DNA of 64,000 nt from NCBI GenBank assembly GCA_043803745.1, contig JAZDJS010000026.1, forward strand, positions 1 to 64,000, written 5' to 3'. The stretch comes from an archaeon. Lineage in GTDB: Archaea > SpSt-1190 > DYHY01. This document shows, piece after piece, positions 1-64,000 of the stretch (position 1 is the stretch's first letter; each line of letters begins with the position of its first letter). Under the pieces are notes generated by a model, which saw only the letters and a program-made list of their open reading frames with translations, did not search any database and had not been told where the DNA came from. A program made the translations under genes and the position numbers.

Positions 1-7
1 CAGTAAA

Positions 8-712
8 ATGGCAGGGAAGAATAATATCCGGAAAAGCGACAAATACAAGGAAATCGAAGCTTATGTTTCTGAAAAGGAGCGGGGCTCTTTTGCTTCAACG
101 ACCCCAACCCTCGTCGGCCTTTCCGACAACGGCCTTTCCGAAATTGCCCTTGGATGGCTTTACAGGGAAATGGAACTCGAGCGGAACGCCCCTTCAGGCG
201 AAACGGGAAAGAAAGCAGGCTTCCTTTTTGCTCCCGCCGGAAGCGAAAGCGGCCTTGGCGCCAAGTTCTCATATGCTTTTCCCGTCGAGGGAAACCCGGA
301 AGCCCTTGAACGGGCGAGGAAACTAGGAAACGTTGCCAAGAAATATGCGCAAAGGAATGAAGGGAAAACAGGCACAGCTTCCCATTACATAATCCCCCTT
401 GAAGGCCTGCCTGAAGCGGTTGCCGGGCAGCTTGAACATGCCGAAATAACTCTTGGCGGCGATTGCGAGGAAAATCCGGCCAGCATGACAATTTCCCTTA
501 GAGCCGACGCAAGGAAACTTGGCGGAAGAAGGAAACTTTTCTCGGAAATCGCGAAAGCGGCGAACATACTCACCGCATATGTAGAGACCGGAGAGCTTCC
601 GCAGAGCTTCGGGGAAAAACTCGAGGGCCTTTTCAAGCCCGGGCGGGGCAGAGATAGGACCCCGCTTCCCGGGCGATATGGTCCTGAGGGAGAAGGAAGG
701 CCTCGCTGCTAG
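8..712 (+). CDS. hypothetical protein (234 aa)
   Basis: Long ATG-started ORF with coding-like composition, convergent with enolase (4 nt overlap); no recognised motif. Confidence 0.6.
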   Translation: MAGKNNIRKSDKYKEIEAYVSEKERGSFASTTPTLVGLSDNGLSEIALGWLYREMELERNAPSGETGKKAGFLFAPAGSESGLGAKFSYAFPVEGNPEALERARKLGNVAKKYAQRNEGKTGTASHYIIPLEGLPEAVAGQLEHAEITLGGDCEENPASMTISLRADARKLGGRRKLFSEIAKAANILTAYVETGELPQSFGEKLEGLFKPGRGRDRTPLPGRYGPEGEGRPRC

Positions 713-1935
713 AGCAGTTCCTCAATCCTCAAAAGCCGATTGTATTTCGCCAGCCGCTCGCCCCGGCAGGGCGCTCCAGCCTTGATGAAATCCGCTCCGA
801 AGCCGACCGCGAGGTCCGAGATGAAATCATCATTCGTTTCCCCGCTCCTGTGGGAAACCACAACCTTCCATCCGGCTTTCCTTGCAAGCTTCCCCGCCTC
901 GATTGCCTCGGTAAGGGTTCCGATCTGATTGACTTTCAGGAGAAGCGTGTTTGCCGATTTCTTATCAATTCCAATTTGCATCCTCCTGACGTTCGTCGTG
1001 AAAAGGTCATCCCCGACAACAAGAGTCCCTTTCGGCGCGAGCCTGAGGAAATCCGCAAACCCGTCGAAATCGTTCTCCTCGAGGAAATCCTCGAAGGAAA
1101 TGAGCGCAGGAAATTTCTCGGAAAGCTCGAGGTAGAACTGGACAAGCCCCTCTCGGGAGAAGGTTTTCCCGTCAACAAAATATTTCCTTTCCCGGTAGAA
1201 CGTGCTTGCAGCCGAATCAAGCCCGATGAAGACTTTTCCTGAATATCCTGCCGAAGAAATCGCCTCGGAAAGAATCCGGAGGGCTTCCTCTGTCGTTTCA
1301 ATCGGGGGCGCAAAGCCGCCCTCATCCCCGACATTGACCGCCGAAACCCCGTATTTCTCGCGGAGTTTCCCCTTCAGAACCTGGTAGATTTCAACTCCCG
1401 CCCGGAGCTTGTCCGAGAAGCTAGCCAGTTTCAGCGGAATCAGCATAAATTCCTGGATTGCCAGCTTCCCCCCAGCATGCTTCCCGCCGTTTATCACGTT
1501 GAACATCGGTGTCGGAATGTTGCGCTCCTTGCCAAGGGTTTCGTAGAGTTCCTTCCCCTTCGAATCCGCAATTGCCCGGGCAAGCGCGAGGGAAACTGCA
1601 AGGGTCGAGTTCGCCCCAAGATTCGACTTGTTCTCAGTCCCATCAAGCTTGATTAGCAGGGCGTCAACTTCAGCCTGGTTCGCCCTTTTCCCTTTCAGGG
1701 ATTTTGCAATAGGTCCGTTAACATTCGCAACCGCGCGGGTCACGCCCTTCCCTCCCCAAAAAGCGCCGCCGTCCCGGAGCTCGATCGCCTCGGCCGAGCC
1801 CGTCGATGCCCCCGAGGGAACCGCAGCCCTCCCGAAGGCGCCGTCGGAGAGCGTAAGGTCGCATTCGACAGTCGGATAGCCGCGGGAATCGATAATCTGG
1901 CGGCCGAGAATTTTTTTTATCTTCAACTCTGCCAT
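709..1935 (-). CDS. eno: enolase (phosphopyruvate hydratase)
   Basis: Motifs DSRGYPTVE, VPSGASTG, GDEGGFAP, LLKVNQIGT, SHRSGET, ERLAKYNRLLRIEE. Confidence 0.98.
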   Translation of the reverse strand: MAELKIKKILGRQIIDSRGYPTVECDLTLSDGAFGRAAVPSGASTGSAEAIELRDGGAFWGGKGVTRAVANVNGPIAKSLKGKRANQAEVDALLIKLDGTENKSNLGANSTLAVSLALARAIADSKGKELYETLGKERNIPTPMFNVINGGKHAGGKLAIQEFMLIPLKLASFSDKLRAGVEIYQVLKGKLREKYGVSAVNVGDEGGFAPPIETTEEALRILSEAISSAGYSGKVFIGLDSAASTFYRERKYFVDGKTFSREGLVQFYLELSEKFPALISFEDFLEENDFDGFADFLRLAPKGTLVVGDDLFTTNVRRMQIGIDKKSANTLLLKVNQIGTLTEAIEAGKLARKAGWKVVVSHRSGETNDDFISDLAVGFGADFIKAGAPCRGERLAKYNRLLRIEELL

Positions 1936-1978
1936 TTCTCTGGAGAAGGCTCCGGTAGTATTTAACTCCTTGAGTTTA

Positions 1979-2164
1979 CTGAATCGCGAAAGCCTCGGCC
2001 TTTAGGCGAGGTAAGATATCCTGCGATTCATGTCAAGCCCCGCCCTTTAGGGCGGGGTCTTTGACCGGCGCCAGTCGTGCACCCCCGCTCGCTTCAGCGG
2101 CGGGATAAGCGCCGCCACATGAACTACCCGAAAGACCCCCGCTCATTTATGGACGGGCAGTTCA
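1979..2164. mobile_element. tandem stack of four IS200/IS605-end-like palindromic mini-elements (non-autonomous remnants)
   Basis: Units: TGAATCGC..cctcggccTTTAggcgagg..GCGATTCA; GTCAAGccccgcccTTTAgggcggggTCTTTGAC; cggcgc..cccgctcgcTTCAgcggcggg..gcgccg; TGAACTACCCG..CGGGCAGTTCA. Hairpins with TTTA/TTCA loops and GTAGTTCA-type ends resemble IS605/TnpB termini. No transposase in the window. Confidence 0.6.
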
Positions 2165-2184
2165 GTCCAGGAGCAGCCCCTGGA

Positions 2185-2343
2185 CTAGTCATCGTTCCAG
2201 TATTTCCGCTGGGGATATGTCTTCGTCCTTATTTCCTCGACAGTCTTCTCCCCGAGCTCAATTACGAAGAGTGTGCTGAGGAAAGCGGGCGCAATGAAGA
2301 CAACCACGAAAAGCAGAAGAATCAGATTGACGAGACCAAGCAT
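2185..2343 (-). CDS. small single-pass membrane protein (52 aa, not in ORF track)
   Basis: Manual translation: MLGLVNLILLLFVVVFIAPAFLSTLFVIELGEKTVEEIRTKTYPQRKYWNDD*; hydrophobic N-half, charged tail. Confidence 0.55.
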   Translation of the reverse strand: MLGLVNLILLLFVVVFIAPAFLSTLFVIELGEKTVEEIRTKTYPQRKYWNDD

Positions 2344-2402
2344 TTCTTTCCGCCCCAAACTCTCCCGGAATCCGGAGCAGGAAGGGGATATTTATCCTTT
2401 CC

Positions 2403-2500
2403 CGCGCAAAACTCCCCGTGCTTGGGCACGGGAGATATCCGTGCTGATGCACCGATGCCCTAGGGGGCACGCGCGGTCCAGATTTCACGCAGTAGTTCAA
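2403..2500. repeat. degenerate IS605-end-like palindromic element
   Basis: cgcgcaaaa-ctccccgtgc-ttgg-gcacggga-gatatccgtgc follows the layout of unit 1 at 1979 (cgcgaaag-hairpin-gatatcctgc); ends with cagtagttcaa. Confidence 0.4.
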
Positions 2501-2516
2501 CCGTTTTGGACGCCTG

Positions 2517-3083
2517 CTAGAACTCTTCCCGCTTCTTCAGGAGCGCCGCAAGCCCAGGGGTCACAAGCGGCTTGCCCTGGACAAGAGGATAACCAAAATT
2601 GATCTTGACTGTCTCGTATTTCCCGAGTTTGAGCTCAATCTGCTGGACGAACGGGATTTCAGAAAGACGCCGCCCCTCTGAAATCCTCTTGGCAGTCCAG
2701 AGCGCGTTGTCAATCGAAAGCTGCAATCCGCCCAGCGAGCGCGCCCGCGCGCCGGGAAACCGCTTTGTGAGAAGCTCCGCAGTCCGCGCCTTGGGCGGAA
2801 CATCCCCGCAAATCCCGCCAATCACAACGGAATTCTCCCCCGCCGAAAAGTCCTCGGGCTCTAGAACCTCCTTTGCAGACGGGTCGAGTATTATCGGGTC
2901 GGGGAGGCTCCTGAGCTGCCAGGCGTGCTTCTTGTCTGTCGGAAGTTTCTTCCCAAGATTTCCGGAACCGGAAATCAGCAGGTTCCCCTTGCCCGCTATT
3001 TTCGCCGCATGCCTGTATTCGAGCAGGACCCAATCCGAGGGTTTTTCGAAATTCTCAACGACGAATCTCATCTTTTGGACCAT
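2517..3083 (-). CDS. SPOUT-family SAM-dependent methyltransferase, Sfm1/DUF431-like
   Basis: Motifs WVLLEY, ILDPSA..L.PEDF, IGGICGDVPPKART, RSLG..QLSIDNA typical of Sfm1/COG2428. Confidence 0.85.
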   Translation of the reverse strand: MVQKMRFVVENFEKPSDWVLLEYRHAAKIAGKGNLLISGSGNLGKKLPTDKKHAWQLRSLPDPIILDPSAKEVLEPEDFSAGENSVVIGGICGDVPPKARTAELLTKRFPGARARSLGGLQLSIDNALWTAKRISEGRRLSEIPFVQQIELKLGKYETVKINFGYPLVQGKPLVTPGLAALLKKREEF

Positions 3084-3134
3084 TCAGGCAAAGGAACCCG
3101 CTGATTTAAAAAACCGCTTGGGACTCGGCCCGGA

Positions 3135-4757
3135 ATGGATTCGCGGGAAACCCTTTGCAGGGAAATTGTTGACCGGCTTCTCCGGCTTGCAGGCGAGGGA
3201 ACGCTTCCGCAGGAAACGACGAACCTGAAGCTCAAGCTTTGCGCCGGAAAGACTGACGATGTCCCCGATGATGCGGAACTCCTTGCAATCCTGTCCCCCC
3301 CGGAGAGAGAACTTCTCCTCCCGATTCTTCGGAGGAAGCCGGTGCGCGCGCTTTCCGGGGTTTCCGTTGTTGCCGTTATGACCGCCCCGTTCCGCTGCCC
3401 GCACGGGACCTGCTTCTACTGCCCCGGCGGAATCGGAAGCCCCTTTGGGGACACGCCCCAGTCATATACCGGGCTCGAACCCGCAGCGCGCCGGGGGAAG
3501 CAATCGGACTACGACGCGCGCGCCCAGACGGCCGGGAGGATTGCGAACCTTGAGGCAATCGGCCATTCAGTTTCGAAAATAGAGCTTATCGTGATGGGGG
3601 GGACCTTCCCGGCATTTCCCGAGGATTATCAAGACAACTTCATCAAGGGCTGCTTCGACGGGGCGAACGGGTTTCCCGGAAAAAACCTGCAGGAAGCAAT
3701 TGCCATAAACGAACTAGCGCCCCACAGGATTGTCGGCCTGACAGTTGAGACGAAGCCAGATTGGTGCCTTTCGCCCCATGTTGCCCGGATGCTTTCCTAC
3801 GGAGCAACGAGAGTCGAGCTCGGAGTCCAGACACTTTTCGACGACATCCTTGCCAAGATGAACCGGGGACACACCGTAGATGAAACTGCAGAGGCTTTCA
3901 AGGCATGCAAGGACGCCGGCCTCAAGGTTGTCGCCCACATGATGCCCTTCCTTCCAGGCTCGAGCCTGGAGATGGACCTCGAATCCTTCCGACTGCTTTA
4001 CGAGGACGAACGGTTCAAGCCCGACGAGCTGAAAATCTACCCGACCCAGGTGCTGCCCGGAACTGGAATTCACAAAATGTGGAAAGCCGGAAACTACAAA
4101 TCCCCGACAATCGAAGAGACAATCGAGCTGATTTCACAAGTGAAGGAAATCACCCCGAGGTTAGTCCGGATAAAGAGGATTCTTCGCGACATTCCCTCGA
4201 CAGTCGTCGAGTCCGGGACGAAAAAATCCGACATCCGGGACATTGTGCAGAAGAGGATGAAAGCCGCCGGAAGGAAATGCCAATGCATCCGGTGCAGGGA
4301 GATTGGGCGAGCCGTCCACAGCGGGGTGAAAATAGCCGAAAACTCAATCAAGCTGAACTGCGCGACCCTGCGCGCTTCCGGAGCCGAGGAGAATTTCCTG
4401 ACCTTCGACGAGGAGCAGAACGATCTGCTTGTCGGTCTCCTGAGGCTCCGGCTCCTTTCCGACGGGATTACCGCACGGGTGCGCGAACTTCACGTATATG
4501 GCTGGGAGGTTCCCGTTCGGGTTCCCGTCCGGGTTCACGTTTCCGGGGGCGTCCAACCCTCCGCAGAGGACTTGCAGTCAGCAAAAGCTTCCTTCCAGCA
4601 CAAGGGATATGGCGGGCGCCTGCTCGCAGAAGCGGAGAGGATTGCGAAGGAGCGGGGATTCGAGAGAATCTCGGTCACTAGCGGAGTCGGAGTCCGCGAA
4701 TACTACCGGAAGCTGGGCTATTCCCTTGAAGGGACCTATATGGTTAAAAAACTCTGA
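3135..4757 (+). CDS. elp3: Elp3 tRNA U34 carboxymethyltransferase (radical SAM + KAT)
   Basis: CPHGTCFYCPGG, QSYTGLEPAARR, MGGTF, ETKPD, KIYPT, CQCIRCREI, VRELHVYG, FQHKGYG, SGVGVREYY. Confidence 0.96.
   Translation: MDSRETLCREIVDRLLRLAGEGTLPQETTNLKLKLCAGKTDDVPDDAELLAILSPPERELLLPILRRKPVRALSGVSVVAVMTAPFRCPHGTCFYCPGGIGSPFGDTPQSYTGLEPAARRGKQSDYDARAQTAGRIANLEAIGHSVSKIELIVMGGTFPAFPEDYQDNFIKGCFDGANGFPGKNLQEAIAINELAPHRIVGLTVETKPDWCLSPHVARMLSYGATRVELGVQTLFDDILAKMNRGHTVDETAEAFKACKDAGLKVVAHMMPFLPGSSLEMDLESFRLLYEDERFKPDELKIYPTQVLPGTGIHKMWKAGNYKSPTIEETIELISQVKEITPRLVRIKRILRDIPSTVVESGTKKSDIRDIVQKRMKAAGRKCQCIRCREIGRAVHSGVKIAENSIKLNCATLRASGAEENFLTFDEEQNDLLVGLLRLRLLSDGITARVRELHVYGWEVPVRVPVRVHVSGGVQPSAEDLQSAKASFQHKGYGGRLLAEAERIAKERGFERISVTSGVGVREYYRKLGYSLEGTYMVKKL
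4508..4543 (+). repeat. 3 x 12-nt in-frame tandem repeat inside elp3 (VPVR VPVR VHVS)
   Basis: ggttcccgttcg ggttcccgtccg ggttcacgtttc. Confidence 0.7.
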
Positions 4758-4922
4758 GAGTTTCCGTTCCATGGCCTAGGAAAGCTTGCAAGCTGAGCTG
4801 CTGACTTTCAGAAACGATTCCCTGTGGGGCGCGATTTGTCCGAGCTGCAGATGGATGGATTTTCAGCTGCTCAAGCGCCGCAACTAAAAGTTTAAATCCC
4901 CCTTCAGCGAGTGACGTTCGCA

Positions 4923-5951
4923 ATGGCAAGCGAAGGCAATTTCCTTGAGATGAAGGTTTCCGGTTTCGTTGAAAAAGGCAGTCTCGCCTTTCCGGATGAC
5001 GCGGCAGAGGGGCTTGCGGGCAAGCTTTCCGACATTTGCCTGATTGACGAAAGGAAGAATTTCCTAGGGGTCATCCTGGAGGGCGCGCTCTTGCTGGCGT
5101 CACCGAAGGAAAAGGCGAAGAATCTCTCCTTCAATCCGCCTTCAATCTCTCCGGAAAGCACTGTGCGCGATGCGCTGAAGGTTTTCGCTTCGTCCGGGAT
5201 GCAGCTCCTCCCCGTTGTCCAGAAGGGCAAGCTCTCGGGAGTCCTGAAACTCCCTTCAGTGATTCAGAAACTGCCGCTCGGCGAGCTCACACTTGAGGAG
5301 GTCACCAACAAGCACCCGTATTCAATTGGCGAGGCAACGCCCGTTGCGGATGTGAGGGAAATAATGGTCCGGAGCAGGCTTGGCAGGGTTTATGTGACTG
5401 ACGCGGCGGGGCACCTGACCGGGATAATAACGCACAATTCGTTCCTGAAGAAGCCCGGTTTCTTCAAGAAAGACTGGCGCCGCGCCTCGGAAATAATGGA
5501 GCACGGAGTCCTCTCGATTTCCCCATCGGACACGGTTCAAAAGGCGGCGGCACTCGTTGCAAAGAACCGCCTGAGGGCTATTGCACTCGTAGAAAACGGG
5601 CACCTTGTCGGCTCAGTTGAAGCGGGCTTGATTGTCTCTAAGGTTCTTGAGAAAACCGAACCCGTTGGCGAGGGGATAAGGGTCGAAATTTTGGGACTTG
5701 CCTCTTTGGAGTCCTTCGAGAAGACCGCGATAAACTCCGCGGTTTTCGGTCAGGTCAGGAAAATCTCCGAGGAGCTCGGGCCCTCGACAATCAAGCTCGT
5801 TTTCAAGAGGAGCCGGAGCGAGTGGGAAGTCTCCCTGACAGCAACCCTGACCGGGGGGAAGAAAATTCTTGCCAAGGTGTCGGAATTTGACGCCCTTTTC
5901 GCAGCATCGGAAGTTTTAAGAACGCTCCAGAAGAGGGTCAGAAATGGCTGA
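4923..5951 (+). CDS. CBS-domain protein with C-terminal HPF/RaiA-like domain (Hib-like ribosome hibernation factor)
   Basis: Repeated CBS motifs (SISPESTVRDAL..LPVV..GKLSGVL; SISPSDTVQKAA..LVENGHLVG). The C-terminal ~90 aa have a beta-alpha-beta-beta-beta-alpha pattern ending KILAKVSEFDALFAASEVLRTLQKRV, like HPF. Confidence 0.75.
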   Translation: MASEGNFLEMKVSGFVEKGSLAFPDDAAEGLAGKLSDICLIDERKNFLGVILEGALLLASPKEKAKNLSFNPPSISPESTVRDALKVFASSGMQLLPVVQKGKLSGVLKLPSVIQKLPLGELTLEEVTNKHPYSIGEATPVADVREIMVRSRLGRVYVTDAAGHLTGIITHNSFLKKPGFFKKDWRRASEIMEHGVLSISPSDTVQKAAALVAKNRLRAIALVENGHLVGSVEAGLIVSKVLEKTEPVGEGIRVEILGLASLESFEKTAINSAVFGQVRKISEELGPSTIKLVFKRSRSEWEVSLTATLTGGKKILAKVSEFDALFAASEVLRTLQKRVRNG

Positions 5952-6369
5952 TGAGGGACGCTTTAGCGAGGTCGAGCACCTTCTAGAGAAGCTGAAATAC
6001 GGCGAAATAATCCAATTCGTGAAAGAAGAGGGAATTGAGGCAAAGGGGAACAAGGAAAAACTCGTTGCTGTGATTCTGAAGAAAGTTCCCGAGGAAAAGA
6101 TCCGCGCGTTCTTCAAACAGGCAAGGGGAATCAAGGTTGACATCTCCGAGCACAGGCTGGTTCCGCAGCACGAGGTGATCGGGGAGAAGGAGCTTGCCGC
6201 GCTTGTTGCAAAGCACCACTGCAAGATTGCCGATCTTCCGCGGACTTTCGACACCGATCCAATGTGCCTCAAGGTTGGGGCGAGGTCGGGGGATGTAATT
6301 AAAATAACCAGGAAAAGCCCAACTGCGGGCCAAGCATACTATTATAGATTAGTTGTCAAGAGTATATAA
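5944..6369 (+). CDS. rpoH: RNA polymerase subunit Rpo5 (RpoH) with ~60 aa N-terminal SAP-like extension
   Basis: HRLVPQHEV, LPR...DP, GDVIKITRKSPTAG..YYRLVV; extra N-terminal segment. Confidence 0.93.
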   Translation: MADEGRFSEVEHLLEKLKYGEIIQFVKEEGIEAKGNKEKLVAVILKKVPEEKIRAFFKQARGIKVDISEHRLVPQHEVIGEKELAALVAKHHCKIADLPRTFDTDPMCLKVGARSGDVIKITRKSPTAGQAYYYRLVVKSI

Positions 6370-6391
6370 TATGCTGGCAGGGGCAATTCCA

Positions 6392-6997
6392 ATGCTATCC
6401 GGAGGTTTTTTGTCAATTGAAAGGATATTCGTCCTTATCGTCGTCATTTTTGGCTTGCTCTGGGCCTCGATCAAGGTGCGGAAATATCTCGCATACCTGA
6501 GGGAAACCGGAATGAAGGGCTTCGGGGCAACCCTGATCGTCCTTGGCGGGATTTTGTTCGTTTTCGCATCAGTCAGGATCGGGGGGCTCTACCTTTTCCA
6601 ATACCTGACCGAGACGATAACGAGCGAACAGATGCTCAAGCTCTCGCTCTGGCTTGTCATTTTCGGGGCGGGATTCATCCTCCTAGACTGGATTGTGCGC
6701 AAGTTCCAGAAAAGGCAGCTCCTCGGGCTCGAGGATGAGCGGCGCGAATACATCACCCGCGTTAGGAAGGGGATAAAGATCGAGGATGCGGAAAAAATCG
6801 CCTTTGAGAACGTCAAGAAGGTCCTCAACCCACCCGGACTCAAGTTGATTGCAGCTGAGAAGGAGTTCAAGACCTGGCGCGTCTACATGAAGGACACGAT
6901 TGGGAAGAAATACATGGTTGCCCTCGACATCGAAGGGGAGATAATGACGACGGAGACAATGGACGAGCTTCCCTCATATCTCGGCGGGATTAACTGA
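6392..6997 (+). CDS. membrane protein (3 TM) with C-terminal PepSY-like domain
   Basis: Three hydrophobic segments, then IKIEDAEKIA...WRVYM....KYMVALD.EGEI. Start uncertain (6371 or 6392; TATA-like tatataat at 6363). Confidence 0.7.
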   Translation: MLSGGFLSIERIFVLIVVIFGLLWASIKVRKYLAYLRETGMKGFGATLIVLGGILFVFASVRIGGLYLFQYLTETITSEQMLKLSLWLVIFGAGFILLDWIVRKFQKRQLLGLEDERREYITRVRKGIKIEDAEKIAFENVKKVLNPPGLKLIAAEKEFKTWRVYMKDTIGKKYMVALDIEGEIMTTETMDELPSYLGGIN

Positions 6998-7021
6998 GCG
7001 GGGGAAAAGAGCCATTCTTTA

Positions 7022-7714
7022 GTGGGAAACCTGGAAACTGTTTTAAAGGCAGTCCGAACCCGGAAGAAAATGAGCCAAGACGAGCCAGTCATTTTGGTCT
7101 GCCTGCCGCAAACAAGGGCGGATAAAATCAACTATATCAAAAGCATTCTCAGGGTTGCCGACGAGCCTTTCCAGAACGTTGACGATTCGCATCCGGAGCC
7201 GTTCCGGGACGCCGTCCTCCAGAACCTTGGGAAGGCATTTCCGGGCGCAAGGACCTACCTTGACTGGGTCGATACTCAAAGCAGCGAGCCGCTTCAATTC
7301 GAGGAAATTCCCAGCGTCTCAGGAGCGATCCTTTACGATGTCCTCCTGAAGAAATCGCTTGCAGCTTTTGGCGCCCAGGCTGCCGAGAACGGGCCTTCCG
7401 ATTCCCCGAGAAAAGCATGCGAAATCCTGACTGCAAATTTGCGGGCTCTTCGCGGCTCCGGAATGGCGGGGCAGGAATTTCCAATTGCAATTGTCGACTA
7501 CTTGGACACTCCTGCGGAGACGCTCTATCTTGCAACAGCTGCAGCCGGAGCAACCCGGTGGAAGGCTGCCGAACAGGCCTCGCACCAGTGGGCGGATGTC
7601 CTCGAGGGCGCAGGACTGAAAATGCAGAGTTGCCGGACATATCTCAGGGATGGAGTCTACAGGATTGTTGTCGAGGCGGTCGCGCCCGCCGAGTTCGCGG
7701 GGCCGCAGAACTGA
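7022..7714 (+). CDS. hypothetical protein
   Basis: 230 aa ORF filling the gap co-directionally; no motif recognised. Confidence 0.6.
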   Translation: MGNLETVLKAVRTRKKMSQDEPVILVCLPQTRADKINYIKSILRVADEPFQNVDDSHPEPFRDAVLQNLGKAFPGARTYLDWVDTQSSEPLQFEEIPSVSGAILYDVLLKKSLAAFGAQAAENGPSDSPRKACEILTANLRALRGSGMAGQEFPIAIVDYLDTPAETLYLATAAAGATRWKAAEQASHQWADVLEGAGLKMQSCRTYLRDGVYRIVVEAVAPAEFAGPQN

Positions 7715-7755
7715 GAAAGGAAATGTAATAAACTTGGGTTTTTTCCGGCTAACGG

Positions 7756-9159
7756 ATGAAGAAAATCCTTTTCGCAGTTCCGCCCTCGGAAGCAAAGAGA
7801 AGCGCGCTAGAATATCCCCCGATTTACCCGCCCCTCGGAATACTCTATCTTGCCGCGGCAGTTAGGGCGCGGCTTGGCTGGGATGTTTTCGTCCTTGACG
7901 GGCAGAGGGAGAAGGATTTTTTCCGGAAGGTTTTGCGGACAGCCCCGGATTACATCGCCCTTTCCTTCCACACCTTCCACTCCGAGGATGCGAAAATCAC
8001 GGCAGGGAAAATACGCGCGCTACTGCCGGAGACAGTATTGATTGCCGGGGGAAACCACCCGACATATTTCCCGGCCGAGACCGCGCGGATTTTCGACTAT
8101 GTCGTCGTCGGGGAAGGGGAGGAAACACTCCCCGAACTCCTCGAAGCACTTGAAAAAAAAGGAAGGCTCTCCGAAATAAGGGGGCTTGCCTTCCGGAAAA
8201 GCGGAAGATTCTTCTTTGCCGGCAGGCGGCCTTTCAAGAGGAAAATCGACGAGCTCCCCCTCCCCGCCCGGGACCTTGTCGACTGCAAAAGCTATCCCGG
8301 TTTCTACTACCAGAAGAGAAAGCCGGACACGTCCGTGATTTCCTCCCGCGGCTGCCCTTACAAATGCACGTTCTGCTCGAAAACCTGGGGGAATTTCCAG
8401 AGGGCGCGCTCGCCAGGGAATTTCGCCGACGAGCTGGAATTGCTTTCGCAATCGGGAGTGCGCGAGATTTACGACTGGGCTGACGAGTTCAACCTTGTTC
8501 CGAAAAAATCGAGCCAGGTCCTCTCGGAGATAAGGGCGCGCAGGCTAGACCTGACATTCAAGGCGCAGTTCAGGGCCAACGGGCTTGGACGCGAATATGC
8601 GGAGGAGCTTGCGAAAACGGGGTTCTGGCTCGCCAACGTCGGGATAGAAAGCGCGAACGGCAGGACGCTTGCGGGAATAAGGAAAGGCGTCACAATCCCC
8701 CAGGTGCGCTCAGCCCTTCGGAACCTGAAACGGGCGGGACTGAAGACGCTCGGTTTCTTCATCGGGTTCAACATCTGGGAGGAGAACGGCTTGCTGAAAT
8801 TCGAAGGGGTTCGGGAGACTCGCCTTACGCTCAAATTAATCGAAAAACTCCTCAAGGAAAGGCTCCTAGACTATTTCACATTCTCCCTTCCAACTCCGTA
8901 TCCGGGTTCAGGTCTCTATTCGACCGCGAAAAGGCACGGGCTTCTTGCCGGAAACTACTCGGACGCGACATCCCACGAGATGATTGTGCGCCTTCCAGGG
9001 ATTTCCGGGGCTGAGATTGCTGCGGTCAAGCGGGAGGCGACTATTCTCCAGGCAGGAGCAGCGTTCTCCGCCGGTCGCCTCAATCCAGGCATCTGGAAAT
9101 TTTATTTAAGCAAGCTCGGGGAACAGCTCAAGCCGAAATTCGGAAGGAGAAAGAACTGA
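7756..9159 (+). CDS. cobalamin-binding radical SAM protein
   Basis: PPLGILYLAA, GGNHPT, GEGEET, SRGCPYKCTFC, GIESAN, PYPGS. Confidence 0.93.
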   Translation: MKKILFAVPPSEAKRSALEYPPIYPPLGILYLAAAVRARLGWDVFVLDGQREKDFFRKVLRTAPDYIALSFHTFHSEDAKITAGKIRALLPETVLIAGGNHPTYFPAETARIFDYVVVGEGEETLPELLEALEKKGRLSEIRGLAFRKSGRFFFAGRRPFKRKIDELPLPARDLVDCKSYPGFYYQKRKPDTSVISSRGCPYKCTFCSKTWGNFQRARSPGNFADELELLSQSGVREIYDWADEFNLVPKKSSQVLSEIRARRLDLTFKAQFRANGLGREYAEELAKTGFWLANVGIESANGRTLAGIRKGVTIPQVRSALRNLKRAGLKTLGFFIGFNIWEENGLLKFEGVRETRLTLKLIEKLLKERLLDYFTFSLPTPYPGSGLYSTAKRHGLLAGNYSDATSHEMIVRLPGISGAEIAAVKREATILQAGAAFSAGRLNPGIWKFYLSKLGEQLKPKFGRRKN

Positions 9160-9165
9160 CTGGAA

Positions 9166-10203
9166 ATGGCATGGATTCTCGAAATCGCCCTTTTGGCATC
9201 CCTGCTCCTTCTTGCAGCGGCCCTTTTCCGGAAATCCCCCGCAACCTTTGCCGCCGTTTCCGCAATAATCCTTCTTTTCTTCGCTCCGCGCCTTCTCTGG
9301 ACCGATTACCAAAGGACGTATGCAGGAAGCTTTCTTGGGCGAAAGGCTGTCGAGTTTTCCGAGAGCTTCCTAGGCTATTATCCCCTCGATTCCACGGACG
9401 AACAGGCAAGCTGGTTCTCTGACAACCGCGCCCAAGCCTTCCGGGATGACGGGATACATCTGGTTGGCGTGGGGAAAAATTGCCTCGCGCCTTCGGTCGT
9501 TTCCAGGGAACTTCCGCTCAATAGAATGCCCCTCACATTCCGCGCCTGCTCCGGGAAATCGGGCGGAGACGGAGCAAGCTTCTACTTCAGCGTCTGGCCG
9601 AAGAAGGTTTCGGAAATAATCAAGGTCCCCGAGAATTCCTGCATCTCGGTTTACATCAACAAGACAATGGGGTCCGGGTCGAAAATCTACTTTGCAAGCC
9701 TTCCCGAGGGGAACTGCGACGAGGAGGACATTGTCCTGAAGGCCTTCGTTGCCGGAGCTTTCGGGCGAGAGGTGTCCCTCGGCAGCAGCTTGGATTTCTC
9801 CGAAATCCGCATTTCCCAAACCTCCGATTCCTGCGGGATTTCCCTGCAAGGAGGAATCCAACTTTCCGGGTGCGGAGGCTGCAACGGGACGAACTGGGTC
9901 GAGTTTTCCCCCGCGCACTTCGAGAGGCCGGGGAACCTTTCATTCATTGCGTGCGGAGGGAACAGGTCCTCCAGCACACAAGTCCTCGTCGAAGCTTCCG
10001 GAGAAAAATACGCCTTTCCTCTAGACTTTCTTTCCTGCAGCGACTATTTCATCCCGGGAGAAATTGCAAGGGCGAACTTCACGCTCTCCGCTTCAGGAGC
10101 CGGCTGCGAAAGCGCCTCGGCGACAATACTGAGGCTCAGGTTCGTCCAACGGGGACCTGAAGGTTTGGAACGGCCGCTCTCGGCAAATACGGAGGCCGGC
10201 TGA
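9166..10203 (+). CDS. membrane-anchored protein with Cys-containing extracellular beta domains
   Basis: Two N-terminal TM segments followed by a Cys-rich beta-type region; operonic spacing. Confidence 0.65.
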   Translation: MAWILEIALLASLLLLAAALFRKSPATFAAVSAIILLFFAPRLLWTDYQRTYAGSFLGRKAVEFSESFLGYYPLDSTDEQASWFSDNRAQAFRDDGIHLVGVGKNCLAPSVVSRELPLNRMPLTFRACSGKSGGDGASFYFSVWPKKVSEIIKVPENSCISVYINKTMGSGSKIYFASLPEGNCDEEDIVLKAFVAGAFGREVSLGSSLDFSEIRISQTSDSCGISLQGGIQLSGCGGCNGTNWVEFSPAHFERPGNLSFIACGGNRSSSTQVLVEASGEKYAFPLDFLSCSDYFIPGEIARANFTLSASGAGCESASATILRLRFVQRGPEGLERPLSANTEAG

Positions 10204-10205
10204 TT

Positions 10206-12398
10206 TTGGCGGGACGGCTAATCATACTCGTCCCAATCCTTCTTTCCCTCCTGATTTTCGCCCTTGGCTACTTGTCAATTCCCGCGCTCGTTGCCGCTGC
10301 CGCAGCCTCGATTCTCCTTGTACGTTTCTCAAAAAAGGAGGCGCCGGTCCTCTATCCGACGCTGATTGCCGTTTTTTCAATCATTGTCCTGGCCTCCTCG
10401 GGAATTTTCGAGAATACAATCCCGACTTTCGCAGATCTTCCGTACCACTACTACCATTCCTGGGTCGTCGACAAGATTCTCCTCGGCGAGTTCTCGGGGC
10501 TTGAGGGATGGAACGGATATTTCCAGCTCGGGCACATGGAGTTCTACGATCTTCCGCCCTTCTTTTTCCTTCTGGTCGCTTTTCTGAAGCGTGCGGCGTT
10601 CGGGCTGCTTGAGCTCCACCAGGCGTTCCGGATTCTTGCGGCAATCGCGTTTGCTGCCGCGCCCCTTGCGCTGTATTTCTTCGCAAAAAAGCTGGGCTTT
10701 TCCGGAAGGACTGCCTTCCTTTCCGGAACGTTCTTCCTTCTTTCACGGCACCATGCGATTGAGAACGGACTTTTCGCGTCCTACCTTTCGGTTGCGCTCT
10801 GCCTCGCCTCCGGAATCCTGCTTCTCTCGGGAAAGGGAAAGTTGGCCGGGGCGTTTTCAGCCCTCTCTTTCATGTCGCACCCAACGGTGTTCATATTCAC
10901 CTTCCTCCTCGTCATTGTTTCGTCCGGATTCGGGCGGCTTATGAGGGAAAAGGCCGGCCTTGGAAAATTCCTGCTTGTCTTTTCCGCAGTTTCCCTTCCC
11001 TATCTGGTCCAGATCTTTTCCGGAAGAATCTATTCGATCAGCGCATGGTCGGCCCTGCCGGGGATTTTCCCCGCAATGTACGGAGCGGAGTCCTTCTTCA
11101 TCGAAATCCTGCGCCATCCCCATTTCCTTGTCGCGGGAAGCTTCCTCGTGCTTTCCATCTCCTCCCTAAACGGAGCGTCCAAGCGGACCGCAAGGGCGGC
11201 GACGTTCCTGTTCATAATAGGGGGGTTTTTCTCCCTTGTGAAACTCGCCGGAGTCAGTAACCCGGTTCTCAACGTTTTCGTCCCGGAAAGAATCGCGATT
11301 CCGCTCATCCTTTCGCTGTCAATTGCAACCGCCGCGTTTGCCGAAAGGTTCGTCGCCGGAACCTTCTCAGGAAACCCCCTGAAACGGATTGCCGCAACCC
11401 TTCCATTCATCTATGCGGCGTGCTTTTTCCTGTTCTATCTCGCGAGCTCCTGGAACTGCCCCTCCTGCACCGACCTCTTCGACAGGGTGAACTCCCCGCC
11501 GTTTTTCCCCGAGGAAGGGGTTTTCAAAAGCTGGTACGGGATTTCCCCGCACGCGGGGATTTTCTCATCGAATTCCGATCCAGCATTCTCCTCAGCAGTC
11601 GATTACCTCAGGAAGAACGAAGACAACAGCTCGAGGGTCCTTTTCGAGGATTCAAGCCGCCACACCTACGGGGGCTGGGTCATCCCGCTCCTTCCGATAA
11701 AGACCGGGCTTTCCTTCGTAGGGGGACCGATGGCTTCGATGAATCTCGACGGAGACAGGCCGATGAACTTCTATGACGGCAAACTCCTCGGGCGAGAAAT
11801 CTCGAACTATTCGACCGAGGAACTCCGGCAAATCCTTTACGACCTGAACGCCGGGACCGTATGCGTTTGGAACAAAGAGTCCAAAAGGGTCCTGTCGGCA
11901 TCGCCGCTTTTCGAGAAGGCGTTTGAAACGGGGAGAAACCAGAATGGACTTTCAATTTCAATCTACGCGATGAAGGGCGCCCGCAGGAATTTTGTCCTTC
12001 GCGGCGGCAGGGCGGTCAATTTCTCGAACAGCGCAATCACGATTGATGCGTCCGGAAAAGAGGACGTGATAGTTTCCTTGCGGTTCCACCCCGGATGGGT
12101 TGCACGGGATTCCGAGGGACGCTGGCTCGCGACAGGCAAGTCCTCCGACGGCCTCCTCCAAGTTGTCAGCCCGCCAAAAGGCGAGGTCAGTCTGGAATTC
12201 ACGCCTTCAGTGCCTTCAAGGGTTGCTCTTGCTGTCTCGATTCTCGGGACCGTATCAGTCGTCTTCATTGAGGCGTTCTGGCGCCCTGCCGCCGGAACCT
12301 CCGGAACCTCCGGAACCTCCGGAACCTCCGAAAAGGGAAGGAAACGAGCCCGGCAAAGCCGCCTGCGGTCCAGGAAATTGCGCGCGCGAAGGAAATGA
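10206..12398 (+). CDS. polytopic membrane protein, GT-C glycosyltransferase-like (PTPS-related/YfhO-like)
   Basis: DLPYHY..GWN..FQLGH..FYDLPP loop, >10 TM helices, HPT, RVLFED, C-terminal FHPGW motif and final TM. Confidence 0.7.
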   Translation: MAGRLIILVPILLSLLIFALGYLSIPALVAAAAASILLVRFSKKEAPVLYPTLIAVFSIIVLASSGIFENTIPTFADLPYHYYHSWVVDKILLGEFSGLEGWNGYFQLGHMEFYDLPPFFFLLVAFLKRAAFGLLELHQAFRILAAIAFAAAPLALYFFAKKLGFSGRTAFLSGTFFLLSRHHAIENGLFASYLSVALCLASGILLLSGKGKLAGAFSALSFMSHPTVFIFTFLLVIVSSGFGRLMREKAGLGKFLLVFSAVSLPYLVQIFSGRIYSISAWSALPGIFPAMYGAESFFIEILRHPHFLVAGSFLVLSISSLNGASKRTARAATFLFIIGGFFSLVKLAGVSNPVLNVFVPERIAIPLILSLSIATAAFAERFVAGTFSGNPLKRIAATLPFIYAACFFLFYLASSWNCPSCTDLFDRVNSPPFFPEEGVFKSWYGISPHAGIFSSNSDPAFSSAVDYLRKNEDNSSRVLFEDSSRHTYGGWVIPLLPIKTGLSFVGGPMASMNLDGDRPMNFYDGKLLGREISNYSTEELRQILYDLNAGTVCVWNKESKRVLSASPLFEKAFETGRNQNGLSISIYAMKGARRNFVLRGGRAVNFSNSAITIDASGKEDVIVSLRFHPGWVARDSEGRWLATGKSSDGLLQVVSPPKGEVSLEFTPSVPSRVALAVSILGTVSVVFIEAFWRPAAGTSGTSGTSGTSEKGRKRARQSRLRSRKLRARRK

Positions 12399-13287
12399 GG
12401 AAGAAGACTGGCTTGGAAATTCCGCGAGCTTCAAGAGATCTTGCCGCAAGCAACGCAACAAGCAGCGAGAGGACCGCTGCCGAGAGAAACAAGCTGAACG
12501 GAAGTAGGACGGCTGCCGCCGAAAGGAGAACTGGCTGTGCAAGATATCCGGCGCCCGGATGGGAAATGCTCGTTTTCGAAAAACCCTCGCCCGAAAGGAA
12601 AATCTCGCCGTGGCTTTTTCCGTATTTGAAGGCTTCCGAGAGAAGATTGCCAAGCGAATAGTCCTTCATGTGTCTGACCCGCAGGCCGGGCTCATACCAC
12701 ATCCGCTTGCCGGCGTTCCTGAGTTTCATTGAAATTTCCGTGTCGGTGCCGGTTCCCGAAAGCTCGTCGAACCCCCCGATCCCGGAAAAGTCCTCCGTCC
12801 GTATCAGGAGGTTGTTCGTGTCAAGCCAGAAGGTTTCCCCCCGCTTTCCGAGCCGGATTTCCCAGTCCGCCCGCGCAAAGGAATTGACCGCTCCGGGATA
12901 TTTCTCAAAGGGGTCGCTCCCTCCGACAGCCGAGAATCCCTCGGGGAGCGCTCCGGCAATCCTCGCAAGCCAGTCCCTTTCCGGCAGGCAGTCCGGGTCA
13001 ATGAACGCAAGGAACCGGAACTTCTTTCCGGCAAGAAGCCCGAGCCCGTAGTTGCGCAGGCCTTGGACGTTCGTCTTCCCAGTCCGGATAGCCTTCACCC
13101 TGCGGAAGCTTCCGCAGGTTCTCAGGGCGGGTTCGTCAGCGTCTCTGTCAAGAAGCGCGAAAACCGAATAGCGGAGTTTCCCCCCAGTTCCCTGGCGCGA
13201 GAGCGCGCCAAGACATTTCCGGAGGCGGGCATCGCCCCGGTAAACCGGAACGAGGACGGCAACAGATTCCTTCCGACTTTGTGTCAT
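12265..13287 (-). CDS. GT2 family glycosyltransferase with C-terminal TM segments
   Basis: VAVLVPVY, RNYGL, FIDPDC (DxD), GGFDE..GTD.E; start reassigned to ATG 13287. Confidence 0.88.
   Translation of the reverse strand: MTQSRKESVAVLVPVYRGDARLRKCLGALSRQGTGGKLRYSVFALLDRDADEPALRTCGSFRRVKAIRTGKTNVQGLRNYGLGLLAGKKFRFLAFIDPDCLPERDWLARIAGALPEGFSAVGGSDPFEKYPGAVNSFARADWEIRLGKRGETFWLDTNNLLIRTEDFSGIGGFDELSGTGTDTEISMKLRNAGKRMWYEPGLRVRHMKDYSLGNLLSEAFKYGKSHGEIFLSGEGFSKTSISHPGAGYLAQPVLLSAAAVLLPFSLFLSAAVLSLLVALLAARSLEARGISKPVFFLISFARAISWTAGGFAGLVSFPFRRFRRFRRFRRFRRQGARTPQ
12292..12330. repeat. 4.3 x 9-nt tandem repeat (ccggaacct) in the overlapping 3' ends of two convergent genes
   Basis: ccggaacct x4 + ccg; reads GTS on + and FRR on -. 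Confidence 0.9.
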
Positions 13288-13343
13288 CAAGTCTCCCTTC
13301 CGGCGCATCCCGCGGAAACTGCACAGTTCCTTATTAAGAATTA

Positions 13344-13715
13344 TCAAAGGTAGCTTTTTCCCGGGTCGGTTTCCCGCTTCGTGATTTCCCTCTGGTAGTC
13401 TGGGGGATAAATCTCGACTATCTCGAACTTTCCCCTCGTATGGGGCGTCCCGTCCTTCTGGTAGATTGTCTGCTCCAAAACCCGCGCATGCCCCCAGTAA
13501 AGCCATTTCCCTCCGATGTTCTCGACGAGGAAAACCCACAAAGGGGGAACCTTGTACACGCGCGCGAGCGGCTTGTCCCTGAAATCGAAAACGCGCCCCC
13601 GGAATTCCTCAGCGGCAAGGGGACTTTTCAGATGCGTTTCAAGCGAAAGTTCCGGCGGGAAACCCTGCTCCTTCGTCAGCTGAAGTGTGTCGTTAATCTC
13701 AATCAAGCTGCCCAT
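13344..13715 (-). CDS. conserved-looking hypothetical protein (MGSLIEINDTLQLT...)
   Basis: ATG at 13715 sits ~27 nt from the TATA at 13741; globular beta-rich sequence. Confidence 0.65.
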   Translation of the reverse strand: MGSLIEINDTLQLTKEQGFPPELSLETHLKSPLAAEEFRGRVFDFRDKPLARVYKVPPLWVFLVENIGGKWLYWGHARVLEQTIYQKDGTPHTRGKFEIVEIYPPDYQREITKRETDPGKSYL

Positions 13716-13770
13716 TTCACCCCAAATTAGCGGGGAACGTTTTTTAAACACTTGGATGGGGAGGTGTTTC

Positions 13771-15411
13771 GTGTCAGAGCCTGAGATCGACCGGGCCCCC
13801 TCCGGGGAACTTCCCGAGGAACTCTCCGAGGCGCGCCCAGGGGAAACCTCCAAAAAGCCCCGAAGATGGAGAACCCTTTTCCACGGGGGCGTTGCCTTCC
13901 CTCCCAAGTACCGGTTTCGCGGCTTCTTGACCAAGCTCCGAGGCAAGCAGTTCACGCTCTCTCCAATCCAGGAGGAAATGCTCTGGGCAATCGCGAGGAA
14001 AACCGGGACGCCCTACCTTTCCGACCCGGTGTTCGTCGAGAATTTCATTGGAGATTTCCGCAGGCAGCTTCCGAAGGAGTTCATTGACCTGACTTTCCAG
14101 GAAATCGACCTTTCCGAAATCAGGCGTGCCCAGGAAGAGGAGCGCGCCAAGCGAGAGGCAATGACACTGGATGAAAAGAAGCTCCTTGCCAAGAGAAGGA
14201 AGGCTGACCGCGAAAAGCTGAGGGCGGCGTTCGGATTCGCAGAGGTCGACGGGAAGACTGTCGAGCGCGCCGGCTATGTCGCCGAACCGGCCGGGCTTTT
14301 CATGGGCCGGGGCGCGCATCCGCACAGGGGGAAATGGAAGGAGCAAGCCTCCGAAGAGGAAATGATACTGAATCTCGGGGAAAGCGCGCCAGTTCCCCCA
14401 GGAAAGTGGAAGGCGATTGTCCACGACCACACATCAACCTGGCTCGCGTCCTGGACAGACCGGCTTTCCGGGAAGACGAAATATCTGTGGCTTTCCGATC
14501 TTTCCGAAATCCGCCAGGAGAACGACATAAGGAAATATGACAAGGCTGAACTCCTTGCCGGCAAGATTTCCAAGGTCAGAAAGGAAATCACAAAAGGGCT
14601 TGCATCAAGAAACATCCAGACACAGAAACTTGCGCTTGTCGCATACCTGATTGACCGGCTTGCGATGCGTGTCGGGGATGAGAAGGACAAGGACGAGGCC
14701 GACACGGTCGGGGCAAGCACCCTCCGCGCCGAGCACGTCAAGACGGACGACAAGAAAATGCTGTTCGATTTCCTCGGCAAGGATTCTGTCAGGTGGCAGA
14801 AGGAAATAACCGCCGAGACTCCCGAGGATTCGGCCGCCCTCGGATATTTCAGGGAAACCCTTCCGAAGAAGAAGGTGGGCGAACTCCTTTTCGAGGGCGT
14901 GACTTCCTCAAAGGTTAATGAATTCCTTTCCTCATGCGCGTCCGGGCTTTCGGCGAAGGTTTTCAGGACGTTCCATGCAACCAGAACCGTCGAGTTATTT
15001 CTCCTAAAGGCTCCGGCGGAAAAGCAGGCCCCGGAATACGAAAAAGTTTACTGGGGAAAGCTCGCGAACCTCGAGGCTGCAAAGGTCTGCAACCACAAAA
15101 GGACCCCTCCGGCCGGCTGGGAGGAATCCCTCAGAAAAAAAGAGGAGAAGCTCAAGGAACTGGAGGCCTCCGGCAAAGAAGCGGAGAAGATAGGAAAATC
15201 CAAGAGGGAAATCGAGCTTGCAATTTCCGTCCGCGACTATAACCTGAACACGTCCCTTCGGAACTACATCGACCCCAGGGTTTATGCTAAATGGGCAAGG
15301 AGAGTCGGGGTTGATGCGAGGAAGATTTACCCGACATCCCTGCAGAAGAAGTTCTCCTGGCTGCCGGAAATCAAACCTGCCGAGAGGAAAACCGGGAAGA
15401 AATCAAATTAG
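13771..15411 (+). CDS. top1: DNA topoisomerase IB, eukaryote-like long form
   Basis: WRTLFHGGVAFPP, EPAGLFMGRGAHP..GKWK, WLASW, catalytic MRVG, GKDS, KVFRT, CNH, NYIDPR; GTG start after GGAGGTG. Confidence 0.95.
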   Translation: MSEPEIDRAPSGELPEELSEARPGETSKKPRRWRTLFHGGVAFPPKYRFRGFLTKLRGKQFTLSPIQEEMLWAIARKTGTPYLSDPVFVENFIGDFRRQLPKEFIDLTFQEIDLSEIRRAQEEERAKREAMTLDEKKLLAKRRKADREKLRAAFGFAEVDGKTVERAGYVAEPAGLFMGRGAHPHRGKWKEQASEEEMILNLGESAPVPPGKWKAIVHDHTSTWLASWTDRLSGKTKYLWLSDLSEIRQENDIRKYDKAELLAGKISKVRKEITKGLASRNIQTQKLALVAYLIDRLAMRVGDEKDKDEADTVGASTLRAEHVKTDDKKMLFDFLGKDSVRWQKEITAETPEDSAALGYFRETLPKKKVGELLFEGVTSSKVNEFLSSCASGLSAKVFRTFHATRTVELFLLKAPAEKQAPEYEKVYWGKLANLEAAKVCNHKRTPPAGWEESLRKKEEKLKELEASGKEAEKIGKSKREIELAISVRDYNLNTSLRNYIDPRVYAKWARRVGVDARKIYPTSLQKKFSWLPEIKPAERKTGKKSN

Positions 15412-16119
15412 CGAGAATCCGCTGCCCGCGTAGACTTTCAGGAGCCTTCCAGACTGTCCCCGCGAGAAAACCCAAGCTCCCCGGCCCCTTTTCGCCGAAA
15501 GGACCGAGAAGTTCCTCCCGTCGACAGTTTCCAGGGCGGCGCAGTCTTCAATTCCGACGACAAATTCGGCTTTCCTGACAAGCTTGCCCGCCGCCCGCTC
15601 CCTCCAGGCCCGCTCCCGGAAATGGTGCGGGCTTATGCCGAAAGGAAGGAAGCCGAGGCCTTTCACGCGCATCGCCTTCTGGGACGGTTTTGTCCAGAAC
15701 CTCCTGGAATCGCTCGTTCCGAAGCGGGCCCAGCAGAGCGCCCCTGCCGAAATCCCGGAAAGAACCGTTCCGCGCCCTCCTGCAGTCCGCAGGAGTTCCC
15801 CGACCCCGAATCTTTTCCAGAGCCGCAGCATCCGCAAGGTGTTCCCCCCGCCGACGTAAATTATGTCGGAGGAAAGAATCTTCCTCTTGATTTTCGCGCG
15901 GTCCCGGTCATCCGAACAAAGGCGCAGGTGCGCAACCATGCAGCCGAGCTTTGAGAAGCGGGCTTCCACCGCGTTGCAGTAGCCGGGAGAATCCCCGCTG
16001 GCAGTTGGTATGAACAAGAGCCGAGGCGCCCTCTTTCCAGAAAGACGAACGATTTCCCTTTCAATCCGCCCGGTTTCTCCGAGGGAAATCTCCCCGCCGC
16101 CAATCGCCACAATCTTCAT
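15403..16119 (-). CDS. peptidase E / S51 family (class I glutamine amidotransferase-like)
   Basis: IVAIGGG, LFIPTASGD, IYVGGGNT, GISAGA, PHH. Confidence 0.9.
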   Translation of the reverse strand: MKIVAIGGGEISLGETGRIEREIVRLSGKRAPRLLFIPTASGDSPGYCNAVEARFSKLGCMVAHLRLCSDDRDRAKIKRKILSSDIIYVGGGNTLRMLRLWKRFGVGELLRTAGGRGTVLSGISAGALCWARFGTSDSRRFWTKPSQKAMRVKGLGFLPFGISPHHFRERAWRERAAGKLVRKAEFVVGIEDCAALETVDGRNFSVLSAKRGRGAWVFSRGQSGRLLKVYAGSGFSLI

Positions 16120-16313
16120 TTCGAGCGCAAAAAGCCAAGCACGAGAAGCCCGATTCCGACCGCGCTTACGGCAAGCTTCGTAAGAAAATCAGTCCCAAGC
16201 CCGCCAATCCAGGGAAGGAGTATCAAGCCCCCGCCGATTGCCATCGCAAGGACCGGGAAGGAGAACGGGCCCGATTTTCTCAGCTGCGCCTGCCGGGTTT
16301 GCTCTTCAGCCAT
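16116..16313 (-). CDS. small two-TM membrane protein
   Basis: 65 aa with two hydrophobic helices; coupled to the peptidase E gene. Confidence 0.6.
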   Translation of the reverse strand: MAEEQTRQAQLRKSGPFSFPVLAMAIGGGLILLPWIGGLGTDFLTKLAVSAVGIGLLVLGFLRSK

Positions 16314-16335
16314 TTTCTTTCGTTTTCCCCCCCTC

Positions 16336-17127
16336 TTACTCGCTTTCAATCCTCGGCGCAAGGACATACTTGAGCTGGAGCTTGTCAGTCACCGAATACT
16401 CGACCTGTATCGGGAAATCCGACTTGAACTGGATTTTCGCGGTTTCGGAAAGCTTCCCGCCCTTGACAATCTTCTTCAGATAATCCACCGCATAGCGCGC
16501 CTTTGCCGGAGCAGTCACCTGCAGCTCGACAAGCGCAGTGTCCACCCCCTTCTCAAGCTCCGTTATTGCCTTGCCGGTTTCCCCGGAAGCTTCGATAGAG
16601 AACTTGCCCGAGTCCGCGAGGAAGATGACCGAATCTGAAAAGACCTCCGCGTCGGAAATCGCCTGGGAAAGCGCGGTGCTTTTCACGACAACGGTTGCCT
16701 CGAAGTTTATTGTCGGGGGCTTCCGTCCCTCGGAAGGGTTGTCGAGGAGGGGGATGTTGAACCTCCTTGTGCTCAGCGCGCTCTTGAAAACAAAGGAAAG
16801 GTTCGAGGCTTCGTCCCCGCCGAAGCGGATTGTGACCGCATCGCCCGAGTCCGCCTGCTTGACCACCTGCATCAGGCGTTCCATGTCAACGCCTATTGTC
16901 CTCTCTTCAGAGAGCTTGTAATCCTCGAAAGCAGTCACGAGCAGGCGAAAGGTCACCATTGAGACGTTCGCAGCATCCATTGCTGAAAGGAAAAGCCCGT
17001 CCTTCGTCAGCTTGAATGAGACATCCTCCTTCACAATCTCATATACGGCAGAAATAGCATCCTTGAGTATGCCCGCCCCGGCAAGCTTTGCTTCGAAAGA
17101 GGCTTTAATAGTTCCCTCACTAGCCAT
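16336..17127 (-). CDS. pcn: PCNA sliding clamp
   Basis: AMDAANVSMV, ARYAVDYL, YVLAPRIE. Confidence 0.96.
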   Translation of the reverse strand: MASEGTIKASFEAKLAGAGILKDAISAVYEIVKEDVSFKLTKDGLFLSAMDAANVSMVTFRLLVTAFEDYKLSEERTIGVDMERLMQVVKQADSGDAVTIRFGGDEASNLSFVFKSALSTRRFNIPLLDNPSEGRKPPTINFEATVVVKSTALSQAISDAEVFSDSVIFLADSGKFSIEASGETGKAITELEKGVDTALVELQVTAPAKARYAVDYLKKIVKGGKLSETAKIQFKSDFPIQVEYSVTDKLQLKYVLAPRIESE

Positions 17128-17533
17128 GTTTCGCAAGGATTCCCTCCGCCCTTTTTATTAGTTCACCGGAAAGCCCGCGTTCCGCCGCAGACTTCAAGAT
17201 TATCTCCCCGTTTATGTCGAACTTCGACGGTCCTTGGGGGACCACAAGGCCCGACACAAGAACCTGTTCGCCCTCCCGGTAATTCTTCTCGATTTCGTCC
17301 ACAACGTCGAGATTGTCGAAGAAAACCTCCGCCCTGCCGGTTCCGTCGGAAAGCGTGAGGGCGCCGTTTAGCCCCTTTTTCTCTATCTTCCCGGAAAGCC
17401 TCACACGCCGGTCGGCTCCGGAAATCTCGGAAATCTTCCTGGGAATTGCAGGATTCCTTCGTTTCAGAAGACCTTCTCCTCCCTCGGTCTGGCCCCCTTC
17501 AACGGGGGGCGCACTTCCAAAAGCATCGGCCAC
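17120..17533 (-). CDS. single OB-fold protein, RPA14/RPA3-like
   Basis: RRNPAIPRKISEI..D.RVRLSG....LSDGTG...G..V.V.G, resembling the Thermococcales RPA14 pattern. Confidence 0.75.
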   Translation of the reverse strand: MADAFGSAPPVEGGQTEGGEGLLKRRNPAIPRKISEISGADRRVRLSGKIEKKGLNGALTLSDGTGRAEVFFDNLDVVDEIEKNYREGEQVLVSGLVVPQGPSKFDINGEIILKSAAERGLSGELIKRAEGILAKHG

Positions 17534-17584
17534 GGGGCGAGAACCCCGGTAAAGTTTAAAACAATTGCCCTCCCACCAACCCCC

Positions 17585-19003
17585 ATGACGCAGGAAAATA
17601 TCGAACTCGTTTTTTCCCAGGGAACTTCGGCAAAGAAGAAGGGCAAGGCTTCCGCAAGGCTCGTTTTTCTTTCCGAGGACAAGGCTTTCGGGAAGCTTCT
17701 GAAGGTGGCGCCTTCCCCCGAAGGCGTCATAATCGGGCTTGGCGACGAGAAAACAGCGGATGCGGAAACGATAAGGCGCGCCGCCGGAAGCGCGGTCCAG
17801 TACATACTGAAAACCCTTGGAGCGGGCTCGCTTTCCCTTTCCCCGAAATCCTCGAAGAAGCTTCTTTCGAACAGGAAGTTCTTGGCAGCATTCACGGAGG
17901 GCGCAATTCTCTCAGCATATTCGTTTGACAAGTACAAGACGCCCTCGGAGGAGCAACAGCAGGCGGCAAAGCTGACCGGGTTGCATTTGCCCGTTCCAGC
18001 CTCAAGGGAAATCCTGGAGGCAAAGTCGGTCGCCGAATGCGCCAATTGGGCGAGGGAAATACAGAACGAGCCGGCGAACGTTGCCACACCCACGATGCTT
18101 TCCCTCCTCGCGGCAAAGGAGGCGAAAATATTCGGGATGAGCTGCAAGATATTCGGCAGGGCTGAACTCGAGAAGATGGGGATGAACGCAATACTTGCGG
18201 TTGGTCGCGGAAGCGCCGAGGAGCCCAAGCTGATCGTCCTCGAATACCTGCCGAAGAGCGGGGTTGCGAAGAAAAAAATAGCCCTCGTCGGCAAAGGAGT
18301 CTGCTTCGATTCCGGCGGGATTTCGATCAAGCCCTCCCGGGCAATGGATGAGATGAAGTTCGACAAGAGCGGCGCAGTTGCCGCAATCGCAACGATGCGG
18401 CTTGCCTCGATACTCAAGCTCCCGCTTCACCTTGTCGCGCTCGTTCCCGCCGTAGAGAATCTGCCTTCCGGAACGGCAGGAAAGCCCGGGGACATCGTGC
18501 GCGCCCACAACGGGAAGACGATTGAGATACTTGACACCGATGCCGAGGGACGGCTCATACTTGCCGACGCCCTTTCCTTCGCATGCAAGGAGCACAAACC
18601 GGACGTCCTGATAGACCTCGCAACCCTGACCGGCGCCTGCGTTGTCGCGCTCGGGGACGTTGCGGCAGGGCTTTTCTCAAACGACCCGTCCCTCGCAAAG
18701 GAGCTTTTCGAGGCGGGAATGGAATCAGGGGAGCGGCTCTGGGAGCTGCCGATGATGTGGAAGGATTATGACGAGAAGGTGAAAAGCGACGTTGCCGACG
18801 TCAAGAACCTCGGGGAATCCGGGCAGGCGGGCGCAACGGCTGGCGCAAGCTTCCTCAAGGAGTTCGTTTCGTCCGGAACGAAGTGGGCGCACCTCGACAT
18901 TGCCGGGACTGCCTGGACAACGAAACCCAGGCACCAGTTCTCCTTCAAGGGCGGAACCGGGTTCGGCGTCAGGCTCTTGGCGAGATACCTTTCCAAGCAG
19001 TGA
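17585..19003 (+). CDS. pepA: leucyl aminopeptidase (M17)
   Basis: VGKGVCFDSGG, MKFDKSGA, DTDAEGRLILAD, ATLTGA, WAHLDIAG. Confidence 0.96.
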   Translation: MTQENIELVFSQGTSAKKKGKASARLVFLSEDKAFGKLLKVAPSPEGVIIGLGDEKTADAETIRRAAGSAVQYILKTLGAGSLSLSPKSSKKLLSNRKFLAAFTEGAILSAYSFDKYKTPSEEQQQAAKLTGLHLPVPASREILEAKSVAECANWAREIQNEPANVATPTMLSLLAAKEAKIFGMSCKIFGRAELEKMGMNAILAVGRGSAEEPKLIVLEYLPKSGVAKKKIALVGKGVCFDSGGISIKPSRAMDEMKFDKSGAVAAIATMRLASILKLPLHLVALVPAVENLPSGTAGKPGDIVRAHNGKTIEILDTDAEGRLILADALSFACKEHKPDVLIDLATLTGACVVALGDVAAGLFSNDPSLAKELFEAGMESGERLWELPMMWKDYDEKVKSDVADVKNLGESGQAGATAGASFLKEFVSSGTKWAHLDIAGTAWTTKPRHQFSFKGGTGFGVRLLARYLSKQ

Positions 19004-19005
19004 GT

Positions 19006-19413
19006 TTAGACAGCTAGCAAAACTGCTGCGGCAATCCCAAGAGCAATGCCTGCAATTTTCGTCAATGTTAGCTTCTCAGAAAGAAGGATTACCGCCAAGA
19101 AAACAGCTACAAGCGCGCTCAGTGCATTAAGGGTTGCAACAACACTTGTGCTTCCCCGTTTCAGAGCAACGACGAAAAGAAGAAGAGCCAGAAAATACAC
19201 CGCTCCCGAAAGCACGCCAGACGCAACACCCAAACTACTAAGAATTTTCTCCTTTACGAAAAAAATCCAGTAAAGGAGTGTCAAAAAAGCCGCGGTTGCA
19301 AGGGAGATTAATGTCAAGCTAGTGGAGTCAATGTTCTTGGCGCTTTTGAGGATAATTGCATTCGCTCCGAAGAAAACTGTGCTTGCCAGCGCAATCAGAA
19401 TGTACGATTCCAT
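19006..19413 (-). CDS. EamA/DMT family small transporter (single EamA domain)
   Basis: 135 aa, 5 TM, AL..G..SVVA.L, LL.EKLT..KIAGI.L. Confidence 0.85.
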   Translation of the reverse strand: MESYILIALASTVFFGANAIILKSAKNIDSTSLTLISLATAAFLTLLYWIFFVKEKILSSLGVASGVLSGAVYFLALLLFVVALKRGSTSVVATLNALSALVAVFLAVILLSEKLTLTKIAGIALGIAAAVLLAV

Positions 19414-19467
19414 GGATTTCCTGAGATTTGTTTTGTTAAATAGGTTGTTTATTTTCCGAGAGAAAAA

Positions 19468-19686
19468 GTCCGTCCTCAGGACGAATATAGGAGGGGTCAG
19501 GAACGGCTGGTAACTGGAGAGCGGTTCAGGTATACTCGAAACTTTACGAAAGTTTCATCAAAAAGCGGGTTTGCGCAATCCTCAAACCCGCCCGGAATTT
19601 TCTTTTACGCCCGTGTCCGTGCTTTTGCACCGATGGTCTGAGGACCAAACGGATTTGCCCCACAGGGCATTCAGCCCTTAGGCAGG
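19468..19686. ncRNA. structured intergenic RNA candidate (ykkC/guanidine-I-like on minus strand, or end-paired RNA on plus)
   Basis: Several hairpins, long-range gtcctcag/ctgaggac pairing, and ykkC-like motif order on the minus strand; see findings. Confidence 0.5.
19560..19591 (-). terminator. hairpin + U-tract (intrinsic terminator-like)
   Basis: Minus strand: gcgggtttg-aggattgcg-caaacccgc followed by ttttt. Confidence 0.55.
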
Positions 19687-19687
19687 A

Positions 19688-19710
19688 TTTTCTTTTTCGA
19701 AAAGAAAAAA
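19688..19710. terminator. bidirectional T-rich terminator-like palindrome downstream of TFS
   Basis: ttttcttttTCGaaaagaaaa gives oligo-T runs on both strands. Confidence 0.45.
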
Positions 19711-19720
19711 TGGGTTCGGT

Positions 19721-20056
19721 TCAGGCGTACTCTTTCCAGGTGTAATTGCACTTGACGCATTTGTAAAAACGGGTCGCGGGCTCGTCAACGCCCCGGGTCT
19801 GCACCATCCACCATATTGCCCCGATGTTCTTGCAGCGCGGGCATTCGACGGCGATCTTTGAAACGTTCTTCAGGTGCTTTTCGTTGTCAATCACGGGAAT
19901 CGCGCTTCCGGTGTTTACGATGTTCTTCGTCATCGTGAAGCCCTCTTTGGAAGTGTCCTTTGCGCCGCACTTCCTGCAGACAATCTTCACCTTTCCGTCC
20001 TTCCCCTCTTCCGAGGCAGGAATCATGAGGCCGCCGCACTTCTTGCAGAATTTCAT
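19721..20056 (-). CDS. tfs: transcription factor S (TFS/RpoM)
   Basis: MKFCKKCGGLM..CRKC, CPRC...QTRGVDEPATRFYKCVKC. Confidence 0.95.
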   Translation of the reverse strand: MKFCKKCGGLMIPASEEGKDGKVKIVCRKCGAKDTSKEGFTMTKNIVNTGSAIPVIDNEKHLKNVSKIAVECPRCKNIGAIWWMVQTRGVDEPATRFYKCVKCNYTWKEYA

Positions 20057-20091
20057 CCACCCTTCCGGAAAATCCCGGTTTAAAAAAGCTG

Positions 20092-20733
20092 CTACTGCCT
20101 GCCAGGGTCGAAAAGAGGCCTGCAAAGGGAGGTGGATATGCAGAGCTCCGTCGGCACGACCTTGATGTATCCGAGAAAAGGGATTACGAAAATCGCCTTG
20201 CCTTTCACCTCTCCGTGGGGAATCAGCCACCTGTCCTCTGAGGGATTGTGGTCGCCCTTCGTCCGGTAGTAGACTTTCCCGAGGGAATCCTCGGAGGTTC
20301 CGATTACCCTGTGTATTATCGGATAGGAGGCGTTCGGAACGTTGAAGACAATTACATCCCCGATTTTGTATTTCTTTTCCCGCCCTTTCACGACAATTAC
20401 ATCCCCTTTTCTGAAACCGCCGGAAATCGGGAAACCGTCAATCTGCTCCCGGGAGAAGCCCTGTGCCTGCAGGTAGCCGTAGTGCGTCTGGGGGACGTCC
20501 GAACCGTGCGTCATGCTGCCGCTCATTATCGCGACAAGGGGAACCGTGTTTCCAAGCGCAAAGTTCAGGATGTTTCCGACAATGAACGAGAGAATCACCG
20601 CAAAGCCAATCCAGACAATCCAGTCCCGGAGTTCGGCGAGTAGGGGCCCGAGGTCAACGAAGCCTTCCTTTCGCCCCTTTGGAGGTTTTTCCTCCCGGGG
20701 ATCCCTTTTCGGCATTTTCAAAGGCATTTGCAT
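20092..20733 (-). CDS. signal peptidase I, archaeal Sec11-type (S26B)
   Basis: TM then SGSM, GDVIVF, IIHRV, TKGDHN; start uncertain (20715-20733). Confidence 0.9.
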   Translation of the reverse strand: MQMPLKMPKRDPREEKPPKGRKEGFVDLGPLLAELRDWIVWIGFAVILSFIVGNILNFALGNTVPLVAIMSGSMTHGSDVPQTHYGYLQAQGFSREQIDGFPISGGFRKGDVIVVKGREKKYKIGDVIVFNVPNASYPIIHRVIGTSEDSLGKVYYRTKGDHNPSEDRWLIPHGEVKGKAIFVIPFLGYIKVVPTELCISTSLCRPLFDPGRQ

Positions 20734-20941
20734 TTCCGGGTTTAAAAAACAACAGTCCCGCGCCGGAAAGAATTCCGAATGAAACGAGCTTGAACGGGTC
20801 GGGAACGAACGCAGAGAGCGCAAGAGCAACGCCAAGCGGACAGAGATAGCGGACCTTCGCGAGGAATCCGGTTGCAGCAAGGGAAATCCCAGCAAGAACC
20901 AGCGCAGCCGTGAAGACAGGAAAAGCCCCGAGGACGACCAT
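20654..20941 (-). CDS. small membrane protein
   Basis: 95 aa with hydrophobic N-terminal two-thirds; overlaps the start of the signal peptidase. Confidence 0.4.
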   Translation of the reverse strand: MVVLGAFPVFTAALVLAGISLAATGFLAKVRYLCPLGVALALSAFVPDPFKLVSFGILSGAGLLFFKPGNANAFENAEKGSPGGKTSKGAKGRLR

Positions 20942-20975
20942 TTTTTATTTAAAGCTAGTCCGGATTAAAAGTCTG

Positions 20976-21428
20976 ATGGCTGAGACAACTGACGTTATGA
21001 AGGGCTCCGCTCCCGCAGACGGGAACTACTGGACTTATTGGGTTCACAAGGTTCAGGAGCTTTGGAAGAGGGTCGAGGCCCTGGAGGAGAAGGTCGACGC
21101 GCTCGAGGTCCTCAGCGAGGACACTGACGGGGAGGATAGCGAAAGCGCCCCGGCGCCAAAAGGGGTTCCGGAGGTCAGAACTGTTCCCGTCGAAGGCCTT
21201 GCCCTTTCCGAGAAGGAGCTCACGGTCTGCATGGCACTGAAGGAGCTTGCAAAACCGGCAACGCTTGAGGAGGTAAACGGGCACCTGAAGAACACGAGGA
21301 TGATTTCCGAAGGCCTGCGGGACACCCTGGTGTTGCGGCTGAAAGGCGCAGTCGAAAAGGGGTATATAGGCTATGATGAGAGCGGAAAAACCTTCATCCT
21401 TGCGAAGAAGACCTTCCTTGTAGAGTGA
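20976..21428 (+). CDS. coiled-coil + winged-helix protein
   Basis: VQELWKRVEALEEKVDALE coil, acidic linker, LSEKE..V..AL....ATLEEV...L...VEKGYI wHTH pattern. Confidence 0.7.
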   Translation: MAETTDVMKGSAPADGNYWTYWVHKVQELWKRVEALEEKVDALEVLSEDTDGEDSESAPAPKGVPEVRTVPVEGLALSEKELTVCMALKELAKPATLEEVNGHLKNTRMISEGLRDTLVLRLKGAVEKGYIGYDESGKTFILAKKTFLVE

Positions 21429-21443
21429 GATGGATCCCAAGAT

Positions 21444-22037
21444 ATGGCTGAATTCGAGAAAATAACAATACAACCATTCGACCTTCCGGAAGAGCCGGAG
21501 CCGAAGGAAAAGTTCGGAAGGCTGCGCGGGGACAAGGCAATCCTCCCTGAAGGGGGGGAATTTTTCGAGCGGGGCGGATTCGGGGAGCTAGTCTCGGATG
21601 GCCTCGAGCTTTCAGCGGAGGAAACGCTCTACCTTTTCCAGAAGGGGAAAATCTCCATCGTTTCCAAGGAGGACCGGAAAATCCCGGACTTTGACGCCCT
21701 CCTTTCGGAACTGCGGAAATTCCTTCCGGAAATCTACATAAGATACCAGCTTTACCGCGATTTGCGCGAGAGGGGATATGTCGTCAGGAGCGGTCTCAAA
21801 TACGGGACGCATTTCCGGGTCTATGACCGGGGGGTGAAGCCCTCCCGGGGCGAACGCGAATCCTGGGAACACGCCAAATACCTTGCCCACGCAATCCCGG
21901 AAGCGGCGGTCTATTCAATCTCCGAGCTTTCCCGTTTCGTCCGCCTTTCCCATTCAGTCAGAAAGACGCTCTGGCTGGGCGTTGTCGATGGAGAAGGGGA
22001 CGTCACCTATTTCCAGATAACCCGGGCGACGCCTTGA
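21444..22037 (+). CDS. endA: tRNA-intron endonuclease (catalytic subunit)
   Basis: YRDLRERGYVVRSGLKYGTHFRVY, HAKY, RLSHSVRK; catalytic Y/H/K present. Confidence 0.94.
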   Translation: MAEFEKITIQPFDLPEEPEPKEKFGRLRGDKAILPEGGEFFERGGFGELVSDGLELSAEETLYLFQKGKISIVSKEDRKIPDFDALLSELRKFLPEIYIRYQLYRDLRERGYVVRSGLKYGTHFRVYDRGVKPSRGERESWEHAKYLAHAIPEAAVYSISELSRFVRLSHSVRKTLWLGVVDGEGDVTYFQITRATP

Positions 22038-22827
22038 ACGATGCTCTAGGAGACTTTAGACGTATGGATTTTTTGACAAATTTTGAAAGGACATATGAGC
22101 TTATGTCTGACGTTCCCCAGTTCAAGGAAACTTGGCGAGTGTCAGATTACCTCGATTTTTATTCCAAAGCAAAAAAGCGCGCCAGAATCAACAAAAAATA
22201 TTTGGAAATACTTGACATAGGCGGCGCAGAGGGGAACCTCGCAATTGAGCTTGCGCAACAAGGACATTCAGTTACCTGCCTGGAAATATCCAGGAAAAAC
22301 CTGCTGAAGACAAATGAACTTGCCAAGGAAAACTCAGTTTCAGTCAAATGCATTGCTGGAGACATTGAACAACGCCCCCCCCTGGGAAATTTGACTGCAT
22401 CTTTTTGATGGAAGTAATAGAGCACCTCAGGAATCCGTCGGGCGCGTTAATTAACATACGACGAGCTCTTAAGAAAGGCGGGCTCCTGATACTTTCCACT
22501 CCCAATGCCCACGGACTTTCCCGCGTCAGGGACAATTCGCAGGACACGCCGTTTTCCGAACGGAACACCGGGGCACTCCACCTATCCATATACGACTATT
22601 CTCAACTGAAGCTCCTCTTCGCCTTCTCAGGTTTCAGGCCGCTTATCCGGGCAGGGATTGGCCTTTACATTCCGTTCATAGGGCGTTTCCGCTGGGGAAG
22701 ATGGATAATTTCTCAAACAGGGAAGCTCGTGCCCTTTTTTGCGGAGAACCTTTTTGTTGCAGCCGAGGCAGCAGAACCAATAGACATCTTCGAGCTCCAC
22801 AAGAATTGGACTCGAAAGAACGCATGA
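22034..22827 (+). pseudogene. class I SAM-dependent methyltransferase split by a frameshift at a C8 tract (22375-22382)
   Basis: ORF1 has ILDIGGAEG; ORF2 has EVIEHL..P...L...LKKGGLLILSTPN. Adding one C restores RPPPGKFDCIFLMEVIEHL. Confidence 0.8.
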
Positions 22828-22887
22828 TGAGGATTCCCGCAGGTAGAAAGCCCGACAGCGCAGTTTTTCTCCGGAAAAACACAAAAC

Positions 22888-23598
22888 TCAAGAAACAGTT
22901 ATTATTTCCCTTGAGGGGCTCCAGCTGGAAAGGACGTCCGCATGGTATTTTTCAACTGCCTGGATAATAGTTTCGCTTTCCTCCGGAATCCTGTATTTGA
23001 AGACAAGCCCGATTGCATAGCCTTCGACCTTGAGGAAATTCTCGGCAGCTTCCCTTGATTCGAAAGCCTCCTCATAGGAGCGCGCGTTCTCAGTCCCGGG
23101 CCCCTTCGGGGCGAACTCCTCAAGGAGCTTGTATGCGTCAAGTATTTCCCGGCAGAGCAAGGATTCTCTCCCGATTCCGAGGGGCTTGAGCGGGCTTTTC
23201 GGGAAAATGTCAAAGTCTGCAAAAGCGTCGGGAGCACATTCCTCTCCTGGAGACGCGCCCCCCTTTTCCTGGGCAATCTCGGATTCAATTTCACCCAAGA
23301 GGGTGTCAGTTGCAAGAATCGAGAAATCCCAGACAGCCTGCCTTGCGGTTGCGACAGCGCCTTTCCCCGTGAATCTTGTGTAGGAGTCAAGGAGCCGGTA
23401 TGCCTCCTCGCTGATTTCCGGGACAACCCCCTCCGAAATCTCGGCAAGCCCGCTCTCCCCGGAATAGTATTTGGCATATCCCTCTAGAAATTTCGCAGCT
23501 TCCTCCTGGTACAGCTCGAGCGGTTCGGGGAAATCCAGTGCTTCAGGGCCACGGGGAGGGAGACTGGAAAGCGCAAAACCAAGGAACCAAGGGATCAT
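22888..23598 (-). CDS. hypothetical protein, acidic, possible N-terminal signal
   Basis: 236 aa ORF co-directional with rpl11; no motif. Confidence 0.6.
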   Translation of the reverse strand: MIPWFLGFALSSLPPRGPEALDFPEPLELYQEEAAKFLEGYAKYYSGESGLAEISEGVVPEISEEAYRLLDSYTRFTGKGAVATARQAVWDFSILATDTLLGEIESEIAQEKGGASPGEECAPDAFADFDIFPKSPLKPLGIGRESLLCREILDAYKLLEEFAPKGPGTENARSYEEAFESREAAENFLKVEGYAIGLVFKYRIPEESETIIQAVEKYHADVLSSWSPSREIITVS

Positions 23599-23653
23599 TC
23601 AAAGCACCCCCACAAAAAGATGAACCGACTTTAAGTATTTTAGCGTAGCTAGC

Positions 23654-24127
23654 TTAAAGTTTCCCTTCTTCGAGAGCCTTGATTGCTTCTTTGCCCTTCA
23701 TGCCCTCGACGGTTATGCCCATCGAAACGCAGGTCCCGACAAGCTGCTTGAGCGCGTTTTTTTCGCTCTTGAAGTGGAGAACGTCCTTTTTCTTTTCCAG
23801 GAGCTCCTTCAGCTGATTGAGCGTAACGTTCCCGACCGTTTCCTGGCCCTTGCCCGCCTCGCCCTTCGCCCCAAGGCTGAGCTTGAGCTCCTTCTTGATG
23901 AACTCGCTTGTCGCAGGCTGCCCGAGAGTCACTGAAAAGCTCTTGTCGGAAGTGTTGATCGCGACCGTGACCGGCACGCGCATTCCCGAGAAATCCTTTG
24001 TCGCCGAATTTATCTGGGCCACGACCTGGCCCGGGTTGACTCCCATTGGCGCAAGAGCAGGTCCGAGAGGGGGTCCCGCAGTTGCCTTTCCGGCCTCGAC
24101 AAGTATGTTTATTTTAGCAGTTGCCAT
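23654..24127 (-). CDS. rpl11: 50S ribosomal protein L11 (uL11)
   Basis: GKATAGPPLGPAL, IN..TKDF.GM.VPV, GTCVSMG. Confidence 0.96.
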   Translation of the reverse strand: MATAKINILVEAGKATAGPPLGPALAPMGVNPGQVVAQINSATKDFSGMRVPVTVAINTSDKSFSVTLGQPATSEFIKKELKLSLGAKGEAGKGQETVGNVTLNQLKELLEKKKDVLHFKSEKNALKQLVGTCVSMGITVEGMKGKEAIKALEEGKL

Positions 24128-24184
24128 ATTCCCTGCCTTCGGGCAGGGGGGTTTTTATTTGTTGTTGTTTCCCCACAGGTCCCC

Positions 24185-24751
24185 TTATTTCCCGGTTTTC
24201 TCCAAAAAAGCCCTGAGCTTGTCGCAGGCAATCTTCCGGTGGCTCATCTGGTTCTTCTTCAAGGTCCCCATTTCCCCGAAGGTCTGGTCGAAGCCGTCCG
24301 GCTGGAAAATGGAATCCCAGCTGAAGCCGCCATCCCCCCTCGGCGGGACTATCTTTCCCGAAACCTCGCCCTGAAAATACTGGATGTTGCTTCCATCGAA
24401 ATACCCGACAAGCGTGACTACCCGCGCCCGGTCGTCCCCGTTTTTCAGGACGAACTCGGAAATCCCGTTCTTTCCCAGCGCCTGGGCGAAGGCTTGCGTG
24501 AACGAGCCGGGAAGGTTCCCGCCCAGGCAGGAAAGCATAAGGCAGGTTTTCTCGGCAAGGAACGGAATTGGCAGCTGCTTTGCAGCCTCAAGGAGCTTTT
24601 CCCGCAGAACCTCGGAAGGCTCAAGGGACTGTATTTCCTTTATCGGAAGGTCCATCAGGTCAATTGTCCATCCCGGAAGGAGGCTCTGGAACTCAACCTG
24701 CTTCGAAACGCTGCTGCTGACAAAGGCGAGACGCTTTTCTTCAGCCATCAT
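24185..24751 (-). CDS. HAM1/RdgB/ITPase-family protein with degenerate active site
   Basis: EIQ, LPG, GEV.GKIV.PRG..GF.WD.IF.P, TF.EM...KN.MSHR; EDT motif reads EKT. Confidence 0.85.
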
Positions 24752-25269
24752 CAGTCCTCGGTATTTTCTTCCTTCTTGTCCACAAGCCCCGCGCCAGTGT
24801 TGAGGTGCTGGATTACCCTGACAGCCTCGAGAGGAACCGTGACCGGGATTGCGACCGCAGCTTCGACGAACTCTATCGTGACCTCGCGCTTGCCCACGTC
24901 AACCCTGGTTGTCTTCGCCTTTTCGCCCTTGAATGCGCCGGAAACGACCTCTACAAGGTCGCCCTTTTCAATCTCAACGTTCGCCGGACGCGTCTCGAGG
25001 AAATGCTTTATCTCGTCAATCCTGACAAGGTGCCTGACAATCCCGCGGACATGGTTTATTCCTGAAAGGGCCTCCTCAATGTCGCCGACGCTGTCCGCCT
25101 CTACAAGGACATATCCCTTCAGTTCCTTCGGAAGAAGGACCGCCTTTATCCCGTATGTCTTGTTGGTCATTGTCTGCTTCGCAAGGACGAGGTCGAGCTT
25201 CTCAAGAACGCCTTCTTCCCTTCCAACAGTTGTCCTTACCGCGTATATTACAGTCATTTTTTCATTCAC
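24751..25269 (-). CDS. spt5: transcription elongation factor Spt5 (NusG)
   Basis: [38 protein letters not shown]. Confidence 0.95.
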
Positions 25270-25380
25270 TCACTTTGTTTTTTCCATATGTATTGGTTCG
25301 GCCATCCTCAGATGGTCTAGCCCTCTGCTGGAAACCTCGGGTTTACGGCCCTCGGTCACTCCATCTATATTATTCAGCCA

Positions 25381-25548
25381 TCACACGCCAAGCAGCGTGA
25401 ACACCAGCGTTATTATCAGTCCCATTGCGCCCATCACGAGTATCCCGAGGCCCGTGAGCTTTGCAATCTGCAAATACTCCTTCCAGGAGGGCCTTTTCGC
25501 AACCTTGAGGACCCTAAGATAGTCGTTTAACTTTTCCTTCAGAGCCAA
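25381..25548 (-). CDS. secE: protein translocase subunit SecE/Sec61-gamma (55 aa, not in ORF track)
   Basis: Manual translation from TTG after GGAGGT: MALKEKLNDYLRVLKVAKRPSWKEYLQIAKLTGLGILVMGAMGLIITLVFTLLGV*; canonical ftsZ-secE-spt5 position. Confidence 0.92.
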   Translation of the reverse strand: MALKEKLNDYLRVLKVAKRPSWKEYLQIAKLTGLGILVMGAMGLIITLVFTLLGV

Positions 25549-26704
25549 AGCCCTTCAGACCTCCCTTTGATGCATCGTTCTCAGACTCGGAATTGACGAA
25601 GGAAATCCCCAGGGATTTCTCCATCTTCTCCTTCCGCTTCTGCTCGAATATCTTCTCGCGCACAAGAACCTGGGAAGACTGGATTCCCGTCACAATGAGC
25701 AGGACCTTTATCGCTTCCTTCATGGAATCCTCAATCCGTGCGCCCCAGATTACCTTCGCGCCAACCTCGAGCTTGTCAGAGACGACCGAGACGATCTGGC
25801 GGGATTCCTCGAGCGTGAGGTCCGGTCCGCCAATGACATCGACAAGAGCCCCCTTCGCCCCGGTTATGTCAACGTCAAGCAGGGGATTGTTGACTGCGCG
25901 CTGGATCGCCTCTCCCGCGCGGTTGTCGGAATCGCTTTCCCCGAGACCTATCAGGGCGAGTCCCCCGCCGCGCATAACCGCCCGCACGTCGGCGAAATCA
26001 AGGTTGATAAGACCGGGCTTTGTGATTAGCTCGGCGATCCCCTTGACTGCGTTGACGAGGATTTCGTCGGCGACCTTGAACGCCGTTGCAATCGGTATGT
26101 CGGGGACTATCTGCAGGAGCTTGTCGTTCGGGACAACTATCAGCGTGTCAACGGACGTCTCGAGCTTTGCAAGCCCGCTGCTTGCATTGTCCCACCTGTG
26201 CTTTCCCTCCATTTCGAAGGGAAGCGTCGCAATCCCGATAACGAGCGCGCCGAGCTTCTTCGCAACCTCGGCAACAACCGGCGCGCTGCCCGTCCCGGTT
26301 CCGCCACCGAGGCCGCATGCAACGAAAACGAGGTCCGAGCCGGAAAGGGCCTGCTTGATTTCGCTCTCATTCTCCCTTGCCGCGGCTTCGCCAACAGCCG
26401 GATCCGCGCCAGCCCCAAGCCCGGCAGTTGTTTCCTTGCCGATTAGCAGTTTCTTGTTCGCCTTTATTTTCATGAGGTCCTGGGCGTCCGTGTTGATGGC
26501 GATTATCTCAGCGCCTTCAATCCCTATTTCCATCATCCTGTCCGCGGAGTTTCCACCGGCGCCGCCGCATCCGACAACCTTGATAACCGCCCGGCTCCCG
26601 GAGAAATCGGTGCTATCGTTCTGGATCGTCACACGCCCCTTCTGTTCTTCTGCACGCCCAATTGCCGATTGAATAAGTCCCTTCATCATTTCAGCCGTCT
26701 CCAC
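25514..26704 (-). CDS. ftsZ: cell division protein FtsZ
   Basis: GCGGAGGN, NTDAQ, GLGGGTGTG, NLDFAD. Confidence 0.98.
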   Translation of the reverse strand: METAEMMKGLIQSAIGRAEEQKGRVTIQNDSTDFSGSRAVIKVVGCGGAGGNSADRMMEIGIEGAEIIAINTDAQDLMKIKANKKLLIGKETTAGLGAGADPAVGEAAARENESEIKQALSGSDLVFVACGLGGGTGTGSAPVVAEVAKKLGALVIGIATLPFEMEGKHRWDNASSGLAKLETSVDTLIVVPNDKLLQIVPDIPIATAFKVADEILVNAVKGIAELITKPGLINLDFADVRAVMRGGGLALIGLGESDSDNRAGEAIQRAVNNPLLDVDITGAKGALVDVIGGPDLTLEESRQIVSVVSDKLEVGAKVIWGARIEDSMKEAIKVLLIVTGIQSSQVLVREKIFEQKRKEKMEKSLGISFVNSESENDASKGGLKGFGSEGKVKRLS

Positions 26705-26705
26705 T

Positions 26706-27368
26706 TCATTCGAAAATGTATGTAAATTTAACCTTTTTTATTTCAGGAACGCCTTCCTTCGATTCCTCGAAAATCTCCGTCATGACCCCCTCAGGCATGG
26801 GATTTGCCGGAGGCAGGATAACCTCCGCAACATCCCCGGAAAGCGAGAATTTTGCATCCTGCCCCTTGTGCGCGTGGAGCCTCAGGATTCCCGCAAACTT
26901 TTCATTGAGCGCAGTTACGACCTTTTCGAGCGTGAACTCGTATTCAACCTCTTTCCCCGCAAGCGGGTGATTGAAGTCAAGGACAACGCGCCCCCCGGAA
27001 ACCGACTGGACCTTCCCCATCAGCCCCTGAATGTTGACAATCATCCCGACAACCGGCTTCTGTTCCTTGAAGACCTTGTCGGGGACCGTCTGTATCTTGC
27101 TCGGGTCCCTTGCCCCGAAAGCCCGGTCGGAAGAAATCCGGACAACACGGGTTTCGCCCGGAGCCATCTGGACAACGGCGTCCTCAAGCCCCGCAAGCAT
27201 GTGCCCGGAGCCGATCCGCACGGTCATAGGACCGTAGATGACCTGCTCGCTGTAGAGGCCGGCCTGGCGCGCCCTTGCCTCGTCTGTCAGGTCGAAGACC
27301 TCGCCGGTTTCGACGATTTTCCCAACATAGCTCACTGAAACGAAATCTCCCTTCACAGGATTTGCCAT
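26706..27368 (-). CDS. FKBP-type peptidyl-prolyl isomerase (long archaeal SlyD-like)
   Basis: GDFV.V.Y.GK..GEVFD, GLEDA, AFG.RD, DFNHPLAGK. Confidence 0.93.
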   Translation of the reverse strand: MANPVKGDFVSVSYVGKIVETGEVFDLTDEARARQAGLYSEQVIYGPMTVRIGSGHMLAGLEDAVVQMAPGETRVVRISSDRAFGARDPSKIQTVPDKVFKEQKPVVGMIVNIQGLMGKVQSVSGGRVVLDFNHPLAGKEVEYEFTLEKVVTALNEKFAGILRLHAHKGQDAKFSLSGDVAEVILPPANPMPEGVMTEIFEESKEGVPEIKKVKFTYIFE

Positions 27369-27570
27369 TTTATTTTTTCTTCACTCCATCTGTTTTATTC
27401 TAGCCCGGCTTGTTCGTCAGGTTTCGCGCTTTGCCCAGGTCCGCCGGACCGCGGCTCGGCGCCCTAACCTTTTCTTTCCCTAGTTTCTCCTTCTCCCAGT
27501 CATCAAAACCAAAAGAAGCAATTTGTGGGGAAAAGCCAGTGTTTTTAAAGTTATGTTGCCCACTCGCCGG

Positions 27571-27915
27571 ATGGAAGTCCTCAAACCCTCGGAATCAGCG
27601 GAAAAGAAGAACGTCCTCAGCGTCAGCAAGGAAATCAAGATTCCGGAAGACATGCCGAAGGTTTATGCGATCGGCGCCGCCGGCGGTTTCACGCCCTACG
27701 ATTTCAGGATACTTTTCTTCGATGCCGGAAGGCATCAGCCGGAAGGGCGCGTCGAAATAGCGTTGTCGCCCCTTGCAGCGAAGGAGCTCCGCGACTGGCT
27801 TGACGGGCTCGTCAAGGAGTTTGAGAAGAAGGTGCGGAAAATAGAGCGCAAGCCGGGCATGCCGAACAAGTCAGAAATGAAGCAGTCGGGCCAGACTCTC
27901 AGGATGTTCGGGTAA
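27571..27915 (+). CDS. DUF3467-like protein
   Basis: VYA.GA.GG.TPYDFRI.F...IALSP.AAKEL...L...V..FEK pattern; TATA at 27542. Confidence 0.65.
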   Translation: MEVLKPSESAEKKNVLSVSKEIKIPEDMPKVYAIGAAGGFTPYDFRILFFDAGRHQPEGRVEIALSPLAAKELRDWLDGLVKEFEKKVRKIERKPGMPNKSEMKQSGQTLRMFG

Positions 27916-27960
27916 GTAGCCCCTTTAGTTCTGCGTCTCAGGGTCCGTTTGCTTATCTCC

Positions 27961-29283
27961 TTATTCCCTTTTTATCGGAATGTATGCTTCCTCTTCAACC
28001 AGCATAAGCATCAGGAAGACGATCGCGCCAATCCCGACCGCCCAGAGCATCGGGGTGTTCTCGATCAAGTCGAACTGGAGCCAGCCGAGGAGGAAGACCA
28101 GCGCGAAATAGACCGAGACGGCCGCGTTCCCTGCAAGCGAGACTCCCGAGGATGCGAAGAAAATCGACGCAAGCCCGACGACGAGGAGTGCAAGGACAGC
28201 CTCAAGCAGGATCGGCGATGTCCTGAACGCGAGGAAAACAGTTGCGGACCCGAGGAGAAGCCCGAGCAAGCGGCGGACTCCCTTCGAAATTCCCGGAAAG
28301 TTCTGCGGGGAGAAAAGGCAGACCGAAACGGTCACGAGGAAGACGATTCCGAGGTCGTACCAGATGCTAGTCAGCGAGGGCGCGCCGGACCGCGCGAAGA
28401 CCGTGCCGAGGAAGTATGCAGTCGCCATAAGGAACCAGACGAACGGGTCGTCAATTGCGAAAAAGTGGCTCCCAAGGAAACCCTTTGCGGCAAGGCGCTC
28501 GAAGGCTTTTTCGACGTCCGAGGCCGCAACCCCGAGCCAGCTCGCAATAAGCGGGGCGTGCTTCCTGTCCTTGCCATAGGATTTCACGTAGCCGAGAACC
28601 TTTTCCTCGTGTTCGGAAAGGACCCGCGCGGCCATCGCATGCTCGTAGAACATCACTGCGGCCGGAACGACGGTCACGGTCGCCACAAGAGAGATTCCGT
28701 TCGCAATTGCGACAAGTATCCCCAAAAAGCCAGTCATTTCGTACGTGAACGCGGCAATCCCTAGGAACATCAGGGTTTCAATCACGTAGACGCCCGCAAC
28801 CGATTTGGAGAGCTTGGAGAACGTCTCAAAAAGGCTTGTGAGAACGGTCGCAGGCTTCCTCCTTTCGTCGAAATACTTCTTGACGAGGGTGTAGTTGAGG
28901 CCGACCGCCGTAGTGAAGGCGAACGTTGCGAAAATGGTTTCGATGCCAGAGGGGCTTTCCCCGAGCGCATATGCTATCAGAAGGGTCACCGGTACGGAAA
29001 TTAGCGCGGGATAAAGCGCGGTGAGCGCCTTGCGGAAGCTACGGAGCATAAGCGTAACGAGAACTCCCGTTGCAGCGACAAGGGAAATGAAAAGAATCAC
29101 GGTGTTGCCGAGATATGCCGTGAAGACGGGGTCCGTTGTTACCGCAAGCCCCCCGGCAAGGAGAAGGAACGACAGGACGAGAACGGCCCGCCAGTGGTAT
29201 GTCGCCTCCCTTGCGAGAGGCCCGATTACCCTGCTGTAATGCCGGTGTTCGATTGGGGATGAAAGCTCCGTTTCAGTAGCCAT
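27961..29283 (-). CDS. polytopic membrane protein (MMPL/SecDF-like TM block, internal wHTH-like segment, second TM block)
   Basis: LRSF...L..L.P...G..Y pattern of RND/MMPL TM segments; soluble segment LIASWLGV..SDV..A..RL..KG. Confidence 0.65.
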   Translation of the reverse strand: MATETELSSPIEHRHYSRVIGPLAREATYHWRAVLVLSFLLLAGGLAVTTDPVFTAYLGNTVILFISLVAATGVLVTLMLRSFRKALTALYPALISVPVTLLIAYALGESPSGIETIFATFAFTTAVGLNYTLVKKYFDERRKPATVLTSLFETFSKLSKSVAGVYVIETLMFLGIAAFTYEMTGFLGILVAIANGISLVATVTVVPAAVMFYEHAMAARVLSEHEEKVLGYVKSYGKDRKHAPLIASWLGVAASDVEKAFERLAAKGFLGSHFFAIDDPFVWFLMATAYFLGTVFARSGAPSLTSIWYDLGIVFLVTVSVCLFSPQNFPGISKGVRRLLGLLLGSATVFLAFRTSPILLEAVLALLVVGLASIFFASSGVSLAGNAAVSVYFALVFLLGWLQFDLIENTPMLWAVGIGAIVFLMLMLVEEEAYIPIKRE

Positions 29284-29331
29284 GTCCCAAGAACGCGCCC
29301 CCGCTTTTATTGCTTTTCGGTCGTTGCCGGA

Positions 29332-30252
29332 TTATTCAAGCGGCCCGACAAGAATACGCCCTTCCTTCCGCCGGAACTCTTTCACGATGCCGGAAAGCCT
29401 CTTGCCCGCCCTTGCAAGCGAGATTAACTCGTCAATTTCCCGGAGGTTGCCCAATATTTTCTCTCCGGAAAGCCGAAGGGAGGCTTCCTCCTGCTCAAGG
29501 GTTGAAATGCTTTTTTCAAGCCGTTCCAGCTTCTTCTGCTTCTCGGAAATCTTCGGGCTTTCCGGGGAGGTCAGTTCCCCGAGGGAAATTGCCGGCTCGG
29601 AAGGCGTTGCGGAAAAGAGCTCCCTGATTGCGGAAATTATTTTCCGCCGCCCCTCCTGGCTGCCAATCCCGTCCGCCCCGGAAATATCAATTATCCTCCC
29701 GGAAATCTCCGGGCCGAACCCGAAGGAAACCGCAAGGAGCCTTCCGGCCGAATCCCCGGGCCCGCCAGTCAGGTCGCTTTCGGAAAGCTCATCCGGACAT
29801 TTTCCAGGTCCCTTCGGGGGGCGGTATTCCTCCCCGACGGCGATTTTCCGCCCCCTCCATTCCCGCGGTTCCCTGGCGAAGACTATTCTTCCCTCCCGGC
29901 CGAGAAGGAGGAGGTTCCCGTCGAAAGTCTCGGCAACAAGGGAAGTTCCATTGGAGAACGAGATTCTGAGAATCCTGTCGAATCCAACCTGACCTGCCGA
30001 GGAAACGACGAGGCCCGAGAGAAACTGCCTTCCGAACTTCCAGGTTTCGCTGCCCGGAACCTCCGTCTCGGCCGGAAGGAATCCCAGCAAGCCCTTGCCA
30101 AGGGCGAGAAGTTTCTTCCCGCCAAGTTTCCGCGAATAGAATTCTATCCCGAAGGAACTGCCGGAAATCCTGGAGACGCCCTTGTCAATCTTCGCCCCCG
30201 GAAGATTCTCGGCGAGCCATTTCGATGCAAGGAAAAATTCAAGGCTGTTCAT
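29332..30252 (-). CDS. NFACT-N domain protein (Rqc2/RqcH-like), short form
   Basis: L.GAKI, Q.GFDRIL.I.F, L..E..GNLLL, R.I..GE.Y.PP, HhH GFGP; only 306 aa. Confidence 0.8.
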   Translation of the reverse strand: MNSLEFFLASKWLAENLPGAKIDKGVSRISGSSFGIEFYSRKLGGKKLLALGKGLLGFLPAETEVPGSETWKFGRQFLSGLVVSSAGQVGFDRILRISFSNGTSLVAETFDGNLLLLGREGRIVFAREPREWRGRKIAVGEEYRPPKGPGKCPDELSESDLTGGPGDSAGRLLAVSFGFGPEISGRIIDISGADGIGSQEGRRKIISAIRELFSATPSEPAISLGELTSPESPKISEKQKKLERLEKSISTLEQEEASLRLSGEKILGNLREIDELISLARAGKRLSGIVKEFRRKEGRILVGPLE

Positions 30253-30880
30253 TGTCCGGAAGAGCCTCCAGTTCCTTTTCCGCAGGCTCACTCAGCGGTT
30301 CAGTCGCAGCTTCCTCGGCGGAAATCTCCGCCCTCGCAGTTTCAACAGCCCCGTCAATGATTGCCTTGTCCTTTGCGTCAAGCTTTCCCTTGAGTGATTC
30401 GAGGGGCGCCCCGAAATAATCGGCGAACCTCTCGGTTGTCCTGAGAAGCCGAGTTATCCCCTTCGGTTCCGCAACAACAAGCCCGGAGCCGACAAGGTTC
30501 TTGACCTGCTCATACGCCCGGTTCCCCCGGATTTTCACGATTTCGCTCTGCTTAATCGGCTGATAGAACGCAATCACCGCAAGGGTTTTCGTTTCCCCGT
30601 CGGAAAGGTCCGTGAAGTTCGAAAGCCGCCTTACCTGGGAAAGGAACTCGTCCTTGACCTTCATCTTGTATTTTATTTCCTGGCCGACCTCGCGCACAAC
30701 CTCCAGGGCGCTTTCAGCAGTTCCCGCGCCAACGAGGGATTCGACCGCGTCCCGCGCCCTTGCTGGCGTGAGGGTTGGCACCGCTTTCAGCAGTTCCTTG
30801 ACCGTGAGCCCCCTTCCGGAGATGAAAAGCGCAGCTTCCGCAAGCCGGCGATTGACCCTCAAAAGCGCCTCATCTGCCAT
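30239..30880 (-). CDS. scpB: SMC-Scp complex subunit ScpB
   Basis: EAALFISG, TLAVIAFYQPI.QSE...IRG, TTERFADYFG. Confidence 0.92.
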   Translation of the reverse strand: MADEALLRVNRRLAEAALFISGRGLTVKELLKAVPTLTPARARDAVESLVGAGTAESALEVVREVGQEIKYKMKVKDEFLSQVRRLSNFTDLSDGETKTLAVIAFYQPIKQSEIVKIRGNRAYEQVKNLVGSGLVVAEPKGITRLLRTTERFADYFGAPLESLKGKLDAKDKAIIDGAVETARAEISAEEAATEPLSEPAEKELEALPDNEQP

Positions 30881-31601
30881 TTGGGAATTCCCCCTCCCGC
30901 TCCCCGGCGGACGGCTGCGGAATTTCCGAAGCAACAATGACCTGCTGGCTGGCGCGCCTTATTGTTATAGAGCCGTTCCATTCCTCCTGGAAAAGGTCAA
31001 GTTCCCCGTTGTTGGCCATGTGAAGGATTGAAAGGAACGCAATTTCGAATTTCTTGTATCTGAGGATTTCGGCGAACTCAATGGATTCCCGCGCATGGAA
31101 AAGGTCGTCGAAAATGACCCTGAGATCCCTCATCACCGCGTCGATGTTCGCCGTCGTTATCCTGACGCCAATCTGCCTGAAGTTCTTCTTCCTTAGGAGC
31201 TTGCGTTTTTCAACCTCGAACGCGCTCCTCAGCGCGTCGACAAGCTCGACAATTGTTATTTTCCGCTCGACAATCCGCCTTACCGGATGGAGGTCCGGAA
31301 CCGATTCGATGTCAATCTGCAGGGCGGAGGGTGCCAGCGACGCCCTTTCCCCCCTTTCCCGCTCCTCGAAGAAAAGCTTCTCGCTTTTCAGCTTCAGGAG
31401 CACTGCCGCGGTAATCACCGCCTTCCCGGGAATCCTGAAATCGAGGGCCTGTATCGCCATTATCCTCTGAAGATATCCCGCAGTGAGCGCGGTAATGTCG
31501 ATGTCCCAGGGGTTTATCTTCTCCTCCCGGACAAGCTCGACAAGCTGCGAGTCCCACTTCTCAAGCTCGCCAAGCGCAAGGCCGATGAAATCGATTCCCA
31601 T
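30870..31601 (-). CDS. scpA: segregation/condensation protein ScpA (kleisin)
   Basis: INPWDIDI..L...YL, AAVLLKLKS, FLSILH, LFQEE. Confidence 0.9.
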   Translation of the reverse strand: MGIDFIGLALGELEKWDSQLVELVREEKINPWDIDITALTAGYLQRIMAIQALDFRIPGKAVITAAVLLKLKSEKLFFEERERGERASLAPSALQIDIESVPDLHPVRRIVERKITIVELVDALRSAFEVEKRKLLRKKNFRQIGVRITTANIDAVMRDLRVIFDDLFHARESIEFAEILRYKKFEIAFLSILHMANNGELDLFQEEWNGSITIRRASQQVIVASEIPQPSAGEREGEFPNGR

Positions 31602-31640
31602 CCGGTTCGGCCGGGGCGCTCTGTGCTTTTAGACTTTTTC

Positions 31641-31701
31641 CTGAATCGCAAAAGTCTCGACGTTTAAATCGAGGCAAATCAATCCGCGATTCATGTCAAA
31701 C
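31641..31701. repeat. diverged copy of the palindromic element at 1979-2038
   Basis: ctgaatcgcaaaagtctcgacgtttaaatcgaggcaaatcaatccgcgattcatgtcaa versus ctgaatcgcgaaagcctcggcctttaggcgaggtaagatatcctgcgattcatgtcaa. Confidence 0.75.
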
Positions 31702-31709
31702 TGCCGAAT

Positions 31710-33758
31710 TCAGCCCGTAGTATTTGACCCGAACCCGAAAAGCCACGCAAAGAAACTGCGTAAAATTTCCCCGAGCCGCGAGCCTCCGCAGGAAACCCTT
31801 GCGACCGAATTGCCCCGCAGGAAACCGCCCCTTCCCGCCAAGTCCTCGTACTCGACCGAGTATTTTATCGAAACAGTTCCGCAGGGCTCGCCGGAAACGA
31901 AATAGCCCCCGTCGCGTTCGGGGAACCCGTCAATGCTTTCAGAGACTATCCTGCCGTTCGCAATCCGCGCAAGCGGCCTGCCGATCAGTTTCCCGCTCGC
32001 CGGGATTTCTTCGGGGAGCGGGACCGAGACGTCGGGCTTGGGGATTCTCCGTATGGTCCCAGTCAAACTTTCTTCGGTTCCGTTCTTCAGCCGCACCGTC
32101 ACCCGAGCTTCCGAGGCGGTTCCAAGGGGTATTGTGCCGCCGCCGGAGGGGATTTTGTACTCCTTTCCCGAGTAGACAGCGGTCACTTCCTCGGTTGAGA
32201 AAATCACGGCCTCGGCAGACTCGTCCGAATATGCCGCGGAGGGAACGGAGAACGACAAGGCAAGCGACGAGCGTTCCGGAAGCTCAAGATAATTTCCGGT
32301 TGTCAGGAAAACCTTTCCGGAAAACCCGACAAGGGGCAGCTCCAGAATCCCGCCGGAGGGGATTTCAAAGGGAACTTCCGAGCCGCCATCGAGCCCGAGC
32401 GCGTAATACCGTCCCGGAGCCCCGGAAATTCTCGCATAGTTTCCCAGGATTGATGCAAGCGCGCCCCTTCCCGGAAGCGCAGTAAGCTCGGCAGGAGTCA
32501 TGAAAGCTGCGCCGCCGATTGAGGCGGTCACGGGGTATTTGTAATAATAATTGCCTGCGATTTTTTCCGGAGCCCTGACAACAAAAAACCAGTCTTTTCG
32601 CCCGTTCGGCTTGAGGACCGCCGGGGCGCCCTGCCCTGCAAGGGAAAGCCGCTCAGATTCCCCGACCCCCGCAGAGCCGTAAAACGGGGACGGGTTTGCA
32701 AAAACCGCAGAATCGAGATTGTTCTTCAGCGTGACGTTTGCAAGGGAGAACGCCCCCGCAAAGATTTCCGACGGGACAACCGCGACAGATTCTATCGAAG
32801 CCGCCTCTCCCGCGCCCGTCCCGGAAGAAACCGCGAAAGCAGGTTCTGTCGGAAGAAGCCCCGTCCAGGAAAGGGTTCTGCATCCCGTAACCGATTCGCA
32901 CGAAGCCTGCTCAACGGTCTGCGCAGCCTCCTCACCGGAATAGAATTTCACGTGGCTCGCGTCAAGCCAGCCATATTGTCCGAAGCCAGTCGTTGGATCG
33001 AAGGGAACCCACCCGCTTCCAGGGAAGTATGCTTCAGCCCAGCCATGGGATCCGAACGATTTTTCCCCGCTGCCCCCCCAGGCGAATCCGCCAACATATC
33101 TTGCAGGGATCCCCGCTGAGCGGGCAAGCGCAATGAAAAGGTGCGCGAATTCCTCGCAAACGCCCTGGCGCGTCCGCAAAACCTCGCCGCTGTCGAGCCT
33201 GAAGCCGAAATAGGAGCTATTGTAGGTTATGTTTTCATTGACGAATTCGGCAAGCCTTGCGAGAGCCTCGAACTCGGCTGTCGCCCCGCCAATGAGCCCT
33301 TTGGAAAGAAGAACAGTCTCGGGCGTCACCTTGACCTTTTCGGAAGAGACGAGGAACATCTGGAAGGAGGGATCGATTGCGCCGACAAGAGGATACGGCT
33401 CGCTGCCGGAAATCCTCGCGCCGACAAGCCCGGTCTTGACAGTGCAGGAATATCGCACTTCCAGGGGTCCCGCAGCGCCTTTTCCAAGAGAGAATTTCAT
33501 TGTGCCGTCCGGGAGGATTGCCCTGTCACATACAACGCTCTGCCTTTCGTCGTTTTTCGGGAAAAGCGTTGTTGCATAGCTCAGCGAGTTGAAGCTTTCC
33601 GAAATCTGACCGCGGCCGCTCACCGAAACGGATATTGTCGCTGAGGAGTATCCGTCCGGGGAAGCTTCCGCCCGAGCGGGCGGCAGGCTGGAAACGAGAA
33701 AAAGAAGGAGGAGGACGAGAAAAACAAATACTTTTCCGGGCAGTTTCGTTTCCCCCAT
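31710..33758 (-). CDS. secreted transglutaminase-like domain protein
   Basis: Signal peptide; GVCEEFAHLF, GIPARY, HGWAE, WVPFDPT (Cys-His-Asp triad). Confidence 0.9.
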   Translation of the reverse strand: MGETKLPGKVFVFLVLLLLFLVSSLPPARAEASPDGYSSATISVSVSGRGQISESFNSLSYATTLFPKNDERQSVVCDRAILPDGTMKFSLGKGAAGPLEVRYSCTVKTGLVGARISGSEPYPLVGAIDPSFQMFLVSSEKVKVTPETVLLSKGLIGGATAEFEALARLAEFVNENITYNSSYFGFRLDSGEVLRTRQGVCEEFAHLFIALARSAGIPARYVGGFAWGGSGEKSFGSHGWAEAYFPGSGWVPFDPTTGFGQYGWLDASHVKFYSGEEAAQTVEQASCESVTGCRTLSWTGLLPTEPAFAVSSGTGAGEAASIESVAVVPSEIFAGAFSLANVTLKNNLDSAVFANPSPFYGSAGVGESERLSLAGQGAPAVLKPNGRKDWFFVVRAPEKIAGNYYYKYPVTASIGGAAFMTPAELTALPGRGALASILGNYARISGAPGRYYALGLDGGSEVPFEIPSGGILELPLVGFSGKVFLTTGNYLELPERSSLALSFSVPSAAYSDESAEAVIFSTEEVTAVYSGKEYKIPSGGGTIPLGTASEARVTVRLKNGTEESLTGTIRRIPKPDVSVPLPEEIPASGKLIGRPLARIANGRIVSESIDGFPERDGGYFVSGEPCGTVSIKYSVEYEDLAGRGGFLRGNSVARVSCGGSRLGEILRSFFAWLFGFGSNTTG

Positions 33759-33817
33759 TGCGCGCAAGTCAAATATGCGAATTCCTTTTAAAACACCCTC
33801 CTTTCCGAACTTGCGAA

Positions 33818-34744
33818 ATGCCCCTTAATGCCGACGCAGGTTTCTTCATTGCAAAGGAGAAATATGAAAAGGCAAGGACAATTGCGGAAAAGATAACCGG
33901 GCTCGAGGAGGTAATACGCGCCGCGCCAACCCACAAGGGGGCGGAAAAGCTGCGGGCCCAACTCAAGCGGAAGCTTGCCGAGTTGAAGGCGCAGCAAATA
34001 GTTGCGGCAAGAAAGAAAGGGGGACACACGAGCGCGTTCTCGGTCAAGAGGACCGGGATTGCGCAGGTCGTCCTTGTCGGCTATCCGGGGTCGGGAAAGT
34101 CCTCGGTTCTTGCGGCAATAACAAATGCAAAGCCGGAGATTTCCGGCAAGATGTATACTACGGTCCTTCCCGGGGTCGGAACAATGAAGTTTTCGGGAAT
34201 GGAAATTCAAGTGATAGAAGTTCCCGCAATAACTCCCGGAATGTTCGGGTCGGGCCGGGGGGAACTTTTTGCAATTGTCAGGAACGCCGACGTTGTTGCC
34301 CTCGTTATCGATTCCCAGAAGGCGTCCGAACAGTTTTCCGGTCTGGCCGGGGAGCTCCGGAAGGCGGGAATTTCCGGAAAGGAAATCGTGGTAATCGCCA
34401 ACAAGAACGACCTGAGAGCCGCTCCCTTTGAAAGCTGCCCATACCCGGTAATAAGATCGTCAAAGAACGACCGGACCAAGCTCCGCGAAATCGGCGAGAT
34501 TGCCTGGAAATCAATCGGGAAGATGCGGATATACACCCGCAAGGGGGACAACACCGATGAGAAGCCGTTCGTGATGGGAACCGGCTCGAACGTCCGGGAT
34601 GCAGTGAGGACGATACACAAGGAAATACTCGAGACATTCCGTTTCGCAAGGGTCTGGCGCAAGAGCTCGCAGCATTCCGGTTCAAGGGTCGGGCTCGATT
34701 TCGTTCTCCGGGATTGCGACGTAATAGAGATTTTCGCGAAATAA
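33818..34744 (+). CDS. DRG/OBG-family GTPase with TGS domain
   Basis: HKGAEKL, GYPGSGKSS, YTT, NKND, TGS region IHKE..FRFARVW..RVG....L.D.DVIE. Confidence 0.92.
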   Translation: MPLNADAGFFIAKEKYEKARTIAEKITGLEEVIRAAPTHKGAEKLRAQLKRKLAELKAQQIVAARKKGGHTSAFSVKRTGIAQVVLVGYPGSGKSSVLAAITNAKPEISGKMYTTVLPGVGTMKFSGMEIQVIEVPAITPGMFGSGRGELFAIVRNADVVALVIDSQKASEQFSGLAGELRKAGISGKEIVVIANKNDLRAAPFESCPYPVIRSSKNDRTKLREIGEIAWKSIGKMRIYTRKGDNTDEKPFVMGTGSNVRDAVRTIHKEILETFRFARVWRKSSQHSGSRVGLDFVLRDCDVIEIFAK

Positions 34745-34791
34745 GCAACGATTCAACAAGTTAAAAAACCGGGTTCCCCCTGGGGGATTCG

Positions 34792-35898
34792 ATGGAGAAA
34801 AAGCAGCTGATTCTTCTCGGGGTTGTGCTTTTGCATTCCCTCGCTGCCTCAACTTCAGGGATTTACCTGCCGCTATTCTACCTTTCGAGAGGAATTCCCA
34901 TCTCCGGAATAATCCTCCTTCTTTGTGCAACATTCGCAATCCTGACAATCGTTCCCCTCTTCCTTTCCGGAAGGAACACGATTTCCCTCGGACTCCTTTT
35001 CTTCTCCCTCTTCTACTTCTCAGCAAGCTTTTCCCAGCCGATAGTTGTCGGAGTTCTCTACGGGCTCGGGCTCGCATTTTTCTGGCCTTCCCTGAATTTC
35101 CTTTCCTCGGAGCTTACCGATTCTGGCGAGCGGGCCGGATTCCTCGGGAAAATATCAGCGGTAAGGACGCTTGCGCCGGTTTTCGGAGTGCTTTTCGGAG
35201 GATTCTTCGCAGCGGCATTCGGATTGAAATACCTCATTTTCGTTTCCGGAGGGATCTTCATCCTGTCTTTCCTCCTCTCCCTGCTCTTCCTCATAGATTT
35301 CCCTTCAAAGGATTTTGACGCGAAGGAAATGAGGCTTCCATTTGTCGACAGGAACTTTTTCCTCTTCTCCGCGGGGTTCTTCCTGAACGGCTTCGCCGAT
35401 TCGTCGTGGCTGGTGTATCCGCTCCTGCTTGCGAAAATATCCGGGGGAAACACTTCCGAAATCGGGATTGCCTCCTCGGCGATAACCGTCCTCTCGGCAA
35501 TGATTTTCGTCGTGGTGGGCAAACTATCCGACGTTTTCGGCAGGAGGAAACCATTCCTCCTGCTTTCAGTTCCCTTCGAATTCATCTGGTTTTTCGGGGT
35601 TTCGGTCTCCGCATCACTAATCCAGATAATTCTCGTCTCCGTTTCCTCGTCGCTTGCAAGCGCGCTTATGAGGACGGGCGATTCCCTTTACATCGACTGC
35701 TACGAGAAGAAGCATCACGCATTCCTGACCGCCCTGAGGGAGAGCGCCCTGAACCTCGGACGGATAGCAAGCATACTCGTTCTTTCATCACTGATAATCT
35801 CAGGAAACTACCACTTCTACTACCGGATTTTCGCGACAGCCTCGCTTTTCTACATCCCAATCTACCTTCTCCTGAAGGAGCGGCACAACTATGCGTGA
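34792..35898 (+). CDS. MFS transporter
   Basis: About 12 TM helices; GKLSDVFGRRK motif A. Confidence 0.9.
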   Translation: MEKKQLILLGVVLLHSLAASTSGIYLPLFYLSRGIPISGIILLLCATFAILTIVPLFLSGRNTISLGLLFFSLFYFSASFSQPIVVGVLYGLGLAFFWPSLNFLSSELTDSGERAGFLGKISAVRTLAPVFGVLFGGFFAAAFGLKYLIFVSGGIFILSFLLSLLFLIDFPSKDFDAKEMRLPFVDRNFFLFSAGFFLNGFADSSWLVYPLLLAKISGGNTSEIGIASSAITVLSAMIFVVVGKLSDVFGRRKPFLLLSVPFEFIWFFGVSVSASLIQIILVSVSSSLASALMRTGDSLYIDCYEKKHHAFLTALRESALNLGRIASILVLSSLIISGNYHFYYRIFATASLFYIPIYLLLKERHNYA

Positions 35899-36499
35899 AC
35901 TCGTCCTTGCAAGCGCTTCTCCGAGAAGACGGATGCTGCTTTCCCGCTGGGGCTTCTCTTTCCGGGTGATTCCTTCAAGCATCCGCGAGAACGTACGATT
36001 TCGCAGCCCAAGGCAGCTCGCGGAAAAACTCTCAGCCATGAAAGCGGAGGCCGTCCGGAAAAGGGCGTCCCGGGACTCGGTAATTGTAGCATCAGACCTT
36101 GTCGTTTCGCTCAAAGGAAAGATTTTCGGAAAGCCCATCGACGCGCTGGAAGCGGTCAGAATGCTCAAGAGGCTTTCCGGGAGAACGCACCGGATTTTTT
36201 GCGGGGTTACTGTCCTTGACAATCCCAGCGGGCGGAGAAAGACGGGATGCGTGTCTGCGAAAATAACGTTCAAGAAACTTTCAGATGAAGAAATACTCAG
36301 ATACGTTTCAACGGGGGAGCCGAACGACAAAGCGGGGGCGTATGCAATCCAAGGAAAGGGACGCAGGCTGATAGCGAAAATCCAGGGAGAACTGAGCGCG
36401 ATAATAGGCCTTTCGAAGCAACTCACGCTGAAATATCTCCGAGAAACAGGCATCCGGCCAGGGACTGGCGGGATTGTCCGGGTCCGGACCGGGCCCTAA
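35891..36499 (+). CDS. maf: Maf-family nucleotide pyrophosphatase
   Basis: LASASPRR, KA, SD..V..G.IFGKP, LSGRTH, DKAGAYAIQG. Confidence 0.95.
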   Translation: MRELVLASASPRRRMLLSRWGFSFRVIPSSIRENVRFRSPRQLAEKLSAMKAEAVRKRASRDSVIVASDLVVSLKGKIFGKPIDALEAVRMLKRLSGRTHRIFCGVTVLDNPSGRRKTGCVSAKITFKKLSDEEILRYVSTGEPNDKAGAYAIQGKGRRLIAKIQGELSAIIGLSKQLTLKYLRETGIRPGTGGIVRVRTGP

Positions 36500-36506
36500 A
36501 GAAGCG

Positions 36507-36568
36507 CACTCAATCACTCAACTGAGTGATACCTCAACTGAGTGCTACTGTATTTAATGAATTGAGTG
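36507..36568. promoter_or_regulatory. operator array (CACTCA/TGAGTG half-sites) upstream of the RHH gene and giant-protein operon
   Basis: CACTCAAT 36507; palindrome ATCACTCA-AC-TGAGTGAT 36513-36530; CTCAACTGAGTG 36533-36544; ATTGAGTG 36561. TATA-like tatttaat at 36551 and tttaaaa at 36578. Confidence 0.8.
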
Positions 36569-36608
36569 AGGCAAACCTTTAAAAGGGAGTTTGGCCAAAA
36601 AAGGGCCA

Positions 36609-36797
36609 ATGCGGGCCAGCTTCGACTACGAAGACGTAAAAATGCGCTCGGTTGACGAAATCCTCTTCAACTACAACCGGGACAAGCCGACTTCCCGCAG
36701 AATTTCGAAATCGGAGCTGCTCAGACGGCTCCTGGACCTTGTGTCGAACGGAAAAATACCTCTGGAGAAGGTGGTCATAATTAATGAGAAGAGATAA
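36609..36797 (+). CDS. ribbon-helix-helix (CopG/Arc-like) transcriptional regulator
   Basis: Beta strand RASFDY, helix, then ISKSELLRRLL. ATG 36609 is ~26 nt after the TATA (alternative TTG at 36591). Overlaps the start of the giant gene. Confidence 0.7.
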   Translation: MRASFDYEDVKMRSVDEILFNYNRDKPTSRRISKSELLRRLLDLVSNGKIPLEKVVIINEKR

Positions 36798-39700
36798 CGC
36801 CCTCCTCGCCCTTTCGGTTTTCCTCTTCCTTTTCCTCTTCCTATTCACCGCCTCGTTCGCGGCCAGTCCGAGCTTTTCCCCGTATGTCACTCGGTCAGGC
36901 TTCAGCAATCCCTCGGTGCTTACGACGAACCAGTCCGAGGTTTCAATGACAATCTGGACGGGAACGATTTCAGCAGATGCATTCATAACTAGTGTGGAAA
37001 TAAACATTGCCGGACTGAACCCTGTCGAGGGGCAGGTACTTTCAGTCCCGGAGCCAACTTGCCCTTCGGGAATCTCAACCAGGAACATAATAAACGAGCA
37101 AACACTTCTCTGCTCAACGGGAATGAGCGAATCCGGAATAGCGGGCGGAAGCAACGTCCCTATAACCCTTACGTTGAACCGCGTCAAGGATTCGGTCGGA
37201 ACCAACCCCAACCAGATATCAATCAAGCTGGTCGATGAGCAACTTAACGAAACGACAATGCTGATTGATTTCACCATCCAGAACAAGCCGGCCCTCGCCT
37301 CTTCGGTCGCCGTCGGGTATCCCGCAACCGTCTCGAAGGGGCAGATCGGAGTTCCGGTAACTTTCAGGACGATAAACACCGCAAGTTCCCCGGCGGCAGC
37401 CGCAAACTCTGTTACACAGGATGCAGTGATACGGGATGCGGGAGGCGCGGCAATATCTGCAGTATCTTACACTCAGACCCCCTCCGGGGCAATAAGCCTT
37501 GGCTCCGGGCAGGAGGTCAACTTCACATTCTACGTCGATGTTCCCGTCGGCGCAGCAGCGGGTTTGATGACACACTGGTTCAACCTTTCAGCAGTCGACC
37601 CGAACAGCGGGCGGGTTTTCACGTCGGCAACCGTCCAGAATTCGACAACAGTGCTCACTCCTCCGAACCTTAACGCAACACTCCTCCTCAACAACACCGC
37701 GTTCATCTCCAACATTTATCCGTACAACACAGCCCTCCTTACTGTGCGGCTGAACAACACGGGCGAAGCGCGTGCGAACCTGACCGGAGCGAGCCTGGTC
37801 TTTCTGGATTCCAACGGACTTGACAGGACCGCGAATTTCATTTACGCGAACACGACCCAGCTGAACGCCTCAATCCCGGCAAGCGCAACCACCGACATCT
37901 CATTCAACGTCACGGGAATAGGCAGCTGGGCCGGAGGGGCCGTTACGGTCAACTACACGGTTTATTACGTGGACGGAGGCAGCGGGCTTTCCTGCGGACC
38001 TTACAGGACAAACCACTCGAACGCATTCACCTATGACACGGTCGCCCCTTTGGTGAACTTCCACAGCTATGACGGAAACACTTCAAATTACCGCGACACG
38101 CAGGATGGGACCGCCGCAATTGTCGTCAACGCAACCGACAGTTCCTCGGGGCTCACTCCAAGCGCGCTGGTTCTTTTCACCGCAAAGGACGGCTCAACAG
38201 TCAGGACAACTAACCTTTCCTGCTCCCCGCCATTGTGCAGCGGAACGGTCGACGTTGATGAGCTTTCCCTCGACATATACGGCGACACCCAGACGCGCGT
38301 TGTTGTCTCGGACGCGGTCGGAAACAACGCAACCGCGACGGCGAGCGTCTTCTTCTACAACGTGCGCCTGTTTGCAAAAGACGGGTTCAACAACTATTAC
38401 ATTGAAGAACCCAACTTTACCAATCCGGTATTCGCCCTTTTGAACATGACGAACGGAGAAAGGACGGCCTGCCTTGGGCAGCCTTTCGGCTCTTCCCTCT
38501 GCGCAGTGCCTTTCGGCACGGTCGTCAATGTTTCACTTTCCTCAGTTTCGCACGTTTGGAACCAGTCGGACGGCAACCGGACCCTCTGCATTGGGACCGG
38601 AACGACGACTTCTTGCAACAAGGCCTTTCCGTCATCCGCCCACATTAACGACACTATTTACCTCCTCCCGAACACGCTGATAACCCTTCAAAACGAGTTC
38701 GGAATTCCGGTCAAGGCATTCAACGTAACGGTCCGCGATTCCCTCTCCTGGTTCGTCTACCTTTCCGACGGAGCCGTCGGCGACGAGAATTCCTCGGACG
38801 GCGCCTTGCTTTTCCCCTTCGACACGGGCAAGCATCAGACGCCCTTCACAGCGGAGTTCAACGTTGCGCCCAACTACAACAACACGGGGCTTTCCTTCTG
38901 GACCCAGCAATTCACCCCCTCGAACGCAACCCTTACCACGATTTCGAAAACGTCCAAATTCTCAGTTCTCTTCAACCTTCTTGACGAGTTCGGAAACGCA
39001 ATTGACAGGACGGGGGGTTCGGCAGTATACAACCAACTGAACGAGTTCGGCTTCTCAGCCGTCGCCTGCGTAACGAACCCCGTTGACAACCACGTTTACG
39101 GCTGCAGGATTCCGACGGCTGCCGAGGTTGCGAATGCATCCTACCCCTCCCAGGGAGCGAGCTTTTCAGTTTCAAAGCCCGGCTATGTGGATTTTTCAAC
39201 GGTGCGCGTAGTCCCTCCAACAAGCCCGGCATCGGCGCAGGTAAACGCGACCGCTCGCGCGAACTTCACGATCCTCATAATTCCGACGGATGCATGGAAC
39301 GTCTCGACGATTGACGGGAATTCGATCGATTCAGTCATCAGCGAATTCGCGGGAGCCTGCTACCGGAACGGGACGCAATCCCTCTGGGGCTGCCCCGCAA
39401 CATCAAGCGACACATACGTGAACGTAACTCCTGTGAATTCAAGCGGATTCCTGAATCGCAGGATTCTCATCAACCCCTCCCAGGCCCAGCAGAAAACGAA
39501 CTACTCGGCAAGCAACTACACTCTTGAGGTCAACGCATCCGAGGAGGTTTTCGGCGGACGGCTTCACAGCAACGACATTTCCCAGGTCCTGTTCAACGGC
39601 AGCATCAACTGCATCGGCAAGCCCGCGCCGGCGGACCACACCTGGGGCTGCCCCGTTCCAATAGGGACCGCCCTGTCCCCAGTATATGTCAACACATCCT

Positions 39701-42696
39701 CCCAGAGCGGGTATCTCAGCGCGACGGCATATCCGAGCGGAGTGATAAGTTCGGTCCACGCAACCTCCCCGGCAACCGCGTCAAGCACGCACAATTACAC
39801 CGTCAGAGTCAACACCACAAACCAGTTCGGAAGCACTGTCTCCTCCGCCGGAGGGAACGTCAGCGCATATCTTGCGAACACGACGAGAATCTCCTGCGTG
39901 AACACATCCCTTTCAGACTGGTTCTGCGCAGTGCCGGTCTCCACCGCAGCAACGGTAAGAACGACCCTTCAGGCGTACATTTCCGCAAACAATTCGCTGA
40001 CGGCACCGGCGAATTCCGGGAACCAGTCAAGGATTTCGAGCGGAAACCTTTTCACGGCAGTCGTCTATACGCGGGACGAGCTCGGCAACTTTCCGGACCT
40101 CCGCACCGGCTCCGCGGTCAGCCTTGCCGGATATTCATGTGTCAACAATTCAGTTTCCGCATTCCTCTGGGGCTGCGCAGTTCCGTGGTCAACCTCGGGA
40201 AACGCGACAATTTCCGCCTCCGGGATGATTTCCTGGAATTCCGGACCGTACATCACGAACTCGTATGACGGACCCCAGATCTCAGTCCAACCAACCCTGC
40301 AATACACCTTGCTTGTGAACCTGACCGATCAGATAGGCAATGCCCTTTCGGGGGCGACAGTGACTGCGACCAATTCGGCGGTCAGCTGCTATTCAAACCT
40401 GAGCAGATACTACTGCCCCGTTTCCTCCGCCTCCTCCGCCGTGACGGCTTCGAAAGTCGGGTTTGTCAACAGGACGGTCACTACAGCCGGGATTTCCTCA
40501 GCAGGACCCCAGACGGTCCTCCAAATGACATATGCCAATAATTCCGGATTGCCCTATTCCGCAAGCATCCGGGTTACCCGCGAAGTCAACAACAGCAACA
40601 TTGAGATGTCCCAAGATGTCTCATTCATCAACGCAACGAGCGGGGCGCAGGTCTTCCCGGCGGGAAACTCCTCAAACCCCTCAACCCCCAACATCTTCTA
40701 TTTTGCATTCCCGGAAGGATCCCAGGAACTGTTCGTCCGGAAGGCGGGATATGTCGACAAGCAGGTCTACTTCACAACGAGCCAGGCAACGCCATATGAC
40801 AACTCGAACACTTCGAACAGTTTCTCGCTTCGCATCTACCTTCATTCCGAAAGCGGCGCGGCAATAACGAGCGGCGCCGTCCTTTATCCCTACCAATACC
40901 ACCAGGACGGCTCATACTATTATTTCGCAATCCCTTCCGGAACCGCAACGGTTTACGCCGGAAAGACGGGATATGTCAACAATTCCACAACGGTTTCAAT
41001 AAACACAACCTATCCGCAGGGCCAAGTGCAGGCGCCGCTCAAGCTCCAATTCACGCTGAAGGTCGTTTCAGTTGATTGGGGCGGAGCTTCCCTGAACGGA
41101 ACGACCGTCAACGTAACATATGCCGCCAACAGCTCGCTCCTTGCTTCACAGACCCTTTCCTCGTCCGAGAACACCGCCTATTTCGACCTTTCCCATACGA
41201 CGCCGGCGATAATCGTTTCGGTTTCCAAGGCGAATTACAACACCGTCGGATTCGGCCCCACAGCGCTCTCCCAGTCGAGCCAGGCAAGCATGCAGTCGGC
41301 GCACGCCCAGAACATCATAGTCAATCTGACTGATTGGGGCGGAGCCGCCCTAGGCAGCGCAACGGCAACCCTCTATCGGAACGACTTTTCAACCTCGAAC
41401 AAAATAGCCAAATGCACAACCCTTCCCTCGGGACTGTGCACTTTCACCTCATACAACGGCGTGGCGGATCCCGACACAAGCAGTTTCAATTCATCCAGGG
41501 TTTCCCAGGGCGATTTGATAGTTGTTTCAGCGGACAAACCCGGATTCGGGCAGATACAGACCGCCGATGGCAGGTATTACTACCAGAATTCCTCGACGCC
41601 CCTTCCAGCGGGAACGTTCAAACTCGGAGCGAAAATAACCGTTTTCGCGAACCAGGCATGGGGCTCGGGGAACCCGATAGCCGGGGCAACGATCAGCCTC
41701 AAGAACACTTCGAACGTCCAGATTGCGAGCATCACAACCAATTCAACCGGCGGCGGGGCGTTCAGCCCCAACTATTACGCCTCCAACAGCCCGAGCGATT
41801 CGTCGATAGCTTCAGGGGAGCTCCAGAACCTTGCGAATTATGCCGCATATTTCTCAAAGCTCGGGTATTCCAACCAGACGAACGCATCGACTTTTAATTC
41901 CTCCCTGCCCAAAACCCTGACCTTCACCGGATATGACTCTGCTGCGCCGGTCTTCACGTTCTACTGGCCGGACGGCTCGGTTTATGACGGAATAGAAAGC
42001 TCGCCATACAACGGGAGCGCGATAGGGCTCGAGAACTTCACGGTGAACTTTTCAGTCTCAGACCCGTACGGGACTGACGGCTCGGGCGTTAACCTCAGCA
42101 ACATCACGGTCGGGGTAATCAACTCGACGCAATCATTCCAACTCAAGACACTCAGCTGCCCTTCCGGAAGCTGTTCGACTTCATTCTCCGGAAAGGAATT
42201 CCCCGTCCAGAATCTCACCCTGAGGTTCGGCGCCCTTGACAATTTCGGGAATGGCAACACCTCAGATTCCCTCCTGATCTCAATACCCGCCGTGAACGTG
42301 ACCGGAATCGGTTTCGTTAACGCAAGCGCGTATTCCAACGGTCTTGGCTACTGGAACTTTTCATTCAACCTCGCGCTCAAGGGGGCTTTCGCCCGCATGA
42401 AGCTTTCCGACTTTACGGGACTTGTCGGGGGATATGTCAACATAACCGACCCTTCCTGTGCCGAAAGCCATTGTGCGAACCTGTGGTACTACAACGCAAC
42501 GAGCTGCGCCGCGGAGAGCGTCCCGGTCTACAACGAGTTCAACGCAACCGTCACACCCTACGCCTTCTGCGACAGGAACTTGACGACAACTTACCTGCGT
42601 GAGCAGACTGCCTTCCTCGTGATGACCGTGCCGCCGGGCGCCCAGTCGGACAAATACAACGCAAGCTACGGGTTTGCGGGAGGGGGCTCTTCATAA
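36784..42696 (+). CDS. giant secreted beta-repeat glycoprotein A (1970 aa)
   Basis: Signal peptide, S/T/N-rich, very many N-X-S/T sequons, repeated ~90 aa modules (DE[FL]GN...C..WGCP...GY..), no C-terminal TM. Confidence 0.9.
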   Translation: MRRDNALLALSVFLFLFLFLFTASFAASPSFSPYVTRSGFSNPSVLTTNQSEVSMTIWTGTISADAFITSVEINIAGLNPVEGQVLSVPEPTCPSGISTRNIINEQTLLCSTGMSESGIAGGSNVPITLTLNRVKDSVGTNPNQISIKLVDEQLNETTMLIDFTIQNKPALASSVAVGYPATVSKGQIGVPVTFRTINTASSPAAAANSVTQDAVIRDAGGAAISAVSYTQTPSGAISLGSGQEVNFTFYVDVPVGAAAGLMTHWFNLSAVDPNSGRVFTSATVQNSTTVLTPPNLNATLLLNNTAFISNIYPYNTALLTVRLNNTGEARANLTGASLVFLDSNGLDRTANFIYANTTQLNASIPASATTDISFNVTGIGSWAGGAVTVNYTVYYVDGGSGLSCGPYRTNHSNAFTYDTVAPLVNFHSYDGNTSNYRDTQDGTAAIVVNATDSSSGLTPSALVLFTAKDGSTVRTTNLSCSPPLCSGTVDVDELSLDIYGDTQTRVVVSDAVGNNATATASVFFYNVRLFAKDGFNNYYIEEPNFTNPVFALLNMTNGERTACLGQPFGSSLCAVPFGTVVNVSLSSVSHVWNQSDGNRTLCIGTGTTTSCNKAFPSSAHINDTIYLLPNTLITLQNEFGIPVKAFNVTVRDSLSWFVYLSDGAVGDENSSDGALLFPFDTGKHQTPFTAEFNVAPNYNNTGLSFWTQQFTPSNATLTTISKTSKFSVLFNLLDEFGNAIDRTGGSAVYNQLNEFGFSAVACVTNPVDNHVYGCRIPTAAEVANASYPSQGASFSVSKPGYVDFSTVRVVPPTSPASAQVNATARANFTILIIPTDAWNVSTIDGNSIDSVISEFAGACYRNGTQSLWGCPATSSDTYVNVTPVNSSGFLNRRILINPSQAQQKTNYSASNYTLEVNASEEVFGGRLHSNDISQVLFNGSINCIGKPAPADHTWGCPVPIGTALSPVYVNTSSQSGYLSATAYPSGVISSVHATSPATASSTHNYTVRVNTTNQFGSTVSSAGGNVSAYLANTTRISCVNTSLSDWFCAVPVSTAATVRTTLQAYISANNSLTAPANSGNQSRISSGNLFTAVVYTRDELGNFPDLRTGSAVSLAGYSCVNNSVSAFLWGCAVPWSTSGNATISASGMISWNSGPYITNSYDGPQISVQPTLQYTLLVNLTDQIGNALSGATVTATNSAVSCYSNLSRYYCPVSSASSAVTASKVGFVNRTVTTAGISSAGPQTVLQMTYANNSGLPYSASIRVTREVNNSNIEMSQDVSFINATSGAQVFPAGNSSNPSTPNIFYFAFPEGSQELFVRKAGYVDKQVYFTTSQATPYDNSNTSNSFSLRIYLHSESGAAITSGAVLYPYQYHQDGSYYYFAIPSGTATVYAGKTGYVNNSTTVSINTTYPQGQVQAPLKLQFTLKVVSVDWGGASLNGTTVNVTYAANSSLLASQTLSSSENTAYFDLSHTTPAIIVSVSKANYNTVGFGPTALSQSSQASMQSAHAQNIIVNLTDWGGAALGSATATLYRNDFSTSNKIAKCTTLPSGLCTFTSYNGVADPDTSSFNSSRVSQGDLIVVSADKPGFGQIQTADGRYYYQNSSTPLPAGTFKLGAKITVFANQAWGSGNPIAGATISLKNTSNVQIASITTNSTGGGAFSPNYYASNSPSDSSIASGELQNLANYAAYFSKLGYSNQTNASTFNSSLPKTLTFTGYDSAAPVFTFYWPDGSVYDGIESSPYNGSAIGLENFTVNFSVSDPYGTDGSGVNLSNITVGVINSTQSFQLKTLSCPSGSCSTSFSGKEFPVQNLTLRFGALDNFGNGNTSDSLLISIPAVNVTGIGFVNASAYSNGLGYWNFSFNLALKGAFARMKLSDFTGLVGGYVNITDPSCAESHCANLWYYNATSCAAESVPVYNEFNATVTPYAFCDRNLTTTYLREQTAFLVMTVPPGAQSDKYNASYGFAGGGSS

Positions 42697-45600
42697 TGGC
42701 GAACGGACGCGGAAAGCTCGCTGCCGCCTCGATCACGCTCCTCTACCTGGCGCTCTCACTCGCCTTTTCAATCCCGGTTTTCACGGCCGACCTGAGCCCC
42801 AATGCAGTCAGCACCGGGCAGAACGTCTCTTTCACGCTCGTTGTTTCGAACACCGGGTCTGAGCTAATCGAGAACGTTTCAATCAGCATGAACCCGCTCA
42901 ATTCCGAGGGCAAGATAACCTCCGCCGACTGCGACGCCTCAAGGTTCTCGGGGTCAATAATAACCGGGACAAACCTCAACCTCCTGATATGCCTGCGTCA
43001 GGGGTCAAGCGGGATAAGTACCGGGCAGTCTGCGACAATCCGCTTCAATTTCTCAGCAGCGCCCCTTTCCAAACCAATCCCGAACCCGGTCACAATCTCG
43101 ATCTATGCATACAACACGACCCAGGAATCTGATTTCCGGACTGACGGAGTCGAATTCGAGAACGCCGCTTCCCTCTCAACAACACTTTCCTCGCCGCTTC
43201 CCTCCAGAATTATTGCGGGACAGACCGGAATCTTCGCCAATTTCACCGTGATAAACAACGGGGATGCCACCGCAAGCACGGTCACTCCCGCCGCCTCAAT
43301 AGGCGCGCCCTACGGCTCAATAACCCCGACAGTAATACCGGCGCCGCAGAACATACTGGGCGGGGGCTCCCGCACCTTCGAGGCGAGGTTTGACTTGCCC
43401 TCCGGAGCCGCTTCAAGCTCCCTCACCTTGAATTTCAACGCAACCGGAACGGATGTGAACAGCCTCCTCAATACCACAACGCAAGCAAGCTCGACAGCAA
43501 CGGTTTACCTCCAGCCAAACCTCCAGATATACTCAATAACCCCGAACATCACCTTCGCTTCCGCGAATCCCGGCTACCGGACGGTCAGGCTTTCGGTTCT
43601 CGCCGGCGTGCTTGGTTCGGCTGCAACGATATCTGAAGCGAACATCACCGGGTTCTCGCTGAAAATAGTTTCCGGGAGCGGGGTTGATGAAAGCTCAAGC
43701 TATACCTCTCCGCTAAGAACCGACTCGGTCGTAAGCATTGCAGCAGGGACCAACGCAACGCTGACCTTCGAGCTTTCGATCAACAACCCCGGCGAGGGGC
43801 AGAAATATGCAAACGTTTCGCTCAACTACAACGACGGGATCGCAGGAATCTCCCCGAACCAAACGGCGCTCAACAACGGGACAATCTTCGCGGTTGACAA
43901 CACGAACCCGACAATCAACATAGTCTCGGCAACCTCGGATTCGGGCGCGGGGTTCTTCAGGCAGGGCGAGACGATAACGGTAAGCTCGACGGTCACGGAC
44001 GCCCTTTCAGGAATAGGCTCTCCGAGCTGCTCGGTTTCCATCGGAGGAATAAGCGCCGGAACCCTCAGCTTTACCTCGAACTCCTGCAACGGAACCGTGC
44101 AGATACCGCAGGACTCTTCGATCTACGGAAGCGAAATCCTCTCAATATCGACCTCCGACGCCGTCGGCAATCTTGGGACGGGAACACTGACAGTGCAAAT
44201 CTACACCCTTGCCGTAAACACAACCGACATTCTGACGGGAGCGGACATAAAGGACGGGTCAGACCTTTCCAACGCAACAGTTTACGCCACCAACTCATCG
44301 GGAGGGCAGACCTTCTCGTGCACGCCACTTTACGGGACAAAGACCCACCTTTGCGGGGTCCCTCTCGGAACCGTTGTCAACATCTCCGCAACCTCCCCGG
44401 CATACGTTCGCAGCAATAACACGACGGATTCCTCCAGGATTTGCGTCGGAACCGGAACCCTTTCCTCCTGCGCGGGAGCGCTCCCTTCCGGGGGATTTGC
44501 GCAGATAACAATATCCCTCACGCCAAACACAAAGATAACCGTCCTCAACGAGTTCAACCGGACGATCCTTTACGGCAACGTCACTGTCGGGGATTCTGCG
44601 GCAACCCCGTGGTACAAATCATTCATGGACGGCGGCGCATATGACCACAACACGACAATCAACGGCATAATTGTCGCGCCAATTGACACCGGAAAGCACA
44701 CGAGCCCGTTCCAGGTAAGGTTCAATCTGGACGCCTCGATGAACCCCGGATATCTTGCCGCGACAAATTCGAACTACGTCCCGTCGCAGGAAAATCAGAC
44801 CAACCTGACTATAACCGCGAGGTTCACAATATTTGTCCGGCTTTTCACGGAATTCGGGGCCCCGCTGAACACAACGACCGGAACGGTTTCATTCAGCCAC
44901 TCGAGCGGAACATTCCCCTGCATCCAGAATCCGGCGAACTACTCGGAATACGGCTGTCTTGTGCCGACCCTTACCGAGAACCCGGGGCTTTCCTCCGGCG
45001 GGAACATAACGATAACCAAGCCCGGATATGTGACCAAGCGAATACAAGGGGCTGTCCCTCCGGCAAACCCCAGCGCAGCCCAGGTTCAGGCGTCAGAATT
45101 GCTCCAGTTCGACCTTGCGGTAAGGGTCACCGACGAGTTCGGCCTGGCAAACCTTACAACGTCCGAGGTCTCAAGAGTTTCCCTTATTTCGAGCAATTGC
45201 ACGTACGGGAGCGGCGGCTTCTGGGGCTGCCCGGCGGTTTCCGGCGACGAAATCGGAATAACCGTGGAGCCGCTTTCATCGAGCGGATATCTCGTGAAGA
45301 CAAGCCAGATAATCCCGTTCGTCGATTATGTCCAGTCTTCCGTCGTAATCCCCCTGAAATACTCCCTGAAAATATTCGCAAGGGACGAGCTTGGGAACTA
45401 TCTCAACGCAACGAACATTTCCGAGATAAAGTTCCTTTTCGGTTCCGGAGTATCCTGCACGAGGAACGGGAACACTTCGGAATGGGGCTGCCCCGTTTCG
45501 GCGGGAACCGCAGCAGCCCCGGTCCACGTTAACGCATCCTCTTCGAGCGGACGCCTGAACTACGTCATAGCAGCCCAGGCGATTCCCGCAAACACCTCAG

Positions 45601-48600
45601 AGTCCCAGCTCGTGAATTATTCGGCGAACAACTTCACGATACGGGTCCTGCCGGCTTCGGAGATGGGAACTGAACTTCCGCTTTCGGGCCTTTACGTCAG
45701 CTGGGGCGGGCAGAACGCATGCATCCAGTCCGGCTCATACTGGTATTGCCCGGCGAACGCAAGCATTGCAACGAACGTTTCATCTGGCGCTGTCGGATTC
45801 ATAAACTACCTGAACTCCTCGGTCAATTCCCCCGCGCTTTCCGGAAGCCAGCTGCTTGTGACAACCGCCAACAAATATTCCATCCTTGTCAACACGCTTG
45901 ACGAGTTCGGCACGCCAAGGAACTTTTCATCCGGAAGGGTCTCGTTTGGAAGCGTTTCCTGCGTTTCTTCGGCGGGAAGGCCCTACGAATGGGGCTGCCC
46001 CTCGCCAGCCGGAACGCTTTCCCAGGCGAACGTTTCCCATCCCGGATATATCAACTTCACAAGTCCGGCTTCCTATACCGCCCCGGAGCAAACCGCGGCA
46101 CAGGTCGTGATTAACTCCGCCAACAAATTCACGCTCAGGGCGAACATCTACGACGAGCTTGGACAGGAGCTCCCTTCCGCGCAAGTTTCGTCCGGTTCGG
46201 TAGACTGCTATTTGATTGGCGGCCAGCCGGTCAACAGCTATTTCTGCCCCCTTGTTCCGCCCCAGGCAAGCCTCACAATTTCGAAAACCGGCTTCGTTTC
46301 CTCGACAGTGCAAATCTCCAGCCTCAACTACACCGAACAGCAGGTAATCACAATCAACAGCTCATCGACAAGCCCGAAGTATTCTGCCGTCCTGACAATC
46401 CGGAGGTCGCCCTCAAGCAACGACGAAACGGAAATGACCAGCGCGACGTTCTTCAATCTCACCAATTCAGCGTCAATCCCATATTCGCAGAGAGTCCAGA
46501 ACAGATATTATTTCGCCCTTGCCGAAGGGAGCGCTTCCTTGATTATACGGCACCAGAGCACCTACGTTGACAGGGCCTACAACTTCACAACCTCTTCCGT
46601 TGCCCAGCACGTTGGGGAGCCGGTTCTGGATTATCCGCTCAAGGCAATAGTTATTGCCGAGGATGGCGCCGGGATAGAGGGAGCGACCCTTGCCCTGAAC
46701 GTTTCCGGAACTTTCATCGAGTCGAACACAATTTCCGAATACTATTCCTCCCTTGCCAACGGCGCTTATTCCGTATATGCCTCAAAAGTCGGATTCGTAA
46801 CGTCCTCTCCCCAGGCGTTCAGCATAAACACGACATATCCCGCCAACCAGACAACGGTCCAGGTTTCTCTCAAATACACCCTCAAGGTCGTTTCGAACGA
46901 CTGGGGGGGCGCGCCCCTGAACGGGACGACAATTTCGGTTACGGGCCAAAGCATCCTGACCAATCCGGAGTCCTTGAACACCGCGTATTTCCCGGTCAAT
47001 CCCGCGACAAGCCCGGTGGTCAACGTCACCGTTTCGAAGACAGGCTACAACACCGTTGCGTTCGTTTCGGTGCCAATTTCCGCATCTTCGCAGAACGTGA
47101 CAACGACAAGCCACGCCCAGAATATAATTGCCCAGGTGCAGAATTGGGCGGGCAGCCCCCTTTCGGATGCCGTCCTCCGGCTCCACTCCAACGGAGCGGA
47201 GGTCGCCGACTGCGTCACGACCGCGAGCGGAACGTGCACTTTCGTTTCGACAAACGGAATCTCCACAACCGGGAACTTCAACTCCTCAGAGATGCCCCCC
47301 GGAGCAAGCGTAAGCTTTTCAGCTGAAAAACCGGACTATTGGAACGCACGTTCCGGCAATTACACCTATGCTGCGCAGAATTCGTCGCCCCCCCAAAGCC
47401 TTGGCGCGCTGAGGATAGGAATACCTCCGAAGGTTCTTGTTGTGAAGGGCTGGAACACCAGCCTGCCTGTCGATGATGCGGCGGTCGTCCTCAATGCGGG
47501 CTCAACCCAAATCTCCTCAAACTCAACGGATTCCGGCGGATATGCGATCTTCCTCCCCAATTATTCCGCAGCTTCGTCGGGATCCGACTTCTTCATTTCC
47601 GGCGCCGAAGCGTCGTCCGGCGCGAACCTTTCCGCCCAGGGGTCGAAAACCGGATATTCTGGGAACATCACGAGCTTCAGTTTCAGCCCCGACACGAACT
47701 CAACAATCGTTCTCGTGCTTTCCGACAGCGTTCCGCCCCAGCTCGAGCTGAACCTTTCCGGACGGGACGGCACCGCCTTCGTGGGCTTTGAGAACTTCAA
47801 CGTCTCCCTCTTCTCCGACGAGCTTTATCCGCAGGATTCGTCAGGAGTGAACTATTCCGGCTCAAGCTACAGGATTTCCTGGGCGAACGGCACTATTGCC
47901 AGGGGCTCGGCGAGCCTGTCCTCCTGCTCCGGATACTGGTGCAACCTGACCGAGATAAACGGCTGGGACCTTCCGGTCGGCAGCCTTTATGTTGTCGTCA
48001 ACGTCACGGACGGGCAGGGCAACTGGAATTCGACAAACATCTCCTTCGTCTCGGCTCCGGGCCTTAACGAAACGTTCGTCACAATTGAGAAAAGCACCGC
48101 TTCCTCGGCAGGAGACGACTTCTTCCTCGTGACATGGGGCCTCGTTGTCAAGGGAACCCAAGGGAAGCTGCGCGCCTCAAACCTCTATCCGGTGAACTGC
48201 TCAAGTTCGTGCGCGGAATTCCCGATTCAAGGATGGGCAAATCTCGTTTATACGGATGTCGCAAGCTGCTACGGAACGGCGAGATATTCCGTTGTCAAGA
48301 ACACGTTCCCGGCAGGGCAGACGCCCGCAACATTCTGCGACTATGATTTCTCGACCCAGTATGCCCGGGAACAGAACGTTTCCCTGAAGATTATTGTGCC
48401 GACCGGGCTTGCCAATGCAAGATATAACGCGAGCTACTATTGGACCGCCCTGCAGCAGGACCTTCCAAGAGCGAACGTTTCGGTGAGTTCGGTAACCTCG
48501 TCCAATTCAAGCCCCGAAACCGGGACGAACTTCACCGTGACGGTCCGGGTTTACGATGATGCGAACGGCGGGACTGCGGACGACATACTTGTTTCGCTGA

Positions 48601-50012
48601 ACTCGACAATCGGCTCCGTTGTTTATCCGGCGAACCAGACGATTTCCCAGATTTACAGCGGCCAGTACGGGGAAGCGAACTTCACCGTAATGGGCTCGCC
48701 TACAACGCTTGGAACCGAAACCCTTACGGCGAGGATTCACTCCGGTCTTGACGCGAACTCCGGATGGCCAGCGACAATCTCGGTTGCGACGGCAAGCACG
48801 GCGGTTGTCATCGTAGACCTGACGGCGCCCTTCGTAATCCAGGGAACAAGCCCGCTCAGCAACTACAACTACTCTTCCCCGACAGTCCAATTCGACACTT
48901 TCGCTTTCGACAACTTCCGCTTGAACTACACTGCCGTCTACGGCAACTGGTCCGGCGGCTGGGGCGCGAAATCTCTGAACTCGACCCCGCTCAACAACAC
49001 CTGGTGGAACCAGACAATCGCGATTTCTGATGGAATCTATCTCTGGGGTCTCTTTGCAAATGACACCTCGGGCAACTGGAACCTGACTGCCAACAGAACC
49101 TTCACAGTCGACACTGTCGCACCTTCTTCAGTAATTTCAGCTCCAGTGAACACAACCAACACGACAGATTCAACCCCGACAATCACAGGAACCGCCTCTG
49201 ACGCGACCTCCGGAGTGAGAAGGGTCTGGCTCAGCTCAGACGGTTCGACCTGGAACCTTGCGACGGGAACGACCGCCTGGACCTACACTTTCGGCACCCT
49301 GTCAGAAGGAATCCACGTTATCGAATCAAAAGCTGAAGACTGGGCAGGGAACAACCAGTCAGCCTTCGGAGAAGTCTACATAACAATCGACACGGTTGCG
49401 CCCTTCGTAATCCAGGGAACCAACCCGCTTGACACCTTCAACTCCTCTTTAGCATCGGTTACTTTCGATCTCATGGGAATTGACAATCTCTTCCTGCATT
49501 CGCTTGCCGTCTACGGCAACTGGTCCGGCGGCTGGGGCGCGAAATCTCTGAACTCGACCCCGCTCAACAACACCTGGTGGAACTCGACTCTTTCCCTCCC
49601 CGACGGCTACTTTGTCTGGGGCGCATATGCGAACGATTCCTCCGGAAACGGCAACTTTTCCTCAGCCAACAGGACGCTTTTGGTTGACACGACCGCGCCT
49701 TCGTATGGCGCCTCGCTCGGCCAGAACACGACTGAGATAAACGTTTCCCTCGGCGAGGTTGCGCTCCTGTACTCGTACTGGTCTGATGCGCTTGCCGGAC
49801 TTGCCGGCTCAATCCTCTCAACGAACGAGACCGGCGCGTTCGCAAACTACACGTCAATTGCCCTTTCCGGAAGCGGAGCCTGGTCCAACTTCACCTGGAC
49901 GAACACGACAGCTCTTGCGAATGGCACGGCTGTCGCCTGGAGAATCTGGGCGAACGACACCCTAGGGAACTGGAACTTGACAACTGAAACGATAATAACA
50001 GTGATAACTTAA
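42696..50012 (+). CDS. giant secreted beta-repeat glycoprotein B (2438 aa), paralog of A with extra Ig-like C-terminal modules
   Basis: Colinear with A (e.g. DTGKH, CVGTGT, TLKVVS.DWGGA.LNGTT, HAQNII); extra DTxAP Ig-like repeats; TAATG translational coupling. Confidence 0.9.
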   Translation: MANGRGKLAAASITLLYLALSLAFSIPVFTADLSPNAVSTGQNVSFTLVVSNTGSELIENVSISMNPLNSEGKITSADCDASRFSGSIITGTNLNLLICLRQGSSGISTGQSATIRFNFSAAPLSKPIPNPVTISIYAYNTTQESDFRTDGVEFENAASLSTTLSSPLPSRIIAGQTGIFANFTVINNGDATASTVTPAASIGAPYGSITPTVIPAPQNILGGGSRTFEARFDLPSGAASSSLTLNFNATGTDVNSLLNTTTQASSTATVYLQPNLQIYSITPNITFASANPGYRTVRLSVLAGVLGSAATISEANITGFSLKIVSGSGVDESSSYTSPLRTDSVVSIAAGTNATLTFELSINNPGEGQKYANVSLNYNDGIAGISPNQTALNNGTIFAVDNTNPTINIVSATSDSGAGFFRQGETITVSSTVTDALSGIGSPSCSVSIGGISAGTLSFTSNSCNGTVQIPQDSSIYGSEILSISTSDAVGNLGTGTLTVQIYTLAVNTTDILTGADIKDGSDLSNATVYATNSSGGQTFSCTPLYGTKTHLCGVPLGTVVNISATSPAYVRSNNTTDSSRICVGTGTLSSCAGALPSGGFAQITISLTPNTKITVLNEFNRTILYGNVTVGDSAATPWYKSFMDGGAYDHNTTINGIIVAPIDTGKHTSPFQVRFNLDASMNPGYLAATNSNYVPSQENQTNLTITARFTIFVRLFTEFGAPLNTTTGTVSFSHSSGTFPCIQNPANYSEYGCLVPTLTENPGLSSGGNITITKPGYVTKRIQGAVPPANPSAAQVQASELLQFDLAVRVTDEFGLANLTTSEVSRVSLISSNCTYGSGGFWGCPAVSGDEIGITVEPLSSSGYLVKTSQIIPFVDYVQSSVVIPLKYSLKIFARDELGNYLNATNISEIKFLFGSGVSCTRNGNTSEWGCPVSAGTAAAPVHVNASSSSGRLNYVIAAQAIPANTSESQLVNYSANNFTIRVLPASEMGTELPLSGLYVSWGGQNACIQSGSYWYCPANASIATNVSSGAVGFINYLNSSVNSPALSGSQLLVTTANKYSILVNTLDEFGTPRNFSSGRVSFGSVSCVSSAGRPYEWGCPSPAGTLSQANVSHPGYINFTSPASYTAPEQTAAQVVINSANKFTLRANIYDELGQELPSAQVSSGSVDCYLIGGQPVNSYFCPLVPPQASLTISKTGFVSSTVQISSLNYTEQQVITINSSSTSPKYSAVLTIRRSPSSNDETEMTSATFFNLTNSASIPYSQRVQNRYYFALAEGSASLIIRHQSTYVDRAYNFTTSSVAQHVGEPVLDYPLKAIVIAEDGAGIEGATLALNVSGTFIESNTISEYYSSLANGAYSVYASKVGFVTSSPQAFSINTTYPANQTTVQVSLKYTLKVVSNDWGGAPLNGTTISVTGQSILTNPESLNTAYFPVNPATSPVVNVTVSKTGYNTVAFVSVPISASSQNVTTTSHAQNIIAQVQNWAGSPLSDAVLRLHSNGAEVADCVTTASGTCTFVSTNGISTTGNFNSSEMPPGASVSFSAEKPDYWNARSGNYTYAAQNSSPPQSLGALRIGIPPKVLVVKGWNTSLPVDDAAVVLNAGSTQISSNSTDSGGYAIFLPNYSAASSGSDFFISGAEASSGANLSAQGSKTGYSGNITSFSFSPDTNSTIVLVLSDSVPPQLELNLSGRDGTAFVGFENFNVSLFSDELYPQDSSGVNYSGSSYRISWANGTIARGSASLSSCSGYWCNLTEINGWDLPVGSLYVVVNVTDGQGNWNSTNISFVSAPGLNETFVTIEKSTASSAGDDFFLVTWGLVVKGTQGKLRASNLYPVNCSSSCAEFPIQGWANLVYTDVASCYGTARYSVVKNTFPAGQTPATFCDYDFSTQYAREQNVSLKIIVPTGLANARYNASYYWTALQQDLPRANVSVSSVTSSNSSPETGTNFTVTVRVYDDANGGTADDILVSLNSTIGSVVYPANQTISQIYSGQYGEANFTVMGSPTTLGTETLTARIHSGLDANSGWPATISVATASTAVVIVDLTAPFVIQGTSPLSNYNYSSPTVQFDTFAFDNFRLNYTAVYGNWSGGWGAKSLNSTPLNNTWWNQTIAISDGIYLWGLFANDTSGNWNLTANRTFTVDTVAPSSVISAPVNTTNTTDSTPTITGTASDATSGVRRVWLSSDGSTWNLATGTTAWTYTFGTLSEGIHVIESKAEDWAGNNQSAFGEVYITIDTVAPFVIQGTNPLDTFNSSLASVTFDLMGIDNLFLHSLAVYGNWSGGWGAKSLNSTPLNNTWWNSTLSLPDGYFVWGAYANDSSGNGNFSSANRTLLVDTTAPSYGASLGQNTTEINVSLGEVALLYSYWSDALAGLAGSILSTNETGAFANYTSIALSGSGAWSNFTWTNTTALANGTAVAWRIWANDTLGNWNLTTETIITVIT
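48932..49583 (+). repeat. identical 79-bp direct repeat (48932-49010 and 49505-49583) inside giant gene B
   Basis: tgccgtctacggcaactggtccggcggctggggcgcgaaatctctgaactcgaccccgctcaacaacacctggtggaac occurs twice at offset 573; a 23-bp identical block (48825/49398) has the same offset. Confidence 0.92.
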
Positions 50013-50028
50013 AAAGGAAAGGAGAAAA

Positions 50029-51738
50029 ATGGAAAAGAGGGAAATGGGGATTAAGATTGCCGCGGCAGGGATTCTTGCAATTCTCCTGCTTGTTGCGCTC
50101 CCCCTCGTCCTCGCGGACACGCCCTTCCCGGGATATTTCGAGGTGATTCCCTCCTGCCTTTCGACTCTCACCTGCGGTCAGGGACCGAACATAACAGTCA
50201 ATGGAACGGGGATAGTCAACCTCCTTGCCGCTCCAGCCAACGGCGCTGCCGACGGGCTTGTCACCGGAGTTCCAGTCAACGTGACCTGGGAAACCACGAC
50301 GGACGGCTCAAGCCCTTACCCGATGAATTCCTCAGTCTGGAGAGCCAACTCATCAGGACATTTCCTTCTCGGGAGCAACGCAACTGTTTCTGCAAGCCAC
50401 AGGGTGCAGATAGGGCCCTTCGAATATTCCGAGGCATACTGCCCCTCGGCAGGCTGCGAGATTCGCCTCGTCGTTTCCAGCTGCAACGCAACGAGCGGAA
50501 TGTGCATAAACTCCTCGGCTGACAACTCAACATTCTCAATTGTCGTAGCGCCGTCCCTCTACAATTTCTCCTACCTGCCGGCAAGCCCGAAGACAGGGGA
50601 TCTCGTAACGCTCAGCTGGAACACATATTCGGCAATGAACCATTCGGCGACCTGGACCGGCGGTTCCGCGGCAAACGCAAGCTATCTGACGGGGCATTCC
50701 GTCCAGGCAGGCTATTTCAACTATTCCGAAAATCCGGTCTTCTCAATCAGGTCCTGCTCCTCGGGAAGCCAGTGCGAGCTGAAGAACCAGCAGGTCAACA
50801 TAAGCCTAAGCACTGCCGGACTTGCCCTCTCGTCAACTTCGCCGAGCACGGCAATCACCGCAAGCTGGACAACCCACAACTCATCGAACGGCACACTCTT
50901 CTTCTCGGTTAACGGAGGCGCAGTGCAGAACTCAACCGACGGCAGCTTTTCAACGGGCCATTCGGCAGCTTTGGGAAGCTTCGCAGCAGGGGATTCCATA
51001 ACCTACTATGCCCGGAGCTGCCTCCTTCCGAACAACTGCGAGACAACCGCGAACGCGACAGCGACAATCTCGGCAACTTTGACGACAACAATCCCGCCAG
51101 CAACTACGACAGTTTCCACCGGCGGAGGGGGAAGCGGCGGATTCTTCGGGGGGACGGTCACGACAATACCCGCAGTTGCAATTCCCGCGGGCTCAGAATA
51201 CGCCTATAGGGCCCTCCCTGCCGGGCTTCCGGCAAGCTTCGCAGTCAACGGCACGTCCCAGGCAATAATCCTCGTCACTTTCACGCACAGCCAATATGTT
51301 CCCAACGCGACAATCGTTCTTCAGCGGGTGCTTTCATTCTCCGGAACACGCCCCCCGGGAGCCGTTTACCAGTATGTCAACCTCACCCACTATTACGTCG
51401 ACGAGTCGAAATTGGTTCTCCCCGTCAAGATAGAATTCAGAGTGTCCAAGCAATGGGTCGCTGACAGCAACATTGACCGCGCGACAATTTCCCTCTACCG
51501 GCTGTCCGGAGGAAGCTGGCAGGCTCTCGAAACGGTCCATTCGGGGGAAGACGCCCAATACTACTACTTCAAGTCGAATTCTCCGGGGCTTTCCCTTTTC
51601 GCAATAACCGGGCTTTCAAGGACCGCTTTCTGGGATCTCATAAACCTAATCGAGGTCTATTACGCGGGAGACCCCTCGGTGGACTTTTGGAAGGTCCTTG
51701 ATGCCCTGACCGCATATTACTCTTCGGGAGGAAACTGA
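50029..51738 (+). CDS. secreted FN3-like + PGF-pre-PGF domain protein with duplicated-helix (dockerin-like) tail
   Basis: Signal peptide; W.T....H repeats; Thr/Gly linker; VYQYVN..IEFRVSKQWV..SLYR..W..L.T..SPGLSLFAITG; tail FWDLINLIEVYY..DFWKVLDALTAYY. Confidence 0.85.
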   Translation: MEKREMGIKIAAAGILAILLLVALPLVLADTPFPGYFEVIPSCLSTLTCGQGPNITVNGTGIVNLLAAPANGAADGLVTGVPVNVTWETTTDGSSPYPMNSSVWRANSSGHFLLGSNATVSASHRVQIGPFEYSEAYCPSAGCEIRLVVSSCNATSGMCINSSADNSTFSIVVAPSLYNFSYLPASPKTGDLVTLSWNTYSAMNHSATWTGGSAANASYLTGHSVQAGYFNYSENPVFSIRSCSSGSQCELKNQQVNISLSTAGLALSSTSPSTAITASWTTHNSSNGTLFFSVNGGAVQNSTDGSFSTGHSAALGSFAAGDSITYYARSCLLPNNCETTANATATISATLTTTIPPATTTVSTGGGGSGGFFGGTVTTIPAVAIPAGSEYAYRALPAGLPASFAVNGTSQAIILVTFTHSQYVPNATIVLQRVLSFSGTRPPGAVYQYVNLTHYYVDESKLVLPVKIEFRVSKQWVADSNIDRATISLYRLSGGSWQALETVHSGEDAQYYYFKSNSPGLSLFAITGLSRTAFWDLINLIEVYYAGDPSVDFWKVLDALTAYYSSGGN

Positions 51739-51739
51739 A

Positions 51740-52777
51740 ATGAAGATGAGAAAACGACATGCAAGCTACCAGCATCTTGCCGCGGCAATCATTTTCCTTC
51801 TTGCGCTGGTGGTCGGTGTCGCATCCGCAGCAACGAGCGTTTCCTTCGAATTCACAGGTCCCGATGGGATCCTTCCCGGAAAAACCGGCGCCTACCGCGC
51901 GACAATCTCGCCAAACGAGGCAGTTTCGGGATTCGACTTGGCGGTCCTTGTGCCTTCCGGATGGAGCATAGATTCCTGGTCCGCTTCCGGATATTCCCGC
52001 AGCGCAATAACGCTCGACACGCGAAGCAGGTCCTACAGGGGGTTGCCTTATACGGCATACCACTGGAAATTCGCGAACGCCCTTTCCGCCGGGGAGAACA
52101 TTTCATTCTCGTTGAACGTCAAAGTTCCGGAAACCGAAGCTATTGGGACCCGGAAGGAAATCTCCGCAATCTGGACCAACCCGAGCGGATTCGGCACAGA
52201 GAACAGGAACGTCAGCATCGCAAGCGCCTCAATTCTGTGCGGCGACGGCGCCTGCTCGTCAGGGGAAACTTGTTCAACCTGCCCGAAGGACTGCGGAGTC
52301 TGCTGGACGCCAGTATGCGGCGACGGCGCCTGCTCCCCCGGAGAAGTCTCCTGCCAGGCCGACTGCGGGAATGGAAACACTCCGGTTAACACACCGACGA
52401 CGGCAGGAAACTCAGGAAGCATCTTCGGAACCTTCGAAGGCAGCAGGAATTATCTGCTCTACGGAGGCTTGATTGTCCTTGTGCTTGCCCTGATAATGGT
52501 CGCGATATATGTTGTCAGGAAGGTTTCCGGGAGGCCGCGGGCGTTGGAACCGAGCCAGCCAATCCCCCTCGAGGAATACAATCGCGCCCAGGAGGCGGGC
52601 TCGCCCCTGCGCGACCAGGTTTCCGGGCGCTTTGACGTAAGACCGGTGAACCGGCAGCTTGAGAGGGCAACCGTCACGCCAAGGGAAATCGACACGACCG
52701 AGAAGAAAATCGTCCTTCTGAAAAAGGCAATGATGCGGATAAACAAGGTAATGGACGACCTTGGGAAAAACCTTTGA
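51740..52777 (+). CDS. membrane-anchored protein: cohesin/Ig-like domain, CGDGxC Cys repeats, TM, cytoplasmic coiled coil
   Basis: Signal peptide; PG...Y.ATISP..AVSGFDL...VPSGW; CGDGACSSGETCSTCPKDC-type repeat x2; TM LLYGGLIVLVLALIMVAIYVV. Confidence 0.8.
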   Translation: MKMRKRHASYQHLAAAIIFLLALVVGVASAATSVSFEFTGPDGILPGKTGAYRATISPNEAVSGFDLAVLVPSGWSIDSWSASGYSRSAITLDTRSRSYRGLPYTAYHWKFANALSAGENISFSLNVKVPETEAIGTRKEISAIWTNPSGFGTENRNVSIASASILCGDGACSSGETCSTCPKDCGVCWTPVCGDGACSPGEVSCQADCGNGNTPVNTPTTAGNSGSIFGTFEGSRNYLLYGGLIVLVLALIMVAIYVVRKVSGRPRALEPSQPIPLEEYNRAQEAGSPLRDQVSGRFDVRPVNRQLERATVTPREIDTTEKKIVLLKKAMMRINKVMDDLGKNL

Positions 52778-52859
52778 GGCGGAAAACCGATATTTATCGG
52801 CTACTAAAAACTTATAAAGGGGAAAATGTCGGATATTAAAACTTTTTGGTGGCTGAAAA

Positions 52860-53789
52860 ATGGCTCTTTTGGAAAAGGACATGGAAGGGGTTCTGCAATG
52901 CCCCGAGTGCGGAAGCAAGAAGATTTTCAAGGACAAAAGCCGCGGGGAGATAGTTTGCGCAGCCTGCGGCCTCGTCATCGAGGACGATATGGTGGACTTT
53001 TCGCAGGAATGGCGCGAGTTCGACTCCGGGGACTCCGACAAGAAGAGACGTAGCGGGGCCCCGATTTCCCTCGCGCGCCACGACAAGGGGATCTCGACGG
53101 AAATAGGCCTGGGATATGCGGACATATTCCGCCTTCCCGCAAGCAAGAGGCCGAAATTCTTCCGGCTGAAGAAATGGCAGCAGCGGATCTCGACCGCGAC
53201 CGAGCGCAACCTGAAGTACGCGCTTGCGGAACTGAAAAGGTACACCTCATTCCTCAACCTGCCGCATTCGGTCGAGGAGACAATCGCCCTCCTTTACAGG
53301 AAAGCCGTCGCAAAGGAGCTTGTGAGGGGAAGAAGCATGGAATCCGTTATTGCCGGGGCGCTTTACGCCGCATGCAGAGAACATGGAACGCCGAGGACTC
53401 TTGACGAAATCTCCGAGGTTTCGCACGTCCCGAAGAGGGAAATAGGGCGGACCTACCGCTTTCTAGCAAGGCAGGTCGGGCTCCGGATTCTCCCGACGGA
53501 CCCTGCCGACTACATCCCGAGATTCGCGTCCCAGCTCAACCTTTCGGGGAGCGTCGTGACAAAGGCGCTTGAGATACTCAAGCAGTCGAAGGAGAAGGAG
53601 CTGACAAGCGGACGTGGCCCGACGGGAGTTGCGGCGGCGGTGCTTTACATTGCTGCGCAGGTTGTCGGGGAAAAACGAACCCAGAGGCAGGTCGCCGATG
53701 TTGCGGGAGTAACCGAGGTCACGATACGGAACCGGTACAAGGAGCTTGTGAAGGAGCTGAACCTCACGAACCTCCAGATTGAAGAGTGA
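52860..53789 (+). CDS. tfb: transcription initiation factor TFB
   Basis: CPECGS..RGEIVC..CGLV, EWREF, ERNL, GRS, RTL.E, SGRGP.G.AAA, VTEVTIRNRYKEL. Confidence 0.98.
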   Translation: MALLEKDMEGVLQCPECGSKKIFKDKSRGEIVCAACGLVIEDDMVDFSQEWREFDSGDSDKKRRSGAPISLARHDKGISTEIGLGYADIFRLPASKRPKFFRLKKWQQRISTATERNLKYALAELKRYTSFLNLPHSVEETIALLYRKAVAKELVRGRSMESVIAGALYAACREHGTPRTLDEISEVSHVPKREIGRTYRFLARQVGLRILPTDPADYIPRFASQLNLSGSVVTKALEILKQSKEKELTSGRGPTGVAAAVLYIAAQVVGEKRTQRQVADVAGVTEVTIRNRYKELVKELNLTNLQIEE

Positions 53790-53799
53790 AAAGAGCGCA

Positions 53800-54879
53800 T
53801 CAAACAATTTCGAGTATTTTCCGCAAGGGCGCATCAGTCCTGAATCCATTCTCCGAGAAGTGGGTCCTTTCCGCCGAAAAGCCAGCCCCTCTCAGGGCGC
53901 CCAAAAGAACCTCAAGCTTCCCGGGAGCGGTGTGCTTGAAGCTGCAGAGGGCGTGATGCTCGTAGTGGAACGCGGGAAGCGAAGCTTCCTTCGAAATCCG
54001 TTCGAGGAGCGCCTTGCAAGCTCCAAAGCCCCTTTTGTCAGCTTCGGCAAGAGCCGCTTTGCAAAGGCTCCCGTCAAAAAGCCCGCCGATGTAAAGGGGC
54101 CCGATTTCCTTGATTCGCGAGCTTCCGCTGTCGCAAATGCACTGGGCCTTCCCGGTCGATGAGCGGAATCCGCAGGAGGGGCACCAAAAAAGGCTCCCAA
54201 TGTTTTCAAGGGCGGAATCAGAGCGCTTCGATCCCTTTTCCTTTCCGAAGTAAATCCGATAGTAATGGTTAGAGGAATGGCAGATGCGCGGAGTCAGCGC
54301 AACTTCGTATTTCGCAGCCATCCGGACGGCATATCCGGCGAGAATCCTTATGCCGACCTCATGGTAGAAGTCAGTCTTCACAACCCTTGCAAGATACTTG
54401 CGCCAGGTGACGCGCGGGTAGACTCCGCAAAGGGCTGCCGGGTCTGTCGCGGTTATTGCGAGGACGCTCCCGGCTGCGCGGGCAGCAAGATCCACAAAGG
54501 GGACCGGGGAACCGAACGGGTCAATGTCAACCGCATCCCAGCCGAAACCCTCCGCCATAAGCGAGTTCGCGTTCCGGCTTGCAACCGAAACCTTAGATGC
54601 AACCCGGTTTTCCCGCGCGTTTTTCTTGATCAGCCCGCAGGCAACCTTGCTTATGTCCCCGCACGTCACGGGTATGCCGATTTCCCGGGCAATCCGAACG
54701 CCCCGCGCGCCCGTTGCGGCGAGAGGATCGCAAACCGAGCGCACACCCATGGCCGAATAGACCGCAACCGAGAAATCCCTTGAAAGCTCCTGCACCGGAT
54801 TGTAGAAGACCGCGCCTTCCTCGGGTCGTTCCACTTTCGGAATCACAAGCTTGGTTTTACCCTCGACTATCTTTTTCAA
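53800..54879 (-). CDS. trm1: tRNA (guanine-26-N2)-dimethyltransferase
   Basis: VFYNP...RD, ATGARGVR, DIDPFGSP, TATD..LCG, HEVGIRIL, THF...GFRTDAP. Confidence 0.95.
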   Translation of the reverse strand: MKKIVEGKTKLVIPKVERPEEGAVFYNPVQELSRDFSVAVYSAMGVRSVCDPLAATGARGVRIAREIGIPVTCGDISKVACGLIKKNARENRVASKVSVASRNANSLMAEGFGWDAVDIDPFGSPVPFVDLAARAAGSVLAITATDPAALCGVYPRVTWRKYLARVVKTDFYHEVGIRILAGYAVRMAAKYEVALTPRICHSSNHYYRIYFGKEKGSKRSDSALENIGSLFWCPSCGFRSSTGKAQCICDSGSSRIKEIGPLYIGGLFDGSLCKAALAEADKRGFGACKALLERISKEASLPAFHYEHHALCSFKHTAPGKLEVLLGALRGAGFSAERTHFSENGFRTDAPLRKILEIV

Positions 54880-55342
54880 TTATCTCCGAAACCTCCCGTT
54901 CGACAAGATGTTTCCATTGCCCGCGCCCCGCGCGAATCCGCCTTCTTATTTCCGTCCCCGAATAGAGTCTTTTCTTAAGGAACTTGTGCCCCTCCGCTGC
55001 GAAGCCGGCTCTTGAGAAAGTCGAGAGAACCCAGGTGTTGCCGGAAACGACAATGTCGAACGGGCGGGCCCGCTCCAGGACCGCCGCAAGCCAATCGGCA
55101 TCCCGCCCGGTGTCGGGAACCGGGAAGGTCCTGAAGCGCGCGAGCTTCTTCCTCCTGAGCACCCTTTCAATCATCCTTTTTCGCTCTCGCCAGGAAAACG
55201 GATTTTCCCCGCCAGCCCTGGCGTTGCTCGAACCGATCGCAATTTCAAGGCGGTTCCGGCCCCCATTGGAAAGTCTTTCCAGCAGGAAAAAATGTCCCTT
55301 GTGGAACGGCTGGAACCGGCCTATCACCAGGATGACTGACAT
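54857..55342 (-). CDS. nadM: nicotinamide-nucleotide adenylyltransferase
   Basis: GRFQPFHKGH, IGSS, NPF...ER..M, SGTEIR. Confidence 0.9.
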   Translation of the reverse strand: MSVILVIGRFQPFHKGHFFLLERLSNGGRNRLEIAIGSSNARAGGENPFSWRERKRMIERVLRRKKLARFRTFPVPDTGRDADWLAAVLERARPFDIVVSGNTWVLSTFSRAGFAAEGHKFLKKRLYSGTEIRRRIRAGRGQWKHLVEREVSEIIEKDSRG

Positions 55343-55408
55343 TTGACCTAAGCTTCGGAGGTGTCTTTATAAAAAGAGTTTTTATGCAAAACCTCGGGCG
55401 CCCTTAAG

Positions 55409-57184
55409 ATGACCAAAAGAATTGCAATAGTCAGGCTGGAAAAGTGCAAGGCGCCGAAGGACTGTCCGTATCTCTGCATACGGGCGTGCCCCCCCGTGCG
55501 CGCAGGAAAGCAGACGATAATCGAAAACAAGGAGACGGGGAAGATAATAATCGAGGAGGAAACCTGCATCGGCTGCGGACTGTGCGTCAAAAAATGCCCT
55601 TTCGACGCAATAACCATAATCAATCTCCCGGAAGCCCTTGCCGAACCAATCCATCGTTTCGGGAAAAACAGCTTCGCACTTTACGGGCGGACGCTCCCCT
55701 TCCCCGAAAAAGGGGCCGTGACCGGCTTCCTCGGGCCGAACGGCTGCGGCAAGACAACCGTGGTCTCAATACTTTCCGGCTCGCTAATCCCCAACCTCAA
55801 CTCCCAGGAGGAAGGGCGCCTTCCCGCGGTAATTGAGCACTTCGCAGGGCAGGAGATACAGAAGCATTTCAAGGTTCTTGAGAAGGGCTCCCTTCGAGCG
55901 GCTGTGAAGCCGCAGCAAATTTCCGTGAGCGGAAGGATTGGCGAGACGCTCGTTTCCGAGGCAGCGGCGAAGGTTCCGGAGGAGACCCTCAGGGAGTTCA
56001 ACATCAGGCCCCTTTTTGGGAGGAAGATTTCAGAGCTTTCCGGCGGCGAGCTCCAGAGGCTGACAATCGCCCTTGCATATGGGAAGGATGCGGACCTTTA
56101 TTTCTTCGATGAGCCCTCCTCATTCCTCGACATCCGGGAGAGGATACGGACGGCAAAGCGGCTTCGCAATCTGGCAGGGACCGGCAAATCGGTCTTCCTT
56201 GTCGAGCACGACCTCACCCTCCTCGACACCGCGTCCGACAACGTGATCCTTTTCTACGGGGAGCCTTCCGTTTACGGGGTTGTCTCAATTCCGAAGACCC
56301 AGCGCGTCGGGATAAACACGTATCTTTCCGGATTTTCCCGGGACGAGAACATAAGATTCCGCCCCGGGGAGATAAAATTCTCGGAAAGGGCTCCGGTCGA
56401 GAAGATGTCGCGAAAGGAAGCAGTCCAGGAGTTCTCGAAAATAGAGAAGAAGCTCGGCGAGTTCTCCCTATTCGTCGAGGGGGGGAAGATACGCAAGGGC
56501 GAAGTTGTCGGAGTTGTCGGGGAGAACGGGACCGGAAAGACGACCTTCGTGAGAATCCTTGCCGGGGAAATGAAGCCCGACAGGGGCGACGTGAAAAAAC
56601 AGCTCATGAAGCTTTCCTACAAGCCTCAGCAGCTTGAAGTCGCGGACAGGGAGCTTGCGGTGCGGCAGTATCTGGCGGTCCCGATTGCCGAGGCAAGCGA
56701 CCTTAATTTCGAGAGCGAGGTTGCCGAGCCGCTCAGCCTGAGGCTCCTGATGCAGAAGAAGTTGGGCGAGCTTTCCGGCGGCGAGCTCCAGCGGGTTGTT
56801 ATCGCTGCCGCAATGATGAAGAAGGCGGACCTGTACCTCCTTGACGAGCCCTCGGCTTTCCTTGACGTCGAGCAAAGGCTCGAGGTTGCAAAGTTCATCA
56901 AGCGCGTGAACGAGAAACGGGGGGCGGGCGTCCTCGTCGTCGACCACGACGTGCTGTTCATAGATTACCTTGCCGACAGCCTCGTCGTCTTCTCCGGAAC
57001 CCCCGCGGTTTCAGCGAAGGCGGTCGGACCCCTGACAATGCGGGAAGGGATGAACCTTTTCCTTTCCGATCTCGGAGTGACTTTCAGGAGGGATCCCGAC
57101 ACCAAGAGGCCGCGCGCCAACAAGGAAGACAGCCGGCTTGACCGGGAGCAGAAGGGCACCGGGGAATATTACTTTTCGGGATAA
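55409..57184 (+). CDS. rli: ABCE1/RLI ribosome recycling ATPase
   Basis: N-terminal Fe-S Cys motifs (CIGCGLCVKKCP), two NBDs with LSGGELQR and DEPS, TFRRD...RPRANK. Confidence 0.97.
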   Translation: MTKRIAIVRLEKCKAPKDCPYLCIRACPPVRAGKQTIIENKETGKIIIEEETCIGCGLCVKKCPFDAITIINLPEALAEPIHRFGKNSFALYGRTLPFPEKGAVTGFLGPNGCGKTTVVSILSGSLIPNLNSQEEGRLPAVIEHFAGQEIQKHFKVLEKGSLRAAVKPQQISVSGRIGETLVSEAAAKVPEETLREFNIRPLFGRKISELSGGELQRLTIALAYGKDADLYFFDEPSSFLDIRERIRTAKRLRNLAGTGKSVFLVEHDLTLLDTASDNVILFYGEPSVYGVVSIPKTQRVGINTYLSGFSRDENIRFRPGEIKFSERAPVEKMSRKEAVQEFSKIEKKLGEFSLFVEGGKIRKGEVVGVVGENGTGKTTFVRILAGEMKPDRGDVKKQLMKLSYKPQQLEVADRELAVRQYLAVPIAEASDLNFESEVAEPLSLRLLMQKKLGELSGGELQRVVIAAAMMKKADLYLLDEPSAFLDVEQRLEVAKFIKRVNEKRGAGVLVVDHDVLFIDYLADSLVVFSGTPAVSAKAVGPLTMREGMNLFLSDLGVTFRRDPDTKRPRANKEDSRLDREQKGTGEYYFSG

Positions 57185-58482
57185 ACTTCCCTATTGGTGA
57201 GCGCCCTGAAGCCAATTACAAGCGCGTGCAAAAGCTTGCCAGGGGCGAAAATCTTCCCCGCCAGGGTCATCGGGTTGAGATAATAATTCACAAGCAGCCG
57301 TCTTTTGAAACTCCAAAGCCGGGCTCCACCCCCTTTGTTCAATGTTATGCTTTTTCCAAGGAAGACGCGCTTCGCTTCTGAGCGCCCCTCTTCCGGATAT
57401 TGCACGAAATTGGAAATCTGGACAACGTCGGGCGTTATCCTGAAGACGAGCTCGTATGTTTTTTGGAGGTCGCTTTCGGTTTCCCCCGGACAGCCCACAA
57501 TGAAATATGCCTGCGTCCGTATGCCCGCCTTTTTCGCCCTGGCGAAAGTGGACTCTATTCCCCTGACGGAAGTTCTTTTGTTCAGCCTGTCAAGGAGCTC
57601 CTGGCTTCCGGATTCAACTCCGAAGGCAATCAGTTTGCACCCGGCGGCCTTCATGAGGCGCAGTTCTGCCAAGCCAACCGAATCAACCCGTTCCTTGCAA
57701 AACCATTCTATCCTCCCTCCGAGCCCCCGTGAAATTATCTCCTTGCAGAAACTTCGGAGCCATTCCTTTCGGAAGCCGAATATGTCGTCCAGGAAAGCGA
57801 AGCGACGTATCCTTTTTTGCTTGAGCAGGTTTTCCATCAGATTCACGACCTGCTCCGGAGGATAGGCCCTCCAAACACTTCCAGACACGGAAGGGACAAC
57901 GCAGAAAGAACACTTGTAAGGACAGCCCGCGCTTGCTCCAACAATTGCGCAGGGCCCTATTATGAACTCCTTGATGATTCCGTAATGGATTGGACCGCCC
58001 AATTTCCTTGAAAAACAAACCCGCCTACGCCCGCCGCTCGGCAAAATGCAGTTCTTCCCAATCAGCTTCCAGTTGCGTTCGAAGCACATTCTCACAAGAG
58101 TTTCTTCGGCAAACCCCGCGACAACCGCGCTTGCTCCTGAGGATTTCAGCGCAGCATGAGGAGTCAAGGTTGCATGCGGGCCCCCGAGGATGCAAAGAAA
58201 ACCCCGGCGCCTCAGCCCGGAGCAAAGACGGCAAATCTCTGGAAAAGACTCGCTGTACGTGTAAAGGCCCACGAAGGCGGGATTCAGGGCGGAAACAAAC
58301 TCCAGGAAAGCCGTGTCCGAGGGGAAATCTCCCGCACGAACCAGTTTGGCTTCAACTCCCGCCGCGCCCAGGGCGGAGGACAGTTTCAGCAGCCCGAGCG
58401 GGACATCCACCAGGCTTTTTCTGGATGCGCCCGGAGCAACAAGAAGAATTTTGGATGCCCAGGGCGCGGTGGCTGCGTTCAT
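57169..58482 (-). CDS. cobalamin-binding radical SAM protein
   Basis: PLGLLKL, GGPHAT, GCPYKCSFC, FLDD.F, GVESGS, G.PGET. Confidence 0.9.
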   Translation of the reverse strand: MNAATAPWASKILLVAPGASRKSLVDVPLGLLKLSSALGAAGVEAKLVRAGDFPSDTAFLEFVSALNPAFVGLYTYSESFPEICRLCSGLRRRGFLCILGGPHATLTPHAALKSSGASAVVAGFAEETLVRMCFERNWKLIGKNCILPSGGRRRVCFSRKLGGPIHYGIIKEFIIGPCAIVGASAGCPYKCSFCVVPSVSGSVWRAYPPEQVVNLMENLLKQKRIRRFAFLDDIFGFRKEWLRSFCKEIISRGLGGRIEWFCKERVDSVGLAELRLMKAAGCKLIAFGVESGSQELLDRLNKRTSVRGIESTFARAKKAGIRTQAYFIVGCPGETESDLQKTYELVFRITPDVVQISNFVQYPEEGRSEAKRVFLGKSITLNKGGGARLWSFKRRLLVNYYLNPMTLAGKIFAPGKLLHALVIGFRALTNREVYPEK

Positions 58483-58546
58483 TCTCGGGGAATCCCGCCC
58501 GGCGCGAATAAAAAGCTTGCCAGCCGGCGATTCCCGCGGTCAAGCG

Positions 58547-60496
58547 CTAAGCCAGAAGGAGGGGGAGAAAGCCCGCAACCGAAGCCGCCAGCAAAAACGT
58601 GGAGGACCACAGCCGATTTTCGGCGGAAGCATAGCTGAACGAAAGTTCAAATTCCTCCCCCGGAGCAACTTCAAAGTATACTCCGCATCCGCGCGCACCC
58701 GGCCGCGCCGAGTTACCAGCCTTTCCGTTGATTGAAAGCGAGATTTGCGGGTCGTAAACGAGAGGAAAGAAGCCCTTTGTCGAGTTGCACTTGCCAAGAA
58801 TCGAACCCCCGCTCTTCCGGTATGAGCACCCGACTTCCGAGGCGAGGCTTCTGAGATTCCTGTCGAAAACGGATATGTCGGAAAATTCGGCGACTTTTTC
58901 ACCGCTTTGGGGAGCGCCCCCGGGATTTCCGAAACTGAATTCCCTGGCTATTTCCAGCGCATCCTTCTCGTCCTCGACAGCCTCTTCCACTTGGAGCCGG
59001 CCCACCGGATAAAGAACCCCATAGTACTCTCCGGCGGGCCTCACCTGAAGAAGCTTCAGGAAGAAACCCCCGGACCTTTGGGAGTTGTCGACGATGACAG
59101 ACGTCTTTTTCGGGAAGGGCGGGGCGTTCTCAACGGACCAGGCAAGAAGCTCCGAGTCGGAATCTTCCATCCTCCCGGACAATACGGCCGCGTTCGGAAA
59201 CTTCCCGTGTTCCTTTTCAAAGTCGTAATGCAGGGCCTTGCCGAAGGAATCCGGCCCCCCCGAGAGGGCGCCAACGAAGAAAAAGAACTGAACTGCGAAG
59301 AGCAGGGTTGCCACAATGGTCGCCGGAAGAAAGGCCGATTTTTCCCCGTCTTGCGAGGGGATAAGCTCGCCCACCAAGAGAGCCGCGCCAACCCAAATGA
59401 CCGGCACCAGATAGTAGCCCAGAAAAGCCTCCAGATAGACGCTTCCGGAAAAATTCAAAAGCGCCCCCAAAAGGAGAACAACCCCAAAGGACGCGTATCT
59501 TTCGACAGTTTCCGATTTCCGTTTGGAAAAAACTAGCGAGACTGCGCCCAGAAGGCCCCCGAAAAGGAGGATTGGCGCAATCGAGCTCTGATAAAGGAAA
59601 TTCGGAACGAATGTTTTGGAATTTTCAGGCCTTGCAAGGCTGAGGTCCTGGAAGAAGTGCGAAAACACCTCGGCGATGGGAAGACTGAGGAGCCCGCTGT
59701 AGAAAACCAGAAACGCACCGAACGCCATTATGGGAAGCGCGACCAGGGCGGCAAGCGACGCGAGCCCCCCCGTCCCAGACCTCCTGCGGAAGACGCGCGA
59801 AACCAGCTCTCGCAGAAAAACGACGGCGGCAACGGAGACGAACGTCCCGTTGTGAAAAAGGTAGGCGCTTCCGCCCAGAAGGAAAGAGGCAACCGGCCCG
59901 ATGCGCTTTCCCATCAGCAGGGGCATTGAAACTGCCAACGCGAGGTAAACCGAATAGTTCCCTATTATGAACTGCTGGTGCGGCTGCAGGACCGCCCACG
60001 CGACTGCCGCAGCAAACCCGCTCGCGCGTTTGTCTCTTGTTGAAAGTACGATCGAAACCGGAACCGAGGCGAAAGCGAGAAAAAGCGCAAGCCTCCACGA
60101 AAACTCCCCGCTTGCGGGAATGAAAAGCGAGACAACCCCGGAAATGAACGTCAGGATGAATTTGTTTATGTGGACCGGCGATATCAGGCGAAAGTTCGAA
60201 TAAGCGTCATCCGAAAGAAAAAGCTTTCTTGCCCCGTCGAAAAACGCGTACTGGAGCGGAGAGTCCCCGACCAGAGGGATCCCTCCGGAAAACCCCCCCA
60301 TCGAAAGGAACTGGACGAATGCAATGCAGATTATGGAGACGAGCCTTGCCTTCGGGTGGCGCAGCCCAAGAAGAAAAAGCAGGGCGAATGCAGCAGTTTT
60401 TCCCAGGGCGGTTGCGGGCGAGAGCGAAGGCATTGCGAGAACGCTGAAAACCAGCAAAACAAGCAGAAACGGGAACCTTGTTGATTGGCCGGACAT
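58547..60496 (-). CDS. polytopic membrane protein, GT-C-like, related in layout to 10206-12398
   Basis: GD.P.QY loop, >10 TM helices, soluble C-terminal domain ending Y.P..., final TM. Confidence 0.6.
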   Translation of the reverse strand: MSGQSTRFPFLLVLLVFSVLAMPSLSPATALGKTAAFALLFLLGLRHPKARLVSIICIAFVQFLSMGGFSGGIPLVGDSPLQYAFFDGARKLFLSDDAYSNFRLISPVHINKFILTFISGVVSLFIPASGEFSWRLALFLAFASVPVSIVLSTRDKRASGFAAAVAWAVLQPHQQFIIGNYSVYLALAVSMPLLMGKRIGPVASFLLGGSAYLFHNGTFVSVAAVVFLRELVSRVFRRRSGTGGLASLAALVALPIMAFGAFLVFYSGLLSLPIAEVFSHFFQDLSLARPENSKTFVPNFLYQSSIAPILLFGGLLGAVSLVFSKRKSETVERYASFGVVLLLGALLNFSGSVYLEAFLGYYLVPVIWVGAALLVGELIPSQDGEKSAFLPATIVATLLFAVQFFFFVGALSGGPDSFGKALHYDFEKEHGKFPNAAVLSGRMEDSDSELLAWSVENAPPFPKKTSVIVDNSQRSGGFFLKLLQVRPAGEYYGVLYPVGRLQVEEAVEDEKDALEIAREFSFGNPGGAPQSGEKVAEFSDISVFDRNLRSLASEVGCSYRKSGGSILGKCNSTKGFFPLVYDPQISLSINGKAGNSARPGARGCGVYFEVAPGEEFELSFSYASAENRLWSSTFLLAASVAGFLPLLLA

Positions 60497-60535
60497 TAGT
60501 TTGACTGGCCGCTTGGCCGCAAATTATAACTCTTT

Positions 60536-61933
60536 CTAGGTGGGATATGTGTGGCCGAGAAGCTCCCTTCCTTCCGGGGTCTTCGAATATTCGTAAACGT
60601 CAACCTGCCTTGAATAGTCGACGTTGTGCTGGGTCGAGATGTCGGCTATGTGGAGCTGGAGCATGTCGCGCCGGTCAAGAGACTTGTATATGCCCGCTAT
60701 CCTGTCGAACCCGCTTCCAAGAAGGGAAACAAGAACCTTGCGATTCTCATTCTCAAACAAAATCGGAAACGCGCTGATAAGGGCCGTCATCCCATTCCGC
60801 CCCTTGAGAAACCCTTCGAGCCCCTTGCTGACGGAGTTGAGGAAGCTTTCCGTGAAGAGCGGGGTGTAGAACCCCTTTTCATCCACTTTCAACAGTATGG
60901 AATATCCCCGCCCCCATGCGAATTTCCGGGCAGCGTCCCTTCCAAAGAGCCGTTCTATGCAGTCAAGGGCGAGCCGTCGGGTCCTTAGGAGGCTTTCGAA
61001 ATCTGAGGATTTCACCCGTCCCTCCGTCTGCGCCTCAAGGAGCTTTATTATGTCGGACGAAGTGAGAAGCCAGTCGTGCTTTATTTTCAGTTTCCCGTAC
61101 GGCTTCATCGGGTGGAACATCACCCTCGCCGCCCCGTTCTTCGCGGCAAAGTCGAGTATTCCCGAAACCTCCCCGTCATTCACGCCCTTGGCGATTGTGG
61201 CAACGAGGCAAGTGGGGATCCCTTCAGCCCGGAGGTTTTCAAAGGCGGAAAGCTTGGCTTTCAAAAGATTCTTCCCCTTCATTTTCACGTATGCTGAACC
61301 ATTCAGGGAATCGAAAGAAAGGTTGACCAGGCTTATGCGCGCCGCCTTCATTTTCTTCACGAACGGCCTGCTCGCAAGCCTTTTTCCGTTCGTATAAAGG
61401 ACAACGAAATTCCCGCTCTCCCTGAAAGTTTCGACAATTTCAAGGAAATCCTTGTGGATTGTGGGCTCTCCCCCGACAAGGAGGATCTCCTTTCCCCTGA
61501 GGGACGCCCTTTCTATCACGGACTTGATTTCCGCGACGGTCAGCTGTTTTTTCCGGGTGATGGAACTTTCGCACATGAAATCCCTTGCAATGCAGACCGA
61601 ACAGTTCGCGTTGCAGCGCGGCGTCACGAAGAAGCCTATCGCATGGGAGCTGACCTTGCCGAGGTCTTCCACCCTTGCCTGAGCCGGGTCGGACTCGGGC
61701 GGGAACGAATCGATCGTCCTCCTGAAGAAATCCGCATCGTTCTCAACGAGGCACCGTTCATGGACCCCGCAAGGAACGCAGTCTTTTTCAAGAAAAATCC
61801 GTCCGTTTTCCTCGGAAATTTCGCCGCTAACTTTCCCAAAGCACTTTGAACAGAGACTTTCCGTCCTGTAGAGGGGGACTGCGCCCCGCAATTGAGTTTC
61901 CTGCAGTTGGACTTGCGTGGATGAACTCGCCAT
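60536..61933 (-). CDS. radical SAM protein, Tes/MJ0619 (tetraether synthase) family homolog, divergent
   Basis: N-terminal TESLCSKC...I.LEKDC..C..H...D..FF rubredoxin-like motif; RCNANCSVC; GGEPTIH; TNG; SFD; KGVND.E; C-terminal N.D..R...TPEGR. Confidence 0.8.
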   Translation of the reverse strand: MASSSTQVQLQETQLRGAVPLYRTESLCSKCFGKVSGEISEENGRIFLEKDCVPCGVHERCLVENDADFFRRTIDSFPPESDPAQARVEDLGKVSSHAIGFFVTPRCNANCSVCIARDFMCESSITRKKQLTVAEIKSVIERASLRGKEILLVGGEPTIHKDFLEIVETFRESGNFVVLYTNGKRLASRPFVKKMKAARISLVNLSFDSLNGSAYVKMKGKNLLKAKLSAFENLRAEGIPTCLVATIAKGVNDGEVSGILDFAAKNGAARVMFHPMKPYGKLKIKHDWLLTSSDIIKLLEAQTEGRVKSSDFESLLRTRRLALDCIERLFGRDAARKFAWGRGYSILLKVDEKGFYTPLFTESFLNSVSKGLEGFLKGRNGMTALISAFPILFENENRKVLVSLLGSGFDRIAGIYKSLDRRDMLQLHIADISTQHNVDYSRQVDVYEYSKTPEGRELLGHTYPT

Positions 61934-62063
61934 GCTTCCGGGGGGCAATCTCTCTTTATTATAGTTATTGGTGCCCGGAACGCCCGTCCGCTCTTTTTGC
62001 GAAACGCGGAGGCGCCCGGCCCGTTGAACAGGTTTTATATATTCGGCCGGAACTGCTGCGGGA

Positions 62064-63440
62064 ATGGCGCTCATGAGGCCGGGCCCGGAGTTTCCGATAA
62101 AGCGCGTTCTCCTAGTGCTCCCCCCTTGCCCGGAAGAGATACTGGCCGGGCGCAAGGGAGTTTCCTACAGCAAAGAAAATCCGCTGGGGCTCCTCGAGCT
62201 TTCGCGAAGCCTTCGGGCCGCGGGAATTTCCGCGAAAGTCCTTGATTTGGGGAACAACGATTTTTCCCCGGGGACCTTTGAGCGGGAGATACTCAGCTTC
62301 AAGCCGGGCATCGTCGGATTTTCGGCCACGATAATCACCTTAACGGAAGTTGCCAAAATGGTCGGCTCCGCCAAGCGGCTCGGCTGCCTGACCGTCGTCG
62401 GCGGGCGCATAACCTCGATGCTTTCGGGCAGGGAGCTCTCCCGTCTTGGCGCGGATGCGGTGGTTTTCGGGGCGGGCGCAGACCCCCTTTTGGAAATGTG
62501 CAAGTCGAGAAACTGGTCCGCAATCCCCCGTGTTCTCGCTCATGGGCGCGGCGCCTCGAAGGCGAAACGACCGAGCCTGCAGAAAAGCCGGAAACTCAAG
62601 CTCACCGGACGCCCGCCATCCTCGATCTCACCGGCCAACAAATCGTTCGCGTTCATAATAGCGAGCTTCGGGTGCCCCTACTCGTGCAACTTCTGCTCGG
62701 AGTTCGTCGAAACCGACCGGGTCTGGCAGGCCTATGAGCCGGAAAGCGTCGTCAAGGAACTGGCGCGGCTTGCGGACAAAGGGGTCAAGGGAGCTTTTTT
62801 CTATGACAGCATATTCGGATTTGAAAGGAAGTGGCTTTGCGAGTTCTGCAACCGGATGATTGAAACCGGGATTGGGAAGCGCATCTGGTGGCAATGCTTC
62901 AGGAGGGTTGACGAGGTTGACGAAGAAATCCTTTCCCTGATGAAGCGCGCGGGATGCAACATGATTTTTTTCGGGGTCGAATCCGGAAGCGACCGCGTTC
63001 TGAAGCTAATGAACAAGGGAATAACCACGAGGCAAACGCGCGAAGCATTCTCGGCAACGAGGAGGGCCGGAATATTCGCGTATGCCGCAATAATGCTGGG
63101 ATATCCCGGGGAAACCCGGCGCGACCTGGAGCTGACGAAAAAGCTCCTCATCGAAATCGAGCCGGATTTTTTCCACATGAGCTATTTCATACCGCTTCCT
63201 AGGACAAAGGCGGCGAAAAAGGGGCGCGTGCGGGGGGGCTGCGCGGACTTTTACGGCGAATCCCCGAGAAAATACCAAGGCATCCTCGACTTTGACCAGC
63301 TCGCGGCCGCGAAAAAGGAAATTCACAGGGCGTTCTACCTGAGGCCCTCGCGGCTTTTCAAGATTCTCCTGCAGTCGAAGGGGAGCCCGCGGACGCTCTC
63401 AATTCTTTTGAGCCCGCTTGTCACCTCATTCAGGAAATAG
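62064..63440 (+). CDS. cobalamin-binding radical SAM protein
   Basis: PLGLLEL, VVGG, GCPYSCNFC, GVESGS, GYPGET. Confidence 0.9.
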   Translation: MALMRPGPEFPIKRVLLVLPPCPEEILAGRKGVSYSKENPLGLLELSRSLRAAGISAKVLDLGNNDFSPGTFEREILSFKPGIVGFSATIITLTEVAKMVGSAKRLGCLTVVGGRITSMLSGRELSRLGADAVVFGAGADPLLEMCKSRNWSAIPRVLAHGRGASKAKRPSLQKSRKLKLTGRPPSSISPANKSFAFIIASFGCPYSCNFCSEFVETDRVWQAYEPESVVKELARLADKGVKGAFFYDSIFGFERKWLCEFCNRMIETGIGKRIWWQCFRRVDEVDEEILSLMKRAGCNMIFFGVESGSDRVLKLMNKGITTRQTREAFSATRRAGIFAYAAIMLGYPGETRRDLELTKKLLIEIEPDFFHMSYFIPLPRTKAAKKGRVRGGCADFYGESPRKYQGILDFDQLAAAKKEIHRAFYLRPSRLFKILLQSKGSPRTLSILLSPLVTSFRK

Positions 63441-63518
63441 CGGGGAACGGGCGCGCCTTGGATTTCCGAAGAACAAGGAGACGTCACATTTATTAACGAA
63501 CCCCTGCGGGGGCTGCCG

Positions 63519-64000
63519 ATGAAGCCGGGGAAACTGATTCTTGCAGCGATGCTAATCTCGTTGACCGTTCTTTCCGGGTGCAGCATGAGCCTCGGCGACA
63601 ACGTCCAGTTCGGGCAATTCGGGAAGGAGGTCCTGGCCGAAACGGCCCGGACGTATGAAGGGGATTTTCTCCCCCTTCAGGAGGAATATCGCGCCGAGAT
63701 GCTCCTCTCGGCAGCGAACGGGACGTTCGCCTATTCGGAAACCCGGCGCTCCCTCTCGCGCGCCAACGCATGGAGCAACCTGCATCGGCTGATCTCGCCC
63801 CTTTATTCGTGCTTCGACATCTCGTTCGATTCCCCGCCGCAGAGATTCATTTGCCCTGACGAGTTCAAGAGCTTCAGCGACTTTAGGGAGGACATTTATT
63901 CGGTTGCGCTCTCAAGGAACTCGGTCGCTTCCCGCGTCCCCTCCCTTTTCGCAATACACTATCCGTTCCCGGTTCTGACGGTCAACGGACAGGGCATGAA
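63519..64000 (+). CDS. putative lipoprotein, partial (runs off the window)
   Basis: Manual translation MKPGKLILAAMLISLTVLSGCSMS... with lipobox LSGC; open to the window end. Confidence 0.65.
   Translation, partial: MKPGKLILAAMLISLTVLSGCSMSLGDNVQFGQFGKEVLAETARTYEGDFLPLQEEYRAEMLLSAANGTFAYSETRRSLSRANAWSNLHRLISPLYSCFDISFDSPPQRFICPDEFKSFSDFREDIYSVALSRNSVASRVPSLFAIHYPFPVLTVNGQGM

Follow-up and report, generated by a model that had tools for sequence, protein, structure and literature searches.

A conserved archaeal surface-protein operon with a predicted C-terminal tag and membrane-anchored receptor

Introduction

Archaea retain proteins at the cell surface by means of C-terminal transmembrane (TM) helices, lipid attachment by archaeosortases, and S-layer stalk proteins. 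In the SlaA/SlaB system, an anchor-less outer glycoprotein is co-transcribed with a membrane-anchored stalk. Anchoring through cohesin-dockerin contacts is characteristic of bacterial cellulosomes, and a non-cellulosomal archaeal cohesin is present in Archaeoglobus fulgidus (PDB 2xdh). Among the DPANN archaea, the SPEARE proteins of Nanohaloarchaeum antarcticus are reportedly giant surface proteins with enzymatic and adhesion domains that have been proposed for cell-cell contact. The Micrarchaeota S-layer protein SLP_Mh measures about 101 kDa and carries the domains PF05123 and TIGR01564, and its authors suggested a second, stalk-like anchoring protein (bioRxiv 10.1101/2021.04.28.441871).

The window analysed here, a 64-kb stretch of archaeal DNA, contains five genes, g1, A, B, g4 and g5, whose features are collected in Table 1. 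The reading that seems to us somewhat probable is that they specify an accessory surface assembly apart from the S-layer, in which the giant glycoproteins A and B would be held at the surface through the adaptor g4, itself docked by its tail on the membrane anchor g5, and which would serve adhesion; operon membership is what suggests both the attachment of A and B and the adhesive role. Judged from modelling and comparison of sequences, the g4-g5 pair looks like an undescribed docking system of the cohesin-dockerin kind.

Table 1. Features of the operon, with positions counted from the first letter of the window
Feature	Position	Strand	Basis
Promoter/operator region	36507..36590	+	Palindromes, half-sites, TATA-like element
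Palindrome CACTCAACTGAGTG	36515-36528	+	Promoter/operator region
Second palindrome copy CTCAACTGAGTG	36533-36544	+	Promoter/operator region
Operator half-sites	36507 and 36561	+	Promoter/operator region
TATA-like TTTAAAAG	36579	+	Promoter/operator region
Five genes g1, A, B, g4, g5	36609-52777	+	ORF calls
g1, 62-aa basic protein, putative DNA-binding autoregulator	36609..36797	+	RHH-like pattern
A, 1970-aa secreted glycoprotein, signal peptide, 87 sequons	36784..42696	+	ORF, hydropathy, sequon count
A module array, 10 tandem ~85-aa beta-sandwich copies, aa 718-1558	38935..41457	+	Iterated module HMM
B, 2438-aa A paralog, signal peptide, 109 sequons	42696..50012	+	ORF, alignment, sequon count
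B main module array, aa 701-1455	44796..47060	+	Iterated module HMM
g4, 569-aa secreted adaptor, signal peptide	50029..51738	+	ORF, domain search
g4 PGF-pre-PGF domain, aa 394-528	51208..51612	+	TIGR04213
g4 C-terminal docking tail (predicted), aa 529-569	51613..51735	+	Alignment, complex prediction
g5, 345-aa bitopic membrane anchor	51740..52777	+	ORF, hydropathy
g5 ectodomain, aa 30-165, 9-strand beta-sandwich, predicted g4-tail receptor	51827..52234	+	AF2 pLDDT 89.1
g5 two CGDGxC...C..DC cysteine-rich spacers, aa 167-209	52238..52366	+	Sequence
g5 transmembrane helix, about aa 235-265	52442..52534	+	Hydropathy scan
g5 cytoplasmic tail, ~80 aa, conserved end helix TTEKKI.LLKKAM.RI..IMDDLGK	52535..52774	+	Alignment

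Organization and conservation of the operon

The genes are co-directional and tightly coupled, as the initial annotation had stated: g1 overlaps A by 14 nt and A overlaps B by 1 nt, a gap of 16 nt with a GGAG-type ribosome-binding site separates B from g4, and a single nucleotide lies between g4 and g5, every overlap or gap being 16 nt or less. The linkage was also expected to persist in relatives, and it does. Gene order, including the flanking Maf and TFB genes, is identical in two of them (G001 and G003), and a segment running from part of A through B, g4 and g5 to a TFB-like gene occurs on one metagenome contig; in a third relative (G002) the evidence is partial, g1 and the start of an A/B-like gene being interrupted by the contig end. 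Identity to the G001 and G003 counterparts is 37-65% for A, B, g4 and g5, as against 95-97% for the adjoining TFB. A search of the genome contigs for loci related to g4 returned one unrelated PGF-pre-PGF locus only. The comparisons support the cluster as one conserved, tightly coupled unit. Its 16 kb amount to about 1.3% of the 1.23-Mb assembly.

The operator array claimed ahead of g1 was recovered as a cluster of palindromes, and related half-sites occur in two relatives. Exact CTCAACTGAG is present twice in the whole window, at 36517 and 36533; with one mismatch allowed, CTCAAYTGAG occurs 13 times in the window against 7.5 +/- 3.8 expected, which is no enrichment, and the clustering is limited to the exact copies. 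A TTTAAAAGG box about 27 nt 5' of the g1 ATG and the TGAGTGAG half-site beside it are both kept in G001 and G003, and the TTTAWAW box has a single copy on the plus strand across 36400-53000. One promoter would serve the whole operon, and its palindromic repeats are probable binding sites of g1.

The g1 product, 62 aa from the ATG or 68 aa from a TTG at 36591, is 80-82% identical in G001 and G003 and has a homolog in G002. Its label as an RHH regulator is not established: a Pfam search up to E<=10 came back empty, and the sole NCBIfam match, RelB/DinJ, reaches 16.1 bits (E 0.01), far below the cut-off of 96. The matches to PDB profiles, a rotavirus NSP4 coiled coil at E>=0.066, were dismissed as chance, and the structure atlas offered leads below 0.9 only.

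The giant glycoproteins A and B

A and B, described in the initial annotation as colinear paralogs, do align colinearly, at 31% identity across 2018 columns, and B has an additional C-terminal extension of ~500 aa composed of Ig-like (Big_13-type) domains. Orthologs of A are 50% (G001) and 37% (G003) identical. The sequons ascribed to these proteins are indeed abundant, for the 87 of A, the 109 of B and also the 21 of g4 lie above not only the means (38, 46 and 7) but also the maxima (57, 64 and 15) of 1000 shuffles, and the 2 sequons of g5 equal the chance expectation. In a hydropathy scan the hydrophobic segments of A, B and g4 are N-terminal only, in agreement with the claim that none of the three has a C-terminal TM helix or sorting signal; g5 alone has a later TM helix, in addition to an N-terminal hydrophobic segment. 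A and B would be exported via Sec signal peptides, heavily N-glycosylated, and folded as long strings of beta-sandwich domains.

Both proteins had been said to be made of modules of ~90 aa with a Cys pair. Modules of ~70-90 aa are present, and the pair C..[WY]xC occurs in six of them in each protein, but the modules make up the central part only. There are nine copies in B, one of which stands apart at aa 498-574, and outside the arrays other Ig-like domains make up the first ~500 aa and the last 400-900 aa of the two proteins. The module family, at first unrecognised, was placed by family and fold searches near CarboxypepD_reg/transthyretin-like domains. CarboxypepD_reg (PF13620) scores 17.6 bits in A and 16.8 bits in B, below the cut-off of 32.3, and 37.9 bits, over the cut-off, in the A ortholog of G001; at E<=0.1 it matches 6 of 58 single modules. 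One B module was modelled with AF2 (pLDDT 85.5), and in fold comparison the carboxypeptidase D transthyretin-like domains reach Z 5.5-5.7, tied with many other sandwiches. Foldseek returned nothing for the model at E<=0.001, and PDB profiles gave chance-level immunoglobulin matches only (E>=0.12). The module is a generic seven-strand beta-sandwich and no new fold, probably a divergent form of the transthyretin/CarboxypepD_reg-like domains.

The g4 tail and its predicted receptor

The identification of g4 as a PGF-pre-PGF protein holds well over the curated cut-off: TIGR04213 (PGF_pre_PGF) scores 88.2 bits (cut-off 28; E 5e-25) and, in the genome search, 91.6 bits. Cys-pair FN3-like repeats are followed by a G/T-rich linker, the PGF-pre-PGF domain and a two-helix tail. 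In the four PGF-pre-PGF paralogs of g4 encoded by this genome, the C-terminus consists of a linker, a TM helix and a basic tail, and g4 alone, the only tail-bearing protein of the genome, has the two helices, which are formed by the near-invariant repeats FWDLINLIEVYY and FWKVLDALTAYY. At its C-terminus g4 lacks a PGF motif, a TM helix and a basic cluster, and PGF-CTERM models do not match at E<=0.1 or 0.05; a reading of the tail as a sortase signal was rejected, the tail being amphipathic and lacking a TM helix. Pfam gave no match to aa 385-569 at E<=0.01 or to the whole of g4 at E<=0.1, and neither Pfam nor NCBIfam has a model for the tail. The tail has neither a dockerin (PF00404) family match nor DxDxDG-type Ca loops, and the AGDPSVD stretch between the helices comes without EF-hand-like loops. 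It is suggested that g4 is an adaptor, its ~40-aa tail of two amphipathic helices standing where the paralogs have a membrane helix.

The g5 protein would span the membrane once and hold its conserved tail in the cytoplasm. It has no Pfam match at E<=10, cohesin PF00963 and the DUF11/CARDB-type family PF01345 included, and the fold neighbours of its ectodomain are pilin, cohesin and DUF11-type domains. Cohesins align at Z 11.2-12.6, among them 4uyp_A (Z 12.6, rmsd 2.6, 123 aligned of 144) and the A. fulgidus cohesin 2xdh_A (Z 11.5); Gram-positive pilin domains score higher, at Z 13-14.6. Foldseek found the cohesin-like module 2jh2_C (E 2.8e-5, TMq 0.50), and the structures nearest to the atlas model of aa 30-166 are DUF11 clusters (TM by query 0.74-0.81). 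The origin of g4 and g5 by simple splitting of a gene for a TM-anchored ancestor was rejected, since g5 comes with a signal peptide and an ectodomain of its own. The CGDGxC...C..DC motif of the spacers is common among surface proteins of the phylum.

Complex prediction places the g4 tail on the g5 ectodomain with a median ipSAE of 0.78 (runs 0.76-0.85), the best of three controls reaching 0.00; the score is the model's own confidence, based on 3-row alignments. Of 80 solved complexes 58 attain the ipSAE mark, as do 2 of 110 mismatched pairs; for g4-g5 these counts are only a rough guide, because custom 3-row alignments were used. The runs share at least 90% of their contacts, with a partner pLDDT of at least 86, and the interface on g5 is predicted to comprise residues 63-68, 93-110 and 144-153. 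Invariant positions account for 14 of 27 interface residues in g5 versus 16 of 109 elsewhere (p 1.2e-4), and for 20 of 29 in g4 versus 64 of 156 elsewhere (p 0.008). Prediction and comparative genomics support a g4 tail that would dock non-covalently onto the beta-sandwich of g5. The dedicated membrane anchor of the initial annotation finds its support for g4, in the complex prediction, in adjacency across phyla and in co-variation.

Predicted tail-receptor pairs in other archaea

In a distant genome a tail protein is followed directly by a g5 homolog (hhalign probability 97.6%, E 4.8e-12). In another phylum, tails occur in 13 of 401 sampled genomes, at 14 sites; at 13 of these a g5-like gene comes next on the same strand, its product having both a signal peptide and a C-terminal TM helix. 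Adjoining genes that are akin across genomes are not independent samples. The distance between the tail protein and the g5-like gene is -14 to +18 nt; one of the 14 tail proteins has no adjoining g5-like gene. Three apparent tail matches (G131, G265 and G189) proved on inspection to be TM-anchored and without a tail. The shorter g5-like proteins of that phylum are missing the cytoplasmic tail. Across phyla the tail type co-varies with the receptor type, FW-type and TAF..IID.IR.FY tails each having a receptor type of their own. The tail module is not a one-genome curiosity, because among the best 150 of 4680 PGF-pre-PGF matches in a library of 1.84 billion proteins, at least 24 end in it. An initial search for homologous proteins yielded 4 A-type and 6 full-length g5-type proteins only, counts that are too low because BLAST/HMM searches later gave 13 g5-like genes in another phylum.

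The tail-receptor pair would be a conserved two-gene module, present also in a distant archaeal phylum. The docking system as read here joins a C-terminal double-helix tag of ~45 aa, placed behind a PGF-pre-PGF domain, to a dedicated bitopic receptor whose gene follows immediately. The fuller proposal falls a little short of probable: that tail and ectodomain constitute a widespread, undescribed docking system for archaeal surface display, with co-evolving receptor specificity classes, an analog of cohesin-dockerin of independent origin, which here tethers a two-paralog giant appendage linked inward by the g5 cytoplasmic tail.

Alternative readings

The operon may simply co-regulate independent surface proteins, g4-g5 being a self-contained anchored pair and A and B being shed, or retained by other means such as the S-layer, contacts with glycans or a signal anchor that stays uncleaved. 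The docking tail is missing from A and B, and in the other phylum cargo proteins as long as 2459 aa carry the tail themselves, which makes a separate tail-less cargo unnecessary. The A/B modules are lineage-specific, and the central ones were not found in the genes beside the tail-receptor pairs of the other phylum; A and B, being tail-less, may therefore be anchored or released otherwise. We nonetheless regard independence as rather unlikely: the A-B-g4-g5 order and tight coupling are kept at 37-65% identity, and at seven loci (family f88) the gene just before that of the tail protein encodes a large protein in which no clear C-terminal TM helix is seen, an arrangement like that of A and B here. 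Moreover, aa 41-100 of g4, the N-terminal domain, are about as conserved as the tail (mean identity 0.75-0.78 vs 0.84), and a second interface is therefore suggested.

It is improbable that the S-layer, or a further, outer lattice, is built from A and B on a stalk of g4 and g5, in the manner of SlaA on SlaB in Sulfolobales. A and B are large, secreted, heavily glycosylated and anchor-less and adjoin a membrane-anchored partner, and the SlaB sandwich 8qox_B is among the weak fold neighbours of their module (Z 5.5, rmsd 2.4, 63 aligned), but that Z lies in the generic range. Neither A nor B matches any S-layer family, and A, B, g4 and g5 have no match to PF05123 (S_layer_N) or TIGR01564, whose matches in this genome fall on contigs C19 and C18. 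The gene on C19 is of the canonical Methanococcales type (733 aa, 6 sequons, N- and C-terminal TIGR01564 matches over the cut-off). All 17 genomes of the phylum have a TIGR01564-type gene; full-length A/B matches occur in only 3 of 41 genomes of one family, together with a truncated copy in G002 that was missed when A served as query. The S-layer is probably not what the cluster encodes, and the initial annotation, which named a match to a characterised S-layer family as grounds for its own refutation, survives on this point. In the same class, genomes of 3.6-3.8 Mb encode S_layer_N-type proteins of ~930-955 aa.

A cellulosome-like scaffold displaying enzymes or substrate-binding proteins for nutrient capture would share the cohesin-dockerin-like docking logic and the alignment of the g5 ectodomain with cohesins, but is very improbable, for Pfam and NCBIfam reveal no catalytic or binding-protein family in the five proteins, and there is no alternative cargo set because the genome has one tail protein and one receptor with a weak paralog.

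Relation to known systems

No description of the tag-receptor pair was found in the literature, where mentions of PGF-pre-PGF are incidental, and a search for DPANN with dockerin or cohesin found nothing relevant. If tag and receptor do pair in this way, they would add a modular, non-covalent anchoring route in archaea, one that could double as an archaeal display tool, and the operon provides concrete protein candidates for cell-cell contact in small-genome, possibly host-dependent archaea.

Large glycoproteins without an anchor of their own are encoded in one operon with a separate bitopic anchor, as in SlaA/SlaB of Sulfolobales. The present operon differs in having four structural genes, one of them for an adaptor, and in coexisting with a canonical S-layer gene at another place in the genome; no sequence relation to SlaA/SlaB was found. 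A and B resemble the SPEARE proteins in being very large, secreted and multi-domain in a small genome, but are purely strings of beta-sandwiches with a dedicated adaptor and anchor. SLP_Mh is likewise a glycosylated surface protein of a small-genome archaeon, but what corresponds to it here is the 733-aa protein encoded on contig C19, neither A nor B.

The cohesin-dockerin likeness lies in a short C-terminal module with a two-fold helix repeat, predicted to sit on one face of a ~140-aa beta-sandwich of an anchor protein whose modelled ectodomain aligns with cohesins over almost all of the cohesin domain. The differences are that the g4 tail and g5 have no cohesin or dockerin family match, that Gram-positive pilin domains outscore cohesins as neighbours of the ectodomain, that the tail is without DxDxDG Ca loops, and that g5 is a single-copy bitopic receptor encoded right after its ligand rather than a multi-cohesin scaffoldin. 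With PGF-CTERM/archaeosortase A sorting, g4 shares the PGF-pre-PGF domain that normally stands ahead of the sorting signal, and the genome encodes an exosortase/archaeosortase-family gene (TIGR04178, 44 bits, cut-off 23). Unlike the substrates of that pathway, g4 has a helical tail in place of the tripartite signal, so its anchoring would be non-covalent, through a protein receptor, and not by attachment to lipid.

Organization and regulation of the operon

The five genes g1, A, B, g4 and g5 are co-directional and tightly coupled, as the initial annotation had described, with overlaps or gaps of at most 16 nt. g1 and A overlap by 14 nt and A and B by 1 nt (TAATG), B and g4 are 16 nt apart, with a GGAG-type site between them, and g4 and g5 are 1 nt apart. 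Between 36400 and 53000 the + strand has a single TTTAWAW box, at 36578, and a single internal T5 run, at 39192, which together with the junctions fits one transcription unit of ~16.2 kb. A short palindrome 10 nt past the end of g5, with a TATA-like CTTATAAAGG between it and TFB, may mark the end of the operon transcript. The window is contig C26 of an assembly that comprises 1.23 Mb in 51 contigs and is 90% complete; archaeal markers in the window are TFB, Trm1, ABCE1, FtsZ and ribosomal protein L11.

Features of the operon, its flanks and related genes on other contigs of assembly G000
Feature	Location	Strand	Length or sequence	Remark
Transglutaminase-like gene	31713-33767	-	685 aa	upstream of operon
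Maf	35891-36499			upstream flank of cluster
Promoter half-sites	36507 and 36561
Promoter repeat	36515-36528		CACTCAACTGAGTG	upstream of TATA-like box
Promoter repeat	36533-36544		CTCAACTGAGTG	upstream of TATA-like box
g1	36609-36797	+	62 aa	putative regulator
A	36784-42696	+	1970 aa	giant glycoprotein
Conserved A C-terminus	42610-42693
B	42696-50012	+	2438 aa	giant glycoprotein
Near-identical stretches of B	~48800-49700		about aa 2040-2340	C-terminal extension
g4	50029-51738	+	569 aa	adaptor
g5	51740-52777	+	345 aa	membrane anchor
Palindrome	52787-52800		CCGATATTTATCGG	past g5 stop
TFB	52860-53789			downstream flank of cluster
Exosortase/archaeosortase-family gene	G000:C15:49590-50180	-	197 aa
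S-layer protein candidate	G000:C19:9553-11751	-	733 aa	outside window
g5-ectodomain paralog	G000:C50:14632-15219	-	195 aa

The TATA-like box lies ~27 nt ahead of the g1 ATG, a position that suggests a leaderless or near-leaderless mRNA, with transcription predicted to begin around 36605-36609. Exact CTCAACTGAG occurs in the 64 kb at the two promoter places only; with one mismatch allowed the motif is not above chance in the window (13 found, 7.5 +/- 3.8 expected). CTCAAYTGAG-type sites number nine genome-wide, and two adjacent copies with extended arms are found at this promoter only. The TTTAAAAGG box, the adjacent TGAGTGAG and several CTCAAyT half-sites recur ahead of the orthologous genes in two relatives. 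The g1 product itself is 80-82% identical to its orthologs in these relatives, G001 and G003, far above the structural genes. Its pattern of a short strand, a helix and an S-K-S-E-L-L-R helix looks like RHH, the type proposed initially, but g1 is labelled here a putative DNA-binding autoregulator because no family supports the RHH assignment: there was no Pfam match at E<=10, PDB profiles gave chance matches only, NCBIfam gave RelB/DinJ at 16 bits (cut-off 96), and the atlas yielded leads only.

Upstream of the operon, the transglutaminase-like core (PF01841, E 4e-29) belongs to a gene whose synteny is kept in G001 and G003; any role in cross-linking surface proteins is speculative.

Conservation within the lineage

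The order of the complete cluster, from maf to tfb, is kept in two relatives, G001 from the same genus and G003 from a different one, with respective identities of 82% and 85% for g1, 50% and 37% for A, 50% and 42% for B, 65% and 50% for g4, 41% and 38% for g5, and 97% and 95% for TFB. In a third relative, G002 (84% complete), g1 precedes an A/B-like gene that runs off the contig, and the neighbouring gene is ABCE1, not Maf. With this partial copy the operon is therefore present in 4/4 genomes of the family. An A(part)-B-g4-g5-TFB-like order also appears on a metagenome contig. With A as query, 37 further genomes outside the family gave no match (G002, a family member, was likewise missed), and a word-indexed protein search returned only four A-type proteins.

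Predicted docking of g4 on g5

The adaptor g4 carries the PGF-pre-PGF domain annotated earlier. In four paralogs in the genome this domain is followed by a Thr/Pro-rich linker, a TM helix and basic residues, whereas g4 alone goes on with ...RTAFWDLINLIEVYYAGDPSVDFWKVLDALTAYY... and then ends. This two-helix tail (aa 529-569), the motif of which is unique in the genome, is the best-conserved part of g4 (mean identity 0.84), with the N-terminal domain conserved on a par with it; its F/W and YY positions form an aromatic face of the tail. The g5 product consists of a signal peptide, a conserved ectodomain, two CGDGxC cysteine spacers, a TM helix and a ~80-aa cytoplasmic tail with a conserved helix at its end; A, B and g4 have no C-terminal TM helix, as had been recognized.

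Complex prediction used g5 aa 30-232 and g4 aa 385-569, with 3-row alignments built for the purpose, together with three controls. The median ipSAE was 0.78 (runs 0.76, 0.78 and 0.85), against 0.00 for the best of the three controls; 58 of 80 solved complexes and 2 of 110 mismatched pairs attain this mark, counts that apply only roughly here given the 3-row alignments. Contact agreement between runs was at least 90% and partner pLDDT at least 86. On g5, the predicted contacts fall at 63-68, 93-110 and 144-153 and are made by the two tail helices (aa 537-565) together with a portion of the PGF-pre-PGF domain; these g5 segments include the family's invariant FDxA, RSRSYxGxxYxAYHWK and WxxPxxF. 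Invariant residues occupy 14/27 interface versus 16/109 other positions in g5 (p 1.2e-4), and 20/29 versus 64/156 in g4 (p 0.008), an enrichment at the predicted interface that supports g4-g5 binding without proving it.

The g5 ectodomain, modelled by AF2 on a 6-row alignment, is a 9-strand sandwich (pLDDT 89.1, pTM 0.81). In structural comparison Gram-positive pilin domains rank first (9lj6_A, Z 14.6, rmsd 2.5, 127 aligned); several cohesins whose structures include a dockerin reach Z 11.2-12.6 (4uyp_A: rmsd 2.6, 123 aligned of 144) and the Archaeoglobus cohesin 2xdh_A Z 11.5. Foldseek places integrin calf/thigh domains at the top (E 9e-7), and the Atlas's separate model of g5 has DUF11 clusters as its closest structures. 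The modelled fold is compatible with a cohesin-like receptor but not specific to one.

Two further genes lie on other contigs. The g5-ectodomain paralog on contig C50 has a signal peptide and a C-terminal TM of its own; it is conserved in both G001 and G003, and no tail-bearing gene lies next to it. The exosortase/archaeosortase-family protein (TIGR04178, 44 bits, cut-off 23) is nearest to archaeosortase B/ArtE, though under every subfamily cut-off, and may act on the four PGF-pre-PGF paralogs that have a TM anchor.

The predicted tail-receptor pair in other archaea

An exhaustive phmmer search of 1.84 billion representatives with g4 aa 385-569 retrieved 4680 proteins at E<=0.001; for at least 24 of the top 150, the alignment runs through the tail and reaches the C-terminus of the matched protein. 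Tail proteins among these 150 are 148-2049 aa long and have a two-repeat tail in FW or TAF..IID.IR.FY variants, for which Pfam has no model. The PGF-pre-PGF domain occurs in 94 of 301 sampled archaeal genomes and the true tail only in the three relatives and in G179, a genome of another phylum; three further apparent matches in this sample proved to be TM-anchored proteins. The gene after the G179 tail protein encodes a 229-aa product bearing a signal peptide and a TM helix, which hhalign identifies as homologous to g5 (probability 97.6%, E 4.8e-12, 140 columns).

A tail-only model (A8) detected 14 places in 13 of 401 genomes of the G179 phylum, eight of these genomes coming from one family that is itself represented by 10 genomes. 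At 13/14 places the next same-strand gene is g5-like (HMM E 1e-8 to 5e-24) and lies at a gap of -14 to +18 nt; the products, of 191-243 aa, each have a signal peptide and a TM at the C-terminus; the exception is a 260-aa tail protein in genome G561. FW tails (three genomes here and locus L066 of the other phylum) accompany receptors with FD[LV], [YF][HR]W[KN] and W-T.P..GFG, and TAF tails accompany receptors with LFTLEDD, NRHGWSF and FD.S-GQSR. Tail type and receptor type co-vary, in genomes that are related and not independent samples.

A four-gene layout recurs in family f88 of another phylum (loci L054 and L058-L063), where a large secreted protein (1144-1437 aa), a tail protein (~380-416 aa) and a g5-like anchor (~210-229 aa) follow one another. 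At all seven loci the large protein directly upstream of the tail protein is without a clear C-terminal TM, and several have a further large protein after the anchor, some with a C-terminal TM. This layout is a second operon type around the tail-receptor pair.

The giant proteins A and B

A and B are the colinear paralogs initially described (31% identity, 2018 columns), and in each an N-terminal signal-peptide-like hydrophobic segment is the only one of TM grade. The abundance of sequons noted earlier is also borne out: A has 87 and B 109, against shuffle means of 38 and 46 (~2.3-fold above composition), counts matched by 0/1000 shuffles. By length the two rank third and fifth among the genome's open frames. 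About fifteen long frames are sequon-rich, at 3.6-6.8 per 100 aa (one of 3831 aa; on G000:C36 from 45147 (+) and on other contigs); frames of at least 400 aa have a median of 0.34. The 1.23-Mb genome invests heavily in glycosylated surface proteins.

The modules of ~90 aa with a Cys pair, of which both proteins were initially described as made, are present but only centrally, and the Cys pair is found in six modules of each. An iterated HMM finds 10 tandem copies in A (aa 718-1558) and 9 in B (aa 498-574 and 701-1455), with 10-11 in orthologs, and within the genome they are unique to A and B. The AF2 model of one module, built from a 58-module alignment, is a small beta-sandwich (pLDDT 85.5) for which Foldseek gave no match at E<=0.001. 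A wide structural search peaked at 3e8v_A (Z 6.0, rmsd 1.9, 60 aligned); carboxypeptidase-D transthyretin-like domains (Z 5.5-5.7), a SlaB domain (Z 5.5) and alpha-2-macroglobulin MG domains (Z 5.2-5.3) followed, all tied in a generic range. PF13620 matches 6/58 single modules at E<=0.1, and the G001 ortholog of A at 37.9 bits (gathering score 32.3). From these matches and the fold searches, the module, at first regarded as an unrecognized family, is taken to belong, in divergent form, to a very common class of folds and to carry an extra disulfide loop.

At their ends A and B have other Ig-like domains, with weak DUF11/DUF7507, Big_3_3 and bMG3 signals. B has an extra C-terminal extension of Big_13-type domains, strong in G001 (75 bits) and common to other surface genes of the genome. 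Within this extension, a pair of long and almost identical stretches (...AVYGNWSGGWGAKSLNSTPLNNTWWN...) suggests that two adjoining Ig-like domains were recently duplicated inside the protein, and related domains occur in surface genes on contigs C2, C36, C30 and C51. The A C-terminus and its orthologs share ...FCD.N..T.Y.[RK]E....L.V.VP.....SD.YN.[ST]YGF.GG, which may be an interface or processing site.

A probable accessory surface structure

A report on Micrarchaeota describes an S-layer protein of ~101 kDa with PF05123/TIGR01564 domains (10.1101/2021.04.28.441871). The C19 gene encodes a protein with a signal peptide, only 6 sequons and N- and C-terminal TIGR01564 matches, both above cut-off, and is a candidate Methanococcales-type S-layer protein. 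TIGR01564 is matched at E<=0.001 in 17/17 genomes of the phylum, above cut-off in 14, and the S-layer-type protein is 932-955 aa long in its 3.6-3.8-Mb genomes. The A/B operon was therefore rejected as the S-layer and probably encodes an accessory, lineage-specific surface structure.

Proposed mechanism and relation to known systems

The operon would be autoregulated by g1, and A and B would be exported by Sec and N-glycosylated. That g4 is held at the membrane by its tail docked on g5 is supported by prediction, conservation and cross-phylum synteny. A and B would in turn be retained via g4, as suggested by a g4 N-terminal domain as conserved as the tail and by the f88 parallel, in which a large protein lies upstream of the tail protein at seven loci.

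Overall, the operon belongs to a familiar general type of surface-protein cluster and is specific to the lineage. In the literature searched, no description of the tail-receptor module was found, "PGF-pre-PGF" being mentioned incidentally only, and nothing relevant on DPANN with dockerin or cohesin. Unlike cohesin-dockerin pairs, g5 has no cohesin sequence membership and the g4 tail no dockerin Ca-loops. The proposed tail-receptor module shares its logic with cohesin-dockerin and with SlaA/SlaB, but its parts appear to be new.
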